Shown: one piece after another, positions 1-64,000 of the stretch
Layout of the letters: the number at the start of each line of letters is the position of its first letter
How positions within the stretch are numbered: position 1 is the first letter of the stretch
IMG/VR virus record: IMGVR_UViG_3300023174_000045
Span: 62,001 to 126,000 of that record
Length of the DNA: 64,000 bases
Direction: 5' to 3' (one strand)
The notes under the pieces: model-generated
Seen by the model: only the letters and a program-made list of their open reading frames with translations
Told to the model about the DNA's origin: nothing
Databases searched by the model: none
Position numbers and translations under genes: made by a program

Positions 1-147
1 TCCTGACATCGAAATGCTGACCAAACACAACATCAACAATGGTGCCAGTATGCAAATAATGGAAAAAGTGGGATTCAAGTCAGTTGGCGAATATGTGTTT
101 GACTCAGTGGCATACAAAATGTATTCCAGCAATCCAAGAGGAGTTGA

Positions 148-390
148 ATGATGATTAGTGCAGTATTATTTGTCGTTGCCTTAATAGGATGGGGGTGGCT
201 GGTGTTTGGAAATCATTTCACATGGCTGGAACGCCGCCGAGAACTATGCAGTATTGGTGACCATTGGTTGACCAATAAGGGATTTACTTGGCATAACAAG
301 CACGGTGAATACTTTAGCGAGCATCATTGCAGAGCTTGCGATTACATGAAGGTACACAATGAGCCCAGAGCAACAGATCCGAGTACATGA
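148..390 (+). CDS. hypothetical protein with N-terminal TM segment
   Basis: ORF with upstream GAGGAG SD; hydrophobic N-terminus. Confidence 0.7.
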   Translation: MMISAVLFVVALIGWGWLVFGNHFTWLERRRELCSIGDHWLTNKGFTWHNKHGEYFSEHHCRACDYMKVHNEPRATDPST

Positions 391-592
391 AGAATGGTGC
401 CGACTGCGAGTAGAGGCCGCTGAGGCTGATCGTGACTATGCACTGGGCTTGGCCGGTGCCGCACATTTGGAATTGATGCAAGCCTTGAAATATGGATTCA
501 ATCCTGCCTCAGCACACAGCACACTGATCAGCATTGGCAAGTTGAGTCCAAGACTAAATCAAATAAGAGAAGAATATGAACGAAAAGTTTAA
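359..592 (+). CDS. hypothetical protein
   Basis: ORF in tightly packed + strand run. Confidence 0.6.
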   Translation: MSPEQQIRVHEEWCRLRVEAAEADRDYALGLAGAAHLELMQALKYGFNPASAHSTLISIGKLSPRLNQIREEYERKV

Positions 593-815
593 ACAGTTGG
601 CCCTCGAGGCCAAGATGGCGACTGCGGACTTTGATGTAGGCAGTTACTATGTGGCCACACCAGATCGGATGCAGAAACTTTGCGAATTGATTGTGCGGGA
701 ATGTGCCAAAGCCTGTATCAATATGGGCAATGACTATGAAATAAAATCTGCTGGTCAGTATCAAGCAGAAATGTTTGCTTTTGCGATTAAAAAACATTTT
801 GGAGTTGAACAATGA
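576..815 (+). CDS. hypothetical phage protein
   Basis: ORF overlapping neighbours; ATGA coupling to next gene. Confidence 0.7.
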   Translation: MNEKFKQLALEAKMATADFDVGSYYVATPDRMQKLCELIVRECAKACINMGNDYEIKSAGQYQAEMFAFAIKKHFGVEQ

Positions 816-1537
816 AAATTTACATCAGCGGATATAGAGATCATTGGATCTCACCTTACACCATGCTGGACTATGTGTTCTTCTGGACTGACTGGTCCAA
901 GTGTGCTCGTTGGACTGTGGAACAAAGTCTTGAAGATCATCGTAGAGAAAAATCTCAGTTTGTGGAACGTCCAGACTGGTGTGAAAAGTGGAGTGACCGT
1001 CTTACACCCATCAGCCGGGGCATCATGTGGGTACTGGATCGTGTGCATCCGCCCATCAACTACATCAAGATTGACCGCTACGATACCTGGAGCATGGACC
1101 ATACATTGAGTCCAATTATCTTGCCCATGCTGAAACAACTCAAAGAAAAAAAGCATGGCGCACCGTTTGTGGATGACGAGGATGTGCCTGAAGAACTGAA
1201 GTCAACATCTGCACCGCCCAAAGAAAATGACTGGGACACTGATGCCAATCACTTTGCTCGTTGGGACTGGGTCATGGATGAAATGATCTTTGCGTTTGAG
1301 TGCAAGGTAGATGACTCCTGGGAAGAAGCGTTTCGTTCAGGCGAACATGACCTGCTTTGGATACCAGTAGACAAAGAAGGCAATGAAGTGCCCAAAGGTG
1401 AACACAAATACTATCAAATGGGCAAAGGTCCCAAAGATACCTACCAGTGCGATTACGAAGGAATGAAAGTGGTAGAAACTCGCATCCAAAACGGCTTCCG
1501 CTTGTTTGGAAAATATTTTTCTTCGCTCTGGGACTGA
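812..1537 (+). CDS. hypothetical phage protein (Trp/Asp-rich)
   Basis: 241-aa ORF coupled to both neighbours. Confidence 0.8.
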   Translation: MKIYISGYRDHWISPYTMLDYVFFWTDWSKCARWTVEQSLEDHRREKSQFVERPDWCEKWSDRLTPISRGIMWVLDRVHPPINYIKIDRYDTWSMDHTLSPIILPMLKQLKEKKHGAPFVDDEDVPEELKSTSAPPKENDWDTDANHFARWDWVMDEMIFAFECKVDDSWEEAFRSGEHDLLWIPVDKEGNEVPKGEHKYYQMGKGPKDTYQCDYEGMKVVETRIQNGFRLFGKYFSSLWD

Positions 1538-1809
1538 TGCTCGGTCACAACTACAACGATCACAGAGCCAGTTTAGGCTATTCAATTAAAAGTCTAAAAG
1601 AAGCGGATCAGGCATTTCATTCTCGAGCTAAGTGGGCCGTGGAGTTTGCATGGTGGCCACACCGCTGTGAAATCACTAGAAAAATTATTTGGTTGCAACA
1701 TGCTTACCGTGGTTGTGTTAGGTGGTCTGATGGCTGGGCCACACCTGATTATCGTTGGCATGATCGCCATGAACATTTGATTTGGGTATTAAAAGGACCA
1801 TATGGGTAA
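1537..1809 (+). CDS. hypothetical protein
   Basis: TGATG coupling at 1535-1539 gives likely start MLGHNY within the 1447..1809 ORF. Confidence 0.6.
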   Translation: MLGHNYNDHRASLGYSIKSLKEADQAFHSRAKWAVEFAWWPHRCEITRKIIWLQHAYRGCVRWSDGWATPDYRWHDRHEHLIWVLKGPYG

Positions 1810-2056
1810 TGATGCGTTTGAAAACATGACAGCAGACTTGATGAACATGGCCGAAGGAGTAGAACGTCAGCACAGCATTACTGAAGCAGCCTACGAGGCT
1901 TGGCGACTGGAATTCACGTTTGATGGCATTCGAGGTCTTAGATACGGACAGAGTTTTTGCAATCATTTCGACATAACAGATTACGTGCTGTTTTACAAAA
2001 TGGACTGGGAAAGTGCTGATCAACACATAAGGACAGTGTATCTTGTACAGCCCTGA
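1802..2056 (+). CDS. hypothetical protein
   Basis: ORF with AGGA SD. Confidence 0.65.
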   Translation: MGNDAFENMTADLMNMAEGVERQHSITEAAYEAWRLEFTFDGIRGLRYGQSFCNHFDITDYVLFYKMDWESADQHIRTVYLVQP

Positions 2057-2270
2057 ACACACACATGGCCTGACCCTGCACTGGGCTCGGGACGACTACA
2101 TGGAACTGTGGAACATGCGCATGGCCAACATAGTAGAACTGTTTGGCCTGCCCGGTGACAGATACATCACAGAAATCACCCAAGATTACATGACCTTTTG
2201 GTTCCGTGATCACCGCGATGCCTTGCTATTTCGACTATGCCATGGACACAGTGAACTACGTACGGCTTGA
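2043..2270 (+). CDS. small hypothetical protein (FxF...DA..F.L family)
   Basis: C-terminal MTFWFRDHRDALLFRL motif shared with other small ORFs; start uncertain. Confidence 0.6.
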   Translation: MYSPEHTHGLTLHWARDDYMELWNMRMANIVELFGLPGDRYITEITQDYMTFWFRDHRDALLFRLCHGHSELRTA

Positions 2271-2469
2271 TTGTGGTTCTCAACAGGCCTTGGCCTACAA
2301 GCATCAACTGGATGCAGACGGACTTGTAGTGAATCAAGACTATGTCTGGCGCTATCAAAAGCCGGTGTATGATGAATTTGCCTGGACCGAATCAGAAGTC
2401 AGCCACGTCACATTCACATTCCGAAATCCCGCACTGGCCACATTCTATCAGTTAAAGTGGAGTAAATAA
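2206..2469 (+). CDS. small hypothetical protein (same family)
   Basis: C-terminal VTFTFRNPALATFYQLKW; start uncertain. Confidence 0.6.
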   Translation: MITAMPCYFDYAMDTVNYVRLDCGSQQALAYKHQLDADGLVVNQDYVWRYQKPVYDEFAWTESEVSHVTFTFRNPALATFYQLKWSK

Positions 2470-2473
2470 TTTA

Positions 2474-3085
2474 ATGTACAAACACCAACTCACTACACCA
2501 GACTGGTTGTGCCATCCAGCTAATATTTCTCCCGACCTTGTTCCAGCCTTAAGCAAAGAATTACTTGCACTTTATCACCATGTTGCAAATTCTGATGGAG
2601 TGTTAAATTTACCCGGTTTTTTGGTTTCTAATGAAACCGAAGAATTTCATAATAGCACCTGTCCAACTGTTATGTCTATGTTGGCACAACTAAAGATACG
2701 AGATTTTTTTCAACATTTTTGTTTTATCATCGAAGTCGCTGATCAGAATTCGGAGGTGCATGTTGACACTTTTTTTGATTTTGGACTCAATATTCCAATA
2801 TTAAATTGTCATGATAGTTATACTGTATGGTATGACAGTGAACCAGTTGGAAAAAATGTCAGCACAGGATATCAACTTAATTTTAAGTTAAATGTTGTAT
2901 CATGCCAAACTGAGGACATGAAAGAAATTGGTCGTTGTGATGCAAATGTCCCACATTGGATCAATGTCAATGTACCACATCGCCCAGTGGTCATGCATGA
3001 TAAATTAAGAATCAATGCCAGCTTGAGATTCAGCAATGATTTATTAATAGATAAACAGTTACCTTATTGGGTATATACAAAATGA
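2474..3085 (+). CDS. hypothetical protein, possible cupin/2OG-Fe(II) oxygenase-like fold
   Basis: HVD motif, distal His (VPHRP) and RINASLR; AT-rich. Confidence 0.45.
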   Translation: MYKHQLTTPDWLCHPANISPDLVPALSKELLALYHHVANSDGVLNLPGFLVSNETEEFHNSTCPTVMSMLAQLKIRDFFQHFCFIIEVADQNSEVHVDTFFDFGLNIPILNCHDSYTVWYDSEPVGKNVSTGYQLNFKLNVVSCQTEDMKEIGRCDANVPHWINVNVPHRPVVMHDKLRINASLRFSNDLLIDKQLPYWVYTK

Positions 3086-3879
3086 TTCGCGGTCTTATTG
3101 TAATCATTTTATTTTTTTATATCGGAACTGTGCATGGTCGTGAGCCCAGTGTTTACGTTTACAACGAAACCGCGGACCGTGTGGAATACCAACGCAACTC
3201 AACGGAGTATCGTCCCATAGCCAGTATCACCAAGTTAATGACTGCCATGGTGGCCTTGGACCACAGCAAGGACCTATTCCGTCAACTGCCACTCAACACC
3301 ACTGTCAAAAGCAACTTGCCACGTGGCACATACACACGCCAAGAACTGTTCAATGCCATGCTGGTACGTAGTGACAATGCTGCCGCGGAAACACTGGCCA
3401 ATGATTACCCAGGCGGACGTAAAGAGTTTATTTGGAAGATGAATCAACAGGCCCGAGAGTGGGGCATCAATGCTGTGTTTCGTGATCCCACAGGCTTGGA
3501 TCGCGGCAACATGGCCACTGCTGGTGACATAGGAACCATGGCTAGTTACGCCGCGGGATACTGGGTCATACGTGATGCCAGTGTGAAAAAAACAGTGGCA
3601 TTTGAAACCAAATTCAAAAAGAAACTGCGTAAAATTCAACTCAACAATACCAACCGTCCCATCTTGATAGAGTTTGACAACATCATCACTTCAAAAACAG
3701 GATTTACCAATCCAGCAGGTTACTGTGTTGCCCTGGTGGTAGAACATCAAAAGCAACGCAGAGTGATAGTTGTGTTGGGTGAGAAAAACAAAACACGCAG
3801 AATAGACACAGTACAGGACATCATGTACAATCATGTGCTGGATCAAAATTTGCAGGACACCCGGTACATCAATAACTAA
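3082..3879 (+). CDS. D-alanyl-D-alanine carboxy/endopeptidase (peptidase S11, PBP7-like)
   Basis: Signal peptide; SxxK (ASITKLM), SxN (SDN) and KTG (SKTGFT) motifs in order. Confidence 0.9.
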   Translation: MIRGLIVIILFFYIGTVHGREPSVYVYNETADRVEYQRNSTEYRPIASITKLMTAMVALDHSKDLFRQLPLNTTVKSNLPRGTYTRQELFNAMLVRSDNAAAETLANDYPGGRKEFIWKMNQQAREWGINAVFRDPTGLDRGNMATAGDIGTMASYAAGYWVIRDASVKKTVAFETKFKKKLRKIQLNNTNRPILIEFDNIITSKTGFTNPAGYCVALVVEHQKQRRVIVVLGEKNKTRRIDTVQDIMYNHVLDQNLQDTRYINN

Positions 3880-4121
3880 TGTTGATGCAACTGCAACAAC
3901 CCATCGGCTCCATACGTCTCGGCGAAAGTTTCAATCACGCACGGGAAATTGCTAGACCTTTTGGGCAAATTGATCGAATCATAGAGTGGTGCAAAACCGA
4001 ACTTGTGGGCGACTGGCGTTGGCAGGTAGTGGCCACCAGCTCAGACCGTGCTCCGGGACGCTACATTTTCTACTTTGACTCAGACCGTGACGCTGCCGCG
4101 TTTGCACTGTTCTGGGCATAA
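3879..4121 (+). CDS. small hypothetical protein (same family as 2043)
   Basis: C-terminal YIFYFDSDRDAAAFALFW. Confidence 0.65.
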   Translation: MLMQLQQPIGSIRLGESFNHAREIARPFGQIDRIIEWCKTELVGDWRWQVVATSSDRAPGRYIFYFDSDRDAAAFALFWA

Positions 4122-4142
4122 AAAACTAATACTTTTTACTAC

Positions 4143-4171
4143 TTGACTAGATATTCCTGATCTGCTATACT
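4143..4171 (+). promoter_or_regulatory. sigma70-type early promoter
   Basis: TTGACT-N17-TATACT. Confidence 0.75.
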
Positions 4172-4198
4172 ACGGGTATTGTATTGCAAAGGATTGAC

Positions 4199-4435
4199 AT
4201 GAATGACTGGGACCGTAACAACCTGCATTTCATCTTGGATTCAGATGAGGCCACGCTAGAGGACTTTTATAGTTGGGCCACAGAAGATGACTTGACCTAT
4301 GCCTTGAGTCTTGTGCGGCAAGCCAAAACAGAATTACTGATACAAGAAGCCGACATCTTGGACGAAATCTTGACCAATGCCACAGCAGATGATGTGTCAG
4401 ATGCTGCCACCATGTTAAAGCAATTTCAACTATGA
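4199..4435 (+). CDS. hypothetical acidic protein
   Basis: ATG at 4199 after AAAGGA. Confidence 0.7.
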   Translation: MNDWDRNNLHFILDSDEATLEDFYSWATEDDLTYALSLVRQAKTELLIQEADILDEILTNATADDVSDAATMLKQFQL

Positions 4436-4764
4436 GTCATCAGTTTTTGATCATGTGGTGCAATGAAGGCCTTGAGTGTTGCATAGATCTCACTGAGGAT
4501 GAGCAACGGCGCATGTGGCAACAGTTAAAGGGCGAGCCGGTGAGTGAGAGTGCGATTCCCAACTACAATCATCTCCTGCTACGTGCTAGATACAACAGTC
4601 AACGCCACTATGAGATCTACACTTGTGAAGCCACAGATGGCATCACTGCTGAGGATATCAAGGAAATGTTTGAAGCCAGTCCGCAGACTGCGGCTGACAC
4701 GATTCGACGCCTGGGTCACCGCATTCACAGTGACCGGGCCACAAACAAGGTGTTGATCACCTAA
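4432..4764 (+). CDS. hypothetical protein
   Basis: ATGA-coupled ORF. Confidence 0.7.
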   Translation: MSHQFLIMWCNEGLECCIDLTEDEQRRMWQQLKGEPVSESAIPNYNHLLLRARYNSQRHYEIYTCEATDGITAEDIKEMFEASPQTAADTIRRLGHRIHSDRATNKVLIT

Positions 4765-4988
4765 CTGGACGTTCCGGGTGTCTCCGGATACTGTGACCCA
4801 CAGGATGAGAAGTACAATGACATGTACGGGTGGTACACTTCGAACCGAAAGTGCGCTGGCAATGCGAGAACGGACCCTGTCGGGAAGCGGGTGGAAGGTG
4901 TGTGTTACAAGGCATTGAACCAAACGGGGAGCCAAAGTAACAACGGTGCGAGCTGACACACTAAATTACCGCCGGGGGTTGCAGAGCA
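4765..4988 (+). ncRNA. candidate structured ncRNA, class unknown
   Basis: GC-rich intergenic segment with multiple nested helices, 5'/3' long-range pairing and a possible pseudoknot (see findings). Confidence 0.55.
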
Positions 4989-4994
4989 TTTTGG

Positions 4995-5023
4995 TTGACA
5001 CAAATGAATTTTTGTGTTATATT
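4995..5023 (+). promoter_or_regulatory. sigma70-type promoter
   Basis: TTGACA-N17-TATATT with TG extension. Confidence 0.7.
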
Positions 5024-5078
5024 ATGAGCGTCTTGTTTAAGTTATAGGACAAACTCATTTTTTTAAAGGAAACAAATC

Positions 5079-6248
5079 ATGGCAACAACAGTAGCAACTC
5101 GCACAGTAAATCGCGGAGCAAATCCCTTTGCACCCATTGTCAAACAACAAAATCAACGTTTGACTCCCACTCACAACAACAGTGTATATCAGCCCATCAC
5201 ACAACGTGCTGGCGCCATACACAACAATCCTGCAATACAACAAGCACTAAAAATCCTTGCCGCCAACATGGCCGGGCAGAAATTTTCCAATGCTCATTGT
5301 GGAGAACTGGTATTAGTACCATTCCACTTGTTGGACATCAATATTGAAATTCAACGCGATGCTGAACCTGAACATCAGGCCAAAATCATTGTGCGTTTTG
5401 ATCCACGCATTTACATGCCTGTGATGGCTACCAAGTTAGCCAATGGTAGATACTCAGCGTGGGAGGGTCAGCAAACTGCTTGTACCTTGTATCACTTGTA
5501 TCAAGCTGGACTGTTAGAAGATGATTTCTTGGTCCAAGTCAAATGCTTTGACGAAACACTCACAGTACCGGGTTCTGCACTGGTAGGCGAAGCAGATGGC
5601 AATTATGGTTTCCGTCAAATCAATGGCGGCATGCGCAAACCCATTGATGCATTCCACTTGCACCGCAGTCGTGTCAACGGCGCTCGTTTATACAATTCTG
5701 TGTTTGACGAAGACGTACAAAGTGAAATGATTCAGTGTGTGCTGGAACGCAACAACATGTTTCCAGCCAAGTCCAGTGCGGCCAAGTACAACCAAGCCAC
5801 TCCAGGCATGGTCACTTACATTCATGGTTTGAATTTGATTGCTGGACATGGCACTGACATGAAGAAATTCAACGAAACCATCAAAGACCTAGAGTGGGCA
5901 CTGAAGTGGCACAACACCTACTTCCCCAATGAAAAGGGCGTGGATGGTGGTTTTATTCTTGCATTTGGTCGACTGCACGCCGCGGCACGTACCAACAAGC
6001 CTGAGATCAAATTGGATCATGCTGTGGAACTGGACCTGTACAAATTGTTCCAACACAAATACGGCAGTCCCAAGAGCTTCCACAATGACTGCAAACAACG
6101 CTGGGGTACATTCACTGCTGCCAACAACATGCCTGAATCTTGGAGCGACGGTTGCTTGACTCCCATCTTGGTCATGGACTATATAAACTGGGGCGGGCAG
6201 TGTGCTTTGCCGCAAGTGCCACACATGACAACTTACGCAGGTATCTAA
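5079..6248 (+). CDS. ParB/Srx-superfamily (DGQHR-like) domain protein
   Basis: IQRD...FDP...GRYSAWEGQQT resembles the ParB-like QR...DGQHR pattern. Confidence 0.5.
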   Translation: MATTVATRTVNRGANPFAPIVKQQNQRLTPTHNNSVYQPITQRAGAIHNNPAIQQALKILAANMAGQKFSNAHCGELVLVPFHLLDINIEIQRDAEPEHQAKIIVRFDPRIYMPVMATKLANGRYSAWEGQQTACTLYHLYQAGLLEDDFLVQVKCFDETLTVPGSALVGEADGNYGFRQINGGMRKPIDAFHLHRSRVNGARLYNSVFDEDVQSEMIQCVLERNNMFPAKSSAAKYNQATPGMVTYIHGLNLIAGHGTDMKKFNETIKDLEWALKWHNTYFPNEKGVDGGFILAFGRLHAAARTNKPEIKLDHAVELDLYKLFQHKYGSPKSFHNDCKQRWGTFTAANNMPESWSDGCLTPILVMDYINWGGQCALPQVPHMTTYAGI

Positions 6249-6249
6249 A

Positions 6250-6618
6250 ATGGAAGAAGCCAAACAATACTACTTCTATCTGTGGCGGCATCGTTACATT
6301 GATGATGCAACCGACCAGCCAGTCACACGCACATGCCTTGGCATCACCAGCAATCCCACATCAAGGATTCAGGGATATGAAGGTCATGTGGGACACACAG
6401 TAAAATTTACAACACTGTGGACTGGTCCTGAAAGATTGATCCGTGACCTTGAAGACAAAATCAAACGCGAGTTCTACGACTACTTGTTTGTGGGCACTGG
6501 CAATTTTAGATATGAATGGATTGACGAAAATGTTGATCATCACTCAGTGGTCAACTGGGTCACATGGGAAGTTGAAAACAGCTATATTGGCATTACCAAA
6601 GTTGAGGACACACAATGA
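6250..6618 (+). CDS. GIY-YIG-like nuclease domain protein
   Basis: YFYL...LGITSNPTSRIQGY...LE pattern. Confidence 0.5.
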   Translation: MEEAKQYYFYLWRHRYIDDATDQPVTRTCLGITSNPTSRIQGYEGHVGHTVKFTTLWTGPERLIRDLEDKIKREFYDYLFVGTGNFRYEWIDENVDHHSVVNWVTWEVENSYIGITKVEDTQ

Positions 6619-6857
6619 GCTCACTATATCTCAATTCAAGAACTTGGACTGTGTTTGACCCAAACAACGCAGACCACAGACGCTACTACTATGAGTTTAT
6701 CAAAACAAATACCTGGGGCCGCTGTCCTGTGAGGTTCGTGGTGCCGGATCGTCAAGGCGATTTGATCTCCATGATCCGTCGCAGTTTAATTGATTGGTAT
6801 GTGATGAACGAGTTTGATTCTAAAGGCAAACCTGGCAGGAAAAAAGTCAATGCCTGA
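6615..6857 (+). CDS. hypothetical protein
   Basis: Coupled ORF with GAGGA SD. Confidence 0.7.
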   Translation: MSSLYLNSRTWTVFDPNNADHRRYYYEFIKTNTWGRCPVRFVVPDRQGDLISMIRRSLIDWYVMNEFDSKGKPGRKKVNA

Positions 6858-8214
6858 CTTTACTGTTTGCACAGCCGCAGAGCTGGTTGATCTCTATCAA
6901 AAAGGGTCAGCCAGTCCTGTGACAGTGACTGAACAACTATTAAACAAGATTGACCAACTCAATCCTGTGTTAAATGCATTTTGTTATTTAGATCCTGATA
7001 CTACACTGCAACAGGCCCGGAACAGTGAACAACGCTGGCAACAGCACAGTCCATTGAGTAAATTGGATGGAGTGCCATTTGCTGTCAAAGATTCAATATT
7101 AACTCAAGGTTGGCCTACTTTGCAAGGAAGTCTAACTGTTGATCCTGTACAAGACTGGCCGGAGGACGCACCAGTGACTGCTCGATTACGAGCAGCCGGT
7201 GCAATTTTAATTGGCAAAACCACCATGCCTGAATTTGGAGTTGACAACCACAGTTCAAATTCGCAGTTGTATGGCATCACCCGAAATCCTTGGAATACCA
7301 AACACACACCTGGAGGCAGCTCCGGCGGATCGGCGGTGGCGGTGGCTGCCGGCATGGTACCAGTGGCCTTGGGCAGTGATTTTGGAGGAAGCATTGCTGT
7401 GCCCGCGGCATTCTGTGGCGTGTATGGTATGAAACCCAGTTTTGGACATGTTGCAAGATATCCCAGTGACACAGTTGATTTGACCACCATAGGACCAATG
7501 GCCAGATCGGTGCAGGATTTGACCACTGCACTTGAAGTAATTTCAGGTCCTGATGTTCGAGATTGGGCATCACTGCCTGATGGTCGGGTAGATCATAATT
7601 TTTCAACAAACCAATTACGAGTGGCATATTGTCAAGACTCAGTGACCACGTCTAAAATAGCACAAAGGTTGTCAGATCAAGGAGCAATGATTGGCCCCGT
7701 AGACTTTGACGTTGACATTGATGACGCAATGCAAATTATGAAAAACATCAATATTCCAGAACTATTTCAAAAATGGCAAAGTATACCTGAAGATCGTCGA
7801 CCACTGACCAGCAACAACATACAAAGATGGGCCATACTGTCCCATTCCAAAATTGATTTGTATCATTGGATTGATCGACGCAAAAAATTAATAGTTAAAT
7901 TTCGTGAATTCATGCAACACTATGACGCAATAATTTGTCCAGTCACTGCAATGTCTGCTGACGAATTTTTGGTTGATAATATGGTATCTCATAAAAAAGA
8001 TTTATTTCTTTCACAATTTTCTGTTTTGGCCTGCATTACAAAACAACCCACAGTCACAGTGCCAACAGGATTAAACAGTAATTCAATGCCTGAGGCTGTG
8101 CAAATTATTGGACCCATGCATGGCGATACATTGACATTACAAATAGCAAGTGCAATAGAATCCGCTTTCCCAATGCCTGCTGGTCCACTGTTATACGGCA
8201 AGTCAACACAGTAA
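6850..8214 (+). CDS. amidase signature family enzyme (GatA-like)
   Basis: AVKD Lys, GKTTMPEFG, PGGSSGGSA and GSDFGGSI motifs (Ser-cisSer-Lys triad). Confidence 0.9.
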   Translation: MPDFTVCTAAELVDLYQKGSASPVTVTEQLLNKIDQLNPVLNAFCYLDPDTTLQQARNSEQRWQQHSPLSKLDGVPFAVKDSILTQGWPTLQGSLTVDPVQDWPEDAPVTARLRAAGAILIGKTTMPEFGVDNHSSNSQLYGITRNPWNTKHTPGGSSGGSAVAVAAGMVPVALGSDFGGSIAVPAAFCGVYGMKPSFGHVARYPSDTVDLTTIGPMARSVQDLTTALEVISGPDVRDWASLPDGRVDHNFSTNQLRVAYCQDSVTTSKIAQRLSDQGAMIGPVDFDVDIDDAMQIMKNINIPELFQKWQSIPEDRRPLTSNNIQRWAILSHSKIDLYHWIDRRKKLIVKFREFMQHYDAIICPVTAMSADEFLVDNMVSHKKDLFLSQFSVLACITKQPTVTVPTGLNSNSMPEAVQIIGPMHGDTLTLQIASAIESAFPMPAGPLLYGKSTQ

Positions 8215-8313
8215 TACTCAAGTATTACTTTTTTGCCCCTATAATTTGTAGGGTTTCTCTTGACCGAATATTCCCAAAATGCTATAATATAGACATATTG
8301 TAACAAAAAGGAG
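8210..8313 (+). repeat. stem-loop + sigma70 promoter + SD cassette, copy 1
   Basis: AGTAATAC-tcaa-GTATTACT hairpin; TTGACC(8260)-N17-TATAAT(8283); AAATGCTATAATATxxACATATTGTAACAAAA(A)GGAG core. Confidence 0.85.
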
Positions 8314-8319
8314 CCAGTA

Positions 8320-8592
8320 ATGAAAGCACTCAACGCACTGATCAAACAAGAGAACGCTTGGTCCAGCATGTTCAACGGCAGTTTTGTGGCCTACGAAGTT
8401 GCCACAGCACCGGGTCGTGAGCGTGTGGCAAAAATGATTGACGCCAAGCTCAGTCCTGAGAATTTGAGCTGTGACGGCGAACTGCCCCGTGCTCAAGTAC
8501 AAGCTCGCTATCGCGCACTGACCAGTGCCGCACAAGATCTTGTCCGACTGGACCCCACAATGGCTCAGTTCATGTACGAGTTTGGAGAATAA
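8320..8592 (+). CDS. hypothetical early protein
   Basis: Follows promoter and AGGAG SD. Confidence 0.8.
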   Translation: MKALNALIKQENAWSSMFNGSFVAYEVATAPGRERVAKMIDAKLSPENLSCDGELPRAQVQARYRALTSAAQDLVRLDPTMAQFMYEFGE

Positions 8593-8593
8593 C

Positions 8594-8794
8594 ATGTGGA
8601 CCATTGCTGTAATCTTTGCCAGCTCTGTGCAGAACATAGGGCAGTTCACAAATCAGTCAGAATGTGAACGTGTCCTGGCACAGTTCCAAAAGCCCGGTGT
8701 GGTAGCAGGTTGTGTGCAACACCCCACACCTGAACAAAGCCTAGCACAGGCACAACGCATGATGAATGCCTTTATCAACAGCATGGAAAAGTAA
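8594..8794 (+). CDS. hypothetical protein
   Basis: ATG at 8594 after GGAG. Confidence 0.65.
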   Translation: MWTIAVIFASSVQNIGQFTNQSECERVLAQFQKPGVVAGCVQHPTPEQSLAQAQRMMNAFINSMEK

Positions 8795-8872
8795 TACTTT
8801 TTTAGTACTACTTTTCTGGTTGACCAGAAATAGCCGAAATGCTATAATATGAACATATTGTAACAAAAGGAG
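8788..8872 (+). repeat. stem-loop + sigma70 promoter + SD cassette, copy 2
   Basis: AAAGTAATACT...AGTACTACTTT hairpin; TTGACC(8820)-N17-TATAAT(8843); same core. Confidence 0.85.
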
Positions 8873-8878
8873 TTGTAA

Positions 8879-9355
8879 ATGGGAACACGCAGTCGAATTG
8901 GTGTCATGCACGGTGACAAGGTCAAAAGCATTTACTGCCATTGGGATGGCTACATAGAACACAACGGTCGTATCTTGCAAAATCACTATGACAGTGCCCG
9001 AGCCAACCACCTGGTGGCCCTGGGCGATATGTCAAGCCTGCAACCTGACATTGGTGAGAAGCACGCCTTCAGCAAGCATGACGTTCTTGGCATTGAGCAC
9101 CGTGAGCACAACGAAGAATGGTGTACCTTTTACGGACGTGATCGCGGTGAAAAGGACGTGGAGCACAAAGTGGCTCACACGTTTGACGAGTTCTTGGAAC
9201 AATGCGAGCTCTGTGGCGCCGAGTACTACTACATCATGAAAGATGGTGTGTGGTACATGGGCGACACTTACAGCTCTACCCCGTTAAGCAAAAAGTTAAC
9301 AGTTTTGACTGAAGCTTTGGAACAGTTTGCAGACGCTGAAGAGGTTGACCAATAA
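8879..9355 (+). CDS. hypothetical early phage protein (MGTRS..I...YCHWDGY type)
   Basis: ORF after promoter and SD. Confidence 0.8.
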   Translation: MGTRSRIGVMHGDKVKSIYCHWDGYIEHNGRILQNHYDSARANHLVALGDMSSLQPDIGEKHAFSKHDVLGIEHREHNEEWCTFYGRDRGEKDVEHKVAHTFDEFLEQCELCGAEYYYIMKDGVWYMGDTYSSTPLSKKLTVLTEALEQFADAEEVDQ

Positions 9356-9397
9356 TTGCCAAAATGCTATAATATGAACATATTGTAACAAAAGGAG
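9345..9397 (+). repeat. sigma70 promoter + SD cassette, copy 3
   Basis: TTGACC(9345)-N17-TATAAT(9368); same core. Confidence 0.85.
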
Positions 9398-9403
9398 CCC
9401 ACA

Positions 9404-9628
9404 ATGCAAGACACAAAAGAGATCTATTACGGCATGTTTACAGATGCAGGCAACCAGGCTGTGCATGCCATTGTTGAACACGCTCAAGCCAGCAGTCTGA
9501 CTTGGTTGGAAGTGTATCAAGAACTGTGCCGCTTGGCTGAAGTCAAGGCATTTGGTGAAGCCACTGACACCATGGTGCGTGAGATTGTTTATGACGCATT
9601 AGGTTTCAATTCTGATTTTTACGTTTAA
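9404..9628 (+). CDS. hypothetical early protein
   Basis: ORF after promoter and SD. Confidence 0.8.
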   Translation: MQDTKEIYYGMFTDAGNQAVHAIVEHAQASSLTWLEVYQELCRLAEVKAFGEATDTMVREIVYDALGFNSDFYV

Positions 9629-9638
9629 GGAGTCGGAG

Positions 9639-9827
9639 ATGACAATACGTAACGAATATTTGTGGCTTGTGTTGATTGTGGCCATCATCATTGTTGGCCC
9701 GCTGTTGAGCATCTGGGCCTTGAACACTTTGTTCCCTGTGTTGGCAATCCCTTACACCTTTGAAACATGGTTGGCTGTGATGTTGGTAGGCGGTATGTTC
9801 CGTGGCAGTTTTGTTCGGAAAGACTGA
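9639..9827 (+). CDS. small membrane protein
   Basis: Two hydrophobic segments; AAGGAG SD. Confidence 0.7.
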   Translation: MTIRNEYLWLVLIVAIIIVGPLLSIWALNTLFPVLAIPYTFETWLAVMLVGGMFRGSFVRKD

Positions 9828-9828
9828 T

Positions 9829-10596
9829 ATGTTTGTAGACGTAACCAACATGACAGCCCGTGACGTGCAACGTCTGGGTCACGAGGACGATGAGGGTCCT
9901 GTGCAACGCCAGTGGACATCACGCCGCAGTGCCGGTGGTGGACATCGTGGCTACAGTATCAGTGATGTGTGGGGTGCGGCATGCCATGCACAACGCATCA
10001 ATGGTGCCTACATCAAACAAGATGAGTGGGAACTGCCTTCAGAGTCGGCAACTGCTGTGCAACTCAAACGCAAGAGCAATCGCAACATCATGATGGAAGC
10101 CTTGGAAAATCCTTTCATGATCACTGACGAAGATCGTGTGGCAGGTGGGGAGTGCCTGAAATTCATTCAAAATGACATGACCTTCCGAGCACTGAAAAAT
10201 CAGCTCACAGACTTTGACCGTAGTGTAATGAAGATCACTGCTGTGACAGATAGATTCTTTCCGCAGGCGCATAAATTAGAATTAGCCACTGTGGCTTGTT
10301 TGCCCAACAGCTATCAACGTGCTTTGCAACGCATTGCGGAACAGGACCGGATCAATCAAACTGTTGGCTACATAGGCACAGTGGGCGACAAGGTCACAGT
10401 CACAGTGGACATTGTTCGTTGCAACTTCAGTCAGAAGTGGAACACCTATTATGCCACTGGCATCACAGCCAACAATGAAACAGTGTTCTTTTCCATCCGT
10501 GAACCCTTGAACACAGGCACAACATTGTCAATCCGTGGTACCGTCAAAGCTCACCGTGACGGACAAACCCAACTCAACCGTGTGAGCGTTTTATAA
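9829..10596 (+). CDS. hypothetical protein with C-terminal OB-fold-like domain
   Basis: C-terminal beta-rich region ending IRGTVKAH..QTQLNRV. Confidence 0.6.
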   Translation: MFVDVTNMTARDVQRLGHEDDEGPVQRQWTSRRSAGGGHRGYSISDVWGAACHAQRINGAYIKQDEWELPSESATAVQLKRKSNRNIMMEALENPFMITDEDRVAGGECLKFIQNDMTFRALKNQLTDFDRSVMKITAVTDRFFPQAHKLELATVACLPNSYQRALQRIAEQDRINQTVGYIGTVGDKVTVTVDIVRCNFSQKWNTYYATGITANNETVFFSIREPLNTGTTLSIRGTVKAHRDGQTQLNRVSVL

Positions 10597-10606
10597 GGGA
10601 ATCGCA

Positions 10607-10735
10607 ATGAAAAATATCTTTATTGGTTTTGTATTAGGCTTGGTTGTTGCGTCAGTGGGCTTTTCGGGCATTGCTCGAATTGCTGACCGAGGCGTCCAAA
10701 CCATCCAAACCCAAAGCAAAGAATTGGCCCAGTAA
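10607..10735 (+). CDS. small membrane protein, 42 aa (not in ORF track)
   Basis: MKNIFIGFVLGLVVASVGFSGIARIADRGVQTIQTQSKELAQ after AAGGGA. Confidence 0.6.
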   Translation: MKNIFIGFVLGLVVASVGFSGIARIADRGVQTIQTQSKELAQ

Positions 10736-10771
10736 TTCGGGCAAATCAAATCTAGATTGTGCAAAAAATGG

Positions 10772-10800
10772 TTGACACCAATATCGTTTTTGTGTATAAT
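10772..10800 (+). promoter_or_regulatory. sigma70-type promoter
   Basis: TTGACA-N17-TATAAT, perfect consensus. Confidence 0.85.
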
Positions 10801-10865
10801 TTGGATATGCTGACAAACAGCATGTTTCGTAACTTAACTTTAGGCAACTTTTGAAAGGCAACATC

Positions 10866-11219
10866 ATGTCAAACGACAAAACTTTTACCGTAGCAGGCAC
10901 CGCAACCAACAAAGATGGCACCGTCAAGGTCCGCTTTGCAAACGATCTTGTGGCTCGTATCAAGATCTTGAACAAGGCAGGTTGCAACAACATCAACTTG
11001 GTTGAACTGCCCCAGGCAATGACCAAGTTAGAAGCCCTGCAATACCTGCAGGCGCAAGGCATCACCACTGGTGATGAAGGCTTTGCAGTAGCAAACAAGC
11101 TGGCTGAGAAGAGCAAAGTGGCCAAGAAAGGCGAAGTCAAGGTCTCTGCAAAGAGTGCCAAGGCCAAGTCTGCTCCTGCAACTGTCAAGTCAGATGCAGT
11201 TGAAAGCACCAACGCCTAA
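10866..11219 (+). CDS. hypothetical basic protein with Lys/Ala-rich tail
   Basis: ORF between promoter and terminator. Confidence 0.75.
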   Translation: MSNDKTFTVAGTATNKDGTVKVRFANDLVARIKILNKAGCNNINLVELPQAMTKLEALQYLQAQGITTGDEGFAVANKLAEKSKVAKKGEVKVSAKSAKAKSAPATVKSDAVESTNA

Positions 11220-11237
11220 TACAAATAGGCTCCCAAC

Positions 11238-11262
11238 AACGCCGTCATTGACGGCGTTTTTT
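11238..11262 (+). terminator. intrinsic terminator
   Basis: AACGCCGTC-att-GACGGCGTT followed by T-run. Confidence 0.75.
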
Positions 11263-11291
11263 ATTGACGGCGCAAAAGAGATAATTACTGT

Positions 11292-11552
11292 ATGCACGAA
11301 TTCGAAAATGATCCCATCTACAACTACGCTAAAAATGTCATGTTTCAAATCATGACAGTGTTATACATAAACGGCCGCACAGAAGCGCACGTGGGTGCCA
11401 TTATGCGACTGTTAGGTGTAGATGAAGACCATGCCCGATTGCACGACGATGAGAGAATCGAACTGGATGAAAATTTTGCTCGGATGGCAGCTGAATTAAA
11501 TATGAATGAGCTTGTATCTGCTCAAGTCCCCCAAGGAACCACAATCCATTAA
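11292..11552 (+). CDS. hypothetical protein
   Basis: ORF coupled to next gene. Confidence 0.7.
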   Translation: MHEFENDPIYNYAKNVMFQIMTVLYINGRTEAHVGAIMRLLGVDEDHARLHDDERIELDENFARMAAELNMNELVSAQVPQGTTIH

Positions 11553-11800
11553 TGTCTATTCCCACGTACCGTGCAGTTGAACCACTGTACATTGTGATGT
11601 TGCGTAACAACAACCAAGCAGAACCCATGTTCAAAACTTGGATACGCCGACATCAAATTGAACATGCCACAGTCTCAGGCAACCGGATGATGCTTCATCA
11701 CCAACAAGCATTTGATCGATTTCTTGTGACTTGGACACATGAGTGGACTGCCATCACTGTGTGGGATACTTGGAACCGCAGACACATCTACGTGGACTAG
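11552..11800 (+). CDS. hypothetical protein
   Basis: TAATG-coupled ORF. Confidence 0.7.
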   Translation: MSIPTYRAVEPLYIVMLRNNNQAEPMFKTWIRRHQIEHATVSGNRMMLHHQQAFDRFLVTWTHEWTAITVWDTWNRRHIYVD

Positions 11801-11828
11801 GCAAGAGTGCCAAATTCATGCTTTTTTC

Positions 11829-11857
11829 TTGACATGCTGTTGAAAGGCATGTATAAT
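11829..11857 (+). promoter_or_regulatory. sigma70-type promoter
   Basis: TTGACA-N17-TATAAT. Confidence 0.85.
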
Positions 11858-11882
11858 TACTATTCACAACAAAGGAGTCTAC

Positions 11883-12071
11883 ATGACCAATCATGAACAA
11901 ATCGTAGCCGCTTACGACACATACATTGCGGAAAATGAAAAATTCACAGCCAAAGGCGTCAAAGCCGCCGCGGCTCGTGCTAGAAAAGCCTTGCAAGAAA
12001 TGAGCAAAGGCATCAAAGAACGCAGAAAAGAAATCACAGCAGAGAAGGAAGCTCTTGCGGCAGCCAAGTAA
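11883..12071 (+). CDS. histone H1-like Hc1-family small basic protein
   Basis: EKF..KGVKAAAARARKAL.E...KE.RK pattern; AAGGAG SD. Confidence 0.65.
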   Translation: MTNHEQIVAAYDTYIAENEKFTAKGVKAAAARARKALQEMSKGIKERRKEITAEKEALAAAK

Positions 12072-12084
12072 CACCCAGCCTGAG

Positions 12085-12264
12085 ATGCAAGAACTACATT
12101 CGTGGCCCTTGCACCTCACTGCCGACCTACGGCAGAAACTGTTGGATGACAAACTGCGTCGAGCCCAAAATTACTGGGAGGCGCAGAAAAAATCCGCAGT
12201 GCCAAAAATCGCAAATTCCCATGTCAATATCAGCAACACCGATACCCACGCTAACATTAGATGA
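12085..12264 (+). CDS. hypothetical protein
   Basis: Short ORF filling the gap. Confidence 0.45.
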   Translation: MQELHSWPLHLTADLRQKLLDDKLRRAQNYWEAQKKSAVPKIANSHVNISNTDTHANIR

Positions 12265-12700
12265 AGTCAATGAGTTGACCACTCACATAACCAGTGGTAC
12301 AGGAACTGACACCATCAACTGGGGCACTTCGGCCGGTTGGACCACAACAGGAACCACTATATCAGCCATTGGTGGCGGAACTGGATACACTTATACCTCA
12401 CCCAACACAGTGCCTTGGATCAGTACTGGTACTGGTACTGGTACTTTAAGTGTTGAACAAAGTGGCAGCATAGAAATCCAAGGTGAAAATGCTGACATCA
12501 AGATGAACGGTAAAAGCATGAAAGCCTGGATGGAAGCGGTAGAGGAACGACTGAACATACTCACACCCAATCCTGAACTGGAAAAAGATTGGGATGACCT
12601 GCGCAGACTGGGCCAACGCTACCGAGCCTTGGAAAAGAAGTGCCGAGAAAAAGCAAAAATGTGGGAAGCCTTGAAAAAAGTACAACCTAAACAACCATGA
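12221..12700 (+). CDS. hypothetical protein (Thr/Gly-rich N-terminus, coiled C-terminus)
   Basis: ORF; EERLNIL.PNPELE..W..L region. Confidence 0.7.
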   Translation: MSISATPIPTLTLDEVNELTTHITSGTGTDTINWGTSAGWTTTGTTISAIGGGTGYTYTSPNTVPWISTGTGTGTLSVEQSGSIEIQGENADIKMNGKSMKAWMEAVEERLNILTPNPELEKDWDDLRRLGQRYRALEKKCREKAKMWEALKKVQPKQP

Positions 12701-12784
12701 TATTAACGGCATAGTTAATGACAAAAACACACCTTTTTGACAGTTTTTTGACAGGTACACAGCAAAATCAAATAAGTAAAAGTG

Positions 12785-13087
12785 GTGGTAGAACAACACA
12801 TTGCAATCAAATAGGATCTTCTACTGCTAATTGGTACCTTGTCCAATCCAAAAAAACAAGTACCCGTGACACCGACCGATGTTTGTCCAAGCAGGCGCTG
12901 GTGTTCGAAAGAGACTCTCGGAAAGTCTCTTCGTTGACAACTAGAATTGGACAGGCTCATTTCTCAGGACGCGAGCTTGTCTTAAACGAGTATGCCAAGG
13001 AGGCCCGAGGTCTATCTATGCTCATCTCAACCCATCTTCTGTCAATGTGATCTACTCGGGACTCCGCGTATAGCCACGTATTGGCTT
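12785..13087 (+). ncRNA. candidate structured leader/ncRNA upstream of the cell wall hydrolase gene
   Basis: Seven consecutive stem-loops in a 400-nt gap. Confidence 0.45.
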
Positions 13088-13102
13088 TTTAAAGGAAATT
13101 GA

Positions 13103-13678
13103 ATGAAATTAAGTGCGAAACGACCCAATGCCCTGGCATCATGGTCTTCAAAAGTTATCAAGTTATTGGGACTGTTTTTGGTGGTCTCAATTGTGTGGAA
13201 CGTGTGTCAAGCACGTTTGAATGTGTTAAAACAAGACCGAGCAGCCGGCATGGTGGGCTATGTGTCAGCAGAAGACAAGTTGAAACAACTGGATTGCTTA
13301 ACACGCAATATCTACTGGGAAGCCGCCTCAGAGCCGTTTGAAGGCAAAGTAGCAGTGGCCCAGGTCACTATAAACCGTGTAGAATCGGGCCGCTTTGCTG
13401 ACACAGTATGCGGTGTGGTTTATCAAAAGAACGTGTTCTACGAAAAGGTAGTTTGCCAATTCTCATGGTTGTGCGAAGGCAACCACAAGATACGAGCTGT
13501 GTATCAGCCCATGTGGCAAGAAAGCGAACTAGTGGCCAAAAAAGTATTATTGGAAAACTTCCGATTACCCGGCATGAAAAATGCGTTATATTATCATGCT
13601 GATTATGTAAACCCCAACTGGCGCAAACCCCGAATTGAAAAAATCGGTCGTCACATCTTTTATGGAGAACATTCATGA
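13103..13678 (+). CDS. SleB-like cell wall hydrolase (Hydrolase_2)
   Basis: CL..NIYWEA.SEP..GKVAVAQVTINRV, CQFSW, ALYYHADYVNPNW, IGRHIFY; N-terminal TM. Confidence 0.9.
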   Translation: MKLSAKRPNALASWSSKVIKLLGLFLVVSIVWNVCQARLNVLKQDRAAGMVGYVSAEDKLKQLDCLTRNIYWEAASEPFEGKVAVAQVTINRVESGRFADTVCGVVYQKNVFYEKVVCQFSWLCEGNHKIRAVYQPMWQESELVAKKVLLENFRLPGMKNALYYHADYVNPNWRKPRIEKIGRHIFYGEHS

Positions 13679-13986
13679 ACAACTGGCCCTTTAACCTGCA
13701 AACAATCCGTGACTTCTTGACCAATCATCTGAGTAGAATTTCGGCAGATACCTTGGGTTGGTTGGCAGCCATTGTGTTGCACTGTGCTACCTTTCCCACC
13801 CTGCTGGCCTTGATGACTGGACTGAGTGATCGGGTGCCCAGCCTGGATGTGGTGGCGTTTCTTTGGTCAGGGCTTGTATTGCTGTTCTTGCGAGCCATTG
13901 TGCTCAAAGACACCCTAAACATCATCACAATTGGCGTGGGCTTTATAGTACAAGCCGGGCTCATGGCCTTAATACTTTTTCGCTAA
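13675..13986 (+). CDS. three-TM membrane protein
   Basis: Three hydrophobic helices; coupled to the hydrolase gene. Confidence 0.75.
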   Translation: MNNWPFNLQTIRDFLTNHLSRISADTLGWLAAIVLHCATFPTLLALMTGLSDRVPSLDVVAFLWSGLVLLFLRAIVLKDTLNIITIGVGFIVQAGLMALILFR

Positions 13987-14015
13987 TTGACCAATAAACT
14001 GGATTGTGCTATAAT
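13987..14015 (+). promoter_or_regulatory. sigma70-type promoter
   Basis: TTGACC-N17-TATAAT; ATG only 6 nt downstream. Confidence 0.8.
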
Positions 14016-14021
14016 AACAGC

Positions 14022-14252
14022 ATGATCCAGCACAAAACACCACCCAAAAACTATCGAACGATTTGCGCAGACGAGCCTGATTTTGCATTCATAGATGGGA
14101 TCATGTTGGTTAGTCGTGCGGCTATTGAAGTATCTGACAGATGCCCTGACTACTTGAAATCGGCAATCCGCCGTGCATTCAACGAAGGGCACATCAAACT
14201 GGTAGCAAACATTCCTGAACGAGAATACATGTGGGAGAAACTGCAATCATGA
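14022..14252 (+). CDS. hypothetical protein
   Basis: ORF after promoter. Confidence 0.7.
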   Translation: MIQHKTPPKNYRTICADEPDFAFIDGIMLVSRAAIEVSDRCPDYLKSAIRRAFNEGHIKLVANIPEREYMWEKLQS

Positions 14253-14641
14253 CTATGCATCTTGAAGGCCCTTGGCTCAGCATGGGCGGCAAAAAGCGCG
14301 GCAAAGTAAAGTTTCGCAACGCCGAAGAGGCACGGCGTGCCAGAGAACTAGAACAGTCGTGGAAAGAATTACTCAAGCGCCAAGGCGTTGAAGACGAGGC
14401 TAAGAAACGTGCTAGAGCCATGAAGGCACCTGCCTTGGATTACAAATTGAGTACCCCTCCAGGTCGCACAACCAGCACACACATTCCGTCACGCAACACA
14501 GGTGGCAATGCCACATTGGCCGCGCCCAAAGTGTACACAGGTACCAAGGTCAAGGGCATTGCCACCATGCACAAGTCAAACGCCGTGCCTGTGTTCTCAG
14601 ATGAAGAGGCCGTGGAAATCAGTCGCATGCGCCGTGGCTAA
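14249..14641 (+). CDS. hypothetical basic phage protein (GIATMHKSNAVPVF motif)
   Basis: ATGA coupling; motif I recognise from myovirus hypotheticals. Confidence 0.75.
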   Translation: MTMHLEGPWLSMGGKKRGKVKFRNAEEARRARELEQSWKELLKRQGVEDEAKKRARAMKAPALDYKLSTPPGRTTSTHIPSRNTGGNATLAAPKVYTGTKVKGIATMHKSNAVPVFSDEEAVEISRMRRG

Positions 14642-14642
14642 C

Positions 14643-14906
14643 ATGTACTACGGCGTCAAGGGCGACTATGCATGGAAACTCAAATGGAATCGCCCAAATT
14701 ATCTGGAGTGGTACAATGAACCCTGGCTCATGCGTGAAAGTGAACAGGTATGGTATCAAGGCCCACGTGGTGGTGTGAGAATGATCAAGAACGGCAAGTA
14801 TGCCAATCACATAGACCACTCAGCACCGTATCTGCGCCGGGATTCTGAAGCGATGAAACAGTTCGCCTGGATCAAACTTCAAGCACGGGCGTTGAAGCAA
14901 TCATGA
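14643..14906 (+). CDS. hypothetical protein
   Basis: ATG at 14643 in frame with the 14502 ORF. Confidence 0.6.
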   Translation: MYYGVKGDYAWKLKWNRPNYLEWYNEPWLMRESEQVWYQGPRGGVRMIKNGKYANHIDHSAPYLRRDSEAMKQFAWIKLQARALKQS

Positions 14907-15145
14907 TGCTACTTGGGCATGGCACAGTGTTTGGTGAACAGTATTATACTGTGGCTCTGCCCATGGGGTTGATGCCATGGAGTGATATGGAAGAATGGTG
15001 TACGGAAACTTTTGGTGCCAGCACTGGCAGTATTTGGTTCAAGGCCAATATACAGGCACCTAATGAACGTTGGTATCAAAACAACAGCAAGTTTTGGTTT
15101 CAGTCGGAAGCAGATAGAACTTGGTTTGTATTGAGATGGAGTTAG
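14903..15145 (+). CDS. small hypothetical protein (same family as 2043)
   Basis: C-terminal KFWFQSEADRTWFVLRW. Confidence 0.7.
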   Translation: MMLLGHGTVFGEQYYTVALPMGLMPWSDMEEWCTETFGASTGSIWFKANIQAPNERWYQNNSKFWFQSEADRTWFVLRWS

Positions 15146-15146
15146 A

Positions 15147-15302
15147 ATGAAATTAGCATTGATTGTAGTGTTATGTTTGCAGGGTTGTGCCACAGCATTT
15201 GCAGTGGCCGACGTGGCTGGTGCCACTGTGGTGTATGCAGGAAAAACTGTGGTCAATACCATTGACGCCATCACCCCGGACATTGTGAACAAAAAGAAAT
15301 GA
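15147..15302 (+). CDS. small lipoprotein, 51 aa (not in ORF track)
   Basis: MKLALIVVLCLQGC lipobox; GGAG SD. Confidence 0.65.
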   Translation: MKLALIVVLCLQGCATAFAVADVAGATVVYAGKTVVNTIDAITPDIVNKKK

Positions 15303-15337
15303 GAAAGAAACGTTTATTAACCAGCAGAGGAGAAATC

Positions 15338-15757
15338 ATGGAACAAACATTGACTTGGGAACAGCAAGAAGTATTTCGCTTGTTGAAAGCACAACCAGGC
15401 ACCGCCTATCAAGAATCAGACGAGACAGGTCGCATTATTTTTAGAGACTGGATGCGCAGTTTATTGAATGTGAGCGAAGTCACAGTGACCTTTGTCAAAG
15501 CAGATGGCAGCATACGTGACATGCGATGCACATTAGATGGTGATCGAATTCCGCCCCAGCCACCACGTGCAGAAAAGCCTGCCAAGGAAGCACCAGTGGA
15601 TGGACTTAGGCAACATGGCTTCTTGGGAGAGGCCAAAGAAGTCTCCAAACCTGAAGAATCGCACACCCAAAAAGTGTTTGACCTGGATGCAGGTGCCTGG
15701 CGCAGTTTCCGTTACGACAGACTCAAAAAGGTCACAGCCACCGTGAGTTTTGAATAA
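15338..15757 (+). CDS. WYL_2/Sm-like SH3 beta-barrel protein
   Basis: VTFVKADGS.R.M.CTL...VFDLD..AWRSFR motif; AGGAGA SD. Confidence 0.7.
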   Translation: MEQTLTWEQQEVFRLLKAQPGTAYQESDETGRIIFRDWMRSLLNVSEVTVTFVKADGSIRDMRCTLDGDRIPPQPPRAEKPAKEAPVDGLRQHGFLGEAKEVSKPEESHTQKVFDLDAGAWRSFRYDRLKKVTATVSFE

Positions 15758-15764
15758 GTAACGC

Positions 15765-15983
15765 ATGGCCAAAGAAGAAACAATCAGCATGGAGGGCAAG
15801 GTACAAGAAATCCTGCCCAACGCCATGTTTAGGGTATTGCTGGACGATGTCAACACAGAAGTAATTGCATATCTATCAGGCAAAATGCGCACCCACAACA
15901 TCAAAGTGTTGTTGGGCGATAGAGTTGCCATGGAGTTCAGCCCCTACGATTTAACTCGTGGCCGCATTACCCGACGCAGATAA
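15765..15983 (+). CDS. infA: translation initiation factor IF-1
   Basis: [19 protein letters not shown]...SGKMR...[17 protein letters not shown], full-length 72 aa. Confidence 0.97.
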
Positions 15984-15991
15984 ATATTGTT

Positions 15992-16534
15992 ATGCGTGAA
16001 CATATCGACCTAGTAGAAGCCAGCACAAGACCGGCCAAGTTAGAAACTACCCCTTTGCCTTATGGTCCCAAGGATCTAGCACCTGTTATGAGTGCTGAAA
16101 CCATTGATTATCACTACGAACACTTGGCCAAAGGTTATGCCCGGCGTTACAATGCTGGAGAAGGCAATGCAGATTTCAATCGTGCTGGCAGTTTTTTACA
16201 CAACAAATTTTTCCCACAACTGAGGCCGGTCAAAGGTGCCAACAGGCCGCGTGGTGCTGTGCTGGCCTTGATTGAAGAAAAGTTCAAGACTTACGAAGAT
16301 TTCAAAGCGGCAGTGAAAGAAACTGCCATGAAGATACAGGGCTCGGGTTGGGTTTATTTGAGCACTGGTGGCGACATCAAGACCATTGCCAACCATGCTG
16401 TGCGCACAGATATATGCGTGTTGATTGACTGGTGGGAACATGCCTGGGCATTGGACTACCAAAGTGACAAAGAACGTTACCTAGACAATATTTGGAAAAT
16501 TATTGACTGGGACGTTTGCAACGAAAGATTATGA
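15992..16534 (+). CDS. Fe/Mn superoxide dismutase
   Basis: LPY...LAP.MS.ETI.YH, LH, QGSGW, DWWEHAW.LDY. Confidence 0.9.
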
Positions 16535-16854
16535 TGAATTTACAACCAGCGGCCATTAGTAAACTGCAAGAACTTGTTGCTGAAGAAGGCAATCCCAACT
16601 TGATGTTGCGTGTGTTTGTGCAGGGCGGCGGATGTTCGGGATTTCAATATGGCTTTACATTTGACGAAGCACAAAACGAAGATGACTTTGACTTTGTTTA
16701 CGACTCAGTGAAAGTTGTAGTGGATGCCATGAGCATGCAATACTTACAAGACTCTGCAATTGATTACCGAGAAGATGCCATGGGCGCCAGCTTTGTGATC
16801 AACAATCCACAAGCAGTCAGCACCTGTGGATGTGGTTCAAGTTTTTCAGTCTAA
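16531..16854 (+). CDS. erpA: iron-sulfur cluster insertion protein (ErpA/IscA, HesB family)
   Basis: [20 protein letters not shown] ... TCGCGSSF. Confidence 0.92.
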
Positions 16855-19551
16855 ACAAACACACTGATCAGCCATGGTCATTTCAAAGTTGATCTTGTTG
16901 TAATCCACTGAGTAGAATCCATTGGCTTCCAATGTGACTGCGTGAGCAAATTGTGGCTGTTGCAACAAGTCTTGCGCCATGACTCCTGTCCATGTAATAT
17001 CACTCCAGACGTAATTAAAGTTGTAGATCTTTAATCCGTCATCTCGTGTTTGAATCAATTCAATATGATATTTCAGTCTACGATCTGAATAAGCAGAACC
17101 TGCTGAGCTTCCGCCGGCACTTGATGCGCCACTACCATTGCCAGCAGAACTGCCAGCTGATCCTACACCGCCGCTGTTTTTGTTATGCACAATCATGTTG
17201 TTTGCAACATACGTGTGATTGCCGTCAAGAACAAAATTGTAAAGCTGAGTGTCAGGATCTTCGGCATGTTCAGACATGGTGTTTATTGCAATTCCTATTC
17301 CGTCGGCAGTTTCAATTATGTCGCCAACTGACAATTTACCAATATTCCAATCTTGAAATAGTTCATATTTTGCTCGAGTTGCATCTGGGTTGGCTGATTT
17401 CCACTCACCATCTTTGCAATACACAGGATGATCATTGGTCATAAAAGCACTGCTTCCATTGATGGAAACAAGAGTTCTATTGCCCAGTACAGGTCTAATA
17501 TACGCAACAACTGTGTTTGAAACGCTGTCTTTGCCTAGTACTGTTTCTCCAATGCTGACATTTTCAATTGCTTTGCATGATCCATCGGCCATGGTTATTT
17601 GTGTGCCGGCTACAAAACAGCTAATACGCACACTGTCATATACCTTGGGCGGTGGTGGTGGCGCTGCTCTACGGTCCGACGGTCTTGATAATCTTCCAAA
17701 ATCATCAGTTTGTCCGGTGAAGTTTAATGCTGCACCACCAATCAACATTTGCCATGAATTATTGTAATATACATAGGTAGCTGTGGTTTGTTTCCAGGTA
17801 CCATTTACATAGACAAACGCATTCTTGACATCGTGCCAGGCACTGTCAACTGCATCATCTCTAATTTGAGTACCATACGCATCAAAAACTATTACAGCCG
17901 CACCATGCCGTGCTTGCAATTGACCTGCTGATGCTCCGGTGCCTGCCGATCCCACCAAAGAATAATATTGAGAATTTGCTCCAGCAGAAGCAATGCCAGT
18001 GGAATCAATTACCATGCCACCAATGGTAGCAGGTTCATTTCTGTAGCTAATGCCTACCGAGCCAGCTTGTGCATAACTGTCGCCCACACTGCTGTAACCA
18101 TTATTGCCGGCACCACCAGGTCCACCAGGTCCACCAGCACCACCTCCGCCACCGTCTTTGTAGAAGTCACCTTGATTTTGACCAACTTGGCCACTGCTAA
18201 TACCTCCCGCGGTTTGTCCACGCGGCCCGGGGGCATTTGATTCTGATCGACCAGTGGTGCTGTTGCCAGCACCACCACCACCTGCTCCGCCCACGGCCAC
18301 GGCCAACAATGTTTCATTTGTGGTTTTGGGATTCAGCACCAGTGTGGTGCAACCTCCAGAACCGCCACCGCCACCAGAACTACCTTGTGGCCCAGCCAGA
18401 CCACCTGTGGCACCTGACCAGCTTTTGCTGATTACCAGAGCAATACCTGCCGCAGGCAGTGTGGTGTCAGTAAAACTGGCTGTAAATGACAAAGTATGAT
18501 ACCCTTGGTTCACATAGACGTCTGTGACATAAGCAGTGGCGTATGAATCAGTGCCAGGAGTGGTGGCCACCACGGTGCCGTCAATGCTGACAGTGGCTGA
18601 GTTGGCAGCGGCCAGTTGTATTTGGTATATTCCATAATAGGGAAAATAGATATTGTTATAGGTACGAGAACACGATGCCGCTTTGATGTCTTGTTCCCAT
18701 ACCCCATGATCCACTATCAAATTACTGTAGGTTTGAAAAGAAGCGGCTGCTGGAGCAACTGGCGTATACAAAGGTGGACTGGCTGTGGTGGTCCTACTGT
18801 CAAATATTTGTCTTACCAGTCCACTACCACCCAATCCTGCGTTACCAGCAGCAGCTATGGTGAGCCCTACCCCAAAAGTTCCATAAGTTGCTCCAGGATT
18901 GGCTGTGGCAGTGATGCGTATGGTATGCTGTCCGGGTGTTATGGTACGTACAAAGTCCACGCCTGTGCTAACTTGATTGTTCCAACTGTCCAGACCAGAT
19001 TCAATGAATACTTCGCCATCAAGATACACTGTGGCCTGATAATAGGCAGCCAATGTAAACACATAGTTGATAGAATACTGAAACCACACTGTATATGATT
19101 GATCAAAGGTCAAAGTGTTGGCCTGACTGGTCACGCTGCCATTAAACGATGTGCCAGTATTCCATACACCAGTGTCATTTAAAAATTTTGACCATTTGGC
19201 AACATAGGTATTGCTGGCTCGAGGCAGTGTGGTACTACCTGGGCTGTTTGGCACAGCAGTGCGAGTGTTAAAAATGGGTGTTAGATAAGCATTTGCTGGT
19301 GTGCTGTTGACCCCACTGCTGCCAGCAGACCCCACTGTGACTTCAATGGTGTCCCCAGGAACTGCGGTAAACTCTGCTCGAACATAGCCCCCACCAGATC
19401 CTGTGCCTCCGCGATTCTGTCCGTCACTGCCGCCAGCGCCGCCGCCAGCGCCCCACAAGTAAGCAGTCACAGTGGGTGCGTAACCAATGGACGGAAAAGT
19501 TAAAAGTTGACGTGTTTGGGTATTGCCCAACGGTCTAGTTAATGTTGTCAT
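16846..19551 (-). CDS. Gly-rich tail fibre/virion protein with C-terminal Hint domain and S74 intramolecular chaperone domain
   Basis: LWGAGGG Gly-rich regions; CFVAGT...T.DHP...LYNF...HTY.AN..IVHN; YSDRRLK...GVMAQD...VDY. Confidence 0.8.
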
Positions 19552-19557
19552 TGCGCT

Positions 19558-21318
19558 TTATATAATTTGATACCAAATATCTCCAGTGACCCCGGGTAAA
19601 TTGGGGGCCGATGTGCTTACATAACGTGTGCCATACCCGTTGGAATTACTGGCGATTGTGATAGTTCGATCTTCACTGAGATCACCACCACCAGTCAGTC
19701 CACCTGATGCTGTAATGGTTCGAGCGTTTGGCGGAACTCCAAGTTCAAATTGAGCACCAGCTATGGTATTTGCATTGGTACCACCACTGGCAATGGGTAT
19801 GGCAGTGGTCAGGCCACTGATGTTGCCACCAATTATAGACACCGAGTTGGCATTTTGTGTGGAGATTGTGCCCAGGTTGGTGATTGAACCTCTTACAAAT
19901 TCTGTGGTAGCAATTTGCGTGGTGTTAGTGCCTGCTGGGGCAGTGGGGGCTGTGGGTGTGCCAGAGAATTCAGGGCTGACTTTGTTGTTTTGTACAAATT
20001 CTGTACTAGCAACTTGTGTGGTATTTGTTGTAACAGATGCAGTGGGCGCTGTGGGTGTGCCAGCAAATGCAGGGCTGTTGGTAACAAATGCTGTGGTAGC
20101 AAGTTGTGTGGTCGCTGTGCCAACACTGGCTGTGGGGGCTGTGGCATTGCCAGAAAACGCCGGACTGTTGGTCACAAATTCTGTGGTGGCAATTTGCAAG
20201 GTAGCTGTGCCAACGCTGGCTGTGGGGGCTGTGGGAACACCGGCAAATTGGGGGCTGTTGGTCACAAATTCTGTGGTGGCAATTTGTGTGTTTGCTGTGC
20301 CAGTGGATGCTGTAGGGGCTCTGGGTATGCCTGAAAACACCGGACTGATCTTGCTGTTTTGCACAAACGCTGTGGTAGCCAGTTGTGCGCTGTTTGTTGA
20401 TGTATCAGCAGTAGGAGCTTCTGGAATACCAGTAAATGTTGGGCTATTTTTTTCTCCTTGCACAAATGCTGTGGTAGCAATTCGTTCAGTGTTTGATCCA
20501 AATGCAGCAGTGGGTGCAGTGGGTGTGCCAGAAAATTGCGGACTGGTGAGCACAAATTCTGTGGTGGCAATTTGTGCAGTGCTTGTTCCTGGTGCGGCAG
20601 TGGGAGCCTGCGGCACACCAGTGAACACTGGACTGACCATGTTGTTTTGCACAAATGCTGTGGTGGCAATTTGCGTGGTGTTTGTTGACGCAGAAGCGGT
20701 GGGGGCAGTAGGAATACCACTTAATATAACACTGCTGGTCACAAATTCTGTGGTGGCAATTTGTGTGGTGTTGGTACCTGGCGAAGCAGTGGGGGCAGTA
20801 GGTGCGCCAGTGAATTCAGGACTGACCTTGTTGTTTTGCACAAATGCAGTGGTGGCCAGCTGTCCAGTGTTGGTTGTTACTGTGGCAGTGGGTGCTGTGG
20901 GGGTGCCGGTAAATGCAGGACTGACTTTGTTGTTTTGCACAAATGCAGTGGTAGCAATTTGTGTGGTGTTTGTTAGGTCAGATGCTGTGGGTGCCGTGGG
21001 AGTGCCAGATAATGCAGGCGAAATGGTCTGTGCATCTACATAAGTTTGGCTGGCCAATGCTGTCCAAGTGTTGGCTGTGCTGTATGCGCTGATGGTGTCA
21101 GTTGAGGAATTGTACCAAAGTTGTCCTAAAATAGGTTGTACTGGTGCAGAACCATTGGCAAAATTCTCCAACAAATATACGTAGTTTTCGTTTTGATATT
21201 CTCCGTAATTGACCACCGCGCGGCCAACCAATGCAAGATCTGTTGCAGTGGTGTTCACTGTGCCGTCGTCGACTACTGCAACAATATTGCCGCGACTGTT
21301 ATTGATGATGTATGACAT
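19558..21318 (-). CDS. tail fibre-like protein with tandem SP.F.G.PTAPTA..GT.T.QIATT.FV repeats
   Basis: 12 repeats of 26-29 aa; N-terminal L.LVGR...YGE..NEN...LLENFA domain. Confidence 0.8.
   Translation of the reverse strand: MSYIINNSRGNIVAVVDDGTVNTTATDLALVGRAVVNYGEYQNENYVYLLENFANGSAPVQPILGQLWYNSSTDTISAYSTANTWTALASQTYVDAQTISPALSGTPTAPTASDLTNTTQIATTAFVQNNKVSPAFTGTPTAPTATVTTNTGQLATTAFVQNNKVSPEFTGAPTAPTASPGTNTTQIATTEFVTSSVILSGIPTAPTASASTNTTQIATTAFVQNNMVSPVFTGVPQAPTAAPGTSTAQIATTEFVLTSPQFSGTPTAPTAAFGSNTERIATTAFVQGEKNSPTFTGIPEAPTADTSTNSAQLATTAFVQNSKISPVFSGIPRAPTASTGTANTQIATTEFVTNSPQFAGVPTAPTASVGTATLQIATTEFVTNSPAFSGNATAPTASVGTATTQLATTAFVTNSPAFAGTPTAPTASVTTNTTQVASTEFVQNNKVSPEFSGTPTAPTAPAGTNTTQIATTEFVRGSITNLGTISTQNANSVSIIGGNISGLTTAIPIASGGTNANTIAGAQFELGVPPNARTITASGGLTGGGDLSEDRTITIASNSNGYGTRYVSTSAPNLPGVTGDIWYQII
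19890..21025 (-). repeat. intragenic tandem repeat array, 12 units of 78-87 bp
   Basis: Recurring ACAAAT(T/G)CTGTGGT(A/G)GCAATTTG on the + strand. Confidence 0.9.
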
Positions 21319-21337
21319 TGATCACTCCGATTGCTAC

Positions 21338-21368
21338 TATTTAGCGGTACACAACGTTTTGGTAAATA
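21338..21368. promoter_or_regulatory. back-to-back TAAATA late promoters
   Basis: TATTTA at 21338 (minus) and TAAATA at 21363 (plus) between divergent fibre genes. Confidence 0.7.
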
Positions 21369-21387
21369 CTCAACTGGAACACTAAAC

Positions 21388-23691
21388 ATGGCACAAGAAA
21401 TTATCAACGTTGGAACCGCACCCAATGATGGCGCAGGGGATCCTTTACGAACAGCATTTACCAAAACCAACAACAACTTCAGTCAGTTGTTTGCAACAGG
21501 TGGTATATCGGGTATTTCCAACGGTACCAGCAACATCAGCATAGTTTACAACGGATCCATATTAATGGGCGCAACAGGCACAGCCAATGTGGTTGCGATC
21601 ACTGCTGGGGGTATGACAGTGACTGGCACACTGATTGGAAATTCAGCAATTTCGGCCACAGGAAATATCACAGCCGGCAACTTTTTTATTGGCAACGGAT
21701 CACAGTTAACTGGTGTTGTTTCTTCTCCAGCGGCTTCGTTGCTGACAGGTACTACGTTAAGCAGTAATGTGGTCACCAGCAGTTTGACCACCTTGGGCAC
21801 CTTGGGCAGTTTGGATGTCACTGCCAACGTACAAGCTGGAAATTTACGCACCAGCGGCCAAGTTTCTACTGCCGGCAATGTCAATGCTTCTAATTTCAAT
21901 GCAACCACTGCCATCAGTGCCGCAGGCAATATCAGTGGTGCTAATATATCAACTGGTGGACTGATTTCAGCCACAGGCAACATAACTGGAAATTATTTCC
22001 TGGGCAATGGCAGCCAATTAACTGGTATCGCACCCAGTGCAAATGCCGCACTGCTCACAGGCAGTGTGTTGAGTTCCAATGTGGTCACATCAAGTATTAC
22101 CACAGTGGGAACATTGGGCAGTTTGGCAGTCACGGCCAACATTGATGGTGGTAACTTGCGCACAGCAGGATTGATCTCAGCTGCTGGAAATATCACTGGC
22201 GGCAATGTTGATGCCATCAGTTTGACTGGTACCATAGTTAGTGCGTCAGGCAATATCACGGGTGGCAATGTCAATGCCACCAGTTTAACTGGCACCACAG
22301 TCAGTGCAAGTGGCAATATCACCGGTGGCAATGTGTTAGGTGGTGCCAATGTCAATGCTACCTTGTTCACAGGTACCACGGTGTCAGTGTCAGGCAATGT
22401 AACCGGAGGTAATGTCAATGGTGGGGCCAACGTCAATGCCACATTGATCTTGGGAACAACCGTAAGCGCCACAGGCAATGTGATTGGTGGCAACTTAATT
22501 ACGTCTGCGGCTGTTTCTGCCAGCTCAATTAGTGCCAGTGGCAATATCACAGGTGGCAACATCTTGGGCGGCGCCAACGTCAATGCCACAACTCACACAG
22601 GTACCACAGTATCAGTTTCAGGCAATATCACCGGTGGCAATGTGTTAGGTGGAGCCAATGTCAATGCCACAACTCACACAGGAACAACTGTTTCAGTAAC
22701 AGGCAATATCACCGGTGGTAACATTTCAGCTACCAATCACACAGGTACCACAGTGAGCGTAACTGGAAATGTTGATGCAAATAATTTTATTTCAGTAAAT
22801 GCATTCAAAGGTGTGTCATTGTCTGTGTCAGGAAACATCGAAGGTGCCAATATCAATGTCACAACCGCCAATGTCACAACCGCCAATGCTACTAGTTTGA
22901 TAGGTACTACGGTCAGTGTAACTGGAAATATCAATGCAAATAATTTTATTTCAGTTAATGCATTAAACGGTGTGTCATTGTCTGTGTCGGGAAATATCCA
23001 AGGCGCAAATGTTGATGCTGCCAACCATACAGGCGCCACAGTTAGTGTCACTGGCAACATCACCGGTGGCAATTTGAATGCTGCTGGATTGAGCTTGAGT
23101 TCAAATGTTGTATCAGCACTGAATGTAACGTCAAACATTGCCGGTGGAAATATCAACACCAGCGGATCTGTAAGTGCTACTGGCAATATCACCGGCGGCA
23201 ACATTTTAGGTGGTGCCAACGTCAATGCTACTACACATACAGGAACCACAGTTAGTGTGTCAGGTAATATCACCGGTGGTAACATTTCAGCTACCAATCA
23301 CACAGGTACCGCAGTCAGTGTAAGCGGCAACATCACTGGTGGTAATGTACTAGCAGGTTCGGGCATTGTCAGTACTTCAGGCAACATCACTGGTGGTAAT
23401 GTACTAGCAGGTTCGGGCATTATTAGTACTTCAGGCAATATCACAGGCGGCAATGTACTAGGTGGCGCCAACGTTAATGCCACAAGTTTGACCGGTACTA
23501 CAGTCAGCGTAACTGGTAATATCACTGGTGGAAATATCACAACTGGTGGTGTGGGCACATTCAACGGCACCTACATGGTGGTTCCAACTGGCACTACAGA
23601 TCCTGCGGTGACAACTGTAGGAGCATTTTATTATAATACTCTTACCAATGTGTTCAGGATTTACAGCGGTGGTATCTGGAGAAATGCATAA
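21388..23691 (+). CDS. virion fibre/adhesin-like protein with GNITGGN repeats
   Basis: N-terminal INVG.APNDG.GD.LR.AF.K.N.NF domain typical of T4-like fibre/baseplate proteins; many S(A/V)(T/S)GNITGGN repeats. Confidence 0.8.
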   Translation: MAQEIINVGTAPNDGAGDPLRTAFTKTNNNFSQLFATGGISGISNGTSNISIVYNGSILMGATGTANVVAITAGGMTVTGTLIGNSAISATGNITAGNFFIGNGSQLTGVVSSPAASLLTGTTLSSNVVTSSLTTLGTLGSLDVTANVQAGNLRTSGQVSTAGNVNASNFNATTAISAAGNISGANISTGGLISATGNITGNYFLGNGSQLTGIAPSANAALLTGSVLSSNVVTSSITTVGTLGSLAVTANIDGGNLRTAGLISAAGNITGGNVDAISLTGTIVSASGNITGGNVNATSLTGTTVSASGNITGGNVLGGANVNATLFTGTTVSVSGNVTGGNVNGGANVNATLILGTTVSATGNVIGGNLITSAAVSASSISASGNITGGNILGGANVNATTHTGTTVSVSGNITGGNVLGGANVNATTHTGTTVSVTGNITGGNISATNHTGTTVSVTGNVDANNFISVNAFKGVSLSVSGNIEGANINVTTANVTTANATSLIGTTVSVTGNINANNFISVNALNGVSLSVSGNIQGANVDAANHTGATVSVTGNITGGNLNAAGLSLSSNVVSALNVTSNIAGGNINTSGSVSATGNITGGNILGGANVNATTHTGTTVSVSGNITGGNISATNHTGTAVSVSGNITGGNVLAGSGIVSTSGNITGGNVLAGSGIISTSGNITGGNVLGGANVNATSLTGTTVSVTGNITGGNITTGGVGTFNGTYMVVPTGTTDPAVTTVGAFYYNTLTNVFRIYSGGIWRNA

Positions 23692-23697
23692 TTTAAT

Positions 23698-26600
23698 ATG
23701 TCACAACCTGTATGGATCACCCCCGCTGGCCCGCTAGGAGTAATTCCTGAAGGCATATTCTACCGACAAACAATGTTGGCAGACTCTGACCCGTTGTTTA
23801 ATATTGAATGCACAGCAACATCAGCAGTGACCAACCGTATCACTTGTGCAAGCACAGCAGGCATGTACACTGACTTGAACATCATGTTTACTGGCAATAT
23901 ATTTGGCGGAGTCAGTGACCAAATAAGATATTTTGTATTAGATGTTGTCAGCGACACTGAGTTCACTATTACACAAACTGAATTCAGTACCACACCGGTT
24001 GAATTGACCACAGCCACTGGCAACATGACCGGTGTGATCAAACAACATATCTATTATAAATTGATATCTGGCACATTGCCACTGGGCATTCAATGCAGTG
24101 ACAACGGATTGATCATAGGTGTGCCCAAAGCTGTGGCCAGTTTGCAAGGTGTGCCTTTTCCGGTGAATCGAAATGTTACCAGCAAATTTACAATCAGGGC
24201 GTACACACAAAATTTGGTCAACAATGCATTGGTGTTGGATCGAATCAGAGATCGCACATTTGAACTCACTGTCACGGGCAACAATGTTCCAGTATTTCTT
24301 GCCCCTACAGGATCTTTTGCCAGCAACAACTCAGCCACATTTACTGGTGCTATAAATGGCACACAGTTGATAGTGTCTGAAATACAATCGGGCACAGTGC
24401 AAAACGGCATGGTCATACGCGGTACCAACATAGTTCCTGGTACTACCATTGTCAGCACAGGAACAGCCAGTGGAGGCATTGGTACCTACACTGTGAACAT
24501 CAGTCAACAAAACACCGGCGCTGCCATCACAGGCTGGGTGGGAGTTTATTATGATGGCGACCTAGTGGATTTACAATTTGCATACACTGATGTTGACCCC
24601 AGTGAAAATGTAATAGTGAGATTGGCCGCTGGTGCTTTTCCTGCTGGGCTGACACTGAGTCCCAAAGGACGGCTGTATGGTTACATTGAACCTGCTGCCA
24701 ATGTTGATGTTCCAGTGGGATATGATGAAACTCCATTGAGTGGTCCACCTTATGATTTTTTAACCTCGGCCATCAGCAAAAGCTATCAATTTACCTTGGA
24801 AGTCACTGATGGCAAGCTGGGCACATTGAGACAATTTTCAATCTTTGTTTACAATCGTGCAGACCTCACAGCCGACACTACCACAATCACCAGTGACAAC
24901 ACATTTGTCACTGCTGATGAAAACACTGAACGTTCTCCATTCTTGCTGAATGCATATCCCACCAGCCTTGGTACAGTACGCAGTGACAATTATTTTGCTT
25001 ATCAATTCCGCGGCGACGACTATGACACAGTGGATATTACATACGCTATTTCAGTCAACGAAGGGGTGGGATTGCCACCTGGACTTGTACTGGATCCCAA
25101 ATCTGGTTGGTACTATGGATTCATTCCAGACCAAGGGCTCACAGAAATCACCTACAGTTTCAACATACAGGTAAGTCAGACTGACAACCCATTGATTGCC
25201 AGCCAGTTGTATCCATTCACACTGACCATCACTGGAGTCACAGATTCAGAAGTGACCTGGATCACTCCCAGCAATCTTGGTGTCATAGAAAATGGCAGTA
25301 CCAGCATACTAAATGTAGAAGCTGTGAATCGCGGTGGTGCCACAATGAAATATCGACTGGCCAGCGGCGCTTACAATCAACTACCACAAGGATTGACCCT
25401 GTTGCCCACAGGAGAGATTGCCGGACGAACCACATTCAATACATTTGCGGTAGATCTAGGATTTACCACATTTGATGCCACACAAAGCAACATAACTGGA
25501 ATCTCTGAAACCAATTTTGACACTGAGTTTACATTTACTGTCAATGCCTATGCTGAAGACACAGGGCAACTGTTGTACAATGTGGCCAGTGTGGACATCA
25601 CCGATGGCGGATCAGGTTACAGCAGCATTAACTTGCCTACTCTGCAATTCAGCAGTCCTGTTGGAGCCGCTGCTGTGACTGCGGTTGGTGAAGCTGTGGT
25701 CACAGGATCAGCAATCACCGCTGTGACTTTGACCGAGCAAGGTGCAGGCTATACATCAGCACCTACCATAACTGTCACTCAAGGTTTTGGCGGATCAGGT
25801 GCGGTACTAACTCCCATCATGCAGGTCACCGGACAACGTGATGCCATCAGTGTGTTCAAAACATTCACAGTCAAAGTTTATAGGGCATACAACTATCCTT
25901 ATCAAAATTTGTTTTGTTTGGCCATGCCACCGGCCAATGATCGACTGTTGATCAACGAGTTGTTGGACAACCAAGAAATTTTTGTGCCCAGTTACATCTA
26001 CAGACCTGATGACGCCAACTTTGGAAAAAGCACTCAAGTCAAATACGAACATGCATACGGACTTGCTCCTGATACCTTGGATCAGTATGTCAGCAGTTTG
26101 TACGAAAATCATTATTGGAAAAATCTTGTGCTGGGAGAAATCAACACAGCACAGGCCTTGGATGCTGCCGGAAACATAATTTATGAAGTTGTGTACAGCA
26201 AGATCATTGACAACTTGGTCAACGATGCAGGACAAAGTGTTGCAAAAATTGTAAACTTGCCATATGCCATAACTGACCCTGACGGCAGCACCATAGACAC
26301 ACAAGTGTATCCCAACAGTTTGATCAACATGCGAGATCAAGTGATAGATGTTGTGGGTCAAATTTCAACCAAGTTGCCAATTTGGATGACATCAAAACAA
26401 ACCAATGGTCGTGTGTTGGGCTTTACACCAAGCTGGGTAATTTGTTATACCCAGCCTGGCAGGTCTGCTCAAATTGCCTATTACATACAGCAATATTTTG
26501 CAAAGCAATTGAACAGTGTGGATTTCAAGGTGGACAGATATGTGCTGGATCGCACTTTGAGTAAAAATTGGGACACCATAGACCAAAAATGGACTCCCAA

Positions 26601-27558
26601 AGGCAGCCTGACCACATTTGATTTTTACAACACCGCTGGTTATGTAAACATTGGTCAGGTAAACTGCGCCACAAATTTGGCCTATGTTGATATTAATTTT
26701 AGAACTCAAGAAGAAATAAATGCTCTTGGGGGTATCGACGGCGCAACTTGGTTTGAAGTAGAAGGACAAGCACCTCCTGTGGGAACCAAGGTTGTGCTCA
26801 CAACTGGTACCAAAATTATTTTTGTTCAACAAGAAAACTATCAGAACTATACAGTAACTCAGGCCTGGCAGAATTATATACAAAGATTTGACGATCCTGG
26901 GTCTTATGATGAAACTGGCACACTGTTTGACGAATCTTATACCATTCCTGGCGGATACACAGTGACATGTACTGCTACTTCATCATCCAACAATCGCATT
27001 ACTTGCACAAGTACCACAGGCATGACAGCAGGCGATATGATTTGGTTCACTGGTGACACATTTGGTGATGTGACTGCATTTGCTAACAACAATCAAATTT
27101 ACTATATTTTGGCCGTGGTCAATGGTACACAATTTACCATCACAGATACTGTAGATGGAACCACTGAGGTAACGTTGAATACAGACACAGGATCAATGAC
27201 TGCCAATTGGGGCAATTATCGCATGGACATTTATGAAGTCACAGTTAACGCAGGATTGACTGAGTCAGATCCTGCATACATCACACTGAGCCCATTGCAA
27301 CAAATTGCCCCTAACGACTATGTGACAGTGACTCAGGGTGCGTACTACAACACTGCTCAGTTGTATAGACCCACTGCTCCTGGACCAGGATTCACATTGA
27401 TCAGTTGGTTGCCACTGATTACCACCATCACTGTGGTGGGAGATCAGACCACATTTGATCAGGACAGCATGCAGTTTATTGCTCCAGTTGATATGTACAC
27501 TACAAGTACTGCACTGGATAAATATCTGGTATTTCCCAAAGCAAATATTTTGGTATAA
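23698..27558 (+). CDS. large virion structural protein with Ig-like repeats (baseplate/tail)
   Basis: 1286 aa; repeated G.LP.GL.L...G.I.G Ig-like motifs; GGSGY/GAGYTSAPT motifs. Confidence 0.7.
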   Translation: MSQPVWITPAGPLGVIPEGIFYRQTMLADSDPLFNIECTATSAVTNRITCASTAGMYTDLNIMFTGNIFGGVSDQIRYFVLDVVSDTEFTITQTEFSTTPVELTTATGNMTGVIKQHIYYKLISGTLPLGIQCSDNGLIIGVPKAVASLQGVPFPVNRNVTSKFTIRAYTQNLVNNALVLDRIRDRTFELTVTGNNVPVFLAPTGSFASNNSATFTGAINGTQLIVSEIQSGTVQNGMVIRGTNIVPGTTIVSTGTASGGIGTYTVNISQQNTGAAITGWVGVYYDGDLVDLQFAYTDVDPSENVIVRLAAGAFPAGLTLSPKGRLYGYIEPAANVDVPVGYDETPLSGPPYDFLTSAISKSYQFTLEVTDGKLGTLRQFSIFVYNRADLTADTTTITSDNTFVTADENTERSPFLLNAYPTSLGTVRSDNYFAYQFRGDDYDTVDITYAISVNEGVGLPPGLVLDPKSGWYYGFIPDQGLTEITYSFNIQVSQTDNPLIASQLYPFTLTITGVTDSEVTWITPSNLGVIENGSTSILNVEAVNRGGATMKYRLASGAYNQLPQGLTLLPTGEIAGRTTFNTFAVDLGFTTFDATQSNITGISETNFDTEFTFTVNAYAEDTGQLLYNVASVDITDGGSGYSSINLPTLQFSSPVGAAAVTAVGEAVVTGSAITAVTLTEQGAGYTSAPTITVTQGFGGSGAVLTPIMQVTGQRDAISVFKTFTVKVYRAYNYPYQNLFCLAMPPANDRLLINELLDNQEIFVPSYIYRPDDANFGKSTQVKYEHAYGLAPDTLDQYVSSLYENHYWKNLVLGEINTAQALDAAGNIIYEVVYSKIIDNLVNDAGQSVAKIVNLPYAITDPDGSTIDTQVYPNSLINMRDQVIDVVGQISTKLPIWMTSKQTNGRVLGFTPSWVICYTQPGRSAQIAYYIQQYFAKQLNSVDFKVDRYVLDRTLSKNWDTIDQKWTPKGSLTTFDFYNTAGYVNIGQVNCATNLAYVDINFRTQEEINALGGIDGATWFEVEGQAPPVGTKVVLTTGTKIIFVQQENYQNYTVTQAWQNYIQRFDDPGSYDETGTLFDESYTIPGGYTVTCTATSSSNNRITCTSTTGMTAGDMIWFTGDTFGDVTAFANNNQIYYILAVVNGTQFTITDTVDGTTEVTLNTDTGSMTANWGNYRMDIYEVTVNAGLTESDPAYITLSPLQQIAPNDYVTVTQGAYYNTAQLYRPTAPGPGFTLISWLPLITTITVVGDQTTFDQDSMQFIAPVDMYTTSTALDKYLVFPKANILV

Positions 27559-27570
27559 CAAGGATGACAA

Positions 27571-28479
27571 ATGTCAAGTAATATTAACCCCAACAACATC
27601 GACGGCACGTATCCAATTGCCGGACAAGACAACAATTCACAAGGTTTCCGTGACAACTTCACGCAGACCAAAGTTAACTTTCAATATGCCGCGTCAGAAA
27701 TCACTGACCTGCAAAACAACGCAGTGTTAAAATCAGCGCTCACAGGCGGCACACTAGACAACAACATGGGCGGTGCATTGTTGTATGATGCTACCATCCA
27801 GGATTTTGCAGCCACAGTGGTAGCAATATCATTGAGTGGAACTACTTGCACAGTTAACTACGCATCGGGACACTATCAAACAGTGACCATTGGATCTGCG
27901 ATAACTGTGGCATTTACCAATTTTCCCGCCAGCGGCTATCAAGGCTGGGTGATTCTACGAGTTACAGCCACCGCAGGTCAGACCATGACGTTGCCGGCGG
28001 CCGTAGGTGCAGGTGTCAGTGCAGCCAGTGTTCTGGGCATTCAAGGCATTGCAAGCAATGTGATCACATTCAAAGAATCTGGAACTTATGAATTTTTGTT
28101 TCATACCATTGATGGTGGATCATCTATATTCATCAGCGAACTAACACGCCCAAGAAATCGTTGGGTCAACCCACTGTTCATTGCAAGCAGTGAAGACCTG
28201 GCACCCAGTGCTGCTGCGAGCTTGACCACTTACAACAGTTACTTTACCACAGACAGTGCTGAAACTGCCACCCTGGCCGCAGGCACAGAAGGCCAAATCA
28301 AAGTGTTCAGTGCGTCCAGTGTCACTGCCGGCAACATGGTCATAACCGTGGCCAACGCTGGATGGCAAAGTTCGGGCACAGGAACTATTACCTTTGCTTC
28401 TCGCGGAGTCGGTTGTACATTACAATACATCAATTCCAAATGGTATTGTATTGGCAACAACGGCTGTACGTTTGGCTAA
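27571..28479 (+). CDS. virion structural protein
   Basis: YPIAGQDN.SQGFRDNF N-terminus; beta-rich; in structural operon. Confidence 0.65.
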   Translation: MSSNINPNNIDGTYPIAGQDNNSQGFRDNFTQTKVNFQYAASEITDLQNNAVLKSALTGGTLDNNMGGALLYDATIQDFAATVVAISLSGTTCTVNYASGHYQTVTIGSAITVAFTNFPASGYQGWVILRVTATAGQTMTLPAAVGAGVSAASVLGIQGIASNVITFKESGTYEFLFHTIDGGSSIFISELTRPRNRWVNPLFIASSEDLAPSAAASLTTYNSYFTTDSAETATLAAGTEGQIKVFSASSVTAGNMVITVANAGWQSSGTGTITFASRGVGCTLQYINSKWYCIGNNGCTFG

Positions 28480-28488
28480 TCAAATGCC

Positions 28489-28517
28489 TTGACTTTGTCG
28501 GCAACATGCCATATAAT
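28489..28517 (+). promoter_or_regulatory. sigma70-type promoter
   Basis: TTGACT-N17-TATAAT; ATG 5 nt downstream. Confidence 0.8.
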
Positions 28518-28522
28518 ACACT

Positions 28523-28759
28523 ATGGAACATCCGCTGATAGGCTCACTTGAAGAATTAACGCTGGAAGAACTTGGCGCCAAAGTCAACGAACTGGGCAAA
28601 AAATTGGGCATTGCGGCCCGAACAGGAAATGGACATTTGTGTAATCAAATACGCATGGCCATGGAAAACTATCAAAACATGTATCAAACCAAATTGCAAG
28701 AGAGCTACAAAAAGGCTCAGGACGACAACAACTTTGATGACAAGATCAACATCCAATGA
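28523..28759 (+). CDS. hypothetical protein
   Basis: ORF after promoter. Confidence 0.7.
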   Translation: MEHPLIGSLEELTLEELGAKVNELGKKLGIAARTGNGHLCNQIRMAMENYQNMYQTKLQESYKKAQDDNNFDDKINIQ

Positions 28760-29355
28760 ACGTTAGACTACAATACGACTTAGAATTCATGGCTGGCATC
28801 TACTACGATGACCGACTGCAACTAAACAGTTATTCAGTTAATCTGGGCTTGTTGACCAAGACTACAGACGCTGCCAGCACCAACATTGCCATGGACCGAC
28901 TCAAGTACTTTGTGCATGGCGAACTAGCCAACACTGTGTTTGTGAATCAAGATTCACAAGAACGTGCTGAAATGATGCAGATAATGGGTATCAATGTCAC
29001 GACCTTGCCTGAAGAACCAGTAGACCAAATTGTGGGCATGATGTTATACTACAAGCTCAATGCCATCATGGAAGGGCGCATGACTGTGACCAGATTGGAT
29101 TTAAGCAGTATACTAGGTGATTCAGTTTGGTATCAACACGACGAAGATGATGCCTGGGGGCCTTTCCGTGAGGATGGATGGTGGCATGCGCCCACGGTAC
29201 AACATGACAGTATTTTAGAATCTGTCACAGCCGACAATGTAGTGCGTGTGATACCCAATGCCTGGCACGAGCTGGGATTGATTTGGCCCGAAGAGGAAAC
29301 TGAACCCACTGCCAACACTGTGGTGTTTGCCAACTTCACAAAAAATGAGAACTGA
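28756..29355 (+). CDS. hypothetical protein
   Basis: ATGA-coupled 199-aa ORF. Confidence 0.75.
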   Translation: MNVRLQYDLEFMAGIYYDDRLQLNSYSVNLGLLTKTTDAASTNIAMDRLKYFVHGELANTVFVNQDSQERAEMMQIMGINVTTLPEEPVDQIVGMMLYYKLNAIMEGRMTVTRLDLSSILGDSVWYQHDEDDAWGPFREDGWWHAPTVQHDSILESVTADNVVRVIPNAWHELGLIWPEEETEPTANTVVFANFTKNEN

Positions 29356-29857
29356 TCAATACGGACAAATGATCTACAACGAAGACGATCTTGTGGACAT
29401 GATCATGCGTGGTATCACTTTGGATCATTTGTCCGCGGTCATTGTGGAACCTGGAGTGAGCTTGGAACGTGCCAGTGCATACTTGCAACAGGTTCCCGAA
29501 CTGGTAGAATATGCATTCACTGTGATGCCAGTGGAGGAATTTGATCAGTTCAAACAAAACATCTGGCACATGCCCGAAGAATACCGACAACTAGACATTG
29601 CTGAATATATTTTGAGCCTGTGTGATTCAGACGCCAAACTGCAACGATGTGGTCAAGAACTGTTGTTGTTTCAAGAACGCAACTTGTTTGACCTGTTGCG
29701 TTATCTCAAATATCTTGTGGATACCATGCGCAGTCACAACATGATTTGGGGTGTAGGGCGTGGCAGTTCAGTGGCCAGCTATGTGTTGTATCTATTGGGA
29801 GTACACAGAATTGATTCAATTTACTACGATTTAGAACCCACTGAGTTCTTGCGTTAA
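29345..29857 (+). CDS. stand-alone fragment of DNA polymerase III alpha (DnaE)
   Basis: R...EL......YL.YLVD.MR...I.WGVGRGSSVASYVLYLLGVHRID.I.YDL...FL matches the DnaE GRGS region; only 170 aa. Confidence 0.8.
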   Translation: MRTDQYGQMIYNEDDLVDMIMRGITLDHLSAVIVEPGVSLERASAYLQQVPELVEYAFTVMPVEEFDQFKQNIWHMPEEYRQLDIAEYILSLCDSDAKLQRCGQELLLFQERNLFDLLRYLKYLVDTMRSHNMIWGVGRGSSVASYVLYLLGVHRIDSIYYDLEPTEFLR

Positions 29858-29878
29858 ATAATATTTTAGGAGAAAGAA

Positions 29879-30106
29879 ATGACCAAAGATGTATACAAAA
29901 GTTCTAGAGGCAAAGCCGTGGACATGGGCGCACTGCGTTTAAAAAACGAAAATGAACGTGCAGTAGGCAACATGAAAGTCAATGCTCGTGGAGATGCTGT
30001 AGATGATAAAAATGTTGCAATTCAAAGCAAGCCACAACAGGCACACAAACAGTATCAACAGCAGGTTCAGGCAAAAACAACATCACACAAATGGGATCTA
30101 GACTAA
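29879..30106 (+). CDS. hypothetical protein
   Basis: After TAAATA (29855) and AGGAG. Confidence 0.75.
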   Translation: MTKDVYKSSRGKAVDMGALRLKNENERAVGNMKVNARGDAVDDKNVAIQSKPQQAHKQYQQQVQAKTTSHKWDLD

Positions 30107-30483
30107 TGAAGGCAGCATATTCAGCACACCGAGTCAGCAAATTACAAGCACTGAGTGATTCAGTCTTGGTAGAAGACATGACATTTGACGAACGCTTATC
30201 CAATGGCGGTATTGTGTTGTTGAACGACAATGGCAAGAGCTCAGGTATCCGTCCACGGTGGGGTCGGGTATATGCCATCGGACCTGCTCAGCAAGATGTG
30301 CGTGTAGGCGAGTGGATACTGGTGGCACACGGACGTTGGACACGAGGACTGGACATTGAAGATGATGCAGGCAAACGTACCATTCGTAAAATTGATCCCA
30401 AAGACATATTGATGAGTGCAGATGAACGCCCAGCTGATGTCACATTCTCTGATGCCATTCACGTGGAAAAGAAAGAACGATGA
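30106..30483 (+). CDS. co-chaperonin GroES family protein
   Basis: L.AL.D.VLV...GGIVL...GRVYAIGP...VRVGE.IL...DIL. Confidence 0.8.
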   Translation: MKAAYSAHRVSKLQALSDSVLVEDMTFDERLSNGGIVLLNDNGKSSGIRPRWGRVYAIGPAQQDVRVGEWILVAHGRWTRGLDIEDDAGKRTIRKIDPKDILMSADERPADVTFSDAIHVEKKER

Positions 30484-30713
30484 TCAAAAATTGGAATGTG
30501 AATCAGGTCATTGGCCAATGCCAACAGATGTATTTTGGTGCCACTGATCCACACATGACGGGCTTTGTCAATTGGCCTTGTAAACAAGACTTATATCGTG
30601 TAAAATTTGCTGTAGACGAAATGTTGGCAAAAACCAGCCGGTTCTCCGGAGAAGATGAATGGCTGTTGGAGCAAGAGCAACAACAGATGTGGAAAGTTTT
30701 AAAATCAAGGTAA
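30480..30713 (+). CDS. hypothetical protein
   Basis: Coupled ORF. Confidence 0.7.
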   Translation: MIKNWNVNQVIGQCQQMYFGATDPHMTGFVNWPCKQDLYRVKFAVDEMLAKTSRFSGEDEWLLEQEQQQMWKVLKSR

Positions 30714-30717
30714 CAAA

Positions 30718-31641
30718 ATGCAAGAGCTATGGGTAGAAAAATATCGTCCCCGAACAGTGGATGGTTATGTGTTTGTTGATCAAGCACAACGTGAACAAGT
30801 AGACAGTTGGATTCAAGCCAGATCAATTCCGCATTTGTTGTTGAGTGGTGCCGCCGGAACAGGTAAGACCACCTTGGCCAAGATGTTGATCAATGAGCTG
30901 GGCGTGGATGAATATGATGTCATGTACGTGAATGGGTCCAAGGAAGGCCGCAAAATTGAATGGGTCGACAAGCTGATTAGTTTTTGTCAAACCATGCCAT
31001 TTGGTGATTTCAAAGTGGTGCTGATTGACGAAGCTGATTACATGAACAATCATTCGGTGCAACCAGCCTTGCGCAACTTGATGGAAGATTATTCACGAAC
31101 TGTGCGATTCATAATGACTTGTAACTACCCGCACAAGATCATTGCACCATTGCACAGTAGATTGCAAGGTTTTCATATTACCAAAACAGATCACACTGAA
31201 TTCACAGCCCGGGCAGCCACGGTGTTGGTCACAGAAAATATACAATTTGATCTGGATGTGTTAGATACCTATGTCAAAGCCACCTATCCCGACTTGAGAA
31301 AATGTTTGAATTTGTTGCAACAAAACAGCACCAATGGCACGTTGATTGCTCCTGGTGCCACAGACAAAAGCGCAGGTGACTGGAAGCTGGACTGTGTGGA
31401 TTTGTTCAAACGTGGTCAAACTAGACAGGCTCGAGCACTGATTTGTCAAAGCAGTGCGCCGGAGGAATCTGAAGACGTATTTCGTTGGATGTATGATAAT
31501 TTAGAACTGTGGGGTAAAACTCCCGAACGCCAAGATCAAGCAATCATGATCATACGGCAAGGCCTAGTAAATCACAACTCGGTTGCTGACGCAGAGATCA
31601 ACTTGAGTGCAACCATTGTGGAATTGTGTAACATCGAATGA
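30718..31641 (+). CDS. sliding clamp loader AAA+ subunit (RFC small/T4 gp44-like)
   Basis: LWVEKYRP, GAAGTGKTT, LIDEADY, CNYPHKII.PL.SR. Confidence 0.93.
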   Translation: MQELWVEKYRPRTVDGYVFVDQAQREQVDSWIQARSIPHLLLSGAAGTGKTTLAKMLINELGVDEYDVMYVNGSKEGRKIEWVDKLISFCQTMPFGDFKVVLIDEADYMNNHSVQPALRNLMEDYSRTVRFIMTCNYPHKIIAPLHSRLQGFHITKTDHTEFTARAATVLVTENIQFDLDVLDTYVKATYPDLRKCLNLLQQNSTNGTLIAPGATDKSAGDWKLDCVDLFKRGQTRQARALICQSSAPEESEDVFRWMYDNLELWGKTPERQDQAIMIIRQGLVNHNSVADAEINLSATIVELCNIE

Positions 31642-31919
31642 GATATTTACTTTTAACTTACTACAAAAAGCCTGATGGCAAAATTGACGAAGTCATGGCC
31701 GTGGCCAAGAACTTGAAAATGCGTGATCATCAAACTTGCAATGTGATTTTGGACTTTAAGAAATTACAAGTGATCAAAGCCAACATGTCAGGCACAGACG
31801 TACTAAAAGATTTTGACCGAATTGCGGGTTATTATCATCAACACTATGCTTCTACCATTGAACGTTTGTTCAAAGAAAATGGCTACGAAGTTGAAGTAAA
31901 TCCCGAAGTTCAGGGATAA
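31638..31919 (+). CDS. hypothetical protein
   Basis: Coupled ORF. Confidence 0.7.
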   Translation: MRYLLLTYYKKPDGKIDEVMAVAKNLKMRDHQTCNVILDFKKLQVIKANMSGTDVLKDFDRIAGYYHQHYASTIERLFKENGYEVEVNPEVQG

Positions 31920-33904
31920 GTTAATTTTCTAAAGAAATCAACCAACTGCTCAATACTTTGTTGATTTTGTTCGGTATGATTTGAAAAGAATCCTTTTCTT
32001 GGTTTCAAGAAAAAAGCAATAGCAGGGTTTTCAAAATAAAATTTAAACACACTGTCAGCATGATACAATCCTGCTGACTTTGTCTTGACTGCGTCATTGA
32101 TCACAAAGCCCTGTTGATACAAGTCACTGTGTCGCACACGCACGTCTCCAAACACAATTTCATTTATTACCACAGTTTTGTCTCGAACAATCACGCCATT
32201 TTCCACAACAGTGTCATGCTGTGTTTTATTCTTCAAGTGAATTGACAGCATGTTGCGCTTTTTCAAGCCCGGTACTGTGATTTTTATAACTTGATTGTTT
32301 TCAACCACAACAGATTGTGCAACAATTTGTGAATTTATCATGATGTCAATTTCAGGCCAGTCGGTGCTACAAGTACCAGTTAATGAAATAGATATTGTCA
32401 TCGGCTCAGGATCAACTGGCAGTTGATAATTTTTTGACACAGTGTTGAACATGTCATTTTGCCATTCAACACTGTCACGGTTTTGCGGTGAAACAGATTT
32501 CAACGAAATCAGCAAACTAGACAATTCATACAGCACATTGTTTGCCGGCCATTTCAAACTTTCAATAACCTGCTGTGCCATGATACGTCTTCTGATACTT
32601 TCCACATAATCAACTGTGGTCACAAGGCTGGTCCATTGAGTGGCATTGTCTTGTTCTATTTTCCATATTTTGTTTTTTTCTTTGGCCAACGGCGTGTTGG
32701 GAAGAATTTGAAATCCACCGCCCAGGATCAATCCCACCAGGGTGCCATCAGCCACGTACTTGATGTATCGTTTGAACATGTCCAAGGTGTCCACAAAGTC
32801 CTGTTCAGTTTCTGTGGGATAGCCAATGATGATGTAAAAACTGCAAGTTATACCATGTTGACTGAATTGTTCCATTTCCAAGTCAAGGTCGTGGTTGGTA
32901 AAGCCTTTTTTCATGTGAGCTCTCACTGCATCACTGCCGGTTTCCACTCCAATGGTGAGATTGTGTGCGCCACTGGCCTTGATCAGTTGATAGTAATTTT
33001 TAGGCAGTCCTTGTTGTTTTCTAGATATCCATTGGCCGCCCCAGGTAAAGTCAGCGCCAGTGGCCTGTTTGTAATCAGCTAGAGTCTGCATCATGATCAT
33101 GAGTTCTTTGACATTGCCATTGATCAAACTGTCAGTGAAAAAGTAATTCTTTATGCCAGTCTGAGCATGCATGTCAATGATGTCTTGTGCAATCTTTGCC
33201 CCTGATCGAGACTTGAATTTTGGCCAAAAATGTGCAACGTCACAGAACGAACAACTTCTTACACAGCCGCGACTGCCTGTGATTTGCACAGTGATGCCAT
33301 CATAAAAATTGTCATAATCTTTCAATCTGTGATAATCGCTGTAGTCAGGTGGACCCAATGCGTCCAAGTCTTGAATTTGCTCCCCAGCACAATTAATGCC
33401 CGGGTAGGACATGTTTCCAGATAGTAAATTTTCCAAGGCCAATTCGCCTTCGCCGTAGATGGCCACATCAGCAAGGTGTTTGACTTGTTCAAAGAATTTT
33501 TCAGTTACACCATGGCCGCCCAACAGTATTCGGGATTCTGGCAATTTCTTTTTGACCACATATGGCAACAAATCACGACAAAATTTCCTACTGTCTTTGG
33601 TAAAAACACTTATGCCATACCATCGACTGTTGGTGTTGACCAAATCTCTGGACAGGTATTCCAGCACATTGTTGTACACTGCTTGGTCTTGTTGGGACAA
33701 TACCACAGCATCTTCCAACCAGTAGTTGATCAGTCTAGACATCAATTCAGCATCGTTGATGGCCAATTTGGTTTCTAAATTGTATTCTTTGGTAGTGACC
33801 CGATATCCTTGACTTTGCAAATGCCCTTTGAGCACCGCTGGCGCTGCCGGCGGCAGGTTGGTGGGAATGTAGGGTATGGAAACTACACAGAGATCAAAGG
33901 TCAT
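31910..33904 (-). CDS. B12-binding-domain radical SAM protein
   Basis: LLGG..GEGE; GSRGCVRSCSFC (CxxxCxxC); GVETGS; IIGYPTET. Confidence 0.88.
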   Translation of the reverse strand: MTFDLCVVSIPYIPTNLPPAAPAVLKGHLQSQGYRVTTKEYNLETKLAINDAELMSRLINYWLEDAVVLSQQDQAVYNNVLEYLSRDLVNTNSRWYGISVFTKDSRKFCRDLLPYVVKKKLPESRILLGGHGVTEKFFEQVKHLADVAIYGEGELALENLLSGNMSYPGINCAGEQIQDLDALGPPDYSDYHRLKDYDNFYDGITVQITGSRGCVRSCSFCDVAHFWPKFKSRSGAKIAQDIIDMHAQTGIKNYFFTDSLINGNVKELMIMMQTLADYKQATGADFTWGGQWISRKQQGLPKNYYQLIKASGAHNLTIGVETGSDAVRAHMKKGFTNHDLDLEMEQFSQHGITCSFYIIIGYPTETEQDFVDTLDMFKRYIKYVADGTLVGLILGGGFQILPNTPLAKEKNKIWKIEQDNATQWTSLVTTVDYVESIRRRIMAQQVIESLKWPANNVLYELSSLLISLKSVSPQNRDSVEWQNDMFNTVSKNYQLPVDPEPMTISISLTGTCSTDWPEIDIMINSQIVAQSVVVENNQVIKITVPGLKKRNMLSIHLKNKTQHDTVVENGVIVRDKTVVINEIVFGDVRVRHSDLYQQGFVINDAVKTKSAGLYHADSVFKFYFENPAIAFFLKPRKGFFSNHTEQNQQSIEQLVDFFRKLTYP

Positions 33905-33974
33905 ATTTTTGGTGGGAATAAATTATGTATCCTGAACTGGATTATACATTAGTATTTACAGAACCACAACCACA

Positions 33975-34003
33975 TTGACAAACAAACAACGATGTGTTAT
34001 AAT
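33975..34003 (+). promoter_or_regulatory. sigma70-type promoter
   Basis: TTGACA-N17-TATAAT. Confidence 0.85.
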
Positions 34004-34026
34004 TCAACATCAATAACAAGGATGAT

Positions 34027-34620
34027 ATGAAAAAGAATTTAATTTTGGTCGACGCTGATGGCGTGTTACTGGATTGGGAATACGCATTTTCAATCTGGAT
34101 GGAAGAACACGGATTTGTCAAGCGCGAAGGTCACCAATTTGAATACGACATTGGCACACGCTATGGCATTGACTGGGATCAAGGCAAGAAATTAATCACC
34201 ATGTTCAATGAATCGGCCGCAATTGGTTTCTTGCCCCCACTGCGTGATGCCATGTACTATGTAAAGCGACTGCACGAAGAACATGGCTATGTGTTTCACT
34301 GCATCACCAGTTTGAGCACAGACGTCAATGCTGGTCGTCTGCGTGAAATGAATTTGCGCAAACTGTTTGGCAAAACTGCGTTCGAAGGAGTGACTTGTTT
34401 GGCCACCGGTGCCAACAAAGACTCAGCCTTGGAACCCTATGCAGGATCAGGCCTGTGGTGGGTGGAAGACAAACCCGAAAATGCTGACCTAGGCCACCGC
34501 CTGGGTTTGCGGAGCATATTAATGGAACACGGGCACAACATGCATCATGAGTGCCCGTACCCGGTGGTTAAAAATTGGCGAGAAATTTACGCAATCATAA
34601 CTGGTTACCTTACAGAATAA
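34027..34620 (+). CDS. HAD-superfamily hydrolase (5'-nucleotidase-like)
   Basis: LVDADGVLLDW motif I, ITS, WVEDK. Confidence 0.82.
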   Translation: MKKNLILVDADGVLLDWEYAFSIWMEEHGFVKREGHQFEYDIGTRYGIDWDQGKKLITMFNESAAIGFLPPLRDAMYYVKRLHEEHGYVFHCITSLSTDVNAGRLREMNLRKLFGKTAFEGVTCLATGANKDSALEPYAGSGLWWVEDKPENADLGHRLGLRSILMEHGHNMHHECPYPVVKNWREIYAIITGYLTE

Positions 34621-34626
34621 ACACTG

Positions 34627-35322
34627 CTATATAGGTTTAGACAAAAATTCGTAGATGTCGGTGTCATTGCAGTGATTGGCATAAGTGCGATGACTGGCAA
34701 GCATAATTTCTTTAAAGTTTAGTTCAATGTACTCAACTACTTCGTTGTAATTGAGCAATATTTTTTCTTTATTACCGTACACCAATAGATGATTTGTACT
34801 TGCATTTTCCACATGTTGTAAAATATCTTCGTAAAATACTACATAATCACTAGGAAATAATTGACTGCTGTAGTGTCGATGCCAGGCACAATACTGATTG
34901 CATAATAATTTTAAATTATACCATTGATCAAATACAAAAGGATCTAACTGTAGATCAGTTGTTAGTCTACCGTTGTAATGATATACGATATGGTTATCTA
35001 CATCGGTTTTTTTGTGATACACTTTAAATTGATTGACAAATAAATTAGATAATATGGTCTGCACCGGATCTTTCCGTAAACTATATACTCGACAAAATGG
35101 CAAAAGGTCACTTGGCTTGTGCAACCAGTGTGTATGTTGTATTGGGTATAAAGGTAATAACTCATCGGGAGTTTTTACAAATTTAGTCTCAAAAGAATTT
35201 AAATGAATACCAATACGTTGCGCCAGCATTGTCGATGCAGAGCGTCCGTGACTTAGTACAATAAATCTTCTATTGATATCAAACATTGTGGTACTTAGCG
35301 TACCACAATGTTTTAATTGCAT
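34627..35322 (-). CDS. sulfotransferase-like protein
   Basis: SHGRSASTML (5'-PSB-like loop), LRKDPV..ILS (3'-PB-like), FYEDI; AT-rich; start uncertain. Confidence 0.5.
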   Translation of the reverse strand: MQLKHCGTLSTTMFDINRRFIVLSHGRSASTMLAQRIGIHLNSFETKFVKTPDELLPLYPIQHTHWLHKPSDLLPFCRVYSLRKDPVQTILSNLFVNQFKVYHKKTDVDNHIVYHYNGRLTTDLQLDPFVFDQWYNLKLLCNQYCAWHRHYSSQLFPSDYVVFYEDILQHVENASTNHLLVYGNKEKILLNYNEVVEYIELNFKEIMLASHRTYANHCNDTDIYEFLSKPI

Positions 35323-35358
35323 TACAAATTGGCGGGAAATCTACGCAATAATCACCTC

Positions 35359-36093
35359 CTAAACCGCGTAGAGTTTCAACACTGACCCAATAATGCTGTG
35401 GCGTTGCACGTCACGAGTTTGCATTTCGCACACAGCAATTCCTGCGACTGCGGTTTGTTGCAGTTTCGCACATAGATCGTACAGGCCATTGCTGTCCTGG
35501 GCACGATCTGCTTGTTCCACATCTCCTGTGATCACAATCTTAGAGTTCTGTCCAATGCGAGTCATCAGCATTTTTACCTGTGCTGGTGTTGCATTCTGCA
35601 TTTCGTCTGCGATGATCCACGAATTTTTGAAGGTCCGGCCTCTCATGTATGCCAGAGGAGATATTTCCAGAATCTGATCTTCAATCATGGCCAAGATATC
35701 CTGTGGCCTATAGTATTCACGCATGACGTCCAAAAGCGGACGAGTCCAAGGTTCCATTTTGGCAACTAAATTGCCGGGAAGAAAGCCATGACTCTCTCCC
35801 TCTACACCCACTGCGGGTCTTGTCAGCACTATTCGATCGCATACTCCTTCTCTTAAATTCTTAACAGCAGCCAGCATCGCCAGGTACGTTTTACCTGTTC
35901 CAGCGGGTCCTGCTGTGACGACAATGTGTTGATCCGGATCTTGCAAAGCCATGACCAAGCGTTCTTGATTTCGTGTGCGAGGGATCAAGTCAATGCGACG
36001 AGGCTGTGCTCGCGGCGCTGAGTTAAAGGCTATGGTGTTTGCTATTTCCAGGTTCATACGTTTTTGTGCTTTTTGTGCTCTTTGTCTACTCAA
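35359..36093 (-). CDS. phoH: PhoH family ATPase
   Basis: GPAGTGKT, GFLPG, YMRGRTF, DEMQN, GD.EQ.D; likely TTG start at 36093 with AGGAGA SD and TAAATA at 36130-36125. Confidence 0.93.
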   Translation of the reverse strand: MSRQRAQKAQKRMNLEIANTIAFNSAPRAQPRRIDLIPRTRNQERLVMALQDPDQHIVVTAGPAGTGKTYLAMLAAVKNLREGVCDRIVLTRPAVGVEGESHGFLPGNLVAKMEPWTRPLLDVMREYYRPQDILAMIEDQILEISPLAYMRGRTFKNSWIIADEMQNATPAQVKMLMTRIGQNSKIVITGDVEQADRAQDSNGLYDLCAKLQQTAVAGIAVCEMQTRDVQRHSIIGSVLKLYAV

Positions 36094-36260
36094 GTGTGAT
36101 TCTCCTAAGCCCTGTAGGGCCAGGTATTTACGGTGGTAGATTTGACAATAACGGAGTGGTATTTTCAAATACTTGGTCACTAAATACTGACCAGGCTAGA
36201 TAAAAGTACCATGACTCAAGTCTGTTGTGTGTGCTCAACAACTTTGGTAAATAATGCATT

Positions 36261-36872
36261 ATGCAAACCAAGAACATACACGGCACCAACGACAAAGAAC
36301 TGTTCAAAAATCACGAAGATTATTGGCAGGTCTCTGACAACATTCGTGACATTTACATGAGCGATGGCAGCTTGACCACGCTGTTGGACTTTGAGCGTGT
36401 GCTGGACGAAATGGACGTCTACGCATTTAAAAACTGGGAAATCGGCGAACTAGTTGCCGGTCCAGACATTGGCAAATACACAGTGGGCGTGACATTCATG
36501 TGGCCGGAAAAAATGATGCCTGACCCACGTGGCGGCAAACGTCTTCTGCCATTTGATTGCAAAATCACATACAAAAAACAAAAGATCAAAATCCCCATCA
36601 AAATTGATGATCCCAGTGATTACATTCCTGGCACCAAAAAAGCCAAGATTGTTGAGAAACCTGTGTGGCTGGTTGAAATTGTCATGCCCAAGCGACTCAT
36701 GAGTGAGATCCGCACAGGTGCAGTAGAAATGGAAGATCAGGACATTGACCTGAGTGAACTAGATGCAGCCTACGAGCAGGATCTAGACAAAGAAGACACA
36801 CAAAGTGATGCAAAGGCACAAGATGCACAACAAAACCTCGAACAAGACCTCCAGCCCGTTCCCGCTGCTTGA
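36261..36872 (+). CDS. hypothetical late protein
   Basis: TAAATA at 36248; 203-aa ORF. Confidence 0.75.
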   Translation: MQTKNIHGTNDKELFKNHEDYWQVSDNIRDIYMSDGSLTTLLDFERVLDEMDVYAFKNWEIGELVAGPDIGKYTVGVTFMWPEKMMPDPRGGKRLLPFDCKITYKKQKIKIPIKIDDPSDYIPGTKKAKIVEKPVWLVEIVMPKRLMSEIRTGAVEMEDQDIDLSELDAAYEQDLDKEDTQSDAKAQDAQQNLEQDLQPVPAA

Positions 36873-37392
36873 AGGGCTACAGTATCGTGACCTAGAAGGC
36901 ATGATGAAACCCACCATTCACGTGGATGAATTTAGTGGTAAAATGGGCGATGACGAAGACATCATTGTGCTGAGCTTTTTTGTGCGTGACAAACAAGCAG
37001 CCAAAGATCTAGTGGCCTGGTTTGAAAAAGGCTATGACTTTGTGTTGGATGCTGACCGCAGCCCAGGTGAGATCAAACCCAGTCGTTATTTAGTGTATGT
37101 GGAAATGCGTCGTCGCAGTGCCGCACCACAGTATGTGGCAGAACTGATTGATGACTTGGAAACACTCACAGAACATGAGAGTGAAGACTGGACCATGCGC
37201 TATGATGGCCGAACTCAGCCTTTCTCAGAAGAAGCATTTGCTCAAACTGTGCCGTTGACTCCTGATGACTATCGTCGAACGCACGAAACAGATTTGAATG
37301 AATGGCGCACAGCCGCTGGTTTGCCTATTAAAAAGATTCATGAAACCAAATCAGACATACGTGAATTACAATCAGCCGCTGGGCTTATCTAA
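36805..37392 (+). CDS. hypothetical late protein
   Basis: 195-aa ORF; start uncertain. Confidence 0.7.
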   Translation: MMQRHKMHNKTSNKTSSPFPLLEGLQYRDLEGMMKPTIHVDEFSGKMGDDEDIIVLSFFVRDKQAAKDLVAWFEKGYDFVLDADRSPGEIKPSRYLVYVEMRRRSAAPQYVAELIDDLETLTEHESEDWTMRYDGRTQPFSEEAFAQTVPLTPDDYRRTHETDLNEWRTAAGLPIKKIHETKSDIRELQSAAGLI

Positions 37393-37834
37393 GTCAATCA
37401 AACGCATCTTGATCATGGGCCTGCCAGGCTCAGGTAAAACAACACTGGCACAAGAACTAAAAAAACAACTGCAACAAGCTGGCCGAACAGTTGAATGGTT
37501 GAATGCCGATGAAGTTAGAACAACTTACAATGACTGGGATTTCAGTGAATCTGGCCGTATTCGCCAAAGTCGGCGCATGCGAGAACTAGCAGATAAGTTT
37601 GCAACTGACTATGTCATAGCTGATTTTGTGGCACCTTTAACGGAAATGCGTGAAAATTTTGATGCTGATTGTACCATCTGGGTTGATACCATAGAACAAG
37701 GACGCTTTGCTGATACCAACGCCATGTTTCAAGCACCAGATCACTGTGATTTTCGTGTTACAGAACAGGATTGTGAAACGTGGGCTGATGCTATTAAAAA
37801 ATACCTAATCACTGCACACCACGTCAATAGCTAA
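37340..37834 (+). CDS. adenylyl-sulfate kinase-like P-loop kinase
   Basis: IMGLPGSGKTTLA...LNADEVR...DFS..GR...FVAP...R; start uncertain. Confidence 0.75.
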   Translation: MKPNQTYVNYNQPLGLSKSIKRILIMGLPGSGKTTLAQELKKQLQQAGRTVEWLNADEVRTTYNDWDFSESGRIRQSRRMRELADKFATDYVIADFVAPLTEMRENFDADCTIWVDTIEQGRFADTNAMFQAPDHCDFRVTEQDCETWADAIKKYLITAHHVNS

Positions 37835-37842
37835 ATATCAGT

Positions 37843-38289
37843 ATGTGGATCTTGCACTTCTTACCTGAATCTTTAATCTTGTTTGTGACTACTTCGTTGT
37901 TGCTGGCTGGCATAGCCACCACCACAGTTTCTTTTTTACCGGCGTTGGCCCAATATCGAATTCCCACACAAGTCCTGGGCATCGCACTGTTGGTTGCAGG
38001 TGTGTACTTTCGAGGCGGATACAGCATTGAAATGGAATGGCGTGAGCGTGTGGCTGAAGTAGAAGCCCGAGTTGCGGCTGCTGAAGCAAAGAGTAAAGAA
38101 ACCAACACAAAGATTGTCACAAAGGTAGTGACAAAAACACAAGTAGTCAAGACTCGTGGTGAGACCATTACCAAGTACATTGACCGAGAAATTGTCCGAT
38201 ATGACACAAAGTTTGCACCCGGCGGACAGTGCGAAATTCCCCGAGAATTTATCAAAGCCATCAACGATGCAGCAGAGGTACCCAAATGA
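37843..38289 (+). CDS. membrane-anchored protein, i-spanin (Rz)-like candidate
   Basis: N-terminal TM segments, coiled coil, C-terminal Cys; in lysis region. Confidence 0.45.
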   Translation: MWILHFLPESLILFVTTSLLLAGIATTTVSFLPALAQYRIPTQVLGIALLVAGVYFRGGYSIEMEWRERVAEVEARVAAAEAKSKETNTKIVTKVVTKTQVVKTRGETITKYIDREIVRYDTKFAPGGQCEIPREFIKAINDAAEVPK

Positions 38290-39290
38290 AAATAAACGAC
38301 ATTATCACAGAAAACTACAACGGCGAGTATGATGACGAAGCCGGCATGGTACAAGGCAACTTGTACACCATTGCCAAGGCAGCACAAGGCTTGCTGGACA
38401 CCATTGATGATCATGACAACTTGCCTGAGTGGGTGCAAGAAAAGATTGCCAAAGTAGAAGGCATGATGGTCACTGCATGGAATTACTTGCAGAGTCAAGA
38501 AGCACAGGGCATTGATCCCAAAATGTTTGAAGCTGCCAATGCCGCACAACAGGCTGCCATTGCCATCAACATGAAGAAGCATCACAAGAAGCCCAAGCAT
38601 GTAGACGAAAGTTCGGAGTTAGCAGAAGAGTTTGATCTCATTGAATCAATCATTGAACGCCTGGCCAAACACAATGGCGTTGATGCTGAAGTAATCTGGG
38701 CGGATTTAGAAACACTCACAGAAGATGAACTGTATGCTTTTGCTGTGACATCAGAGCCCATTATGGAATCACAAGACATGGCGGAAGGCTCACTAAACGA
38801 ACTCAGTAAAGATACTTTAAAATCTTATGCTAAAAAAGCAGTTCCTGATATGCAAACAAGTCAAAAAAGGTCAGAAATTGAGGCAGGAAAAGCAGCATCA
38901 ACAAAGGACGACAAAACTGCTAAAACGCATTACGATGCTGCAAAACAAGCCAGAGACAGAACAGAAAAAAGAATGGCCGGAATAAGTGGTGCTATTAAAA
39001 GAGTTACCAATCAAGGTATGGCGGAAGATTGGCAAAAGGCCAACAAGCGTGACAAAACAGATGGCATGAGCCGCAAAGCAGTCAACACCTATCGCAGAGA
39101 ACATCCTGGCAGCAAATTGCAAACTGCTGTGACCACCAAGCCCAGCAAGTTAAAGAAGGGCTCAAAGGCGTCAAAGCGTAGAAAAAGTTATTGCAGTCGC
39201 AGTCGTGGACAGATGAAAATGCACAGCATCAGTTGCGCTAAAACTCCTGACAAAGCCATATGCAAAGCACGACGTCGTTGGAACTGCTGA
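38286..39290 (+). CDS. modular putative internal virion protein
   Basis: MKINDIITE N-terminus; xxE linkers; basic C-terminal module ending ARRRWNC. Confidence 0.6.
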   Translation: MKINDIITENYNGEYDDEAGMVQGNLYTIAKAAQGLLDTIDDHDNLPEWVQEKIAKVEGMMVTAWNYLQSQEAQGIDPKMFEAANAAQQAAIAINMKKHHKKPKHVDESSELAEEFDLIESIIERLAKHNGVDAEVIWADLETLTEDELYAFAVTSEPIMESQDMAEGSLNELSKDTLKSYAKKAVPDMQTSQKRSEIEAGKAASTKDDKTAKTHYDAAKQARDRTEKRMAGISGAIKRVTNQGMAEDWQKANKRDKTDGMSRKAVNTYRREHPGSKLQTAVTTKPSKLKKGSKASKRRKSYCSRSRGQMKMHSISCAKTPDKAICKARRRWNC

Positions 39291-39550
39291 TGAGAATTGC
39301 ACTGTTATCATTGCTACTTGTTGGGTGTTCAACTGTGGTACCTGTCACACAGCGGTTTCCTGAAGCACCGGGCAACACGGCAATGACCGCTTGCCCACAA
39401 CTGCAAAAGGTTGCTGAAGATGCCCAACTCAGTGACATCTCAAAAACCATAACTGTAAACTATGGCACCTATTATGAGTGTGCTGTGAAAACAGATGCCT
39501 GGATTGAATGGTATCAAAAACAACAACAAATATTCAACAACATAAAATAA
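39290..39550 (+). CDS. lipoprotein, o-spanin (Rz1)-like candidate
   Basis: Lipobox LVGC; Pro/Cys-containing; adjacent to endolysin. Confidence 0.6.
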   Translation: MRIALLSLLLVGCSTVVPVTQRFPEAPGNTAMTACPQLQKVAEDAQLSDISKTITVNYGTYYECAVKTDAWIEWYQKQQQIFNNIK

Positions 39551-39560
39551 GGAGCCACCT

Positions 39561-40175
39561 ATGGAATTAACAATCAGTCAATTAAAACAAATGGTACCTG
39601 GCATACCCCATGCTGAGCATTGGTATGAAGCCTTGGACCAACTGTTGCCTGACTATGAAATCAACACACCCCATCGCATTGCTGCCTTCATAGCACAGTG
39701 CGCACATGAATCAGGCGGTTTTAAATTCATCAAAGAGAACTTGAACTACAAAGCAGAAAGTCTGCGCAAAATATTTGGCAAGTATTTTCCCACAGACGAA
39801 TTAGCACAGGCCTATGCCAAAAAACCTGAAATGATTGCCAACAGAATCTATGCCAACCGCATGGGCAATGGCGACGAACACTCTGGCGATGGATATCGCT
39901 ACTGTGGACGTGGACTTATCCAGTTAACTGGCCGGAGCAACTATGAAAACTTTGCTGCCAGTTTGGAAATCTCACCAGAAGAAGCTGCCGAATACTTGGC
40001 CACATTTGAAGGTGCCGCACAAAGCGCCTGCTGGTTCTGGGAAAGCAACAATCTAAATGCAGAAGCCGATGCTGGCGACATCAAGAAAATGACCAAGAAA
40101 ATCAATGGCGGTTTTATTGGATTAGAGGATCGTATCAAGCACTACGAACACGCATTACACATTATGGGAGCCTAA
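39561..40175 (+). CDS. GH19 endolysin
   Basis: RIAAFIAQCAHES, ENLNY, GRGLIQLTGR.NY, TKKINGG..GL.DR. Confidence 0.92.
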   Translation: MELTISQLKQMVPGIPHAEHWYEALDQLLPDYEINTPHRIAAFIAQCAHESGGFKFIKENLNYKAESLRKIFGKYFPTDELAQAYAKKPEMIANRIYANRMGNGDEHSGDGYRYCGRGLIQLTGRSNYENFAASLEISPEEAAEYLATFEGAAQSACWFWESNNLNAEADAGDIKKMTKKINGGFIGLEDRIKHYEHALHIMGA

Positions 40176-40176
40176 C

Positions 40177-40716
40177 ATGGCACAAGCAGAAACAAAACCC
40201 TTATCACGTTCAGAACGTGAAGCAGCAATCAAAGACAAAGCAGGCTTAGTGATTGTGATCATGGCCCTGTTCATGGCTGTGACAACTTACTTTTCAAACA
40301 GTTACTCAGGTGCTGTGCTGAAAAACATGCTCAAAGCCACAGACACCTATGCTTTTTATCAAAGCAAAAGTATCAAGCAAAGCATTGCTGAAGGACAACT
40401 GGAACAAACTCAAAACCCTCAACGCCGAGCAGAACTTGAAGCCAAGATTGCTCGCTACGAAAGTGACCCTGCCAAAGGCGAAGGCAAGAAAGAATTGTTG
40501 GCCAAGGCACAGGCCTACGAAGCCGCACGTGATGAGGCTACCCGTCATAGTCCATGGTTGACGTTTGCGTCATTGGCATTTCAACTGGCCATTGTGCTGT
40601 TGAGTGCCAGCATTTTGAGTGTGAACAACACCATGTACCGTATCAGTGAAGTGGTGGCTGTGATTGGCACAGTGTTGTTGAGCCAGGGCATCTGGTTATG
40701 GATACCAGGAGTATAA
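40177..40716 (+). CDS. membrane protein, DUF4337-like
   Basis: TM - YQSKSIKQ coiled region - two TMs. Confidence 0.6.
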   Translation: MAQAETKPLSRSEREAAIKDKAGLVIVIMALFMAVTTYFSNSYSGAVLKNMLKATDTYAFYQSKSIKQSIAEGQLEQTQNPQRRAELEAKIARYESDPAKGEGKKELLAKAQAYEAARDEATRHSPWLTFASLAFQLAIVLLSASILSVNNTMYRISEVVAVIGTVLLSQGIWLWIPGV

Positions 40717-40717
40717 T

Positions 40718-41470
40718 ATGGCATTACCAGGAATAAAAATTGAAGGCGGAATCAGCATTGGCGGCGGTATTTTTATGGGCACTGGCACACCGCCAACACC
40801 GCCCACTACAGGCAGTGTGTTGTTTAACTCCACACCTTCGCAATATCTTTCAGTACCTAACAATGCGGCATTTACACAAAATCAACCGTTCACTATTGAA
40901 ACATGGTTCTACCCAACCGATATCACTGGTGGTTATATTTGGGCAATGCTACAGCCTAACTTTTTGACTGTGGCCTATAGAAGCAGTGGTAAATTTCAGA
41001 TTGACATGAGTTATGTTGGTCTTCCACCAGGTTACTCTACGCTAGACACTACATACCCAATCAACAACTGGTATCACATAGCACTAACATGGGACGGCGC
41101 TATAGGATGTTTGTGGATCAACGGCGGCCAAGAGTCTCAATTTTCTGGTGCGGGCGCAACTGTAGCAGGCGGCAATCCATTCCTTATTGGACAATACCAA
41201 GGTCAAGGTCAACCAACACCCTTGGGCAACTTGTCAAACTTCCGTGTGGTCAAGGGAGTGGCAGTTTACACAGGCCCATTTACTGTGCCCACAGCACCGC
41301 TTGCAACCACACAGAGTGCAGGCACAAACATCTCGGCCATTACAGGTACACAAACTCAACTGTTGTTGAACACTATAAATGATGGAAGCTTCTTGACAGA
41401 CACTTCAGCTAACGCATTTACTGTCACAAACAATGGCAGTGTGACAAGTGCCGCACTAAATCCATTCTAA
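40718..41470 (+). CDS. ConA-like lectin/LamG domain virion protein
   Basis: FTIETWFYP, WYHIALT, LWING, G.LSNFRVVKGVAVY. Confidence 0.8.
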   Translation: MALPGIKIEGGISIGGGIFMGTGTPPTPPTTGSVLFNSTPSQYLSVPNNAAFTQNQPFTIETWFYPTDITGGYIWAMLQPNFLTVAYRSSGKFQIDMSYVGLPPGYSTLDTTYPINNWYHIALTWDGAIGCLWINGGQESQFSGAGATVAGGNPFLIGQYQGQGQPTPLGNLSNFRVVKGVAVYTGPFTVPTAPLATTQSAGTNISAITGTQTQLLLNTINDGSFLTDTSANAFTVTNNGSVTSAALNPF

Positions 41471-41544
41471 TTAACCACTGGTTAATCTAACGCCAAGATC
41501 CGTTAAATACTCTAGCCCCCAGCGTAGGGGCATGAGCAATAACA

Positions 41545-42369
41545 ATGGATCCACTAACACTATTTGCCTTGGCCAACACGGCTGTTGCGGCTGTGAAAAA
41601 AGGATGTCAACTGTACAAGGACATCAAAAGTGCCGCGGGCGATGTAAAAGGCGTACTTAAAGATCTTGACGATCAGTTTCACAAAAAGTACGATGGCAAA
41701 CCACCGCCACCAGCGGCTGTGAAACAACTCAACGAAGAAAAAGCTCGGGTAACTGAACTCAACAAACGCAGTGAAGACAGCACCAATATCTACACAGAGA
41801 TTGGCGATGCCCTGGGAGCCTACTACGACAACTATTTCAAGTGCCTAGCAGTGCTGGAAGACGAAGAGAAACGATCAAAAACTGAAGTGTATTCAGGTGG
41901 TGACAGTCTGGCCAAACGTGCGTTGAAACGTGTGTTGATGCAAAAGCAACTGGAACAAATGGGCAAGGAACTGCGCGAGCTCATGATCTACCAATCACCG
42001 CCCGAACTGGGTGCGTTGTTCACCGAAGTTGAAAGCATGACCAAAGAGCTGGGCAAAGAACAAAAAGTGCTCATGGCTCGTGAACTTGAACGAGCCCATC
42101 GCAAACGCCAACGCATGCAGAAATATCAATTTGAAATTGCCCTGGGCATTGGTGCCATTGTGGTAATATTTGTGATGATGGGCATGTTCATGTACATTGC
42201 CTACGATGCACAACGCCGTTGGGGCGGTGTAACTGACACCAGATACAGAGACACACTAGCGGCAGTGCAAAAACAAGAGTGGTTTGAGCGCCAACAAAGA
42301 CTGCAAGAATACCAAGATTTCTTGGAACAACGTCGACGCCGGGACAAGCAAGATGAATCCAGTAACTAA
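41545..42369 (+). CDS. coiled-coil membrane protein
   Basis: After TAAATA (41504); single C-proximal TM. Confidence 0.75.
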   Translation: MDPLTLFALANTAVAAVKKGCQLYKDIKSAAGDVKGVLKDLDDQFHKKYDGKPPPPAAVKQLNEEKARVTELNKRSEDSTNIYTEIGDALGAYYDNYFKCLAVLEDEEKRSKTEVYSGGDSLAKRALKRVLMQKQLEQMGKELRELMIYQSPPELGALFTEVESMTKELGKEQKVLMARELERAHRKRQRMQKYQFEIALGIGAIVVIFVMMGMFMYIAYDAQRRWGGVTDTRYRDTLAAVQKQEWFERQQRLQEYQDFLEQRRRRDKQDESSN

Positions 42370-42688
42370 GACCTTGTTGTTGACCATGGGCACAATACTT
42401 GCCATGGTTGCAGTACCTGCGGTGCTGATCATATTCCATGTGTACTTGAATGCATTTTTTGCCATTGTGCTGGTGCTGACTTGTTTTGTGCTGTTTGCCT
42501 ATTACACCTATCAAGAGTTTCTGCCAGAGTTTCAACAGGCACAGCTGGAAGAAGAGCAAATCATGCATAGGTTTGCAGGTGATCCTGAAAAAATAAAATT
42601 CTACCGTGGATTCAAAAAACACTTCGACGGGGATTTAAATTTAGACGAGTTAAAACAGTGGTTGATTGACCATCCTAGAAAACATTAA
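42353..42688 (+). CDS. two-TM membrane protein
   Basis: Hydrophobic N-half. Confidence 0.65.
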   Translation: MNPVTKTLLLTMGTILAMVAVPAVLIIFHVYLNAFFAIVLVLTCFVLFAYYTYQEFLPEFQQAQLEEEQIMHRFAGDPEKIKFYRGFKKHFDGDLNLDELKQWLIDHPRKH

Positions 42689-42828
42689 CGACGAACATAA
42701 AACCACACAGCACTCAATACTATGGCAGAGATAACCAGGAACATGCCGAACACTGACACAAGAAACAACCAAGGACGTTTTACCGTGGAAAGATATTCGT
42801 ACAATTGATCAATGGTAGATTGGGCCAT
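42685..42828 (-). CDS. small single-TM protein, 47 aa (not in ORF track)
   Basis: MAQSTIDQLYEYLSTVKRPWLFLVSVFGMFLVISAIVLSAVWFYVRR; minus-strand TAAATA at 42839-42834. Confidence 0.6.
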   Translation of the reverse strand: MAQSTIDQLYEYLSTVKRPWLFLVSVFGMFLVISAIVLSAVWFYVRR

Positions 42829-42912
42829 GTTATTATTTAAAGAAGTGCGGCTTAAATATTACACAGCAGTTATCTTGGCCCGAACTACATAAATATTCAA
42901 AAGGAGCCCACT

Positions 42913-43335
42913 ATGGCAGAACAACAACAACCAGAAAAGAAAGACGAAGATTGGATGCAGAAGAAATGGCGTCCAGCCATGGGATGGATGTACATGGGCA
43001 TCTGTACCTTGGACATGGCAGTGTTCCCAGTGCTGTGGTCAGTGTTGCAAGTGATTCAACACACCACGATCACTCAATGGCAACCACTCACACTGCAAGG
43101 CGCTGGCCTATTCCACGTGGCCATGGGTGCTGTGTTGGGTATTGCCGCATTTGGTCGCACACAAGAAAAGATTGCAGGGGCCGCACAAAACCCTGCACCC
43201 ACAGCATCAGGTACACCGTTGCCAGCACCGGCCCCAGTCCCTGTGGCGGCATCTGCACCAGCTGCGTCCACAGCAGTTACCACAGGCTTTGGCGGTAAGA
43301 AAGCACCACCTGAGCCTGCGTTCCCAGAAATCTAA
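42913..43335 (+). CDS. holin-like protein (GTA 3TM holin type)
   Basis: W..KWRPAMGW.Y ... LGIAAFGRTQEK. Confidence 0.7.
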   Translation: MAEQQQPEKKDEDWMQKKWRPAMGWMYMGICTLDMAVFPVLWSVLQVIQHTTITQWQPLTLQGAGLFHVAMGAVLGIAAFGRTQEKIAGAAQNPAPTASGTPLPAPAPVPVAASAPAASTAVTTGFGGKKAPPEPAFPEI

Positions 43336-43345
43336 AAGGATCAAA

Positions 43346-43549
43346 ATGAAAAAACTAATCACACTCGTATTAATTTCAGCAATGAGCATGTCGGTGTATG
43401 CAGAAGCCGAAGTCAAAGAAGTTTGCAAAGACAAAAAAGACAAAGCAGGCAAAGTAGTCGTAGACAAAGCAGGCAAGGCCAAACAAGAATGTAAAAAGAT
43501 CAAAGTACATAAGAAACTCGAAGGCACCAAAGTTCCTGAAAAGAAATAA
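43346..43549 (+). CDS. small secreted Lys-rich protein
   Basis: Sec signal MKKLITLVLISAMSMSVYA; two Cys. Confidence 0.65.
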   Translation: MKKLITLVLISAMSMSVYAEAEVKEVCKDKKDKAGKVVVDKAGKAKQECKKIKVHKKLEGTKVPEKK

Positions 43550-43593
43550 TTGACAAGCAACCCTGGGTCCTGTATAATTAAACATACAGGACC
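43550..43593 (+). promoter_or_regulatory. sigma70 promoter overlapped by a 10-bp inverted repeat
   Basis: TTGACA(43550)-N17-TATAAT(43573); GGTCCTGTAT-N8-ATACAGGACC. Confidence 0.75.
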
Positions 43594-43599
43594 TTTCTT

Positions 43600-44373
43600 A
43601 TGACCGACTACTACGCCACACTAGGTGTGCCCCGAACTGCCACTGCTGACGAAATCAAACGGGCATTTCGTCGATTGGCCAGCCAGCATCATCCGGACAA
43701 AGGCGGCGATACTCAAAAGTTTCAGGCCATTCAAGAAGCCTATGCCACACTGGGCGACGAACAAAAACGTGCCGAATACAACAATCCCAGGCCACAGTTT
43801 TCAGGATTCAATGGCAGTGTCAACATCAATGACATATTCAACATGTTTGGGCATGGACACGGGTTTGCTCAACAGCCACGGCCACGCAGTCATGTGAGAA
43901 TGACCTTGACCATTACATTGAATGACGTGGCCACAGGTGGCAAACGCACTGTGAGCCTGGGCACAGCACAAGGCATAAGTGCTGTGGAAATTGAAATACC
44001 CATAGGCATCAATGACGGAGACAATGTGCATTATGAAGGCATCGGTCCCGGTGGCTCAGATCTTGTGGTACAGTATCGAGTTCAACCAGACCGAGTTTGG
44101 CAACGTCAGGATCTCAATTTAATTACTGAAACACGAGTGAGCATTTGGGATATAATATTGGGAACCGAATTGCACATTACCACAATTACCGGCAGTGTTT
44201 TGAGTGCCAATATACCTCCCAGAAGTCAACCCGGTGTGACCTTGAGACTGCGAGGAAGAGGATTGACCAACCGAAATGGCAACACTGGTGACATCATGGT
44301 GCGAGTGCAGGCCTTTGTGCCAGATTCCGTCGCACCCGAATTGCTGGCAGCTATTCAAGCACACCACAAATAA
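43600..44373 (+). CDS. DnaJ/CbpA-type chaperone
   Basis: J domain (YYATLGV, HPDKGG, AY.TL) plus DnaJ_C; no zinc finger. Confidence 0.92.
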
Positions 44374-44449
44374 ATATTTTGGCACAGTCAAGGTTGCACC
44401 CAATAACAAAATAGCATATAATAAACCATAGGACAACTCAAGGACCCAC

Positions 44450-46702
44450 ATGCAAAACAATCCCGAAATTGAACACATTGTAGATCAAGCAGTGAAAATT
44501 GCTCGAGACAAACATCACGAATATGTCATAACTGAACACTTGTTGTTGAGTCTGATCAGGCATGCACCGTTCCGTAAAACCTTGGACAATTTTGGTGTGG
44601 AAGTTGATCAAATGGATCAAGAGGTTGATGTGTATCTTGACAGTTTGAAAAACTTGGTCAAGCCCGGTGAAGAAGTGCAACCACGCAAAACACAAACCTT
44701 GGAACGCCTGTTCAATCGTGCCAATGTGCAGGTCATGTTCACAGGACGCAGAACACTGACCACCTTGGATTTGTACTTGAGCATCATGGCCGAAACCAAC
44801 AGCCATGCACACTACTTCTTGCTGAAATATGGCGTGAAGAAAACTGAGTTTTCAGAATTCTACGGCAAAAATTATCATGCCGGTGAAACCAAAATGAATC
44901 CAGTGCAGGCCAACGAAATACTCACTGAGTACTGCACCAACTTGACAGCCTTGGCACAAGCAGACAAACTGGAACCCTTGATCGGGCGTCAAACAGAACT
45001 GCACGAAATGATCACTGTGATGGCTCGACGCTTCAAGGCCAATGTGCTCATGGTAGGCGATCCTGGCGTAGGCAAGACCTGCATTGTGGACGGCTTGGCA
45101 CAGGAAATTGTGGCTGGACGTGTGCCCAAGTTCATACAAAATCATGAAGTATGGGGACTAGAAGTTGGAAGTTTGCTGGCAGGATCAAAGTACCGCGGGG
45201 AGTTTGAAGAAAAATTCAAGGCTGTGATTGCTGCCTTGGAAACCAAAAAAAACTGTATCCTGTTCATTGACGAAGCACACACCATGAAAGGTGCCGGTGC
45301 CGGAAGCCAAAGTTCATTAGACTTTGCCAACATGCTAAAGCCTGCAATCACCAAAGGCAACTTGAAAGTGATTGCGTCAACAACATGGGAAGAGTATTAC
45401 GAATCATTCGAAAAGGATCGTGCGTTGATGCGCAGGTTCTATCGTATTTCAATTGATGAGCCAGATACAGAAACCACAGAAAAGATTCTCATTGGCCTAA
45501 GCCCAAGACTGGAAAAGTTCCATGATGTGCTAATTGACACAGAAGCAATGATGGCTGCTGTGGAACTGGCCAATCGCTACATACACGATCGTAAAAATCC
45601 TGACAAAGCCATTGACTTGTTGGATGCAAGTTGCGCACGTGAACGTGTGAAAGATCAAGGTACCATCACAGTCACCAAAGAAATGATTCAAGCACAGGTG
45701 TCACGTGTGGCAGGTGTGCCTGTGGATCGCTTGCAAAATGAACGATCGGCAAAGATTGTGGATTTGGAAAGCAATATCAAACAGAAGTTATACGGACAGG
45801 ATAGTGCTGTGGATGCGGTGTTAGAACGTGTGTACATCAACTTTGCCGGCATTGGCAATGCCCGACGTCCTATCTCAAGTTTCTTGTTCTTAGGCCCAAC
45901 AGGTACAGGTAAAACTGAACTGGCCAAACTGTTGAGTGACAACTTGGAAATGAAACTGTTGCGATATGACATGAGTGAGTATCAGGAAAAGCACACAGTA
46001 TCAAGCCTGATTGGTGCGCCTCCTGGTTATGTGGGCTTTGAAGATGGCAACATAGGCGGTGGTAAACTGATCAGTGACATCAGCAAGAATCCCTATGCTA
46101 TCATCTTGTTTGACGAGATTGAAAAAGCACACAGTGATGTCACCAACATCCTGTTGCAAATGCTGGACGAAGGACACATTACGTCAGCCAATGGCAAACG
46201 AGTAGACGTCAAGAACTGCATCATTATCATGACGTCCAACTTGGGGGCTCAAGCCAATGATGCCAACAACATTGGCTTTGGTAGCCTGGAAAAGACCGGT
46301 GAAGAAGATCGTGCCATGAAAGAGTTCTTCCGTCCAGAACTGCGCAATCGTATTGATCGTATCTGCAAGTTCAACAAACTAGACACATTGGCCATCAAGA
46401 AAATTGTGGTGAAGTTTGTGGATGAACTCAAAGCCAGCATGACTGACAAGAACATTCGTCTAGTATTGACTGAGCCTGTGATTGACCACTTGGCTGACAA
46501 AGGCTACGACAGCAAAATGGGCGCACGTCCTTTATCACGCAAGATCGACGAGTTGATCCGTGTTCCACTCAGCAAAAAGATCTTGTTTGATCGACTAGAA
46601 AACTGCGTGATCACAGCAGTGATGGCAACGGATGTTGTGGAATTTGAAATTGAACTAGACAAAGTGAGCACGGTAAATGCCGACGGAATCATTGTTGTAT
46701 AA
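44450..46702 (+). CDS. clpA: ATP-dependent Clp protease ATP-binding subunit (ClpA-like)
   Basis: Clp N domain; GDPGVGKT, LFIDEAH; GPTGTGKTE, DMSEYQEKH, GAPPGYVG, FRPE..NR, GARPL. Confidence 0.92.
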   Translation: MQNNPEIEHIVDQAVKIARDKHHEYVITEHLLLSLIRHAPFRKTLDNFGVEVDQMDQEVDVYLDSLKNLVKPGEEVQPRKTQTLERLFNRANVQVMFTGRRTLTTLDLYLSIMAETNSHAHYFLLKYGVKKTEFSEFYGKNYHAGETKMNPVQANEILTEYCTNLTALAQADKLEPLIGRQTELHEMITVMARRFKANVLMVGDPGVGKTCIVDGLAQEIVAGRVPKFIQNHEVWGLEVGSLLAGSKYRGEFEEKFKAVIAALETKKNCILFIDEAHTMKGAGAGSQSSLDFANMLKPAITKGNLKVIASTTWEEYYESFEKDRALMRRFYRISIDEPDTETTEKILIGLSPRLEKFHDVLIDTEAMMAAVELANRYIHDRKNPDKAIDLLDASCARERVKDQGTITVTKEMIQAQVSRVAGVPVDRLQNERSAKIVDLESNIKQKLYGQDSAVDAVLERVYINFAGIGNARRPISSFLFLGPTGTGKTELAKLLSDNLEMKLLRYDMSEYQEKHTVSSLIGAPPGYVGFEDGNIGGGKLISDISKNPYAIILFDEIEKAHSDVTNILLQMLDEGHITSANGKRVDVKNCIIIMTSNLGAQANDANNIGFGSLEKTGEEDRAMKEFFRPELRNRIDRICKFNKLDTLAIKKIVVKFVDELKASMTDKNIRLVLTEPVIDHLADKGYDSKMGARPLSRKIDELIRVPLSKKILFDRLENCVITAVMATDVVEFEIELDKVSTVNADGIIVV

Positions 46703-47372
46703 AGTCGAAACAGACGATCGTAGCAGTCTATACTACAATCAGTATGAGTGGTGCATAACCATCAACATTTCTGAGGCCAGTTGCTTGCGATACTTGGAAA
46801 CTGTGAGATTTGAAGCGGCTGTTCGCAATGCCAAGTACTGGGCCGAAAATGATCGGTGGACAGACCGAGCATGGAGCATGACCAAAGAAACTGCCCTGCG
46901 CGAAACTCGAGATTTGCTGTTGAACGAAACTGCGCCATTCAAAACTGTGGTCAGTTTCAACACTGTGTGCATATACACCAACAATAGACGCATGGCTGAT
47001 CGACTGATTGATCTAGACAACGATGGAGTTCGAGTGCGCCTGGTGCGACAAGCAGTACTTACTCGACCTGCTAATGTGGTTCAACTGCGTGAATCAAAAT
47101 ATGCGTATAGAACTTATTTCAAAGAACGCAAATACAGTCGAGAACAACGGCTCATGCTGGCCAATTTTTTGAACTCAAGAAAAGACACACTGCATCCTTG
47201 TGAATCATTGATGTCGTGGTTGACCGGTCAGTTTCCTGGTTATGTGTTAAATCTCAACTACTCTCGAGCCCATTATTTTGTGGATCATGATCACCCCAAC
47301 GAAGGCACCATGCTGAGCCTGGTGATGCCGGGCATTGTAAGAAAGACCATGCCCATAGAAACGACTAAATAA
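46677..47372 (+). CDS. hypothetical protein
   Basis: 231-aa ORF. Confidence 0.7.
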   Translation: MPTESLLYKVETDDRSSLYYNQYEWCITINISEASCLRYLETVRFEAAVRNAKYWAENDRWTDRAWSMTKETALRETRDLLLNETAPFKTVVSFNTVCIYTNNRRMADRLIDLDNDGVRVRLVRQAVLTRPANVVQLRESKYAYRTYFKERKYSREQRLMLANFLNSRKDTLHPCESLMSWLTGQFPGYVLNLNYSRAHYFVDHDHPNEGTMLSLVMPGIVRKTMPIETTK

Positions 47373-47378
47373 TTGACT

Positions 47379-47543
47379 ATGGCAAAAATTCAGGAAGAAG
47401 TAGTTGTGATCAAACTCTCAAAATTGATCCGAGATACCGATGCTGGCAGCGAAATTGCTACCACAGACATCGTTGCCGCCTTGCAATCAGTGGCTGAAGA
47501 GCTTGCTGGTGCAGGTGTTGTTGTGGAAGCGGACAAGGCTTAA
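47379..47543 (+). CDS. small hypothetical protein, 54 aa (not in ORF track)
   Basis: MAKIQEEVVVIKLSKL...EADKA after TAAATA (47366); TAATG-coupled to next gene. Confidence 0.7.
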   Translation: MAKIQEEVVVIKLSKLIRDTDAGSEIATTDIVAALQSVAEELAGAGVVVEADKA

Positions 47544-47905
47544 TGACCACGCAAACCATTCTTGATACCACTGAATATGGTGTGCCTTCGGGCAACTATG
47601 ACGGTTCTAGTCAAGACTGGTCCAGTGATCCTGTGACTGCGGCCAACTACTATCGCGGGCGCGGCAGTGTGCAAACTGTGTTTTTCTCTGTGGACGCATT
47701 TGAAGGTGACATGTACCTGGAAGCCTGCTTGGATCAAGATCCTGCTGAGGCCAATTGGTTTACCACATACGTCTATGGTGATGGCAGTACTATTCCACTC
47801 ACAGACTATCACCCTGCATCCGTAACAGGTAACTTTACCTGGATGCGTTTACGTATAGCCGGATTCAGCGGCGGTATTATCAATTCTGTGACAATCACCT
47901 ACTGA
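47543..47905 (+). CDS. hypothetical beta-rich (possibly structural) protein
   Basis: 120-aa ORF. Confidence 0.7.
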   Translation: MTTQTILDTTEYGVPSGNYDGSSQDWSSDPVTAANYYRGRGSVQTVFFSVDAFEGDMYLEACLDQDPAEANWFTTYVYGDGSTIPLTDYHPASVTGNFTWMRLRIAGFSGGIINSVTITY

Positions 47906-47921
47906 CATTTTAGGATAAAAA

Positions 47922-48356
47922 TTGGAAACTGTGCAAATTTCATTTGATGTGGAAACGTCTGACGCCGAGTGTCCACTGAGTGTTCAAATTTGGCTGAATG
48001 ATTCTTTGTTGCTGGACAACGCCCATGTAAAAGAAAAGATTGCATTTGTTCACGACATGAGCGATGATGATGGCAAACATCAATTGCGCATTGTGATTTC
48101 AGGCAAAACACCAGATCATACCAAAGTTGACGACAACGGCAATATTATCAAAGATGCCACTTTGCAACTGTCTGCTGTGACCATTGACGGCATTGACGTA
48201 AATCAGTTGTTTTTAGACAGGTGTGTTTACACACATGATTTCAACGGCACACAACCCAAAATTGCTGACACATTTCACAGTGTTGCAGGTTGTAATGGCA
48301 CTATTGTGTTTGAATTTACCACTCCCATTTACCTGTGGTTGTTGGAAAACATGTAA
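47922..48356 (+). CDS. hypothetical protein
   Basis: TTG start after AGGA. Confidence 0.65.
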   Translation: METVQISFDVETSDAECPLSVQIWLNDSLLLDNAHVKEKIAFVHDMSDDDGKHQLRIVISGKTPDHTKVDDNGNIIKDATLQLSAVTIDGIDVNQLFLDRCVYTHDFNGTQPKIADTFHSVAGCNGTIVFEFTTPIYLWLLENM

Positions 48357-48371
48357 CCATAAATACAGGGT

Positions 48372-49418
48372 ATGAAACAAGTTGTTATTATGCCCGGTGG
48401 CTTTCACCCTTTTCACGCAGGACACGCTGAGTTATATCAATCAGCGAAAAAAGCCTTTCCTGGCGCTGACGTGTATGTGGCTGCTACCAACGACACCAGC
48501 AACAGACCTTTCCCCTTTGCACTGAAAGAAAAACTGGCACAGTTGGCCGGAATCCCTGCAGGCCGATTTGTACAAGTCAAGTCACCGTTTGGTGCAGAAG
48601 AAATAACCAGCCGATACGATCCAGAAACCACACAGTTGATCTTTGTCAAGAGTGAAAAAAACAGCCGATCAGGTCCCAGCCCCGAAGGTCCTTTTCCAGC
48701 AGAGCCTGATCCTGCAACAGGCCAATTGCCCTTGGTCACTAGAGGAGCCAGAAAAGGCTTGCCTGTGAGTGATCGATTACAATATTATCAACCAGGTCAG
48801 CCAATGGCGCCCATGAGTCAACACTCTTATCTTGCTTATTTGCCCACTGTGGAATTTGGCCCTGGTATGACATCAGGGTCCGAAATACGCACAGCATGGC
48901 CAAAATTAAATGAAAAACGTAAAACTGCGCTGATAATGAGCTTGTATCCAAAGACACAAGCCAACCCCAAGTTAGCCGCCAATGTTGTGCAAATGCTGGA
49001 CAATGCCATGGGCACAGTGGACGAAGACATCAGCCGCAGAGGATTTTTACGTGGTGCAGGTGCTGCCGCTGGCATGGCTGCCGCAGGCGCTGTGGGTGCA
49101 AAAGAACTTGCCCGGCCAACAATCATAGCCATTGTACGAATTGGCGATCAGACAAAACAATTCAACCTTGGTACTAAATTTGATACTTCAAAACAAGCAG
49201 AAGATTTTGTTGCCAATTTTCTAGACAAACAAGGCATACAAGGATACACCATTGAAATACAACGTGGTTATACCAACGAAAATCAAGGCTGGGCTGCCAC
49301 ATATGAAGCAGACGGACTCACTGCCGGAACCGGTGTCACAGGTGGCATGCATGCCACATACCAAGATCGATACAATCAACCCACTACAGAAGACTATGTG
49401 GAAGAACGTCGGTCGTAA
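48372..49418 (+). CDS. cytidylyltransferase-like (HxGH) protein with C-terminal modules including an internal Tat-like signal
   Basis: MPGGFHPFHAGH, TSGSEIR; VDE-DISRRGFLRG. Confidence 0.7.
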   Translation: MKQVVIMPGGFHPFHAGHAELYQSAKKAFPGADVYVAATNDTSNRPFPFALKEKLAQLAGIPAGRFVQVKSPFGAEEITSRYDPETTQLIFVKSEKNSRSGPSPEGPFPAEPDPATGQLPLVTRGARKGLPVSDRLQYYQPGQPMAPMSQHSYLAYLPTVEFGPGMTSGSEIRTAWPKLNEKRKTALIMSLYPKTQANPKLAANVVQMLDNAMGTVDEDISRRGFLRGAGAAAGMAAAGAVGAKELARPTIIAIVRIGDQTKQFNLGTKFDTSKQAEDFVANFLDKQGIQGYTIEIQRGYTNENQGWAATYEADGLTAGTGVTGGMHATYQDRYNQPTTEDYVEERRS

Positions 49419-49475
49419 AAAATAACACACGCTGTTATAATCTTTAAATACTAGCACATTTTTAACGGAGAACCC

Positions 49476-50390
49476 ATGTCTGAAACCAAAGCCGACGCAG
49501 TGCCTACCACTGTACCCCCAACTGATCCTGTGCAAACAAATCAGAACAATATTCAAGTAAACATTGATTATTTGCGTACCACACGAGTGCATATCTGCAT
49601 GCCTTGTTATGGTGGACAGTTGACAGAACAATGTTTTATGAGTTATATCAAATGGGCCAACATGTGCCGTCAACTCAACATTGACTGGACTGTGGAAACC
49701 ATGACCAATGAATCATTGATCAGTCGCGCACGTAACACACTCACTGCCAAGTTCTTGCACAACAAAGAAAGCACACACTTGATGTTTATTGACGCTGACA
49801 TTGGCTGGGAACCCTGGCATTTGTTGGTCATGCTGGATGCACAAAAAGACGTCATCGGTGGATTGTATCCTATGAAAAGCCTGCCTGTGAAATGGTGTGT
49901 CAACGGTATTCCTGGCTTGGTAGAAGACCCCAACAGCCCACACATCGAAGTCACAAAAACTGGCACAGGTTTCTTGTTGATCAAGCGTGATGTGTTTGAA
50001 AAATTAGATGCACATCCTGCCACTAGACCTTTCAACAACGACATTGGCCTGCCCGCAGAACTCAATCCCTACATGAAAACCTACTTTGACACTGCTGTGC
50101 GTGAAAACCGCTACTATTCAGAAGACTGGACATTCTGTGAAAACTGGCGTGATCTGGGTGGACAAGTGTTTGTGGACAAGCGTATTTTGTTGCGCCACGT
50201 GGGCACATACACATTTGACTACAACACACACGAGCAACTGTACAAGGATCTCAAAGTGATGTTTGAGCCAACTATCACCGTGGCTGCCCCCGAGGCAACA
50301 CATGAATTAATCAGCGATGCCAATCCTGCTGTAGAGCCTGAAGTAATGGCAAGTAGCAAGAAGAGCAAGAAAGCCGCTGCCGCAGTGTAA
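49476..50390 (+). CDS. GT-A fold glycosyltransferase-like protein
   Basis: ESLISRARN, FIDADI, GTGFLLIKR.VF, SEDW.FC, HVG. Confidence 0.7.
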   Translation: MSETKADAVPTTVPPTDPVQTNQNNIQVNIDYLRTTRVHICMPCYGGQLTEQCFMSYIKWANMCRQLNIDWTVETMTNESLISRARNTLTAKFLHNKESTHLMFIDADIGWEPWHLLVMLDAQKDVIGGLYPMKSLPVKWCVNGIPGLVEDPNSPHIEVTKTGTGFLLIKRDVFEKLDAHPATRPFNNDIGLPAELNPYMKTYFDTAVRENRYYSEDWTFCENWRDLGGQVFVDKRILLRHVGTYTFDYNTHEQLYKDLKVMFEPTITVAAPEATHELISDANPAVEPEVMASSKKSKKAAAAV

Positions 50391-50405
50391 CGGTAAATAC
50401 AACTT

Positions 50406-53400
50406 ATGAATATTCATGAGTTGGACTCTTACAATCTTGGCGACGCAGTAAAGTTTCACCGCCGTCTCAATCCCAGAATCTGGGGGCGAGACGAGCATTT
50501 ACTGCCAGAAGTGCGCAACAAACTGCTGGCCATTGCCGCAGACTTTCAAGAATTCTTGGGTGTTGATAATCTCAACGTTGAAGATATCACCATATCAGGC
50601 TCCAACGCAGCCTACTCCTACACAAAAAACTCAGACATTGATCTACACCTTGTTGTAGCAATGCCCGACAATCCTGTGTATCAGGAATTGTTTAATGCTA
50701 AAAAATATCAATACAACGACGAGCACAACATAAAAATTGGCGGTGCTGATGTGGAATTGTATGTGCAACCTGCGGATCAAGCACACCACAGTCAAGGCAT
50801 TTACTCAATCAAAGATTCGGAATGGCGTCAGATACCACAACGCAAACGTGCGCAGATAGATGATTCTTGTGTGCGTGACAAAACAGCTGACTTGGATGCT
50901 AGAATACACGCCGCAATCAAAAGTCGAAATTTAGAATCCATTAGCACACTGTGGGACAAGATCAAAGCCATGCGCAAAAGCGGACTTGAACAGCACGGTG
51001 AATTTGGTTGCGAAAATATCTCTTTCAAACTGTTGCGCAACAAGGGCTGTATTGGTGCGCTAAAAGATGCAATGATGTCCGAAAAAGATCGTGAACTCAG
51101 TTTGCGTGAAGCACCTGCAACGCCATTTCGTTATGGCTATGGTTCTGAAGTTGACGAAGCCAGTTTGGCAGACATGCGAGCTGCCTTTGCCGCAGATGCC
51201 AAACCACAAAAACAAGAAGTATTTCACAGTCATGATGAATACGAAAAAGTTCGAAAACAACGCGAAGCTGAACGCGAAGAAAAAATCAAACAAATAGCAA
51301 GAAAACCAATGAAGCCGTGGTCGGGAGGCTTGGAAGAAGGCCATCAAGGTCAACCTTACAGTAGTGAAGATGGTGTTGCTGCCAGTACCAAAATGTTCTG
51401 TGAAGACAATGATGACACCCTGGTACACGACTTTATTCAACACACTGCCATGGAACTGGGCATTGATCCCATGCCCGAAATTGTGTTGCACACTGATCCT
51501 GAATGGAGCACCAACAATCACAGTTTTGGCCGCTATGACCCCGAAAGCCACACACTCAACGTCAGCATGCCCAATCGTCACATCCTGGATGTGTTGCGTA
51601 CTGTGGCACATGAACTGGTACACTGCTCACAAAATCAACAGCATGGCAACTTGCCTCCAAATGCAGGCGAAACTGGTAGTCGCTGGGAAAATGATGCCAA
51701 TGCCCGAGCTGGCATAATCATGCGTGACTGGGCCAACACACATCCTGAACACTTTGAATTGCCCCCACTGGACGAAAGTGCGTCAGGATACATTCCTAAA
51801 AATAAAAAAGAAGCAGCCATGCCACAGTATGCCATGGCCTTGAGCGTGGATATCAAGCCAGGACAGACTGGCAAAGAAGCCAACAAGCTGGCATTGCAAA
51901 CAGGCCGCAATGGCGAGCCAGGCTTGTTGATGAAAACTGTGAACTTGCGTGAGTATAAGATGCCACAGCCCAGTCAAGGTCCTGGACGATATAGAGACTT
52001 GAATGAACCACTGGGTCCAGAGACTCCGCCCGAAATGCCAGATGGCACAATCAAAGTAGATGTATCGGACATGTACGACTGGTACAAACTGGGTCAAAAG
52101 ATATCAGACTTAGGCAGTATCAAACCTGGTGAACTAGGGTCAGGTCCTCCAAGTACAGTGTTTGCATTTGGCTCAGAAGATTTAGAAAACATGTACAGTC
52201 ATGAACTCACAAAACTGGGTTTAAAAACACACGACTTGGATGAGCCTGGCGAAGAAGACATTGACGAGAGTGCAAGCGATTACCAAATACACAACACTGA
52301 GAAACTGGATCGTGTGCTGGCCAAGTGTTGTGCTATGATTGAGCGAGGGCAACAAACGGATCCTGAGCGTTACGGTATGGTTGCTGCCTGTGTGATTGAT
52401 CCTGACAATAAACAGGTGTACGGCATCAACTTACCCGGCACTGATGGCACACGCAGACATGCTGAACGTGTGGCCATCAACAAGTACCGCAAGCAGCACG
52501 GTGACATTCCTAAAGGCAGCATTGTGGTCACGACACTGAGTCCCTGCAATAGCCCCATGGATGAACGTGCAGGCGAGAGTTGCAAAGACTTACTAAACAG
52601 TGCGGGCATACACAAAGTGTATTGTGGTTACATTGACCCCACACAGCACGATGATGAGGATGCTGACTTTGTTACAGGTGTCACACAAAATGACGACTTG
52701 TGGGACAGTTGCAAAGCATTTGCCGACACATTCTTACATGAAGATGACTTAGAAGAAGGAATAAAGTCTGCATTGGCCACTGCGGCTTTGGCAGGAACAA
52801 TGGCCATGGGGGCTCAAGCAAAAGCACCAACTATGGTTCAACAAATCGTCGAGCCTGGTGATACAATTTACAGCATAGCAAGACAAACTGGTGCAGATCC
52901 CAAAGAGATATACAAACTCAACAAGATGGATCGTAATACCAAGCTAGAGATAGGACAAAAGGTTCTGGTACCCGATTATGCTAGGCCTATTAGTAAAATG
53001 CCTGCCTCTGTAACACCCACAGTCAAACAAGAACCTGTAAAAGTGGCACCTCCTGCACCAACATTAAAAGATAAAATCTCATCAATGCTACCTAAATTTC
53101 CAGATGATGACGAAGGTGTTGTATTATTGAGCGACAATCCTGACGCAGAAGCCGCGCTACAAACTGCTGCCAAAGCCGCAGGACTTAAAGGTTCTGAACT
53201 GGCACAGTTCATGGCACAGACCCGACACGAAAGTGCAAACTTTGCACACATGAAAGAAATTGGCACTAAGAAAAAATTTGATCATTATGAAAAAAATCGT
53301 ACTCTAGCAAGACGATTAGGCAATACAGTCAAAGGTGATGGAGAAAGATTTAAAGGCCGTGGGTTCATTCAGTTGACCGGACGTGACAACTATACCAGAG

Positions 53401-53630
53401 CCAGCCAACAAATCTTTGGCGATGACCGACTGGTAAGAAATCCTGACTTGGCCAGCAAGTTGGATGTGGCAGCAAAAGTTGCACTGTGGTATTGGAAAAA
53501 TCAAGTTAGGCCCAAAGTCAATGATTTTAACAATACCACACAAGTTGTCAAAGCAATCAATGCTGACGAACCAATGAATGTTGTAAAACAACGTCACAAC
53601 AAATTCAAAGAATATTTGGCGGTGTTATGA
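50406..53630 (+). CDS. five-enzyme mosaic protein: nucleotidyltransferase, zincin, deaminase, LysM, GH19
   Basis: GSNA...SDIDLH; AHELVH..E; HAE...TLSPC...C; VEPGDTIYSIA...L.IGQKVLVP; FMAQT.HES...GRGFIQLTGRDNY. Confidence 0.85.
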   Translation: MNIHELDSYNLGDAVKFHRRLNPRIWGRDEHLLPEVRNKLLAIAADFQEFLGVDNLNVEDITISGSNAAYSYTKNSDIDLHLVVAMPDNPVYQELFNAKKYQYNDEHNIKIGGADVELYVQPADQAHHSQGIYSIKDSEWRQIPQRKRAQIDDSCVRDKTADLDARIHAAIKSRNLESISTLWDKIKAMRKSGLEQHGEFGCENISFKLLRNKGCIGALKDAMMSEKDRELSLREAPATPFRYGYGSEVDEASLADMRAAFAADAKPQKQEVFHSHDEYEKVRKQREAEREEKIKQIARKPMKPWSGGLEEGHQGQPYSSEDGVAASTKMFCEDNDDTLVHDFIQHTAMELGIDPMPEIVLHTDPEWSTNNHSFGRYDPESHTLNVSMPNRHILDVLRTVAHELVHCSQNQQHGNLPPNAGETGSRWENDANARAGIIMRDWANTHPEHFELPPLDESASGYIPKNKKEAAMPQYAMALSVDIKPGQTGKEANKLALQTGRNGEPGLLMKTVNLREYKMPQPSQGPGRYRDLNEPLGPETPPEMPDGTIKVDVSDMYDWYKLGQKISDLGSIKPGELGSGPPSTVFAFGSEDLENMYSHELTKLGLKTHDLDEPGEEDIDESASDYQIHNTEKLDRVLAKCCAMIERGQQTDPERYGMVAACVIDPDNKQVYGINLPGTDGTRRHAERVAINKYRKQHGDIPKGSIVVTTLSPCNSPMDERAGESCKDLLNSAGIHKVYCGYIDPTQHDDEDADFVTGVTQNDDLWDSCKAFADTFLHEDDLEEGIKSALATAALAGTMAMGAQAKAPTMVQQIVEPGDTIYSIARQTGADPKEIYKLNKMDRNTKLEIGQKVLVPDYARPISKMPASVTPTVKQEPVKVAPPAPTLKDKISSMLPKFPDDDEGVVLLSDNPDAEAALQTAAKAAGLKGSELAQFMAQTRHESANFAHMKEIGTKKKFDHYEKNRTLARRLGNTVKGDGERFKGRGFIQLTGRDNYTRASQQIFGDDRLVRNPDLASKLDVAAKVALWYWKNQVRPKVNDFNNTTQVVKAINADEPMNVVKQRHNKFKEYLAVL

Positions 53631-54934
53631 GAGCACATGAATTTCTATACAAAAAACCTCTTGATGAAGATGTTGAGAATTTTCCCATTGCCAACGTGCG
53701 CAGACCCAACGGTGCCATTGGTAACCAAGGTGTCAACACCGAACAAGCAGCAGATGTGTTGACTCATGCTGCCGGCATGCAGGTATCGCCAGACATGACC
53801 ATGCGTCAAATGGTGGATGCACTACGAGCAGATCCTGCGGCACAACAACGACTGAGACAATTTGTACAACAAAACCCTGTGACAGTGTATGCACTGCCAG
53901 ATGGTTCATATCATTTGCAAGATGGACATCACAGAACATTTTTGCTGAACTTGCTGGGTGATGAAACAGTGCCAGCCATAGTCAAAGAAGATGTCAAGGA
54001 AGCCAACACTGTGGAGTTTGAAGGGTTGACTTTGAAAGTAATCAAAAGCGGACATGAGTTAGTAGTTGATGCCCTTGATGACTGGGGTAACAAGGTACTA
54101 GGACATGTACGATTCAACATAGGCGACAACAAAGAATTGGATCCGCAAGATCTCTCTGTGGATGAGAAATATCAAGGCCAAGGTATTGCCCGTGTCATGT
54201 ATGATTATATCAAAAGCCAGGGCTATACCATTGTTAGAAGTTGGGATCAAACTGATGCAGGCGCAGGCTTTTGGAACAAGCATCGCGGAGAAGATGTTCG
54301 AGTTTGGGAAACCTTTGACAACCCTTACAAGGGCACGTGGGAAAAAAGCGATTATGGTGACGTTGATCTAAACACAAAATTACCAGACGGCACATATCTC
54401 AACATCATGTTCAATCAAGAATATGACGGAGAAGGCGACGAAGTCGTTCAAGTTGAATTCCACAGAAACAACAGCCAAGAAGTCACGGGCGAGGGCGATG
54501 CACAGCGTATCTTTGCCACAGTGTTGGATGCTATACAAAAATACATTAAAAAATACAAACCCGAAAGACTAAGTTTCTCAGCAAGCAAATCAGTGGACAT
54601 GGACGCAGACGATGTTGAACACTTCAATCCAGAAAGCCGTGCCAAGTTATACACCAGACTGGTACAACGATATGCTGGCACCTGGGGTTATCAGGCTCAG
54701 GTCAGCGACGAAGGCGATGTGGTTATATATCAACTGACTAGAACCATAGCAGAAAACTTTGCAGACGGTAAAAATCCCGGCCGCAAAGGACTCAGTAAGC
54801 GCATGGGTGTGAACACCAAGGCCAGTGTTAGTAGTTTGCGCAACACAGCCAAACATTCATCAGGTGAGAAACAACGCATGGCCCACTGGCTGGCCAACAT
54901 GAAAGCTGGTAGAGCAAAGGCACGAAGAAAATGA
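53627..54934 (+). CDS. mosaic protein: ParB-like, GNAT, unknown domain, basic C-terminal module
   Basis: LQDGHHR; VDEKYQGQGIA..MY..QT.AG..FW. Confidence 0.75.
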   Translation: MRAHEFLYKKPLDEDVENFPIANVRRPNGAIGNQGVNTEQAADVLTHAAGMQVSPDMTMRQMVDALRADPAAQQRLRQFVQQNPVTVYALPDGSYHLQDGHHRTFLLNLLGDETVPAIVKEDVKEANTVEFEGLTLKVIKSGHELVVDALDDWGNKVLGHVRFNIGDNKELDPQDLSVDEKYQGQGIARVMYDYIKSQGYTIVRSWDQTDAGAGFWNKHRGEDVRVWETFDNPYKGTWEKSDYGDVDLNTKLPDGTYLNIMFNQEYDGEGDEVVQVEFHRNNSQEVTGEGDAQRIFATVLDAIQKYIKKYKPERLSFSASKSVDMDADDVEHFNPESRAKLYTRLVQRYAGTWGYQAQVSDEGDVVIYQLTRTIAENFADGKNPGRKGLSKRMGVNTKASVSSLRNTAKHSSGEKQRMAHWLANMKAGRAKARRK

Positions 54935-56094
54935 AAATACGACAAATTGTAGAAGCCGCTGAACGTGGCAAAACACTGGGCGGATTCCCCATCAAAGTAT
55001 TGCATGTGGAACACGGTGCCACAGACGAAGCACTCAAACTGGATGCACCACAACAGTCTTGGAGCAACCAAGACATGCAAGACTACTTGAGTCGTGTTAA
55101 AACTGGTACCAAGACCAAAGCCGACAAGTTCCGACCCATCATACACGGCAGCAATGTCAAAGCCATTACCAAAGATGACGGTGGTACAGAATGGGATTTG
55201 GATGATTTAAAAAGTCAGATCATGCAGCCGCCAAGACAGATCTTGGGTACCAATGCCAAAATGGCCAAGAGCAAACAAGAAGGCGCCATCACATATGACC
55301 TAACACTGCCGGCATTGAGTGGCATTGTGGTGGATGAAGACACAGGCGAATTTGTGGAAGTGATAACCTGCCCTGGTGCTGGCGAGTGCCAAACCTACTG
55401 CTATGCTAGAAAAGGTGGTTATGTGATGTTCCCAGCCAGTTCAATGAGTGCGGCACAGGCCTTGAACTTCTTGGTCAACCACCCTTCGGACTACATGGAG
55501 AAGTTTGACGGCGAAGTCAAAAAAGCCGCTGCATTAGCCAGCAAAAACGGCATCAAGTTGTTGGTGCGCATACATGATGCTGGCGACTTCTTCTCCAAAG
55601 AATACTACAATCTCATGATGGATGTGGCCAAGAACAATCCAGATGTAAAGTTCTATTTCTACACCAAGATGGGACAAATAGTAACAGACCCTGACACACC
55701 CGACAACGTGGTCAAACAGTTCTCACCTGGCGCCAAGAGTCGTGAAGTCAAAACAGTTCAACTGCAACGTGATGCTGGCAAACATGTCAAAGACGCGGTG
55801 ACATTGCCCAAGGACATGTTCCGTGATTTGTTTGTGACAGATGCCAAGGGCAAGTATGTCAAGGACGAAAAGGGACGTACACAGGTTCGCAGTCCCCAGG
55901 CGTGGCAACAGTTCCGTCAAGAACTGGGCGCAAAATACAACATTGACCCCGACACTGTGATCACATACGATGAAATGAACCGCATACCCGAAGGCCCTGC
56001 ACCCAAATGGAACGTTGTAGTGTTTCCTGCAGGGCATGGAGACCTAGGCGCCAGCAGACTGGACGTGGCAAACCAATTCTTGATGTTCCACTAA
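54931..56094 (+). CDS. GP88-like Cys-cluster protein
   Basis: N.KM, LPA, TCPGAGECQTYCYA.KG, RIHDAGDF, YFYTK. Confidence 0.7.
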   Translation: MKIRQIVEAAERGKTLGGFPIKVLHVEHGATDEALKLDAPQQSWSNQDMQDYLSRVKTGTKTKADKFRPIIHGSNVKAITKDDGGTEWDLDDLKSQIMQPPRQILGTNAKMAKSKQEGAITYDLTLPALSGIVVDEDTGEFVEVITCPGAGECQTYCYARKGGYVMFPASSMSAAQALNFLVNHPSDYMEKFDGEVKKAAALASKNGIKLLVRIHDAGDFFSKEYYNLMMDVAKNNPDVKFYFYTKMGQIVTDPDTPDNVVKQFSPGAKSREVKTVQLQRDAGKHVKDAVTLPKDMFRDLFVTDAKGKYVKDEKGRTQVRSPQAWQQFRQELGAKYNIDPDTVITYDEMNRIPEGPAPKWNVVVFPAGHGDLGASRLDVANQFLMFH

Positions 56095-56104
56095 ATATAT
56101 TATC

Positions 56105-57229
56105 ATGAATTTATACGACCTGTTCAACGAAGAAAAAGTGCGCCTTGACCCCAAGTGCTGGAAGGGCAAAAAGATTGGCAATCCCAAGACCAAGATGAAG
56201 GGCGGCGTGCGTGTAAACAACTGTGTGCCTGCTGAGAGCATAGCAGAAAATGCCGGGCAACCACTCACAGTTCAACAATTGGCCGCCATCAGTGATGAGG
56301 CCTTGGATCAAGCATATGGGTATGGACGTAGTACACCCAGCAACAACTTTGGCTGGCAAGCCAATTTGAAGTCAGCTGCCTATGCCAAGCAAATGATTGA
56401 TCAGGGTGTGACAGACATTGAAGCCATCAGTGATGCTATTCACAAAGGATGGAACACTACTGCACAGGCATTTGTACAAGATCCTGAACAGTTTGATGAC
56501 ACAGCAAAACTGGCAGCAGCCGGCAAACTAGAAGCCAAACTTCAACAGCGAGCACAGTTGATGAAACAAAATTATGCTCAGTTACCTGAAGAAGAAAAAG
56601 AAAAAGACCGTGTGGTTGCACGAGCACTGTTACAGGCCATTCGTGGATCACAACAACCAGATGTGGCAGAAGGCGTGATGTACGGTGCAGAAAACTTGCA
56701 CGTAGGCGACGATGTGATCATTAGTGGCGATGTCAATCTCAAAGGTGCCACTGGCGTGATTGACAGCTTTGGCCAAGACAAACGTTTTGTTGTTGTCAAC
56801 CTGTACAATCATGGCAAGCACAGTTTCCACTCTAGTGATGTCAGCATCAACGACCATGATAATGATGAACACGATGACGATGTACTGGATGAAAAGTCTG
56901 TGAGCCAAGCACAGTTCCGTACCATGGCAGCGGCTGCACACAATCCCAAGTTTGCCAAGAAAGTTGGCATCAGTCAAGATGTTGCCAAAGAGTTTCACTC
57001 AGCAGACAAGCACAGCAATTACAAAAAGTTACCAGATCGTACCACTGAAGGCGAGCAACAAAAGGGTGCAGACTATCGTGACCCTAAGGAAGTTGACTAC
57101 GATGACGAATACGATGCCATGGTTGCCAGAGTTAAAAAGTTAGCCGGACTGGGCCCTATGCGAACTGTGTACGATCCCGCCAAGCGACAATATCGCAACA
57201 TGCCCACAGCAGTGCAGCCTAAAAAATGA
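56105..57229 (+). CDS. mosaic protein with RyR-like and KOW-like modules
   Basis: CWKG...NCVP module; AIHKGW...YAQLPEEEKEKDR; VGDDVIISG..KGATGVI. Confidence 0.65.
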   Translation: MNLYDLFNEEKVRLDPKCWKGKKIGNPKTKMKGGVRVNNCVPAESIAENAGQPLTVQQLAAISDEALDQAYGYGRSTPSNNFGWQANLKSAAYAKQMIDQGVTDIEAISDAIHKGWNTTAQAFVQDPEQFDDTAKLAAAGKLEAKLQQRAQLMKQNYAQLPEEEKEKDRVVARALLQAIRGSQQPDVAEGVMYGAENLHVGDDVIISGDVNLKGATGVIDSFGQDKRFVVVNLYNHGKHSFHSSDVSINDHDNDEHDDDVLDEKSVSQAQFRTMAAAAHNPKFAKKVGISQDVAKEFHSADKHSNYKKLPDRTTEGEQQKGADYRDPKEVDYDDEYDAMVARVKKLAGLGPMRTVYDPAKRQYRNMPTAVQPKK

Positions 57230-57723
57230 GAGCCCAAGAGTTTGTTGCTGAAGGCAAACAACCTGGAAAGCCAGTGGTTGATGCCATACAGAAAGTATTA
57301 CCCATGGCACAAGAAATATGGTTTCATGGTAGTCGTGCCACAGGTCGGCATCGTAGAAATAGCGACACTGACATCTTGGTGGTTGTGCCTGACAACCTTG
57401 TGGGTGATCAGTATCTTGCGGTGGTAAGAATACTACAAAAACTTGCTTCTCACTTTGACAACTATGACATACAGCCTACCAAGTCAGGCACTAACATACA
57501 TCGTATAGCACAAGAAGAAGGTCGATTGTTATGGTCCAGCAAGCTAGGTGTGGCAGAAGAACAACTAGACGAACTCAGTTTCCTAGGATCAGAATGCACC
57601 AAAGACTGTTCAGGACATCGCGCTGGATATGAGTGGTCAAAACGCAAGGGCCTGCGTCAAGCCAACAGCCTGTACAGTCCCAGTTTCAACAAAGGTGCCG
57701 CCTTGGCAGTGGCCGGCAAATAG
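57226..57723 (+). CDS. minimal nucleotidyltransferase (MNT-like) with a Cys module
   Basis: IWFHGSRATG...SDTDILVV...DI; CTKDCSGHRAGY.W. Confidence 0.75.
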   Translation: MRAQEFVAEGKQPGKPVVDAIQKVLPMAQEIWFHGSRATGRHRRNSDTDILVVVPDNLVGDQYLAVVRILQKLASHFDNYDIQPTKSGTNIHRIAQEEGRLLWSSKLGVAEEQLDELSFLGSECTKDCSGHRAGYEWSKRKGLRQANSLYSPSFNKGAALAVAGK

Positions 57724-57764
57724 TCCCCAAAAAGTTATCCACGTAGATTTCGCTAAATACTTCT

Positions 57765-58070
57765 ATGCAAACATTTTTTGTTAGAGTAGAATGTGACGTC
57801 ACTGCCAAAGTTCATGAGCAGCCCTTTCGTTACAGAGCCTATGTCAACAACGAACTGTTCACAGAACGAACATGGATTTGGGAAAATTGTTACTTGGAAG
57901 AAAACTTTCAGATATCTGCACCAGCTGGTGTTTACCCCATAAGATTCGAAACTGTGGATAATGCCAATGGTCGGATCAAAGCACGTAATTACAGAGTTGT
58001 TGCAGGCCCTGGAAGAATAATGGAATATCAAGGTGAAATAGCCGTGGAGATATCAAATGAGAGCAAGTGA
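57765..58070 (+). CDS. hypothetical protein
   Basis: After TAAATA (57754). Confidence 0.7.
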   Translation: MQTFFVRVECDVTAKVHEQPFRYRAYVNNELFTERTWIWENCYLEENFQISAPAGVYPIRFETVDNANGRIKARNYRVVAGPGRIMEYQGEIAVEISNESK

Positions 58071-58275
58071 AATTGTGGAATCAGCGTCAGCAGGCGCCTC
58101 AGCCGCAGGTGGCATTGCACCTGTGAGCATGCCCATGGGCGTGGTGTCAAGATCTGGAGGTTCCATGTTGTCAGGTAAATATGTAACTGGATCAGATCCT
58201 ACGCCTAACACGCCCAAGGAATACAAAAGGAATAAAAATGCTCGCGGACAGTTTAAAAACTCTATTAGCAACTGA
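58057..58275 (+). CDS. small putative internal virion protein
   Basis: MRASEIVE-SASAGASAAGGIA. Confidence 0.65.
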   Translation: MRASEIVESASAGASAAGGIAPVSMPMGVVSRSGGSMLSGKYVTGSDPTPNTPKEYKRNKNARGQFKNSISN

Positions 58276-58681
58276 ATATGCTTTCAGTATCAAGGCTCAG
58301 TTATTTCACTGGAACGTGGAAGGCCCTGATTTCGCTCAACTGCATGAGTTTTTTGGCAACCTGTATGAAGAGGTCTACGACGGTTCGATAGACAAAACCG
58401 CAGAATACATACGTGCCATGGGCGACTACGCACCTGGCAGCTTTGAACGTTTTGCTGAACTCAGCATCATTCAAGGACAAACAAAAATCCCACGAGCCAG
58501 ACTCATGATCGAAGAACTGCTGGCCAACAATGGTCAGCTGTTGGAACTACTCAACGAGAATTTCGCCATTGCCGAACAAGAAAATCAACAAGGCATTGCT
58601 AACTTTATTGCAGAACGCATTGATGCACATCAGAAACATGCATGGATGCTGAGAAGTTTCCTGAAAGACAATAGAGCATGA
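58238..58681 (+). CDS. dps: Dps/ferritin-like protein
   Basis: HWNVEGPDF.QLHEFF..LYE...D..AE.IR...H.KHAWML. Confidence 0.93.
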   Translation: MLADSLKTLLATEYAFSIKAQLFHWNVEGPDFAQLHEFFGNLYEEVYDGSIDKTAEYIRAMGDYAPGSFERFAELSIIQGQTKIPRARLMIEELLANNGQLLELLNENFAIAEQENQQGIANFIAERIDAHQKHAWMLRSFLKDNRA

Positions 58682-59610
58682 GCAACGACATTAGATCAAT
58701 ATTAGACCGACTGGCCACAGTGGAAGGTAAGTTGAGTCCAGCGCAACAAAAAGTACCACAACTGCCTGCGCTGTTCAAACCACGACACATTCGTGCCTTG
58801 GATTCAAAAACAGATCCTGCTCATCCCATGGACGGATACATGGTGGGTGATTCAATAGAGCCTAAAAAAACTGCGCTTGAAGAAGCCATGGCAGAAATTG
58901 AAGAAGACATGTTGAGCAAGGTCAAGAAAGACCTAACAACATATTTGGATCGACTGGAAAAGAAGGTACGTGTTGACCGTGACTTAAAAGACAAAGCTCA
59001 GGACGCTGTACAAAAAGGCAAGGCCGAAGAAGAGATTGAAGAGTTTGCACCACCAGGTGGTGATGACCGCGAACCCGACGAAGAAGAAATTCTACGACGC
59101 CTGGCTGCACAGTGGTGGAATGGAACGGAACAACAAATGGCCAAGGCACAAAACACATTGTCTGCAATGGGCTGGGAAATTGGTCAAGACGAAAGTGGTG
59201 ATGACGATGCTGGGGTATTCCTTGTACGTGCCGGCGATGTCAACGGTGATAGTTACATGGCGTTCAATCACAGTGACTTAGATTTAAACGAAGAAATTGA
59301 CACTGATCCTGCTGCCATTCACGGACCGTCAGATCCTGGAGACACTGAAGTAGCACACGCCGCTGAACTAGATGTAGACAACACACTCAGCGCACCACAA
59401 GCACCTGTGGCCACATTTGAAATGGCCGACGGTGCGGCACTGGAATGCTGGGGCGATGACAATTCGGGCTATGAAATTCGACATGGAGAACGTGCATTGC
59501 CCAGTCGCTTTAAGAGCCTGGATGACGCTGGCATGGCAGTGAAGTTGTATCAAGCTCGACAGCGAGCACAGCAACGCAACTCAGATGCAGATTACATAGA
59601 AGAACGATAA
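58678..59610 (+). CDS. acidic modular protein (putative internal head/scaffold-like)
   Basis: Many xxE linkers; ends DYIEER, resembling the DYVEERRS end of the 48372 protein. Confidence 0.6.
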   Translation: MSNDIRSILDRLATVEGKLSPAQQKVPQLPALFKPRHIRALDSKTDPAHPMDGYMVGDSIEPKKTALEEAMAEIEEDMLSKVKKDLTTYLDRLEKKVRVDRDLKDKAQDAVQKGKAEEEIEEFAPPGGDDREPDEEEILRRLAAQWWNGTEQQMAKAQNTLSAMGWEIGQDESGDDDAGVFLVRAGDVNGDSYMAFNHSDLDLNEEIDTDPAAIHGPSDPGDTEVAHAAELDVDNTLSAPQAPVATFEMADGAALECWGDDNSGYEIRHGERALPSRFKSLDDAGMAVKLYQARQRAQQRNSDADYIEER

Positions 59611-59612
59611 TC

Positions 59613-62600
59613 ATGATCACAAGCGATTTATTCACCAACAACTCATCTGCCTTGTTTGAAAACACAGGCCCAGTCACACACCGCGTTGGTCTCACAGTGA
59701 CTGACCCCAACCACCCCATGGTTTCAAAGCGTGGCGAAACTATTCAAAAGACTGTGCGTGTCAAAGGTGACGACCGTGAAAAAGCCATCAACGGTGCCAT
59801 TGCACACCTTCGCCGCAAAGGTTACAAAGTACATGACCATCACTATATTGGCACAGTGGATCAAGGTGTGTCAGAAGGTCAGTTGGAATTAAACACACCA
59901 GATCCTGTTGTAGTGGTACAAGATCAACAAGGTAAAATTCTAGATAAAATAAATTTATCAGTGGCTGCACAAAAATACAAATTGGGTCAACCACAAAACA
60001 TAAAGAATCAGTTGGCGCATCAAAATTATACCAAAATTGGTAGTTACACCATAGTATCTCCCATGAGCGGGCAGCCACAAGATCAAACAACCACTGGACA
60101 GAAAACTACGTTTGCCACGCCTGGCGTGGTGGAAGATATGCCACATGGTCAAGACATAAATGATCCGTTAGACCCTAGCTACGGTGGTAACCGCAATCGT
60201 TCAGTCAAGCAGAATATCCAAGCCCGTTTAGGTCACGATGAACGTGGTGATGCAAGAGAGCGAGCTGGTCAACCACGCAGTACTCATGCACGACACAAAC
60301 CACAACTGCCAGAAAGTTCAATGGATGACGATGCTATTTGGCGTCAATATGGACAGTATAACGCACAAGACTTGATGCAGGAATTTCCAAATCTAAATCC
60401 CAAGGATGCACAGACCATAGTAAATTACGCCGAGTATGGTTGGTCATCTTCCAATCCACAAAAATTTAGAAATGAAGTGGTACAGCGAGTTAAAATGGCC
60501 ATGGGTCAACAAGGTGTGAACGAAGTCAGCCTAGGTGACTATCGTAAAAAAGCACAACTAAGTCAAGCAGGTGCCAAGATAAACAAGTTCTTTGACCGTG
60601 ACGATCCTGCAGCGGTTGCCGCTGCTGATCAAACCATTGCCAAGCGAGAAAAGGGCCTGGCACGTGCTGATGCTAGAATCAAGCCATACACACCTCCTGC
60701 ACAAGATGCTGAAAAACACCAACGTGATTTAACCGCCAAGTATCCCAACATTGACGAATTAGTGGCCGCAGCCGAACAGCGCCGTGACCCCAATTACGAC
60801 TACGCCGAAGGTGATGCTTATTATCGTGGCCGCGAAGCTGAACAAAACTATCAAAAATTAAAACAAATCCAACGTGTGATTCAAGGCTTAAATGAATCTT
60901 GTGCCGCAGTAAAAAAAAATTATCTGTATGAAGGCCTAGACCGTGACAGCGTGAACACAGTCAAGCTGTGGGAAAGTGCTGGCCAACGCATTGTGGAAGC
61001 CCAACTCACAGTTGATCAAATCAATCAATTGTTCAAATCCGCAGAACAAGACGCTACTGCTGCTGGTGGCAACAGAACCATGGTTGGCAAGGGCAAAGAC
61101 GCTGCTGTAGCAGTCAACCGAGCCTGGGAAGATTTAAAGACCAAGGTACAAAATTCTGGTCCTATCAAGAGTGTGGATGCTGCCTATGATTCGGCAGCAG
61201 AAAAATTAAAACAAGCCACTGGTGGTGACCAGGGCGTGATGAAGTACGTGCAAAAGTATCGTGACTTTGCCAAGGCACATCCTGTGGCACAGAGTTTGAT
61301 TTACTCGGCCTTGATTGCTGCCGCAGGTATTTCAGGAGCTGGTGTAGGTGGGGCCGCTGCCTTAGGTCTGTTCAAACTTGTGGACAAACTGTTGCAAGGT
61401 GAAAAGTTCTCCAGTGCCGCCTACTCAGGTGCTAAGACTGGCGCAATGGCCTATGGGGCCAGCAAGGTTGCTGACTACTTTAGAGGACCACAAACACCGC
61501 AAGGTGGCGGTGGTCTTGATCCCAAGGATCCTGATGTTGCAGCATTCCGACGAGATGTAGCCGACATGCGTGGGTACGATAATTACATGACTAAAAATCC
61601 CACATCATCGTTGAGTCCAGAACAGTATGCGGCAAAAATAGGCAAAGCTTCTGCATTGACACCAGATGGTTCTGGATTGACATCGCAGGCCAGCATGATG
61701 AATAATATTGCCAGCAAAATGGGATTGCCACCCGGTGCTCACCAAGCAACATTCCAAGGCGGTGTACCAGTGACCATAGATGGCAAAGCTGTACCATTGA
61801 ATTTGTTGTCAGGAGATCAGCAAAGAAATATCGAAGCCGCTCGTGCTATGCGACAGGCTATGTCCGGATCACAGTCTCTTGCTCAGAAAGCGGCCGCTGC
61901 TGCCGCCGCAGCGGACAAAACTTATGAATCACTCAATGTTCATACCAGTCACAAATTAACTGATGCAGACTTGTATTTCATATTCAGTGCCGCCACACAA
62001 CTCAACGAAGGCATCTGGGACAGCATCAAAGGCACTGCCGGCAAGGCTGCTGGCAAGGCTGCTGACTGGGCCAAAACACAGGGTACCAATCTCACCACCA
62101 AAGTCACTGCTGACAAATTAAAGAGTGCATGGCTCAAGGCTGGTTCACCCACAGACAGTGACCAAGTTTACAATGTGATGACTCAGGCCGGGGTGGCACC
62201 ACAAATATTAGACACTGTGTACAAGACCATGGGCGTCCCCACGTTCAAAGAAAAAGCCCTAGCAAGACCAACAACACCTGCTTTTTCAAGCGCACCAATA
62301 CCTGCTGGACCAGCATCTAAATCAGCAGCAGCCGCTGGGTCAGCACCAGCGACTACAACGCCAGCAAGTCCTGAAGTCACGCCTAACGCCGCTACACCAG
62401 CAACAGCCGATGCCCCCAAGACAAAACAGTTGGGCACTGGTACTGGTCGTATCAATCCTGCCACTGGACGACCCTGGACTCCTAGCGAGCTCAAAGCCAA
62501 GTATGCGCAACCACAGTCAACAGCGCCCACACCAGACTCAGAGCCACCTGCACCAGAACTTACTTCGCCAGAGCCTGCTTTAAAATCTAGCCCAACCGCA

Positions 62601-63056
62601 CCGCAAAGCCCTGAAGAAATTAGAAAAGCCAAACAATCAGCTGCTGCTCTTGCTGCACAACAGGCCATGGGAGATGTTGCTTCACCAGCACCTGCACCTA
62701 CTGTGGCGTCTACCCCGGCTCCAGCATCATCTGCCGCGCCTTCGGGTCCTCCTGGATTCAATGCTGGCAACTTGGCACAACTTCCCGGTATGGCACAATA
62801 CATGCAACAAAAGCCGGCTGCGGCCAAACCTGCACCCAATTTTGCTCGAGGACCTGCTGCATATGGAAAGACCACAATGAATGTTGGACCAACTGCAACC
62901 AAACCAACAGCCACAGCAGCACCAGCTGGCAAAAAGCCCACTGCACAACAGCAACAAGAATATTATAAATCTTTGGGATTGGCAGAGTCTCTGACCTGGA
63001 GCCAAAATTTTGATCCTGGACGCAGTCTGTATCGTAGAATGAAACAGGATATTTAA
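59613..63056 (+). CDS. large modular protein with hydrophobic central segment and Pro/Ala-rich tail
   Basis: 1147 aa; QGVSE, QGVNE, GLNE, QLNE, GLAE linkers. Confidence 0.7.
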   Translation: MITSDLFTNNSSALFENTGPVTHRVGLTVTDPNHPMVSKRGETIQKTVRVKGDDREKAINGAIAHLRRKGYKVHDHHYIGTVDQGVSEGQLELNTPDPVVVVQDQQGKILDKINLSVAAQKYKLGQPQNIKNQLAHQNYTKIGSYTIVSPMSGQPQDQTTTGQKTTFATPGVVEDMPHGQDINDPLDPSYGGNRNRSVKQNIQARLGHDERGDARERAGQPRSTHARHKPQLPESSMDDDAIWRQYGQYNAQDLMQEFPNLNPKDAQTIVNYAEYGWSSSNPQKFRNEVVQRVKMAMGQQGVNEVSLGDYRKKAQLSQAGAKINKFFDRDDPAAVAAADQTIAKREKGLARADARIKPYTPPAQDAEKHQRDLTAKYPNIDELVAAAEQRRDPNYDYAEGDAYYRGREAEQNYQKLKQIQRVIQGLNESCAAVKKNYLYEGLDRDSVNTVKLWESAGQRIVEAQLTVDQINQLFKSAEQDATAAGGNRTMVGKGKDAAVAVNRAWEDLKTKVQNSGPIKSVDAAYDSAAEKLKQATGGDQGVMKYVQKYRDFAKAHPVAQSLIYSALIAAAGISGAGVGGAAALGLFKLVDKLLQGEKFSSAAYSGAKTGAMAYGASKVADYFRGPQTPQGGGGLDPKDPDVAAFRRDVADMRGYDNYMTKNPTSSLSPEQYAAKIGKASALTPDGSGLTSQASMMNNIASKMGLPPGAHQATFQGGVPVTIDGKAVPLNLLSGDQQRNIEAARAMRQAMSGSQSLAQKAAAAAAAADKTYESLNVHTSHKLTDADLYFIFSAATQLNEGIWDSIKGTAGKAAGKAADWAKTQGTNLTTKVTADKLKSAWLKAGSPTDSDQVYNVMTQAGVAPQILDTVYKTMGVPTFKEKALARPTTPAFSSAPIPAGPASKSAAAAGSAPATTTPASPEVTPNAATPATADAPKTKQLGTGTGRINPATGRPWTPSELKAKYAQPQSTAPTPDSEPPAPELTSPEPALKSSPTAPQSPEEIRKAKQSAAALAAQQAMGDVASPAPAPTVASTPAPASSAAPSGPPGFNAGNLAQLPGMAQYMQQKPAAAKPAPNFARGPAAYGKTTMNVGPTATKPTATAAPAGKKPTAQQQQEYYKSLGLAESLTWSQNFDPGRSLYRRMKQDI

Positions 63057-63059
63057 GAA

Positions 63060-63136
63060 CACACCTACCTTAGGACCGTGTGGCCCGGCTGCTGGGTGAC
63101 GTGAGCGATTCGCTACCGTGATCGTCAAAGTGAGCA
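63060..63136 (+). ncRNA. candidate small structured RNA
   Basis: GC-rich; CCCGG-ctg-CTGGG, AGCG-att-CGCT, TGACG/CGTCA stems. Confidence 0.35.
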
Positions 63137-63144
63137 AATTTCCA

Positions 63145-63172
63145 TTGACAATGCCAAAATTTGTGTTATACT
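63145..63172 (+). promoter_or_regulatory. sigma70-type promoter
   Basis: TTGACA-N16-TATACT with TG extension. Confidence 0.7.
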
Positions 63173-63190
63173 AGTGTTTTAGGAGTATAC

Positions 63191-63451
63191 ATGGATACCA
63201 AAACATTCAACGGCGAGCAAAAACTCAAACTCACTCAAATCATCAACGAAGGTATGGCCGTGATGCACGAGATTGATACCCTTCAAGGTGGCCTGACCGA
63301 TACCATCAAGGCTGTGGCAGAAGAATTAGAAATCAAACCAGCTGTGCTGAAAAAAGCCATTAGAGTGGCACACAAGGCCGAATTTGGCAAGACCAAACAA
63401 GATCAAGAGCTGTTGGAAACAATTCTTGAAACCGTAGGCAAGACCTTATAA
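63191..63451 (+). CDS. small dsDNA-binding protein (T4 DsbA/GapR-like)
   Basis: Helical I...AEELEIKP..LKKAIRVAHK pattern; AGGAG SD. Confidence 0.5.
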   Translation: MDTKTFNGEQKLKLTQIINEGMAVMHEIDTLQGGLTDTIKAVAEELEIKPAVLKKAIRVAHKAEFGKTKQDQELLETILETVGKTL

Positions 63452-63526
63452 ATACTGTTTTCAACAACAGCGAGTCGTTCACGTTACGAACATGTATCAT
63501 GGCTTACCGGCCACAAACGGAGAACA

Positions 63527-64000
63527 ATGAGTTATATTGACGCACTATTTGATCGTGAACACGATCGCATTCATGTTGTAGAACGCCGCGACGGCAAACG
63601 GCAGTATCGAGAGTATCCTGCCAATTATGTGTTCTACTACGACGACCCCCGAGGCAAGTTCCAAAGTATCTACGGCACGCCAGTGTCAAGGTTCAGTACC
63701 CGCAACAACAAAGAATTCCGCAAGGAAGTCCGAGCACAAAGCGGGCGACAGATCTACGAATCGGACATAAATCCCATATTCCGTTGCTTTGAAGAAAACT
63801 ACCGAGACCAAGACGCCCCCACATTACACACAGCATTTTTTGACATTGAAGTTGCTTTTGATGCTGTGCGTGGATTCTCGCCTGTGGAGGATCCTTTCAA
63901 TCCCATCACTGCTATATCGGTATATCTGGATTGGCTGGAGCAACTTGTGACACTTGTTGTGGCACCACGCCACATGAGTGCAGAGACTGCTCGTGAGATC
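63527..64000 (+). CDS. family B DNA polymerase, N-terminal part (runs off window)
   Basis: MSYIDALFDRE...YESDINP...AFFDIEV (ExoI motif)...NPITAISV; open to the window end; GGAG SD. Confidence 0.85.
   Translation, partial: MSYIDALFDREHDRIHVVERRDGKRQYREYPANYVFYYDDPRGKFQSIYGTPVSRFSTRNNKEFRKEVRAQSGRQIYESDINPIFRCFEENYRDQDAPTLHTAFFDIEVAFDAVRGFSPVEDPFNPITAISVYLDWLEQLVTLVVAPRHMSAETAREI

What the first reader, a model, noticed from the sequence alone, without database searches (positions are those of the whole stretch)
38772..60524. Recurrent QG(V/M)AE linker conserved at DNA level: possible module-shuffling joint
Seen: near-identical 15-18 nt junctions CAAGACATGGCGGAAGG (38772), CAAGGTATGGCGGAAGA (39012), CCAGATGTGGCAGAAGG (56657), CTAGGTGTGGCAGAAGA (57544), CAAGGTGTGTCAGAAGG (59862) and CAAGGTGTGAACGAAG (60510), in four different genes. 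The module between 38772 and 39012 is visibly more A-rich than its flanks. Inference: the linker is both a protease site and a microhomology for in-frame insertion or excision of cassettes, giving recombinase-free, integron-like payload variation.
Basis: partly seen in the sequence, partly recalled or inferred. Interest (0 to 1): 0.72.

Follow-up and report, generated by a model that had tools for sequence, protein, structure and literature searches.

The report
Codon-frozen linker joining swappable phage protein cassettes
In a lake jumbo phage, several likely capsid-packaged proteins are built from swappable modules joined by one short linker (Q-G-V/M-A-E). The linker looks like a T4-type head-protease cut site, and its DNA spelling is conserved far beyond what the amino acids require, so it also marks where modules are exchanged between genes and phages.

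Summary
All six strings sit at the stated coordinates, in frame 0 of four + strand genes. They are decayed copies (3-4 mismatches) of an 18-nt consensus, CAAGGTGTGGCGGAAGGC (QGVAEG), which recurs in at least 120 IMG/VR phage contig stretches.

The window is part of a 225-kb fragment of a roughly 345-kb lake jumbo phage. Complete relatives encode a T4 gp21-type prohead protease.

The motif genes start with leaders like the T4 capsid targeting sequence (MRAQEFVAE|G versus T4 MKTYQEFIAE). Every module start in relatives follows hydrophobic-x-Glu, the gp21 specificity.

- **Breakpoints.** The 225-nt cassette at 38787-39011 is 93-99% identical at the protein level in four other contigs, in three unrelated contexts. 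DNA homology starts and stops inside the linkers. About 50 relatives have the site empty.
- **Codons.** The linker Ala codon is the rare GCG in 70-83% of independent linkers, against a 5-12% background. The same V/I-A-E peptide in N-terminal leaders uses ordinary codons.

Best reading: these are internal-head polyproteins whose protease-site linkers double as short in-frame recombination joints. Cleavage and the recombination enzymology are inferred, not shown. No integrase was found, so "integron-like" is only an analogy.

The parts
38286..39290 (+). Gene A (334 aa from ATG 38286; the ORF opens at 38229). It is a modular protein with these parts, in order: leader MKINDIITE; a module also found in cyanophages (aa ~4-71); an 'AQQAAIAINMKK..KPK' module; the 'EEFDLIESI..FAVTSEPIME' core; linker; cassette; linker; and the DUF6321 anchor.
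   Evidence: ORF; Pfam DUF6321 at 274-351 of the long ORF, 32.1 bits against a 28.5 cutoff; 79 related loci with mosaic architectures.
38286..38312 (+). CTS-like N-terminal leader of gene A, MKINDIITE|N (I-T-E = L/I-x-E).
   Evidence: The T4 CTS MKTYQEFIAE and gp21 specificity L/I-X-E come from PMC9026906 and bioRxiv 10.1101/2021.01.19.427310.
38772..38789 (+). Linker copy 1, CAAGACATGGCGGAAGGC (QDMAE|G), the 5' boundary of the cassette.
   Evidence: DNA homology to L189-L192 begins inside it, at ..TGGCGGAAGGC.
38787..39011 (+). Mobile 75-aa cassette (GSLNELSKDTLKSY...AIKRVTN). It is A-rich and Lys/Ala-rich, and has no known family.
   Evidence: 93-99% aa identity, with few nucleotide differences, in L189, L190, L191 and L192, where it sits in three unrelated contexts. 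It is absent from about 50 gene A relatives, whose empty site reads ..ATTATGGAAGATTGGCAA. Lake-metagenome contigs skip it, and depth drops inside it. Composition.
39012..39029 (+). Linker copy 2, CAAGGTATGGCGGAAGAT (QGMAE|D), the 3' boundary of the cassette.
   Evidence: Homology to L189-L192 stops right after ..GGCGGAAG.
39027..39290 (+). DUF6321 C-terminal 'anchor' module (DWQKANKRDK...RRWNC). It is basic and contains Cys residues.
   Evidence: Pfam. In 42 different contexts it is always preceded by [LVIM]-x-E|. It also forms the C-terminal part of ORFs annotated as hypothetical proteins in T4-like cyanophages.
53627..54934 (+). Its parts are: leader MRAHEFLYK; a ParB-like nuclease; a GNAT module; a module shared with gene C relatives; RTIAE|N (54740-54757); and the 'NFADGKNPGRKGLSKR...' anchor.
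   Evidence: Pfam and PHROG hits. Modules shared with L099 and L081. Coordinates.
56105..57229 (+). Gene B (374 aa). Its parts, in order: leader MNLYDLFNE|E; the 'KCWKGKKIGNPKTK..NNCVP' module; ESIAE|N (56234-56251); module 51-184; PDVAE|G; cassette 190-262; a module at about 263-314; RTTE|G (57038-57052); and the 'DYDDEYDAMVARVKK..' anchor.
   Evidence: Relatives match residues 7-43, 43/46-183/189 and 315/325-374 separately. The module at 263-334 resembles the N-terminus of phage 121Q gp51, annotated 'virion structural protein'.
56657..56674 (+). Linker copy 3, CCAGATGTGGCAGAAGGC (PDVAE|G).
   Evidence: At the orthologous position relatives have QGVAED, PGMAEG or QGVAED, each followed by a different module.
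57226..57723 (+). Gene C (165 aa). Its parts are: CTS-like leader MRAQEFVAE|G (57226-57255); a Pol-beta nucleotidyltransferase cargo; LGVAE|E; and the 'QLDELSFLGSECTKDCSGHRAGYEW..' anchor.
   Evidence: Pfam Polbeta/NTP_transf_2 at 28-105. Relatives keep the leader and anchor but carry other cargo (GNAT, PG-binding, deaminase) or none.
57544..57561 (+). Linker copy 4, CTAGGTGTGGCAGAAGAA (LGVAE|E), between the NTase domain and the anchor.
   Evidence: Relatives match 4-105 (L010, L011) or 111-165 (L093-L095) separately.
59613..63056 (+). Gene D (1147 aa). It has a degenerate leader MITSDLFTN, a widely shared N-terminal module (aa ~17-83), two linker copies, and a long C-terminal part with no family hit.
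59862..59879 (+). Linker copy 5, CAAGGTGTGTCAGAAGGT (QGVSE|G).
   Evidence: Relatives of the upstream module end at residues 84-88. L153 has the canonical CAAGGTGTGGCGGAAGGC at this position.
60510..60527 (+). Linker copy 6, CAAGGTGTGAACGAAGTC (QGVNE|V).
   Evidence: The L152 match starts at residue 295 and reads QDVSE|V at the same place, with an unrelated upstream part.
50406..53630 (+). Neighbouring 1074-aa multidomain protein in the same gene block. It contains an NTase-like N-terminus, a zincin-type HELVH motif, a cytidine deaminase, LysM and a GH19 lysozyme.
   Evidence: Pfam and PHROG hits. The HExxH motif is visible in the sequence.
54931..56094 (+). GP88-family protein (387 aa) with the leader-like start MKIRQIVE|A.
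   Evidence: Pfam GP88, E 1.3e-30; sequence.
58678..59610 (+). 310-aa protein that shares a module (FAPPGGDDREPDEEEIL...DLDLNE|E) with the mosaic relative L076. It contains EAMAE|I at 58882-58899.

Best explanation
Genes A-E of the window encode internal-head (ejected) polyproteins of a T4-related jumbo phage.

Proposed protein-level mechanism (inferred):
- A roughly 9-aa N-terminal leader of the T4 capsid-targeting type brings each protein into the prohead core.
- A gp21-type (Peptidase S77) prohead protease cuts after Glu in hydrophobic-x-Glu. It cuts at the leader and at every Q-G-V/M-A-E linker.
- This frees small cargo modules and basic Cys-containing 'anchor' modules inside the capsid, to be delivered with the DNA.

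DNA-level role:
- The linker is also a nucleotide-conserved 15-18 bp island (consensus CAAGGTGTGGCGGAAGGC) placed in frame between unrelated modules.
- Recombination or template switching between non-allelic linker copies, within a genome or between co-infecting relatives, inserts, deletes or swaps whole cassettes.
- The reading frame is never broken, and every cassette arrives with its own cleavage site.
- Linkers that keep the canonical spelling keep taking part in exchanges and so appear in ever new contexts. Copies that mutate, like the six in this window, decay in place.

What is shown and what is inferred:
- Shown: the linkers exist, they are module boundaries, cassettes move with breakpoints inside them, and the codons are conserved beyond protein need.
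- Inferred: capsid packaging, cleavage by the prohead protease, and which enzymes perform the exchange.
For: Module boundaries:
- Homology of relatives to genes A, B, C and D breaks at the six sites.
- Nucleotide-level breakpoints lie at the motif edges: 21 of 23 on the 3' side and 9 of 9 on the 5' side.
- HSP ends are about 4-fold enriched within 3 aa of the strict motif.

Cassette mobility:
- The cassette 38787-39011 is 93-99% identical at the protein level in L189-L192, in three other contexts, and homology stops at the linkers.
- L001 and L002 carry a different cassette at the same site. That cassette is a module of the L189/L190 polyprotein.
- The empty site occurs in about 50 loci.
- Lake-metagenome contigs skip the cassette, and one places it in another context.

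Codon freezing:
- GCG 49/66, GTG 40/51, GGT 52/66 and the 12-mer GGTGTGGCGGAA 31/66 across flank-dissimilar clusters. Background is GCG 9%, GTG 28%, GGT 42%.
- Under the strictest clustering, GCG is 18/23, p = 3e-15.
- Replication on 138 bystander linkers gives GCG 83% and the 12-mer 62%, against about 1% expected.
- The exact 18-mer occurs in at least 120 IMG/VR stretches, against 42 for the GCA variant, and at near-chance level in 596 Gbp of prokaryote genomes.
- Controls: orthologous, amino-acid-invariant DUF6321 columns show a major-codon share of about 0.65 and GCG of 0-10%. Non-linker x-x-A-E sites show GCG 5-12%. Leaders ending in V/I-A-E show GCG 1/12 and never use GTG.

Protease and packaging:
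- T4 gp21 cuts after L/I-X-E, and the T4 CTS is MKTYQEFIAE.
- The leaders here read MRAQEFVAE, MKINDIITE and MNLYDLFNE.
- 43% of linker ORFs have such a leader, against 13% of other ORFs.
- Every start of the DUF6321, KCW, EEFD, NAGQ and GEQQ modules follows x-x-E.
- The ClpA-like protein places G000 in one clade with complete 340-347 kb genomes (70-91% identity). Those genomes carry Peptidase_S77 with E about 1e-25.
- One gene B module resembles the N-terminus of a protein annotated as a virion structural protein in phage 121Q.
Against: - No proteomic or biochemical evidence exists that these proteins are packaged or cut.
- The 225-kb contig is 65% complete and holds no Peptidase_S77 or Gp23 hit itself.
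- The window's own six copies are degenerate and none carries the full canonical core. In this genome the linkers may no longer be active joints.
- Only 15-26% of BLAST HSP ends lie within 3-6 aa of the strict motif. Many boundaries use looser x-x-E sites.
- The first insertion into the empty gene A site cannot have used a pre-existing linker there. Only about 5+5 nt of microhomology is visible.
- The Gly-codon/Val-Met covariation, which I first took as a sign of identity by descent, is partly ordinary codon-pair bias.
- Codon freezing could have an RNA-level or translation-level cause that I could not test.
- The metagenome evidence comes from contigs at 85% or more likeness, so it reflects related phages rather than one clonal population.
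Confidence: 0.6

Rival explanations
1. The constraint is at protein level only. The linker is just a protease site or structural hinge. Cassettes are joined by random illegitimate recombination, and selection keeps only products whose modules are flanked by sites. Under this view the DNA identity plays no part in the exchange.
For: All module starts follow x-x-E, even where no canonical linker is present. Many boundaries use degenerate sites. The empty gene A site had no linker before insertion.
Against: This view does not explain why unrelated contexts share the rare GCG plus GTG and GGT. It also does not explain why the same V/I-A-E peptide in leaders uses ordinary codons, or why homology tracts end exactly at the 15-18 nt core.
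Confidence: 0.15
2. The codon freezing reflects an RNA-level or translation-level function of the linker, such as a programmed pause between domains, an internal ribosome contact (the linker contains AAGGTG), or an RNA processing site. Under this view recombination at the linker is a by-product.
For: The conserved third positions extend over six codons. The motif is strictly in frame and sense: 153 of 154, and. There is a real background codon-pair bias in the same direction for Gly-Val and Gly-Met.
Against: The flanks are unrelated, so no conserved RNA structure can include them. Context controls do not produce GCG. No start codon is suitably spaced after the SD-like AAGGTG. Cassette borders still map to the core.
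Confidence: 0.1
3. A dedicated sequence-specific enzyme, such as a homing-type endonuclease or an unrecognised recombinase, recognises the 18-mer and drives cassette movement.
For: The degree of nucleotide conservation is more typical of a recognition site than of simple microhomology. T4-like genomes of the clade carry HNH-type endonuclease genes: one ORF with the motif HHIVPRSLGG..NL..LT..EH lies beside the major capsid protein (MCP) gene of G003.
Against: No tyrosine integrase was found in the contig. No gene consistently accompanies the linker genes in the loci I read. The motif was found outside the sense coding frame only once on the contig (antisense, in a looser pattern), so there is no sign that it exists as a free DNA site.
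Confidence: 0.1
4. The finding is chance resemblance or an assembly artefact, that is, chimeric metagenome contigs joined at a short repeat.
Against: There are 4 hits against 0.04 expected for a consensus derived from other contigs. The same junctions recur in contigs from different samples. Reading frames stay open across junctions. As general knowledge, 15-18 nt is shorter than usual assembler k-mers.
Confidence: 0.02

Closest known systems
T4 internal proteins (IPI, IPII, IPIII, Alt) with the capsid targeting sequence, processed by the gp21 prohead protease
   Same: A short N-terminal leader ends in hydrophobic-x-Glu (T4 MKTYQEFIAE; here MRAQEFVAE, and MRAREFIAE in relatives). Cleavage after Glu at L/I-X-E is the known gp21 rule. 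The cargo is hypervariable between related phages while only the targeting part is conserved (PMC9026906, PMC3012670). Clade relatives have a Peptidase_S77 gene.
   Different: As described in those reviews, T4 IPs are single-cargo proteins cut once, next to the leader. Here several cargo modules are strung together with repeated internal sites, and the internal sites, but not the leaders, are nucleotide-frozen. There is no sequence homology to T4 IPs beyond the leader pattern.
Polyvalent proteins of phages and conjugative elements (Iyer, Burroughs, Anand, de Souza, Aravind 2017, PMC5512222)
   Same: Many unrelated effector domains sit in one polypeptide, are predicted to be delivered with the DNA, and need processing into units. 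The domains seen here (ParB-like nuclease, GNAT, deaminase, NTase, lysozyme, zincin peptidase) are typical of that class.
   Different: That paper proposes processing by a built-in zincin (MPTase) domain. A search of its text found the word 'linker' nowhere and no description of a conserved linker or nucleotide-level joint. Here most cassettes have no Pfam family, and the inferred processing is by the prohead protease at a repeated site.
PeSL cassettes of T4-type phages (Arbiol et al. 2010, PMC2839356; Comeau et al. 2014, PMC4122927)
   Same: Short conserved sequences are repeated between variable units in T4-type genomes, and recombination between them inserts, deletes and replaces the units.
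   Different: PeSLs are intergenic promoter-plus-terminator elements that shuffle whole genes. Here the repeat is an in-frame coding linker that shuffles protein domains inside genes.
Glycine-rich motifs (GRMs) of T-even gp38 adhesins (Trojet et al. 2011, PMC3157838; Tetart et al. 1998, as cited there)
   Same: Conserved intragenic motifs separate variable segments, and chimeras arise by exchange between the conserved motifs.
   Different: GRMs are part of one folded domain of one gene family, and the segments swapped are alleles of the same loop. Here the linker joins unrelated domains, occurs in many gene families, and is probably removed by proteolysis.
Integron gene cassettes
   Same: A platform accumulates interchangeable payload cassettes bounded by a repeated site.
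   Different: Integrons need an IntI tyrosine recombinase, attI and attC. No integrase was found. The repeat here is translated, and cassettes are protein domains rather than genes. The resemblance is an analogy only.

Membership tests
T4-type CTS-targeted, gp21-processed internal head proteins | N-terminal ~10-aa capsid targeting sequence ending in L/I-x-E | tested here: met
   Gene C MRAQEFVAE|G, gene A MKINDIITE|N and gene B MNLYDLFNE|E, compared with T4 MKTYQEFIAE. 43% of linker ORFs have such a start, against 13% of other ORFs. Genes D and E have degenerate leaders. This is pattern similarity only.
T4-type CTS-targeted, gp21-processed internal head proteins | A gp21-type (Peptidase S77) prohead protease in the same genome | tested here: inconclusive
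   There is no hit in the 225-kb contig, which is 65% complete. Hits with E about 1e-25 occur in 7 of 10 related records, including all four that are 95-100% complete. The ClpA-like protein ties G000 to them at 70-91% identity.
T4-type CTS-targeted, gp21-processed internal head proteins | Protein is physically in the capsid and is cut after Glu at the site | not testable with these tools
   This needs virion mass spectrometry or in vitro cleavage. The only indirect hint is that one gene B module resembles the N-terminus of a protein annotated as a virion structural protein in phage 121Q.
Polyvalent proteins (Iyer et al. 2017) | Two to fifteen unrelated effector-type domains in one phage polypeptide | tested here: met
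   50406-53630 has NTase-like, HExxH, deaminase, LysM and GH19 parts. 53627-54934 has ParB-like nuclease and GNAT parts. Genes A, B and D are multi-module by homology breakpoints, but most of their modules have no Pfam family.
Polyvalent proteins (Iyer et al. 2017) | Processing by an MPTase (zincin) domain within the protein | tested here: not met
   Genes A, B, C and D have no peptidase domain. Only the 1074-aa neighbour (HELVH motif) and some relatives (L010, Peptidase_M48-like) have one.
Integron | IntI-type tyrosine recombinase with attI/attC sites | tested here: not met
   PF00589 gives no hit in the contig. The repeats are translated linkers, not attC hairpins.
PeSL regulatory cassettes | Intergenic sigma70-like promoter plus stem-loop terminator | tested here: not met
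   All copies lie inside ORFs in the sense frame.
Pfam DUF6321 | Match to PF19846 above the gathering score | tested here: met
   Gene A residues 274-351 score 32.1 bits against a cutoff of 28.5. The same domain occurs in L010 and L012 and in cyanophage ORFs.

The most novel reading that the evidence does not exclude
A large population of lake (and some other aquatic) phages shares a domain-level cassette system. A translated, codon-frozen 18-nt linker serves both as the protease cut site that releases each packaged effector and as a portable in-frame recombination site. Through it, hundreds of unrelated small effector modules are continually re-dealt among polyprotein genes and among phages. 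This would be a coding-sequence counterpart of integrons and PeSLs, and possibly a dedicated, still unrecognised enzyme maintains it.
Probability: 0.4. Interest if true: 0.85.

Novelty: new variant of a known kind. Interest (0 to 1): 0.77.

Why it matters
How phages reshuffle protein domains without destroying reading frames is usually explained by rare illegitimate recombination followed by selection. This case offers a concrete and abundant alternative: one short linker, conserved letter for letter, at which unrelated domains are exchanged in frame, with each domain arriving ready to be released by the capsid protease.

If the mechanism is confirmed, four things follow:
- It would explain the fast turnover of injected anti-host effectors.
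- It would provide a sequence tag (leader plus linker) for finding packaged effector modules in metagenomes. Most of those found here have no known family.
- It would make the old 'linker' hypothesis of modular phage evolution directly testable, by recoding the linker.
- It would suggest a natural design for loading several cargo proteins into T4-type capsids.

Tried and rejected
- **Near-identity DNA search.** Searching 38000-62900 against cultured phages found nothing. The nearest cultured relatives of the ClpA-like gene are only about 40% identical.
- **Paralogy.** All-against-all blastp within the contig showed no paralogy among the four motif genes, so the motif is not part of a repeated domain.
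- **Head genes in the contig.** Pfam Peptidase_S77 and Gp23 searches of the contig itself were negative. The contig is a fragment.
- **Literature.** Nothing was found for DUF6321. 'QGVAE' returns only alpha-synuclein papers.
- **Gly-codon covariation.** GGT before GTG versus GGC before ATG looked like two linker lineages. The same direction of bias exists at non-linker Gly-Val and Gly-Met pairs, so I do not use it as evidence.
- **HSP-endpoint test.** Using the strict motif gave only a moderate signal, 15% against 4% within 3 aa. BLAST ends are fuzzy, and many boundaries carry degenerate x-x-E sites.
- **AlphaFold2 of gene B.** A 9-row mosaic alignment gave mean pLDDT 38.9, too poor to say anything about domain limits.
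- **Pfam on nine multi-linker relatives.** Almost no families were found.
- **Single-linker scar allele.** I looked for a product of recombination between the two gene A linkers. None was seen among loci or contigs. The skipping contigs correspond to the IME|DWQ and IMESEAWQ empty alleles.
- **Complex prediction.** I did not run a protease-linker complex prediction. A pass would have added little, and a failure would have added nothing.

Full report
**1. The observation**

The six strings are at exactly the stated coordinates, once each. All begin on a codon boundary of + strand ORFs:
- Gene A (38229/38286-39290): QDMAE|G and QGMAE|D.
- Gene B (56105-57229): PDVAE|G.
- Gene C (57226-57723): LGVAE|E.
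- Gene D (59613-63056): QGVSE|G and QGVNE|V.

The window is bases 62001-126000 of a single 225,080-bp IMG/VR viral contig. The contig is linear and CheckV rates it about 65% complete. Its GC content is 44.8%.

Across the whole contig the loose peptide pattern occurs 7 times in 70.5k aa, and 6 of those are in these four genes. On the DNA level it occurs only in the sense frame of ORFs. The four genes are not paralogues by blastp, so this is an isolated short motif and not part of a repeated domain.

**2. Relatives show what the motif is**

Scans of IMG/VR with genes A, B and D returned many loci whose matches cover only pieces of the query. The pieces end at the motif:
- Gene B relatives match residues 7-43, 43/46-183/189 and 315/325-374. 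PDVAE is 185-189.
- Gene D relatives match 17/22-84..88 and 295-430. The motifs are at 84-88 and 300-304.
- Gene C relatives match 4-105 or 111-165. LGVAE is 107-111.

Reading the ORFs shows long mosaics in which unrelated segments are separated by QGVAE, QGMAE, EGVAE, KGVAE and similar linkers, usually followed by Gly. For each of the six window sites, relatives that share one flank continue into something different on the other side, and the switch is at the motif or at a decayed version of it.

At nucleotide resolution I examined pairs with one homologous and one unrelated flank. In 21 of 23 pairs the 3'-side breakpoint lies at +14..+20 of the motif. In 9 of 9 pairs the 5'-side breakpoint lies at -1..+5.

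A cruder test on BLAST HSP ends gives 15% within 3 aa of the strict motif against 3.9% at random. The remainder mostly sit at looser x-x-E sites.

**3. A cassette caught moving**

The 75-aa segment between the two gene A motifs (38787-39011) is found at 93-99% amino-acid identity in four other contigs. It sits there in three unrelated contexts:
- In a 690-aa polyprotein (L190; L189 holds the same gene cut at the contig end). L190 lies on the same contig as a cassette-free gene A homologue (L025), but in a different gene.
- In L191.
- In L192.

In the DNA alignment (A1) the cassette differs at only a few positions among the five copies. Homology begins inside the 5' linker (..TGGCGGAAGGC) and stops right after the 3' linker (CAAGGTGTGGCGGAAG). 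Outside the linkers the sequences are unrelated.

About 50 gene A relatives have the site empty, reading ..ATTATGGAAGATTGGCAA (IME|DWQKAN) or IMESEAWQKAN. L001 and L002 carry a different cassette at the same place, and that cassette is itself another module of the L189/L190 polyprotein.

Contigs of four lake or freshwater metagenome runs laid on 37800-39400 show the same polymorphism:
- Joints skip the cassette: 38769 to 39022 in three runs, and 38768 or 38775 to 39030.
- In run X1, summed depth falls from 532 just upstream to 30-173 (per 54-nt bin) inside the cassette.
- A loose end places the cassette behind a different upstream sequence.

These are contigs at 85% or more likeness, so they represent related phages and not one clonal population.

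**4. The DNA spelling is frozen**

I collected every x-G-[VMI]-A-E in ORFs of 100 aa or more in the first 180 loci and the contig. I then clustered them so that copies in different clusters have dissimilar flanks on both sides. Results for the 66 clusters:

| Codon or word | Linkers | Background |
|---|---|---|
| Ala GCG | 49/66 | 9% |
| Val GTG | 40/51 | 28% |
| Gly GGT | 52/66 | 42% |
| 12-mer GGTGTGGCGGAA | 31/66 | about 0.9% expected |

Further points:
- The strictest single-linkage clustering leaves 23 clusters, with GCG in 18 (p = 3e-15). Conservation extends over CAAGGTGTGGCGGAAGGC.
The otherwise identical GCA variant occurs in 42, although GCA is four times the commoner codon.
- In 596 Gbp of prokaryote genomes there are 56 matches. 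Most are single hits in high-GC genomes, which is near the chance expectation for an 18-mer.
- 153 of 154 seed matches are in the QGVAEG frame of ORFs of 100 aa or more (median 564 aa).
- The other linkers in those same ORFs were not selected by the pattern. These 138 linkers, unique by flank, show GCG 83%, GTG 86%, GGT 91% and the 12-mer 62%.

Controls:
- In the truly orthologous and amino-acid-invariant columns of the DUF6321 module, the major-codon share averages about 0.65. Each Ala column prefers a different codon, and GCG is 0-10%.
- Ala in non-linker x-x-A-E is GCG in 5-12% of cases, whatever the neighbouring bases.
- N-terminal leaders that end in the same V/I-A-E peptide use GCT or GCC, with GCG 1 of 12, and never use GTG. 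Gene C itself spells its leader TTTGTTGCTGAAGGC.

So the amino acids, codon bias and local context do not explain the spelling, and the putative cleavage function does not need it. The six window copies are decayed versions, at 3-4 mismatches each. Four of them are still found by the foreign consensus at 3 or fewer mismatches, against 0.04 expected.

**5. What the proteins are**

Leaders:
- The motif genes begin with M-[KR]-x-x-[DE]-[ILF]-[ILFV]-x-E leaders: MRAQEFVAE|G (gene C), MKINDIITE|N (gene A) and MNLYDLFNE|E (gene B).
- Relatives read MRAREFIAE, MRASEFIKE and MIIDELFE.
- The T4 capsid targeting sequence of internal proteins is MKTYQEFIAE. It is removed by the gp21 prohead protease, which cuts after Glu in L/I-X-E (PMC9026906 and bioRxiv 10.1101/2021.01.19.427310).
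- T-even internal proteins are described as a highly diverse set with only the targeting sequence conserved (PMC3012670).
- 43% of linker-bearing ORFs start this way, against 13% of other ORFs in the same loci.

Module starts:
- Every start of five well-defined modules in relatives is preceded by hydrophobic-x-E.
- This includes all 42 contexts of the DUF6321 module: QLNE|D, PVNE|D, PIME|D and GVAE|D.

Protease:
- The contig fragment has no Peptidase_S77 or Gp23 hit.
- Its ClpA-like protein is 91, 76, 72 and 70% identical to those of records G006, G008, G003 and G001. It is about 40% identical to the nearest cultured phages.
- All four 95-100% complete relatives (340-353 kb) have a Peptidase_S77 gene with E about 1e-25. 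In the one I read, G003, it lies in a T4-like head block.
- Seven of the ten related records searched have it.

Gene architecture:
- The general architecture is leader, then cargo cassettes, then a conserved small basic or Cys-containing C-terminal 'anchor'. The anchors are DUF6321 in gene A, DYDDEYDAMVARVKK.. in gene B, FLGSECTKDCSGHRAGY.. in gene C and NFADGKNPGRKG.. in gene E.
- Gene C relatives keep the leader and anchor and carry a GNAT, a peptidoglycan-binding module, a deaminase or nothing where the window has a nucleotidyltransferase.
It combines a ParB-like nuclease, a GNAT and a module shared with gene C relatives, followed by RTIAE|N and the anchor.
- The neighbouring 1074-aa protein has a zincin motif, a deaminase, LysM and a GH19 lysozyme. 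It fits the 'polyvalent protein' class of Iyer et al. 2017. A search of that paper's text found the word 'linker' nowhere and no description of a conserved linker (PMC5512222).

Hints of a virion location:
- One gene B module resembles the N-terminus of phage 121Q gp51, annotated as a virion structural protein.
- In cyanophage S-CREM2 the DUF6321 protein is encoded between the two terminase genes.

**6. How it most likely works**

Inferred for the protein:
- The leader takes the polyprotein into the prohead core.
- The gp21-type protease cuts at the leader and at each linker.
- The freed modules travel with the DNA into the next host.

Shown for the DNA:
- The linkers are where cassettes are gained, lost and replaced.
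- They carry 15-18 identical bases in otherwise unrelated surroundings.

Inferred for the DNA:
- Exchange happens by general recombination or template switching on this short identity. Complete relatives have a RecA/UvsX-type gene, and no tyrosine integrase is present in the contig.
- The canonical spelling persists because only copies that still match can take part in new exchanges.

The first insertion into an empty site must have been less regular. The empty gene A site shares only about 5+5 nt with the linker.

Rivals:
- Protein-only constraint with random joining, which does not explain the codons.
- An RNA-level or translation-level role for the spelling, which is not excluded.
- A dedicated enzyme that recognises the 18-mer, for which no candidate was seen.
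- Chance or assembly artefact, which is excluded.

**7. Comparison and novelty**

The separate ingredients are known:
- CTS-led internal proteins cut by gp21.
- Polyvalent proteins.
- Modular shuffling at short conserved repeats in T4-type phages. Examples are intergenic PeSLs (PMC2839356, PMC4122927) and the glycine-rich motifs of gp38 (PMC3157838).

What I did not find described is the combination. That is a translated protease-site linker, frozen at the nucleotide level, reused in many unrelated gene contexts, and delimiting mobile domain cassettes inside polyproteins.

It is not an integron, because the defining recombinase and att sites are absent. I rate it a new variant of a known kind.

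In this particular window the copies are decayed. The clearest live evidence is the recently moved gene A cassette.

Noticed in passing
window 50406-53630: A 1074-aa protein combines an NTase-like N-terminus (phrog_36119), a zincin HELVH motif, a cytidine deaminase, LysM and a GH19 lysozyme. It looks like a textbook 'polyvalent protein'. Its GH19 part is paralogous to the small lysozyme gene at 39561-40175.
   Followed up: partly
window 58238-58681: A ferritin/Dps-like gene (Pfam Ferritin, E 5e-23) sits in the middle of the modular gene block. It has no leader and no linker.
   Followed up: no
window 44450-46702: A ClpA/ClpB-like double AAA+ ATPase (phrog_4871, E 4e-237). It is about 40% identical to those of PA5oct, Atu_ph07 and Rak2-like jumbo phages, and 70-91% identical to uncultured lake relatives. 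It is useful as a clade marker.
   Followed up: partly
L010/L011 4546-4851 (255-aa ORF): The nucleotidyltransferase cargo of window gene C occurs here in another gene. It is flanked on both sides by the direct repeat ENFADGKKPG, which is the start of a different anchor module. This suggests a second kind of repeat-bounded insertion.
   Followed up: no
L006 270-914: This gene A relative has a tandem duplication of 'ELSDDELYVFAVTSELINEDWQKAN', so the junction region is repeated once in frame.
   Followed up: no
window 56105-56233 and many loci (L091-L151): The 'RLDPKCWKGKKIGNPKTKMKGGVRVNNCVP' module of gene B is 86-97% identical in dozens of contigs, in many positions within proteins. It may be one of the most widespread small modules of this system. 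Its function is unknown.
   Followed up: partly
window 40718-41470 and L187 10249-11743 (G003): A 250-aa protein has a C-terminal stretch nearly identical to that of two paralogous ORFs just downstream of the capsid gene block and an HNH-type ORF in the complete relative G003 (..VVKGVAVYTG.FTVPTAPLATTQSAGTNISAITGTQTQLLLNT..).
   Followed up: no
all linker loci: The Gly codon before Val is GGT and before Met is GGC, both in linkers and, more weakly, at ordinary Gly-Val and Gly-Met pairs. This is a codon-pair bias of these phages.
   Followed up: yes
L397 (8,950-bp contig binned in a lake Bacteroidetes MAG), also L379, L405, L362: Small contigs in metagenome-assembled bacterial genomes carry one to three exact copies of the 18-mer. 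They are probably phage contigs mis-binned into MAGs, and could hint at hosts.
   Followed up: no
contig G000 129161-129883 (outside the window, window coordinate 67260): A further in-frame copy, GTGGGCGTGGCAGAAGAT (VGVAE|D), lies in a 240-aa ORF downstream of the window.
   Followed up: no

Follow-up and report, generated by a model that had tools for sequence, protein, structure and literature searches.

The 64,000-nt window analysed here (positions 62,001 to 126,000 of the IMG/VR record IMGVR_UViG_3300023174_000045) comes from a giant phage related to T4 and PA5oct. Between the genes for ClpA and DNA polymerase it carries a block of plus-strand genes, many of whose products start with a similar short peptide, the leader, followed by interchangeable modules. 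The phage encodes an unusually complete Clp set (ClpA, ClpX, ClpS and two ClpP) next to this cluster. A late-promoter-like TAAATA motif at 48360-48365 lies 12 nt upstream of the first gene, and like motifs at 49445, 50394, 56092 and 57754 head the other transcription units of the cluster. Of the 29 TAAATA in the window, 15 lie 11-41 nt upstream of called starts on the same strand, including those of the tail-fibre and baseplate genes.

The first two genes of the block have no leader. The gene at 48372-49418 encodes a 348-aa cytidylyltransferase-like protein, in which GTVDE (Glu218) is followed by a Tat-signal-like stretch and a C-terminal module; it is uncertain whether it belongs to the payload set. 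The 304-aa protein encoded at 49476-50390 (phrog_1574) is probably not cargo. The gene at 50406-53630 encodes a 1074-aa putative polyprotein, in which the leader is followed by a nucleotidyltransferase (residues 6-235), a spacer, an HExxH module (334-457), an "ASGYIP" module (458-516), an unknown region, a deaminase (621-788), LysM and a GH19 muramidase. Joints after Glu235, Glu333, Glu457 and Glu516 are supported by comparison with relatives. The 435-aa putative polyprotein encoded at 53627-54934 consists of a leader (to Glu14), a ParB-like module, GNAT, a phrog_16075 module (229-376) and a basic "NFADGK" module (377-435), with joints after Glu228 (codon 54308-54310) and Glu376 (codon 54752-54754).

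In the 387-aa protein encoded at 54931-56094, the leader MKIRQIVE is followed by a conserved TLGGFxVxxLxVE segment, the joint TDE/ALKLDAPQ (the slash marks the joint here and below) and a GP88 domain. Relatives insert other modules exactly between the leader segment and the A[IL]KL[ND]APQ start. The 374-aa protein encoded at 56105-57229 contains the leader MNLYDLFNE, a Cys-rich module, an unknown module, a small "LHVGD" domain (190-262) and a phrog_16759 module. The 165-aa protein encoded at 57226-57723 bears the consensus leader MRAQEFVAE, a Pol-beta-type nucleotidyltransferase, the joint LGVAE (Glu111) and a small Cys-rich module. The last transcription unit begins with a leaderless 101-aa ORF at 57765-58070, followed by a 72-aa leader-bearing protein at 58057-58275 (MRASEIVE), which is conserved as 55-72-aa leader proteins in relatives, and by a leaderless ferritin/Dps-like protein at 58238-58681. 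The 310-aa protein encoded at 58678-59610 has a different conserved N-terminus (MSNDI) and holds the "EFAPPGGDDREP" module, which relatives carry inside leader-bearing GP88 proteins. The last gene, at 59613-63056, encodes a 1147-aa protein with a variant leader (to LFE, Glu16), a small "VTDPNHP" domain (17-88), the joint QGVSE (Glu88) and a long unannotated Ala/Pro-rich remainder. Outside the block, the gene at 38286-39290 encodes a 334-aa protein (leader MKINDIITE) with two internal x-x-M-A-E joints and a basic C-terminal DUF6321 module, which belongs to the same system.

A sequence-only reading had described similar short N-termini with a Glu on consecutive late genes, with unrelated domains separated by (L/I/V/M)-x-E linkers. 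This observation was confirmed and proved stronger than first described. All of its ORFs and N-termini were found at the stated coordinates. The pattern M-[KRN]-[AIL]-x-[EDQ]-[ILF], followed by a Glu, was matched by 7 of 85 called window genes (38286, 50406, 53627, 54931, 56105, 57226 and 58057) against 0.075 expected from composition (Poisson p about 2.5e-12), although the pattern was written after seeing the data. It matched 0 of 444 internal Met positions. The variant leader of the 1147-aa protein, M-I-T-S-D-L-F followed by L-F-E, recurs in relatives. Nevertheless, the genes are not all consecutive leader-bearers, as 48372, 49476, 57765 and 58238 lack the leader and 58678 has at best a different N-terminal motif. 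Among the domains named in that reading, HMM searches confirmed two nucleotidyltransferase modules, the dCMP/cytidine deaminase, LysM plus GH19 muramidase, GNAT and GP88. The ParB-like module is below the Pfam cut-off here, but homologues carry PF02195. The zincin call is weak, resting on an HExxH motif and sub-threshold hits (Tox-MPTase3, E 0.026), and the motif is absent from most cluster proteins, while the RyR call is not supported (E 0.17).

Comparison with 33 related contigs gave the leader consensus MRAQEF[IV]xE. The leader was carried by 149 of 796 ORFs in related loci and by 103 of 419 non-redundant proteins, with Glu at position 8 or 9 in 65%, and DNA encoding MRAQEF[IV]xE occurs in at least 120 stretches of viral contigs. 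These unrelated leader-bearing proteins are clustered in a variable locus, with 56 module orders among 94 proteins and more than 3000 homologues with many architectures. In a 50-kb T4 region, the same core motif within the first 13 residues picked out only the prohead proteins gp24, gp21, gp22, gp68, gp2, ipII and ipIII among 113 ORFs. PA5oct gp150, a virion protein detected by mass spectrometry and encoded between portal and S77 protease, starts with exactly the leader of window gene 38286, and about 45 environmental head modules do likewise. In the relatives L241, L245 and L253, portal, S77 protease (Pfam E 3e-28) and capsid genes are followed directly by leader-bearing genes, one of which carries the deaminase and NFADGK modules with LSE and IDE joints.

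The claim that (L/I/V/M)-x-E separates the domains cannot be judged inside one protein, because the motif is common, but it holds in comparative tests. Modules that follow the leader Glu in one protein sit inside another protein, which defines module borders independently of the motif. At 61 unique internal sites aligned to a post-leader start, Glu was found at −1 in 64% against a background of 6.6% (p 5e-31) and V/L/I/M/F at −3 in 72% against 23% (p 1e-15), while other offsets were at background. These statistics count related sequences and the p values overstate independence. Among Glu joints, P3 is V/L/I/M/F in 95% (V 47, L 28, I 9, M 7 and F 4%). The splices are exact, for example NLRE/DIENFPIANV and GVAE/GKQPG. 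Within the window alone, the sites are 2.4 times denser outside HMM domain envelopes than inside (25 against 9 sites, p 0.016). An AlphaFold model of the 435-aa protein placed the joints Glu228 and Glu376 in segments of pLDDT below 50 (221-228 and 375-379), predicted to be flexible, and five of its six [VLIMF]xE sites lie at the leader or at module borders. However, one [VLIM]xE site lies inside the folded GNAT domain and 9 of the 34 window sites lie inside domain envelopes. The motif alone therefore does not predict cutting.

The sequence-only reading had missed that the joints are conserved as DNA. The commonest joint, QGVAE, is written in a fixed DNA string (GGTGTGGCGGAA), with GCG as the Ala codon in 77% against 7%. 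It recurs about 100 times in this clade only, so it may also act as a recombination joint. Three in-frame copies occur in the window (39012-39026, 57544-57558 and 59862-59876) against 0.4 expected. The leader is likewise conserved as ATGAGAGCACAAGARTTT and the linker as CAAGGTGTGGCGGAA.

The presence of a Glu-specific prohead protease in the genome had been set beforehand as a test. No S77 protease was found in the window, in the related cluster loci or in the 121 kb examined (contig positions 34.6-156 kb). The contig is probably partial and, by synteny with PA5oct, the head module would lie beyond its start. PA5oct, L241 and L245 have an S77 protease beside leader-bearing genes. Scaffold proteins of L241, PA5oct and T4 carry 6.5-7.8 sites per 100 aa against 1.3-1.9 in capsid and portal proteins. 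The cargo proteins have no homologues in PA5oct, and the syntenic PA5oct block holds leaderless fibre-like proteins.

Taken together, these results partly support the earlier interpretation, namely that packaged polyproteins are cut in the prohead and delivered as a cocktail of host-takeover or anti-defence enzymes; its core passed every computational test that we could run. We consider it more likely than not that the cluster is a plastic locus of capsid-internal cargo proteins. In this view, each cargo gene would be transcribed late, and the leader of 8-16 residues, by analogy with T4, would dock the product onto the scaffolding core while the prohead assembles. The prohead serine protease (family S77, T4 gp21 type) would cut after Glu in [V/L/I/M]-x-E and remove the leader and, because the same motif joins the modules, would also cut each multi-module protein into separate enzymes and small basic proteins, which would stay in the head with the DNA and enter the host at infection. 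We therefore propose that the joints, being also written in conserved DNA, double as short homologies at which modules are swapped between genes and between phages. The leader, the joint motif and its placement at module borders, the module shuffling and the DNA-level conservation are shown by our analysis, whereas for this uncultured phage virion presence and packaging, cleavage, injection, the recombination role and the activity of the enzymes in the host, including any host takeover or anti-defence, are inferred.

Other explanations appear less likely. It is possible, though doubtful, that the proteins are capsid-targeted and lose only the leader, and that the internal Glu linkers are flexible spacers or recombination scars in proteins injected intact. 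T4 Alt keeps its body intact (PMC5694885), so internal cleavage is not a necessary consequence of packaging, and polyvalent proteins such as the N4 virion RNA polymerase are delivered full length (PMC5512222). The DNA-level conservation shows that the linker spreads by copying, which alone could explain its presence at module borders. Nevertheless, the amino-acid pattern reproduces the protease P3-P1 pattern even where the DNA string differs (RVWE, TIAE, NLRE and PLDE), which a scar model does not require, and the joints are exposed linkers in the model, which an S77 protease in the same prohead would be expected to cut.

Processing by the HExxH (zincin-like) module of the polyproteins, or by a packaged stand-alone leader-zincin protein, as proposed for polyvalent proteins (PMC5512222), seems quite unlikely. 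An HExxH module is present in the 1074-aa protein and also exists as a 122-aa leader-plus-zincin protein in relatives, but its zincin assignment is below HMM thresholds and most leader proteins with Glu joints have no zincin module. Moreover, the joint motif equals the leader's own end and the motif enriched in scaffold proteins of relatives that encode S77. Least likely is that the shared N-terminus is a translation-initiation or mRNA feature of late genes, or a tag for the phage-encoded Clp machinery, on proteins that act in the infected cell without being packaged. The conserved leader DNA and the neighbouring Clp set are in line with this. However, tail-fibre and baseplate genes with the same promoter motif lack the leader, the motif in T4 and PA5oct is specific to prohead proteins, and neither the retention of the leader inside a fusion protein nor the Glu rule at internal joints is explained.

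The T4 internal proteins (IPI, IPII and IPIII) and Alt likewise carry a short leader ending in hydrophobic-x-Glu, shared by otherwise unrelated proteins of a plastic locus, with late expression, docking to the scaffold core, leader removal after Glu and injection with the DNA (PMC3012670, PMC5694885), the late expression and the steps that follow it being only predicted here. The present leader is one residue shorter in register (core at residues 5-9 against 6-10 in T4 ipII/ipIII). The present system also differs in that the cargo is multi-module enzyme chains of up to 1147 aa instead of small single-domain proteins, that the protease-type motif also joins the modules, that the family is very large and that the joints are conserved as DNA. 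The polyvalent proteins of phages and conjugative elements described by Iyer, Burroughs, Anand, de Souza and Aravind in 2017 (PMC5512222) also combine unrelated effector-type domains (nucleotidyltransferase, deaminase, GNAT, ParB-like, HExxH peptidase and muramidase) in combinatorial architectures, and both are predicted to be packaged in the head, processed and delivered at invasion. That work proposes processing by embedded zincin-like peptidases and, in the text searched, reports no capsid-targeting leader and no prohead-protease sites, while here the modules are delimited by a defined [V/L/I/M]-x-E joint and the chains start with a T4-type leader. A genomic link of leader-bearing genes to head morphogenesis and packaging genes was observed in the relatives L241 and L245, while in the window the cluster lies between ClpA and DNA polymerase.

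In the phiKZ-like giant phages (phiKZ, 201phi2-1 and SPN3US), many head proteins are cut after Glu, sometimes at several sites, by a gp21-related protease and are then ejected into the host (PMC5694885, PMC7411985). Their motif has a small residue at P3 (A/S/G-x-E) and their propeptides are often over 100 residues, in contrast to the hydrophobic P3 and short leaders found here, and shuffling of enzyme modules has not been described there. Promoter-stem-loop elements, short conserved DNA cassettes that mediate modular shuffling in T4-type genomes, are likewise short repeated DNA at module borders offering homology for the exchange of neighbouring modules. Those elements are intergenic and regulatory, while the present repeat is a 12-15-nt in-frame coding string that also encodes a protease-type site.

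A further, tentative possibility is that the leader and the 15-nt in-frame linker form a dual-purpose "splice-and-cleave" grammar. The same short string would be a recombination joint, letting a phage population reassemble effector modules in any order, and a prohead-protease site, so that any new chain is resolved into separate working enzymes inside the capsid. Cleavage may also unmask new N-terminal signals; for example, a predicted Tat-type export signal sits directly after the Glu in three proteins, which could send an injected module on to the periplasm.

The system would extend the T4 capsid-targeting paradigm from a few small internal proteins to a large, rapidly reshuffled arsenal of injected enzymes in giant environmental phages, and would give polyvalent proteins a concrete addressing and processing mechanism. 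The leader and linker would be natural parts for loading and releasing foreign proteins in phage heads. Moreover, the long-standing question of what phages deliver besides DNA would become testable, as the leader and joint motif would allow cargo to be predicted from sequence alone in metagenomes.

The source of the window, whose positions are 62001-126000, is the 225,080-bp metagenomic viral contig IMGVR_UViG_3300023174_000045, also recorded as Ga0214921_10000048. Its closest cultured relative is Pseudomonas phage PA5oct, and the clamp loaders of the two are 52% identical. Gene order is shared over a long range, namely ClpX-S21-HSP20-ClpS, ClpP, clamp loader, DnaJ-ClpA, DNA polymerase, a radical-SAM gene that by position matches the 7-carboxy-7-deazaguanine synthase of PA5oct, and RNase H. 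Relatives of the window that carry the same cluster reach 345-355 kb, so the 225-kb contig is probably partial. The phage encodes a near-complete Clp and chaperone set (DnaJ, ClpA, two ClpP, ClpX, ClpS and HSP20) plus ribosomal protein S21, found at window positions 43600-46702 and in the further loci L228 (1382-1966), L229 (7782-8351) and L503 (1-2090), and this set is partly syntenic with PA5oct. Porin-like and phosphate-binding-protein-like genes, and a block of sugar-nucleotide genes with GTP cyclohydrolase I and PTPS (QueD-type) genes that point to 7-deazaguanine synthesis, were seen at L503:6275-8487 and in L377 and L500 (source contig outside the window). Within the window, a D-Ala-D-Ala carboxypeptidase-like gene (Peptidase_S11), an amidase, and a ferritin/Dps-like gene embedded in the cluster without a leader were found at 3082-3879, 6850-8214 and 58238-58681, respectively.

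The sequence-only reading had claimed that consecutive late genes begin with similar short leaders containing a Glu, and this observation was confirmed, since every ORF and N-terminus that it named exists. The pattern M-[KRN]-[AIL]-x-[EDQ]-[ILF] starts 7 of 85 called genes where 0.075 are expected from composition, and it matches none of 444 internal Met positions, though the pattern was written after seeing the data and the p value is only indicative. In about 103 kb of the source contig scanned with a slightly wider version of the pattern, the only real genes marked are eight leader genes, all but the 1147-aa gene also fitting the strict pattern, and seven of them lie within 13 kb. One doubtful case after the DNA polymerase gene was also matched. 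Nevertheless, five genes inside the range of the proposed cluster, those at 48372, 49476, 57765, 58238 and 58678, do not carry the leader. Two leaderless cluster proteins, those of 48372-49418 and 58678-59610, end in the same short motif, D-Y-[VI]-E-E-R. Of the domains named beforehand, HMM searches confirmed two nucleotidyltransferase modules, a deaminase, LysM plus GH19 muramidase, GNAT and GP88. ParB-like is weak here but present in homologues. The zincin assignment rests on HExxH and sub-threshold hits and could not be confirmed by HMM, while the RyR call is unsupported and was rejected. Megablast of the cluster against phage genomes gave no match, and tblastn of the GP88 and 1147-aa proteins gave only distant or trivial hits.

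A scan with the GP88 protein fetched 33 related loci at 61-100% identity. In these loci and the window, 149 of 796 called ORFs start with the leader, as do 103 of 419 non-redundant proteins. The profile is M, R/K, A/I/L, x, E/D, F/L/I, I/V/L, x, E, with Glu at position 8 or 9 in 65%, and what follows the leader is extremely diverse. DNA encoding MRAQEF[IV]xE occurs in at least 120 stretches of the viral collection, where only a few matches are expected by chance, and many of these stretches resemble the window in tetranucleotide use. A second leader class, M-[IL]-[IT]-[SN]-[DE]-[LF]-[FY], includes the 1147-aa gene. In all GP88 proteins (window 54931-56094, residues 9-33, and homologues in the related loci L005-L036) a conserved segment, TLGGFxVxxLx[IV]E, follows the leader ahead of the variable inserted modules, and it may be a second docking element.

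To relate the leader to the prohead, the motif was calibrated on the T4 sequence. A strict-register leader PSSM does not score the T4 internal proteins because of a one-residue offset, and it was therefore replaced with a register-free core, [EDQ][FIL][IVLF]xE within the first 13 residues. In a 50-kb T4 region this core hits 7 of 113 ORFs, gp24, gp21, gp22, gp68, gp2, ipII and ipIII, all of them prohead or head-internal proteins. In PA5oct, the 73-aa virion protein gp150 is encoded between the portal gene and gp152, which Pfam assigns to the S77 prohead protease family (E 5e-24), and gp150 begins with exactly the leader of window gene 38286. About 45 environmental PA5oct-like head modules have the same arrangement. 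A second clade resembles the window in tetranucleotide use (r about 0.86), and its loci L241, L245 and L253 show portal, scaffold, S77 protease (E 3e-28), gp22-like scaffold and capsid genes, followed directly by leader-bearing genes. One of these, L245:14576-16192, carries the deaminase and NFADGK modules of the window behind ..LSE/ and ..IDE/ joints (the slash marks the joint). Scaffold proteins of L241, PA5oct and T4 carry 6.5-7.8 [VLIM]xE sites per 100 residues, against 1.3-1.9 in capsid and portal proteins. The capsid proteins cluster such sites in their first 42-65 residues, and T4 has one at Glu65, the known cut (PMC5694885). The protease specificity therefore seems conserved in these lineages, although this is an inference.

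A Glu-specific prohead protease encoded by the phage itself had been set as a condition of the hypothesis, and it was searched for by several routes. An HMM built from 14 S77 proteases found nothing in the window, in the related loci L001-L036, or in the 120 loci from the leader search. Partial scans of viral contigs with the PA5oct protease, two protease alignments and two capsid proteins never returned the source contig or its large relatives. Tetranucleotide matching picked no head-module locus as the same phage, and a 72.5-kb contig from the same sample turned out to be the orthologous cluster of a relative. Walking the source contig from 34.6 to 156 kb revealed no head genes, and no S77 protease was found in 121 kb of contig. 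By synteny with PA5oct the head module should lie beyond the contig start. The PA5oct block gp299-310, which is positive by mass spectrometry and syntenic with the cluster, was initially taken as support for packaging. This was dismissed because those virion proteins are leaderless and fibre-like. The cargo proteins have no homologues in PA5oct.

As [LIVM]xE is common, one protein proves nothing, and module borders were therefore defined independently. Every place was taken where an internal segment of one protein aligns to the first residue after the leader Glu of another protein. Among 61 unique contexts, Glu occupies -1 in 64% (background 6.6%, binomial p 5e-31) and V/L/I/M/F occupies -3 in 72% (background 23%, p 1e-15), while all other offsets are near background. 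Where -1 is Glu, P3 is V/L/I/M/F in 95%, P2 is often Ala, P4 is Gly or Asp, and P5 is Gln or Lys. The sites are related sequences, so these p values overstate independence; the peak is nevertheless sharp. The splices were found to be exact. Close relatives (GP88 93% identical) join the 'ASGYIP' module of the window's 1074-aa protein to the ParB module of the 435-aa gene as ..NLRE/DIENFPIANV, while in the window that ParB module follows the leader as ..PLDE/DVENFPIANV. Similarly, the nucleotidyltransferase of the 165-aa gene follows ..FVAE/ in the window and ..GVAE/ inside the polyprotein of the relative. One relative has lost the stop between two neighbouring genes (L017:7117-11058) and keeps the downstream leader, MKIAHILKE, in frame in the middle of a 1313-aa read-through chain, which shows how a leader can become an internal joint.

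Mapping of the window modules onto 94 non-redundant proteins gave 56 different module orders. A database search with the 435-aa protein found more than 3000 homologues, whose added domains include ADP-ribosyltransferase, NUDIX, zeta-toxin-like kinase, deaminase and GH19. The most frequent C-terminal modules are small and very basic. NFADGK (window 53627-54934, residues 377-435) has 16 K+R against 2 D+E in 59 residues, and DUF6321 (38286-39290, residues 247-334) has 27 against 6 in 88, which fits DNA-binding internal proteins. In the protein of 48372-49418 (residues 216-239) a twin-arginine (Tat) signal-like stretch, RRGFLRG..AAAG, sits directly after a Glu joint, and in two relatives (L010:8641-9744 and L013:8108-8803) it sits directly after the leader Glu, so that cleavage would expose an export signal at the new N-terminus. 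However, the Pfam TAT_signal hit is below cut-off (E 0.0034).

An AlphaFold model of the 435-aa protein (60-sequence alignment, mean pLDDT 72) has five segments with pLDDT below 50, namely 1-33, 206-212, 221-228, 327-330 and 375-379. The two joints obtained by comparison, Glu228 and Glu376, fall in these segments. Of the six [VLIMF]xE sites in the protein, one is in the leader region, two are at the ParB/GNAT border and two are at these joints, and only one lies inside a folded domain of the model. A fold search with the model returned only GNAT folds. Across five window proteins, [VLIM]xE sites are 2.4 times denser outside HMM envelopes than inside (p 0.016).

A feature absent from the sequence-only reading was found at the DNA level. 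The commonest joint, Q-G-V-A-E, is written with almost fixed codons. In 60 G-[VLM]-A-E joints, Ala is GCG in 77% (background 7%), Gly is GGT in 82% (background 37%) and Val is GTG in 82% (background 31%). The 12-mer GGTGTGGCGGAR occurs about 100 times in 50 loci of this clade, up to six copies per locus, and does not occur in the other roughly 450 loci examined, which include PA5oct, T4 and some 330 head-module loci. The window has three degenerate in-frame copies, each in a leader-bearing gene, against 0.4 expected. The leader DNA is likewise conserved. Peptide function alone does not require this, and the joints are being copied as DNA. We propose that they serve as short homologies for module exchange, which is an inference.

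The motif TAAATA, which resembles the T4 late promoter, occurs 29 times in the window. Fifteen of these lie 11-41 nt upstream of called starts on the same strand, including five in the cluster, those of the tail-fibre and baseplate genes, and that of the gene upstream of 38286. Start and stop overlaps (ATGA) link the genes within the cluster units. A TAAATA motif lies 11 nt upstream of an Fe/Mn superoxide dismutase gene at 15992-16534 (+), whose product carries an N-terminal extension of about 16 residues, with ..LVE and ..KLE, before the Pfam domain start. It may be another capsid-targeted enzyme.

Taken together, the interpretation offered by the sequence-only reading, that these ORFs are polyproteins packaged into the prohead, cut into separate domains and delivered at infection, is partly supported. 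What the analysis demonstrates is the shared leader, the hydrophobic-x-Glu pattern at independently defined module borders, the shuffling of modules and the conservation of the joints as DNA, whereas presence in virions, cleavage, injection and any effect on the host are inferred from sequence alone, as is the role of the joints in recombination. The literature searched holds no description of this combination of features that could be found. The system differs from phiKZ-type ejection proteins in the P3 residue and in leader length (PMC5694885). It looks like the polyvalent proteins of Iyer et al. 2017 (PMC5512222), although that work, in the text searched, proposes zincin-mediated processing and mentions neither a targeting leader nor prohead-protease sites. 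On the present inference, the cluster would work like the T4 internal proteins, which are diverse proteins sharing only a capsid-targeting sequence (PMC3012670).

Follow-up and report, generated by a model that had tools for sequence, protein, structure and literature searches.

An internal segment with the sequence features of a twin-arginine (Tat) export signal is found in a modular protein of a huge uncultured phage, at the junction between a predicted nucleotidyltransferase and a small downstream domain, and the same arrangement recurs in many related phages. The protein is encoded by the ORF 48372..49418 (+, 348 aa) of the 64-kb window, that is, the whole stretch of DNA analyzed here, which is taken from the 225-kb contig IMGVR_UViG_3300023174_000045 (about positions 62,001-126,000 of it). 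The segment D219..A243 (DISRRGFLRGAGAAAGMAAAGAVGA, 49026..49100) directly follows the triplet V216-D217-E218 (49017..49025) and is itself directly followed by K244-E245. The original prediction of an internal Tat motif behind a putative cleavage site, placed at 49017-49100, is thus confirmed as an observation, and its coordinates cover exactly VDE plus the signal. Its interpretation, that cleavage after VDE would unmask a cryptic signal and allow a pre-folded, injected domain to be exported by the host Tat machinery, is only partly supported by our data.

The signal has the expected anatomy. The n-region D-I-S-R-R-G-F-L-R contains the twin arginines R222-R223 (49035..49040) within S221-R-R-G-F-L-R227, conforming to the consensus S/T-R-R-x-F-L-K. 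It is followed by the uncharged, Gly/Ala-rich h-region of 16 residues, G228-A243 (49053..49100), with a mean Kyte-Doolittle hydropathy (KD) of 1.27, ending in the c-region V-G-A243 (49092..49100); relatives have ALA/A, AQA/S or AQA/Q at the latter position (here and below, a slash marks a junction). The NCBIfam Tat model TIGR01409 scores 19.1 bits in the whole protein and 22.3-22.4 bits in the fragments, against a cutoff of 16.7, whereas Pfam PF10518 scores 17.7-18.3 bits, below its gathering score of 22.7, although some relatives pass it with 24.1 and 25 bits. The pattern [ST]RR.F[LI][KRQ], followed by at least 13 residues free of charged residues, His and Pro, occurs once in the six-frame translation of the window, the mean over 200 shuffles being 0.005. 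The antisense ORF 48836..49132 (-) is the reverse reading of the Gly/Ala stretch and was not treated as a gene.

The flanking regions are modular. The N-terminal part (48372..49007, aa 1-212) is an HxGH cytidylyltransferase-like domain, detected by PF01467 (22.5 bits against a cutoff of 21) and TIGR00125, with the motif H15-A-G-H18 in GGFHPFHAGH, where H12, H15, G17 and H18 are invariant. The predicted (AF2) fold extends to about residue 214, with block-mean pLDDT mostly 70-87 and low-confidence loops at 101-133, whereas pLDDT is below 50 for 215-249, which places the signal in an unstructured linker between two folded domains. The downstream folded domain is about 60 aa (K244-E303, 49101..49280), rather than the approximately 65 aa originally proposed, and ends with T-N-E303/N304. 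It has a predicted beta-beta-alpha-beta topology, with strands at 250-257 and 260-267, a helix at 273-286 and a strand at 292-299. This domain, the presumed exported cargo, has no recognizable function: it gave no Pfam, PHROG or NCBIfam hit, Foldseek against the PDB gave nothing below E = 0.18, and the ESM Atlas gave only unnamed viral clusters at 0.85 or less. It is followed by a conserved but disordered tail of 45 aa (N304-S348, 49281..49415), reading NQGWAATYE...EDYVEE/RRS, with block-mean pLDDT of 23-29 from residue 301.

More than 3600 homologues were found in metagenomes, on contigs up to about 360 kb, and architectures of 264-601 aa share the same N-domain with different module sets. 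In contrast, no cultured relative was found: tblastn of the protein against 50,697 phage records gave one weak hit to the N-domain of an uncultured 484-kb phage, and a neighboring 1074-aa protein matched isolates only domain by domain. As regards the phage lineage, the adjacent ClpA-like ATPase is about 40% identical to genes in the jumbo phages PA5oct, Atu_ph07 and Phosso; the neighborhood also includes a DnaJ-like protein. In addition, a module of the ORF 56105..57229 matches PBECO4-type "virion structural protein" genes, but those show no such junctions or signals.

Conservation of the signal was one of the conditions on which the original prediction was to stand or fall, and RR proved to be invariant in 139 of 139 unique contexts from relatives chosen without requiring RR. 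In 152 unique contexts, selected by a pattern that does require RR, F and L/I/W, G at +2 is observed in 147, F at +3 in 152 and L at +4 in 149. In the same set an aliphatic-x-Glu triplet directly precedes the signal almost everywhere, position -6 being V/I/M/L in 87%, -4 being E in 96%, and -3 being D or E in 99%. A cleavable Tat signal is normally located at the N-terminus of its precursor, a position that the present one, at residues 219-243 of 348, would take only after cleavage at E218. Of the 86 Tat-type signals counted in representatives, 57 are internal; both Tat-type and Sec-type signals occur internally, up to residue about 1277.

An internal translation start, at GTG 49017 or ATG 49008, could in principle yield a separate small precursor with an ordinary N-terminal Tat signal, since in this window V216 is encoded by GTG and M213 (ATG) lies three codons upstream. 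However, this reading is largely excluded. In relatives the V216 codon is GTG, GTT, CTT, ATT, TTA, ATA or GTA, M213 is Ile in many of them, and no Shine-Dalgarno-like sequence is conserved upstream, while the motif lies 204-398 codons into the ORF in 10 distinct relatives; Sec-type versions have no Met, Val or Leu start at the junction either. A word-based search for stand-alone homologues of the C-terminal piece returned only truncated or mis-started members of the same family. A profile search did find N-terminal versions, but they carry a leader of the form MRAxEF[VI]xE and belong to the same phage family.

In related phages the signal precedes different domains, including ones that act in the cell envelope. 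A TolA/TonB C-terminal domain follows it in the relative L017 (tolA_full, E = 7.8e-13; tonB_Cterm, 34.1 bits against 27.1) and in the relatives P0273 and P0297 (TonB_2, E = 1e-11 and 2e-21), and LysM follows it in P0275. Pfam annotated almost nothing in the long downstream parts of the relatives L012, L050, L060, P0195 and others, so that cytoplasmic enzymes could not be shown to follow the signal. Moreover, Tat-type and Sec-type signals are interchanged: the same small domain sits behind Sec-type signals of the form V-x-E/GWKSK-IAGAALAAANLLGS-PAQA/AEEP in dozens of relatives, and LysM sits behind a Sec-like signal in this window and behind a Tat signal in P0275 and P0284. The companion case in this window (52749..52820, +) belongs to the neighboring 1074-aa ORF (50406..53630), where L782-E-E784 is directly followed by an internal Sec/SAR-like segment, GIKSALATAALAGTMAMGAQA805, and then K, between the cytoplasmic-type enzyme domains and LysM + GH19. 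The Tat-type h-regions are less hydrophobic than the Sec-type ones of the family (KD 1.05 against 1.36, p = 3e-10), as in real signals.

These observations bear on the possibility that the segment is not used for export, being instead a flexible Gly/Ala linker, a membrane-insertion segment of ejected proteins, or a relic carried along when an exported gene was fused behind the nucleotidyltransferase by module shuffling. The family is indeed highly mosaic, with in-frame deletions and insertions of modules, the structural model sees only a disordered linker, and the small domain has no recognizable function. Nevertheless, we consider this explanation unlikely, since a relic or linker would not keep RR, G, F and L invariant or nearly so, or a small-x-Ala c-region, while the upstream and downstream domains change completely; nor would it be interchangeable with a Sec-type signal in front of the same domains, or sit in front of TolA/TonB-C and LysM domains.

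The junction triplet is a candidate Glu-specific cleavage site (P3-P1). In 149 representative relatives GVAE was observed 99 times against 1.5 expected and V.E[GDN] 220 times against 45, whereas the Asp version [VIL].D[GDN] is depleted, 84 against 131. This matches the proteases of T4 and giant phages, which cut after Glu (PMC5694885), with T4 gp21 acting at L/I-x-E, SPN3US at A-x-E and phiKZ at S/A/G-x-E; Asp at the T4 site blocks processing (PMC9026906). In relatives of the P0025 type the protein reads ...VAE/NQGW..., with the tail directly after the nucleotidyltransferase, and the cassette DISRR...TNE is therefore an insert bounded by x-x-E on both sides. The occurrence of the NQGW tail both with and without an upstream signal is easier to explain if the modules are separated. 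At the same time, all these signals share ancestry, so the fixed spacing between V-x-E and the signal could partly reflect descent rather than selection, and V-x-E could be a conserved linker rather than a cleavage site. No protease that could be assigned to this role was found in the 64-kb window, where the ORF 3067..3879 is a DD-carboxypeptidase and not a maturation protease.

The leader of the N-terminal versions, MRAQEFVDE followed by DLTRRGFL, and that of neighboring genes, MRAQEFVAE/G, resemble the T4 capsid-targeting sequence (CTS) MKTYQEFIAE/A, and, as in the T4 internal proteins, the cargo is hypervariable. However, the protein considered here begins with MKQVVIMPGGFHPFHAGH, with the HxGH motif at the very N-terminus, and so lacks a CTS-like leader. 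T4 internal proteins are single small proteins, not multi-module chains, and none is known to carry an export signal; for the phage family described here, cleavage and packaging remain suppositions from sequence.

Taken together, we propose that the segment is a functional Tat-type export signal placed at a junction between modules of a modular ("polyvalent") protein of a huge phage with a presumed Gram-negative host. In this view, the polyprotein would be cut after [V/I/L/M]-x-Glu by a Glu-specific protease with a T4 gp21-like preference, most likely the phage's own, here at V-D-E218/D219 and T-N-E303/N304, leaving D-I-S-R-R-G-F-L at a new N-terminus. The host TatABC system would then export the 60-aa domain to the periplasm and signal peptidase I would release it after V-G-A243, whereas the nucleotidyltransferase would stay in the cytoplasm. 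The sequence analysis establishes the anatomy of the signal, its strict conservation and internal position, the lack of a conserved internal start, the interchange with Sec-type signals, the periplasmic nature of some cargoes and the enrichment of V-x-E junctions; in the absence of any experiment, export itself, its dependence on Tat, both cleavages, the protease and the timing are inferred. The scheme as a whole seems to us about as likely as not: use of the signal for export is likely, its prior release by cleavage at VDE is plausible, with even chances, and the small domain, being found with Sec-type signals as well, has no obvious need for Tat.

The main rival is the use of the signal without upstream cleavage, as in Class V Tat substrates such as FecR, where an internal Tat signal functions behind a folded cytoplasmic domain without unmasking and is followed by a domain destined for the trans side (Bruser and Sanders 2026, PMC13673990); in the light of these cases, the word "cryptic" is too strong. 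The full-length protein would then be made in the infected cell, the nucleotidyltransferase would remain on the cytoplasmic side and everything downstream would be moved across, after which signal peptidase I may release it or the weak h-region may act as a transient anchor. The predicted architecture, with residues 1-214 folded, 215-249 flexible and 250-299 folded, agrees with this possibility, as do the lack of a CTS-like leader and of a protease in the window. On the other hand, in the known Class IV (Streptomyces Rieske protein) and Class V cases the signal is uncleaved and serves as a membrane anchor, whereas the weakly hydrophobic Gly/Ala h-region and the recurrent small-x-Ala site (VGA, ALA or AQA) argue, as far as sequence alone can tell, against a stable anchor. 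There is no homology to FecR or Rieske proteins, no FecR family hit being obtained in Pfam or NCBIfam, and the context here is a modular and shuffled phage protein with [VILM]-x-E directly before the signal. In relatives up to about 770 aa of mixed modules follow the signal (L060), and some of these modules, such as the NQGW tail, also occur in proteins with no signal at all. Finally, this reading does not explain the near-invariant [VILM]-x-E-D in front of the signal or the family-wide V-x-E enrichment with Asp depletion. We therefore regard it as possible, but less likely than release by cleavage.

Delivery by injection, as assumed in the original prediction, is speculative. In the most far-reaching version, huge phages would package modular polyproteins into the capsid, the prohead protease would cut them after [VILM]-x-Glu into separate modules, some starting with an unmasked Tat or Sec signal, and after injection into the next host these ready-made pieces, such as TolA/TonB-like domains, LysM-lysozyme and the small beta-beta-alpha-beta domain, would be re-exported to the periplasm by the host's own translocases before any phage gene is expressed, while other modules would act in the cytoplasm. 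The evidence does not exclude this scenario, but we consider it unlikely. The suggested roles in superinfection exclusion or envelope remodeling are hinted at only by the TolA/TonB-C and LysM domains in relatives.

Many unrelated enzymatic domains within one polypeptide are characteristic of the polyvalent proteins of phages and conjugative elements (Iyer et al. 2017, PMC5512222), and the present family conforms to this theme, with neighboring ORFs carrying nucleotidyltransferase, an HExxH peptidase-like motif, deaminase, LysM and lysozyme-type GH19 domains, and ParB with GNAT. However, that survey contains no mention of signal peptides, transmembrane segments or the periplasm, and internal Sec/Tat signals and V-x-E junctions are not part of the described theme. 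Export signals embedded in longer precursors, and used after or together with proteolytic processing to send one part across a membrane, occur in polyproteins of eukaryotic RNA viruses and in bipartite chloroplast transit peptides, which expose a thylakoid Tat signal after stromal cleavage, but these act in a different domain of life, with different machinery and co-translational ER targeting; we know of no bacterial or phage precedent, and none was found in the literature searched. SAR (signal-arrest-release) endolysins also have Gly/Ala/Ser-rich, weakly hydrophobic segments in front of a muralytic domain, which is relevant to the neighboring 1074-aa protein, but SAR domains are N-terminal and Sec-dependent, whereas there the segment lies about 785 aa into the protein, and the signal of the 348-aa protein carries a canonical twin-arginine motif.

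Internal Tat signals are a very recent and rare category, represented by FecR and the actinobacterial Rieske proteins, and the papers searched do not describe export signals inside phage polyvalent proteins. Here a canonical, cleavable-looking Tat signal and its Sec-type counterpart recur at module junctions in many huge-phage proteins, preceded almost everywhere by a Glu-ending triplet of the kind cut by T4-like maturation proteases. If these signals are used, phages send defined pieces of multi-domain proteins to two compartments from a single gene, and V-x-E junctions, MRAxEF leaders and DY[VIL][DE]E ends would constitute a sequence "grammar" for parsing the large unannotated proteins of huge phages. 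It would also point to periplasmic phage effectors, TolA/TonB-like and LysM, that could act in entry, superinfection exclusion or envelope remodeling.

The open reading frame at 48372..49418 (+) encodes a protein of 348 aa, whose residues 1-212 form an HxGH cytidylyltransferase-like nucleotidyltransferase domain (PF01467, 22.5 bits against a cutoff of 21; also matched by TIGR00125). From position 49017 the protein reads V216-D-E218, followed by D219-I-S-R-R-G-F-L-R-G-A-G-A-A-A-G-M-A-A-A-G-A-V-G-A243, with its Gly/Ala stretch, and then K-E-L-A-R-P. The original prediction, that a twin-arginine (Tat) signal lies inside this protein directly behind V-D-E, was exact in both coordinates and residues, and the observation itself is confirmed. 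With the NCBIfam Tat-signal model the segment scored 19.1 bits in the whole protein and 22.3-22.4 bits in the fragments, against a cutoff of 16.7, and with the Pfam model it scored 17.7-18.3 bits, below the gathering score of 22.7. A pattern made of the Tat consensus plus at least 13 residues free of charged residues, His and Pro occurs once in the six-frame translation of the window, whereas the mean over 200 shuffles is 0.005. The AlphaFold2 model, built with 32 homologues, predicts a folded N-terminal domain (1-214), a low-confidence linker (215-249, pLDDT below 50) that contains the signal, a small beta-beta-alpha-beta domain (strands 250-257 and 260-267, helix 273-286, strand 292-299), and a disordered tail.

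The window is part of a 225-kb IMG/VR contig and carries tail fibre and baseplate genes, a clamp loader, PhoH, a GH19 endolysin block, a DnaJ-like and a ClpA-like gene and, from about 48 kb onward, a run of + strand genes for multi-domain proteins. The endolysin block, at 39561..40175 with flanking membrane-protein ORFs up to about 42400, is a separate, ordinary lysis block, in which a 204-aa GH19 endolysin is followed by small ORFs with transmembrane segments. The DnaJ-like J-domain protein and a 750-aa ClpA/ClpB-like double AAA+ ATPase (43600..46702) lie directly upstream of the multi-domain protein block, and the ATPase is about 40% identical to genes of the jumbo phages PA5oct, Atu_ph07 and Phosso; a link to unfolding or processing of the polyproteins is no more than a possibility. 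In addition, a 901-aa ORF at 16846..19551 (-) has a Hint (intein-like) domain at aa 644-719, and its C-terminal part matches a PHROG annotated as a virion structural protein. Auxiliary enzymes are encoded at 3067..3879, 6814..8214 and 31910..33904 (-): an S11 D-Ala-D-Ala carboxypeptidase, an amidase-family enzyme (PF01425, E 1.5e-85) and a B12-binding radical SAM protein. The 348-aa protein has no close counterpart in 50,697 deposited phage genomes, but more than 3600 relatives were found in metagenomes, on contigs up to about 360 kb. A Gram-negative host is likely, judging from the TolA/TonB-type domains in relatives.

In the best 120 homologues the stretch [V/M/L/I]-x-E-D-[I/L/M]-[S/T/N]-R-R-G-F-L-[R/K/Q]-G, the Gly/Ala run and a small-x-Ala end are kept. 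In 152 unique contexts from all proteins fetched, position -6 is V/I/M/L in 87%, -4 is E in 96%, -3 is D or E in 99%, -2 is aliphatic in 99%, and +2 is G in 147. However, this set was picked by a pattern requiring RR, F and L/I/W, and thus those positions are not independent tests. When contexts were picked without requiring RR, it was still present in 139 of 139. An internal translation start is largely excluded: in the DNA of 10 distinct relatives the motif lies 204-398 codons into the reading frame, the codon matching V216 is GTG, GTT, CTT, ATT, TTA, ATA or GTA, the upstream Met213 is Ile in many relatives, and no Shine-Dalgarno-like sequence is conserved. Thus neither lack of RR conservation nor an internal start, both of which had been set beforehand as grounds for abandoning the original prediction, was observed.

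The family is modular. Some relatives (P0025 and others) read G-T-E-V-A-E/N-Q-G-W-A-A-T-Y-E, where the slash marks the junction, and represent the same protein without the cassette, whereas in the protein considered here the cassette from D-I-S-R-R to Y-T-N-E is inserted between V-D-E and N-Q-G-W. Further modules are added or deleted in relatives, and each ends in x-x-E: I-D-E/R, L-D-E/Q, D-Y-V-E-E/D. In 149 representative relatives (no more than 50% identity), GVAE occurs 99 times against 1.5 expected and V.E[GDN] occurs 220 times against 45, whereas [VIL].D[GDN] is depleted (84 against 131) and the Gln version is at expectation. About half of these proteins were selected with a profile that includes V-D-E-D, and this selection accounts for roughly 100 of the 220 V.E[GDN] counts, but it accounts neither for the GVAE excess nor for the Asp depletion. 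The maturation proteases of T4, phiKZ, 201phi2-1 and SPN3US all cut after Glu at x-X-E motifs (PMC5694885), and in T4 Asp at the cleavage position blocks processing (PMC9026906). Moreover, proteins of this block and their relatives end with D-Y-[VIL]-[DE]-E followed by 1-5 residues (EDYVEERRS at 49389..49415 and ADYIEER at 59581..59607; PDYIEEGRKK and VDYLEEK in relatives). The same motif marks internal junctions, and it may be a C-terminal processing or docking motif.

A profile of the cassette searched against 1.84 billion representatives gave 172 hits. The same Tat-type signal sits in these at positions from the N-terminus to beyond residue 870, in proteins up to 1146 aa, in front of many different sequences. 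Where the following domain can be named, it is an envelope domain: a TolA/TonB C-terminal domain in the relatives L017 (2389..3063), P0273 and P0297, and LysM in the relative P0275. The small domain that follows the Tat signal here is preceded, in dozens of relatives, by a Sec-type signal, V-x-E/G-W-K-S-K-I-A-G-A-A-L-A-A-A-N-L-L-G-S-P-A-Q-A/A-E-E-P, and this signal is also internal, at positions from 14 to 1277. LysM shows the same interchange, since it follows a Tat signal in P0275 and in another relative, P0284, but a Sec/SAR-like internal signal without RR in the neighbouring 1074-aa protein (ORF 50406..53630). There, at 52749..52820, the sequence reads L-E-E, GIKSALATAALAGTMAMGAQA, K, and separates cytoplasmic-type domains (NTase, HExxH, dCMP deaminase) from LysM and GH19; the latter is a second copy of GH19 in the window, 31% identical over 148 aa to that of the lysis block. 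Tat-type h-regions are less hydrophobic than the Sec-type ones in the same family (mean KD 1.05 against 1.36, p = 3e-10), which is the difference known for genuine signals. A linker or a relic would not show these properties. A 27-residue Gly/Ala-rich hydrophobic segment (SLIYSALIAAAGISGAGVGGAAALGLF, 61293..61373) in the middle of a 1147-aa protein (ORF 59613..63056) with no Pfam or PHROG hits has no V-x-E or RR in front of it.

Of the 86 Tat-type signals counted, 23 lie within the first 20 residues, and these read M-R-A-Q-E-F-V-D-E followed by D-L-T-R-R-G-F-L. The nine-residue leader also starts proteins without a signal in this window, with MRAQEFVAE/GK at 57226, MRAHEF at 53627 and MKIRQIVEAAE at 54931, and a gene of the same block at 56105 starts with MNLYDLFNEE. 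These short leaders and the N-terminal consensus of the family, M-[R/K/N]-[I/A/L]-x-[E/D]-[F/L/I]-[I/F/V]-x-E, resemble the T4 capsid-targeting sequence MKTYQEFIAE, which is removed by gp21 after the final Glu. However, this is a resemblance only, and the 348-aa protein starts directly with its catalytic motif and has no such leader.

The closest known mechanism is the internal Tat signal of Class IV and V substrates, and the closest known context is the polyvalent proteins of phages. The paper defining the latter contains no mention of signal peptides, transmembrane segments or the periplasm, and neither does the jumbo-phage survey; literature searches combining twin-arginine or internal signals with phages, jumbo or huge phages found nothing relevant. 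We regard the internal Tat signal in this modular phage protein as a variant of these known kinds, and not as a member of the FecR family.

The sequence anatomy and the comparative evidence are what the analysis itself establishes, whereas export, cleavage at either end of the signal, and the place and time of processing are all inferred. The interpretation accompanying the original prediction, that cleavage after V-D-E would unmask the signal so that a domain injected into the cytoplasm could be exported to the periplasm, is thus supported only in part. As to how the signal is presented, the better-supported reading, although at no more than even confidence, is endoproteolytic separation of modules after [VILM]-x-Glu, which would leave D-I-S-R-R at a new N-terminus; this short n-region is comparable to that of E. 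coli SufI. The main rival, which seems less likely, is direct use of the internal signal as in FecR, a Class V Tat substrate. It is disfavored by the weak h-region with a cleavage-type c-region, by the long mixed module chains behind the signal in relatives, and by the occurrence of the same modules with and without an upstream signal. That processing happens in the capsid, with export after injection, is a doubtful possibility which no data here decide, and the Tat signals at N-termini would be active on synthesis, which fits export in the producing cell just as well. Overall, it is likely that the segment is used by the host Tat system to send the 60-aa domain to the periplasm, with signal peptidase I cutting after V-G-A243, and the TolA/TonB C-terminal-like domains found behind the same Tat signal in relatives are candidate periplasmic mimics of host Tol/Ton components.
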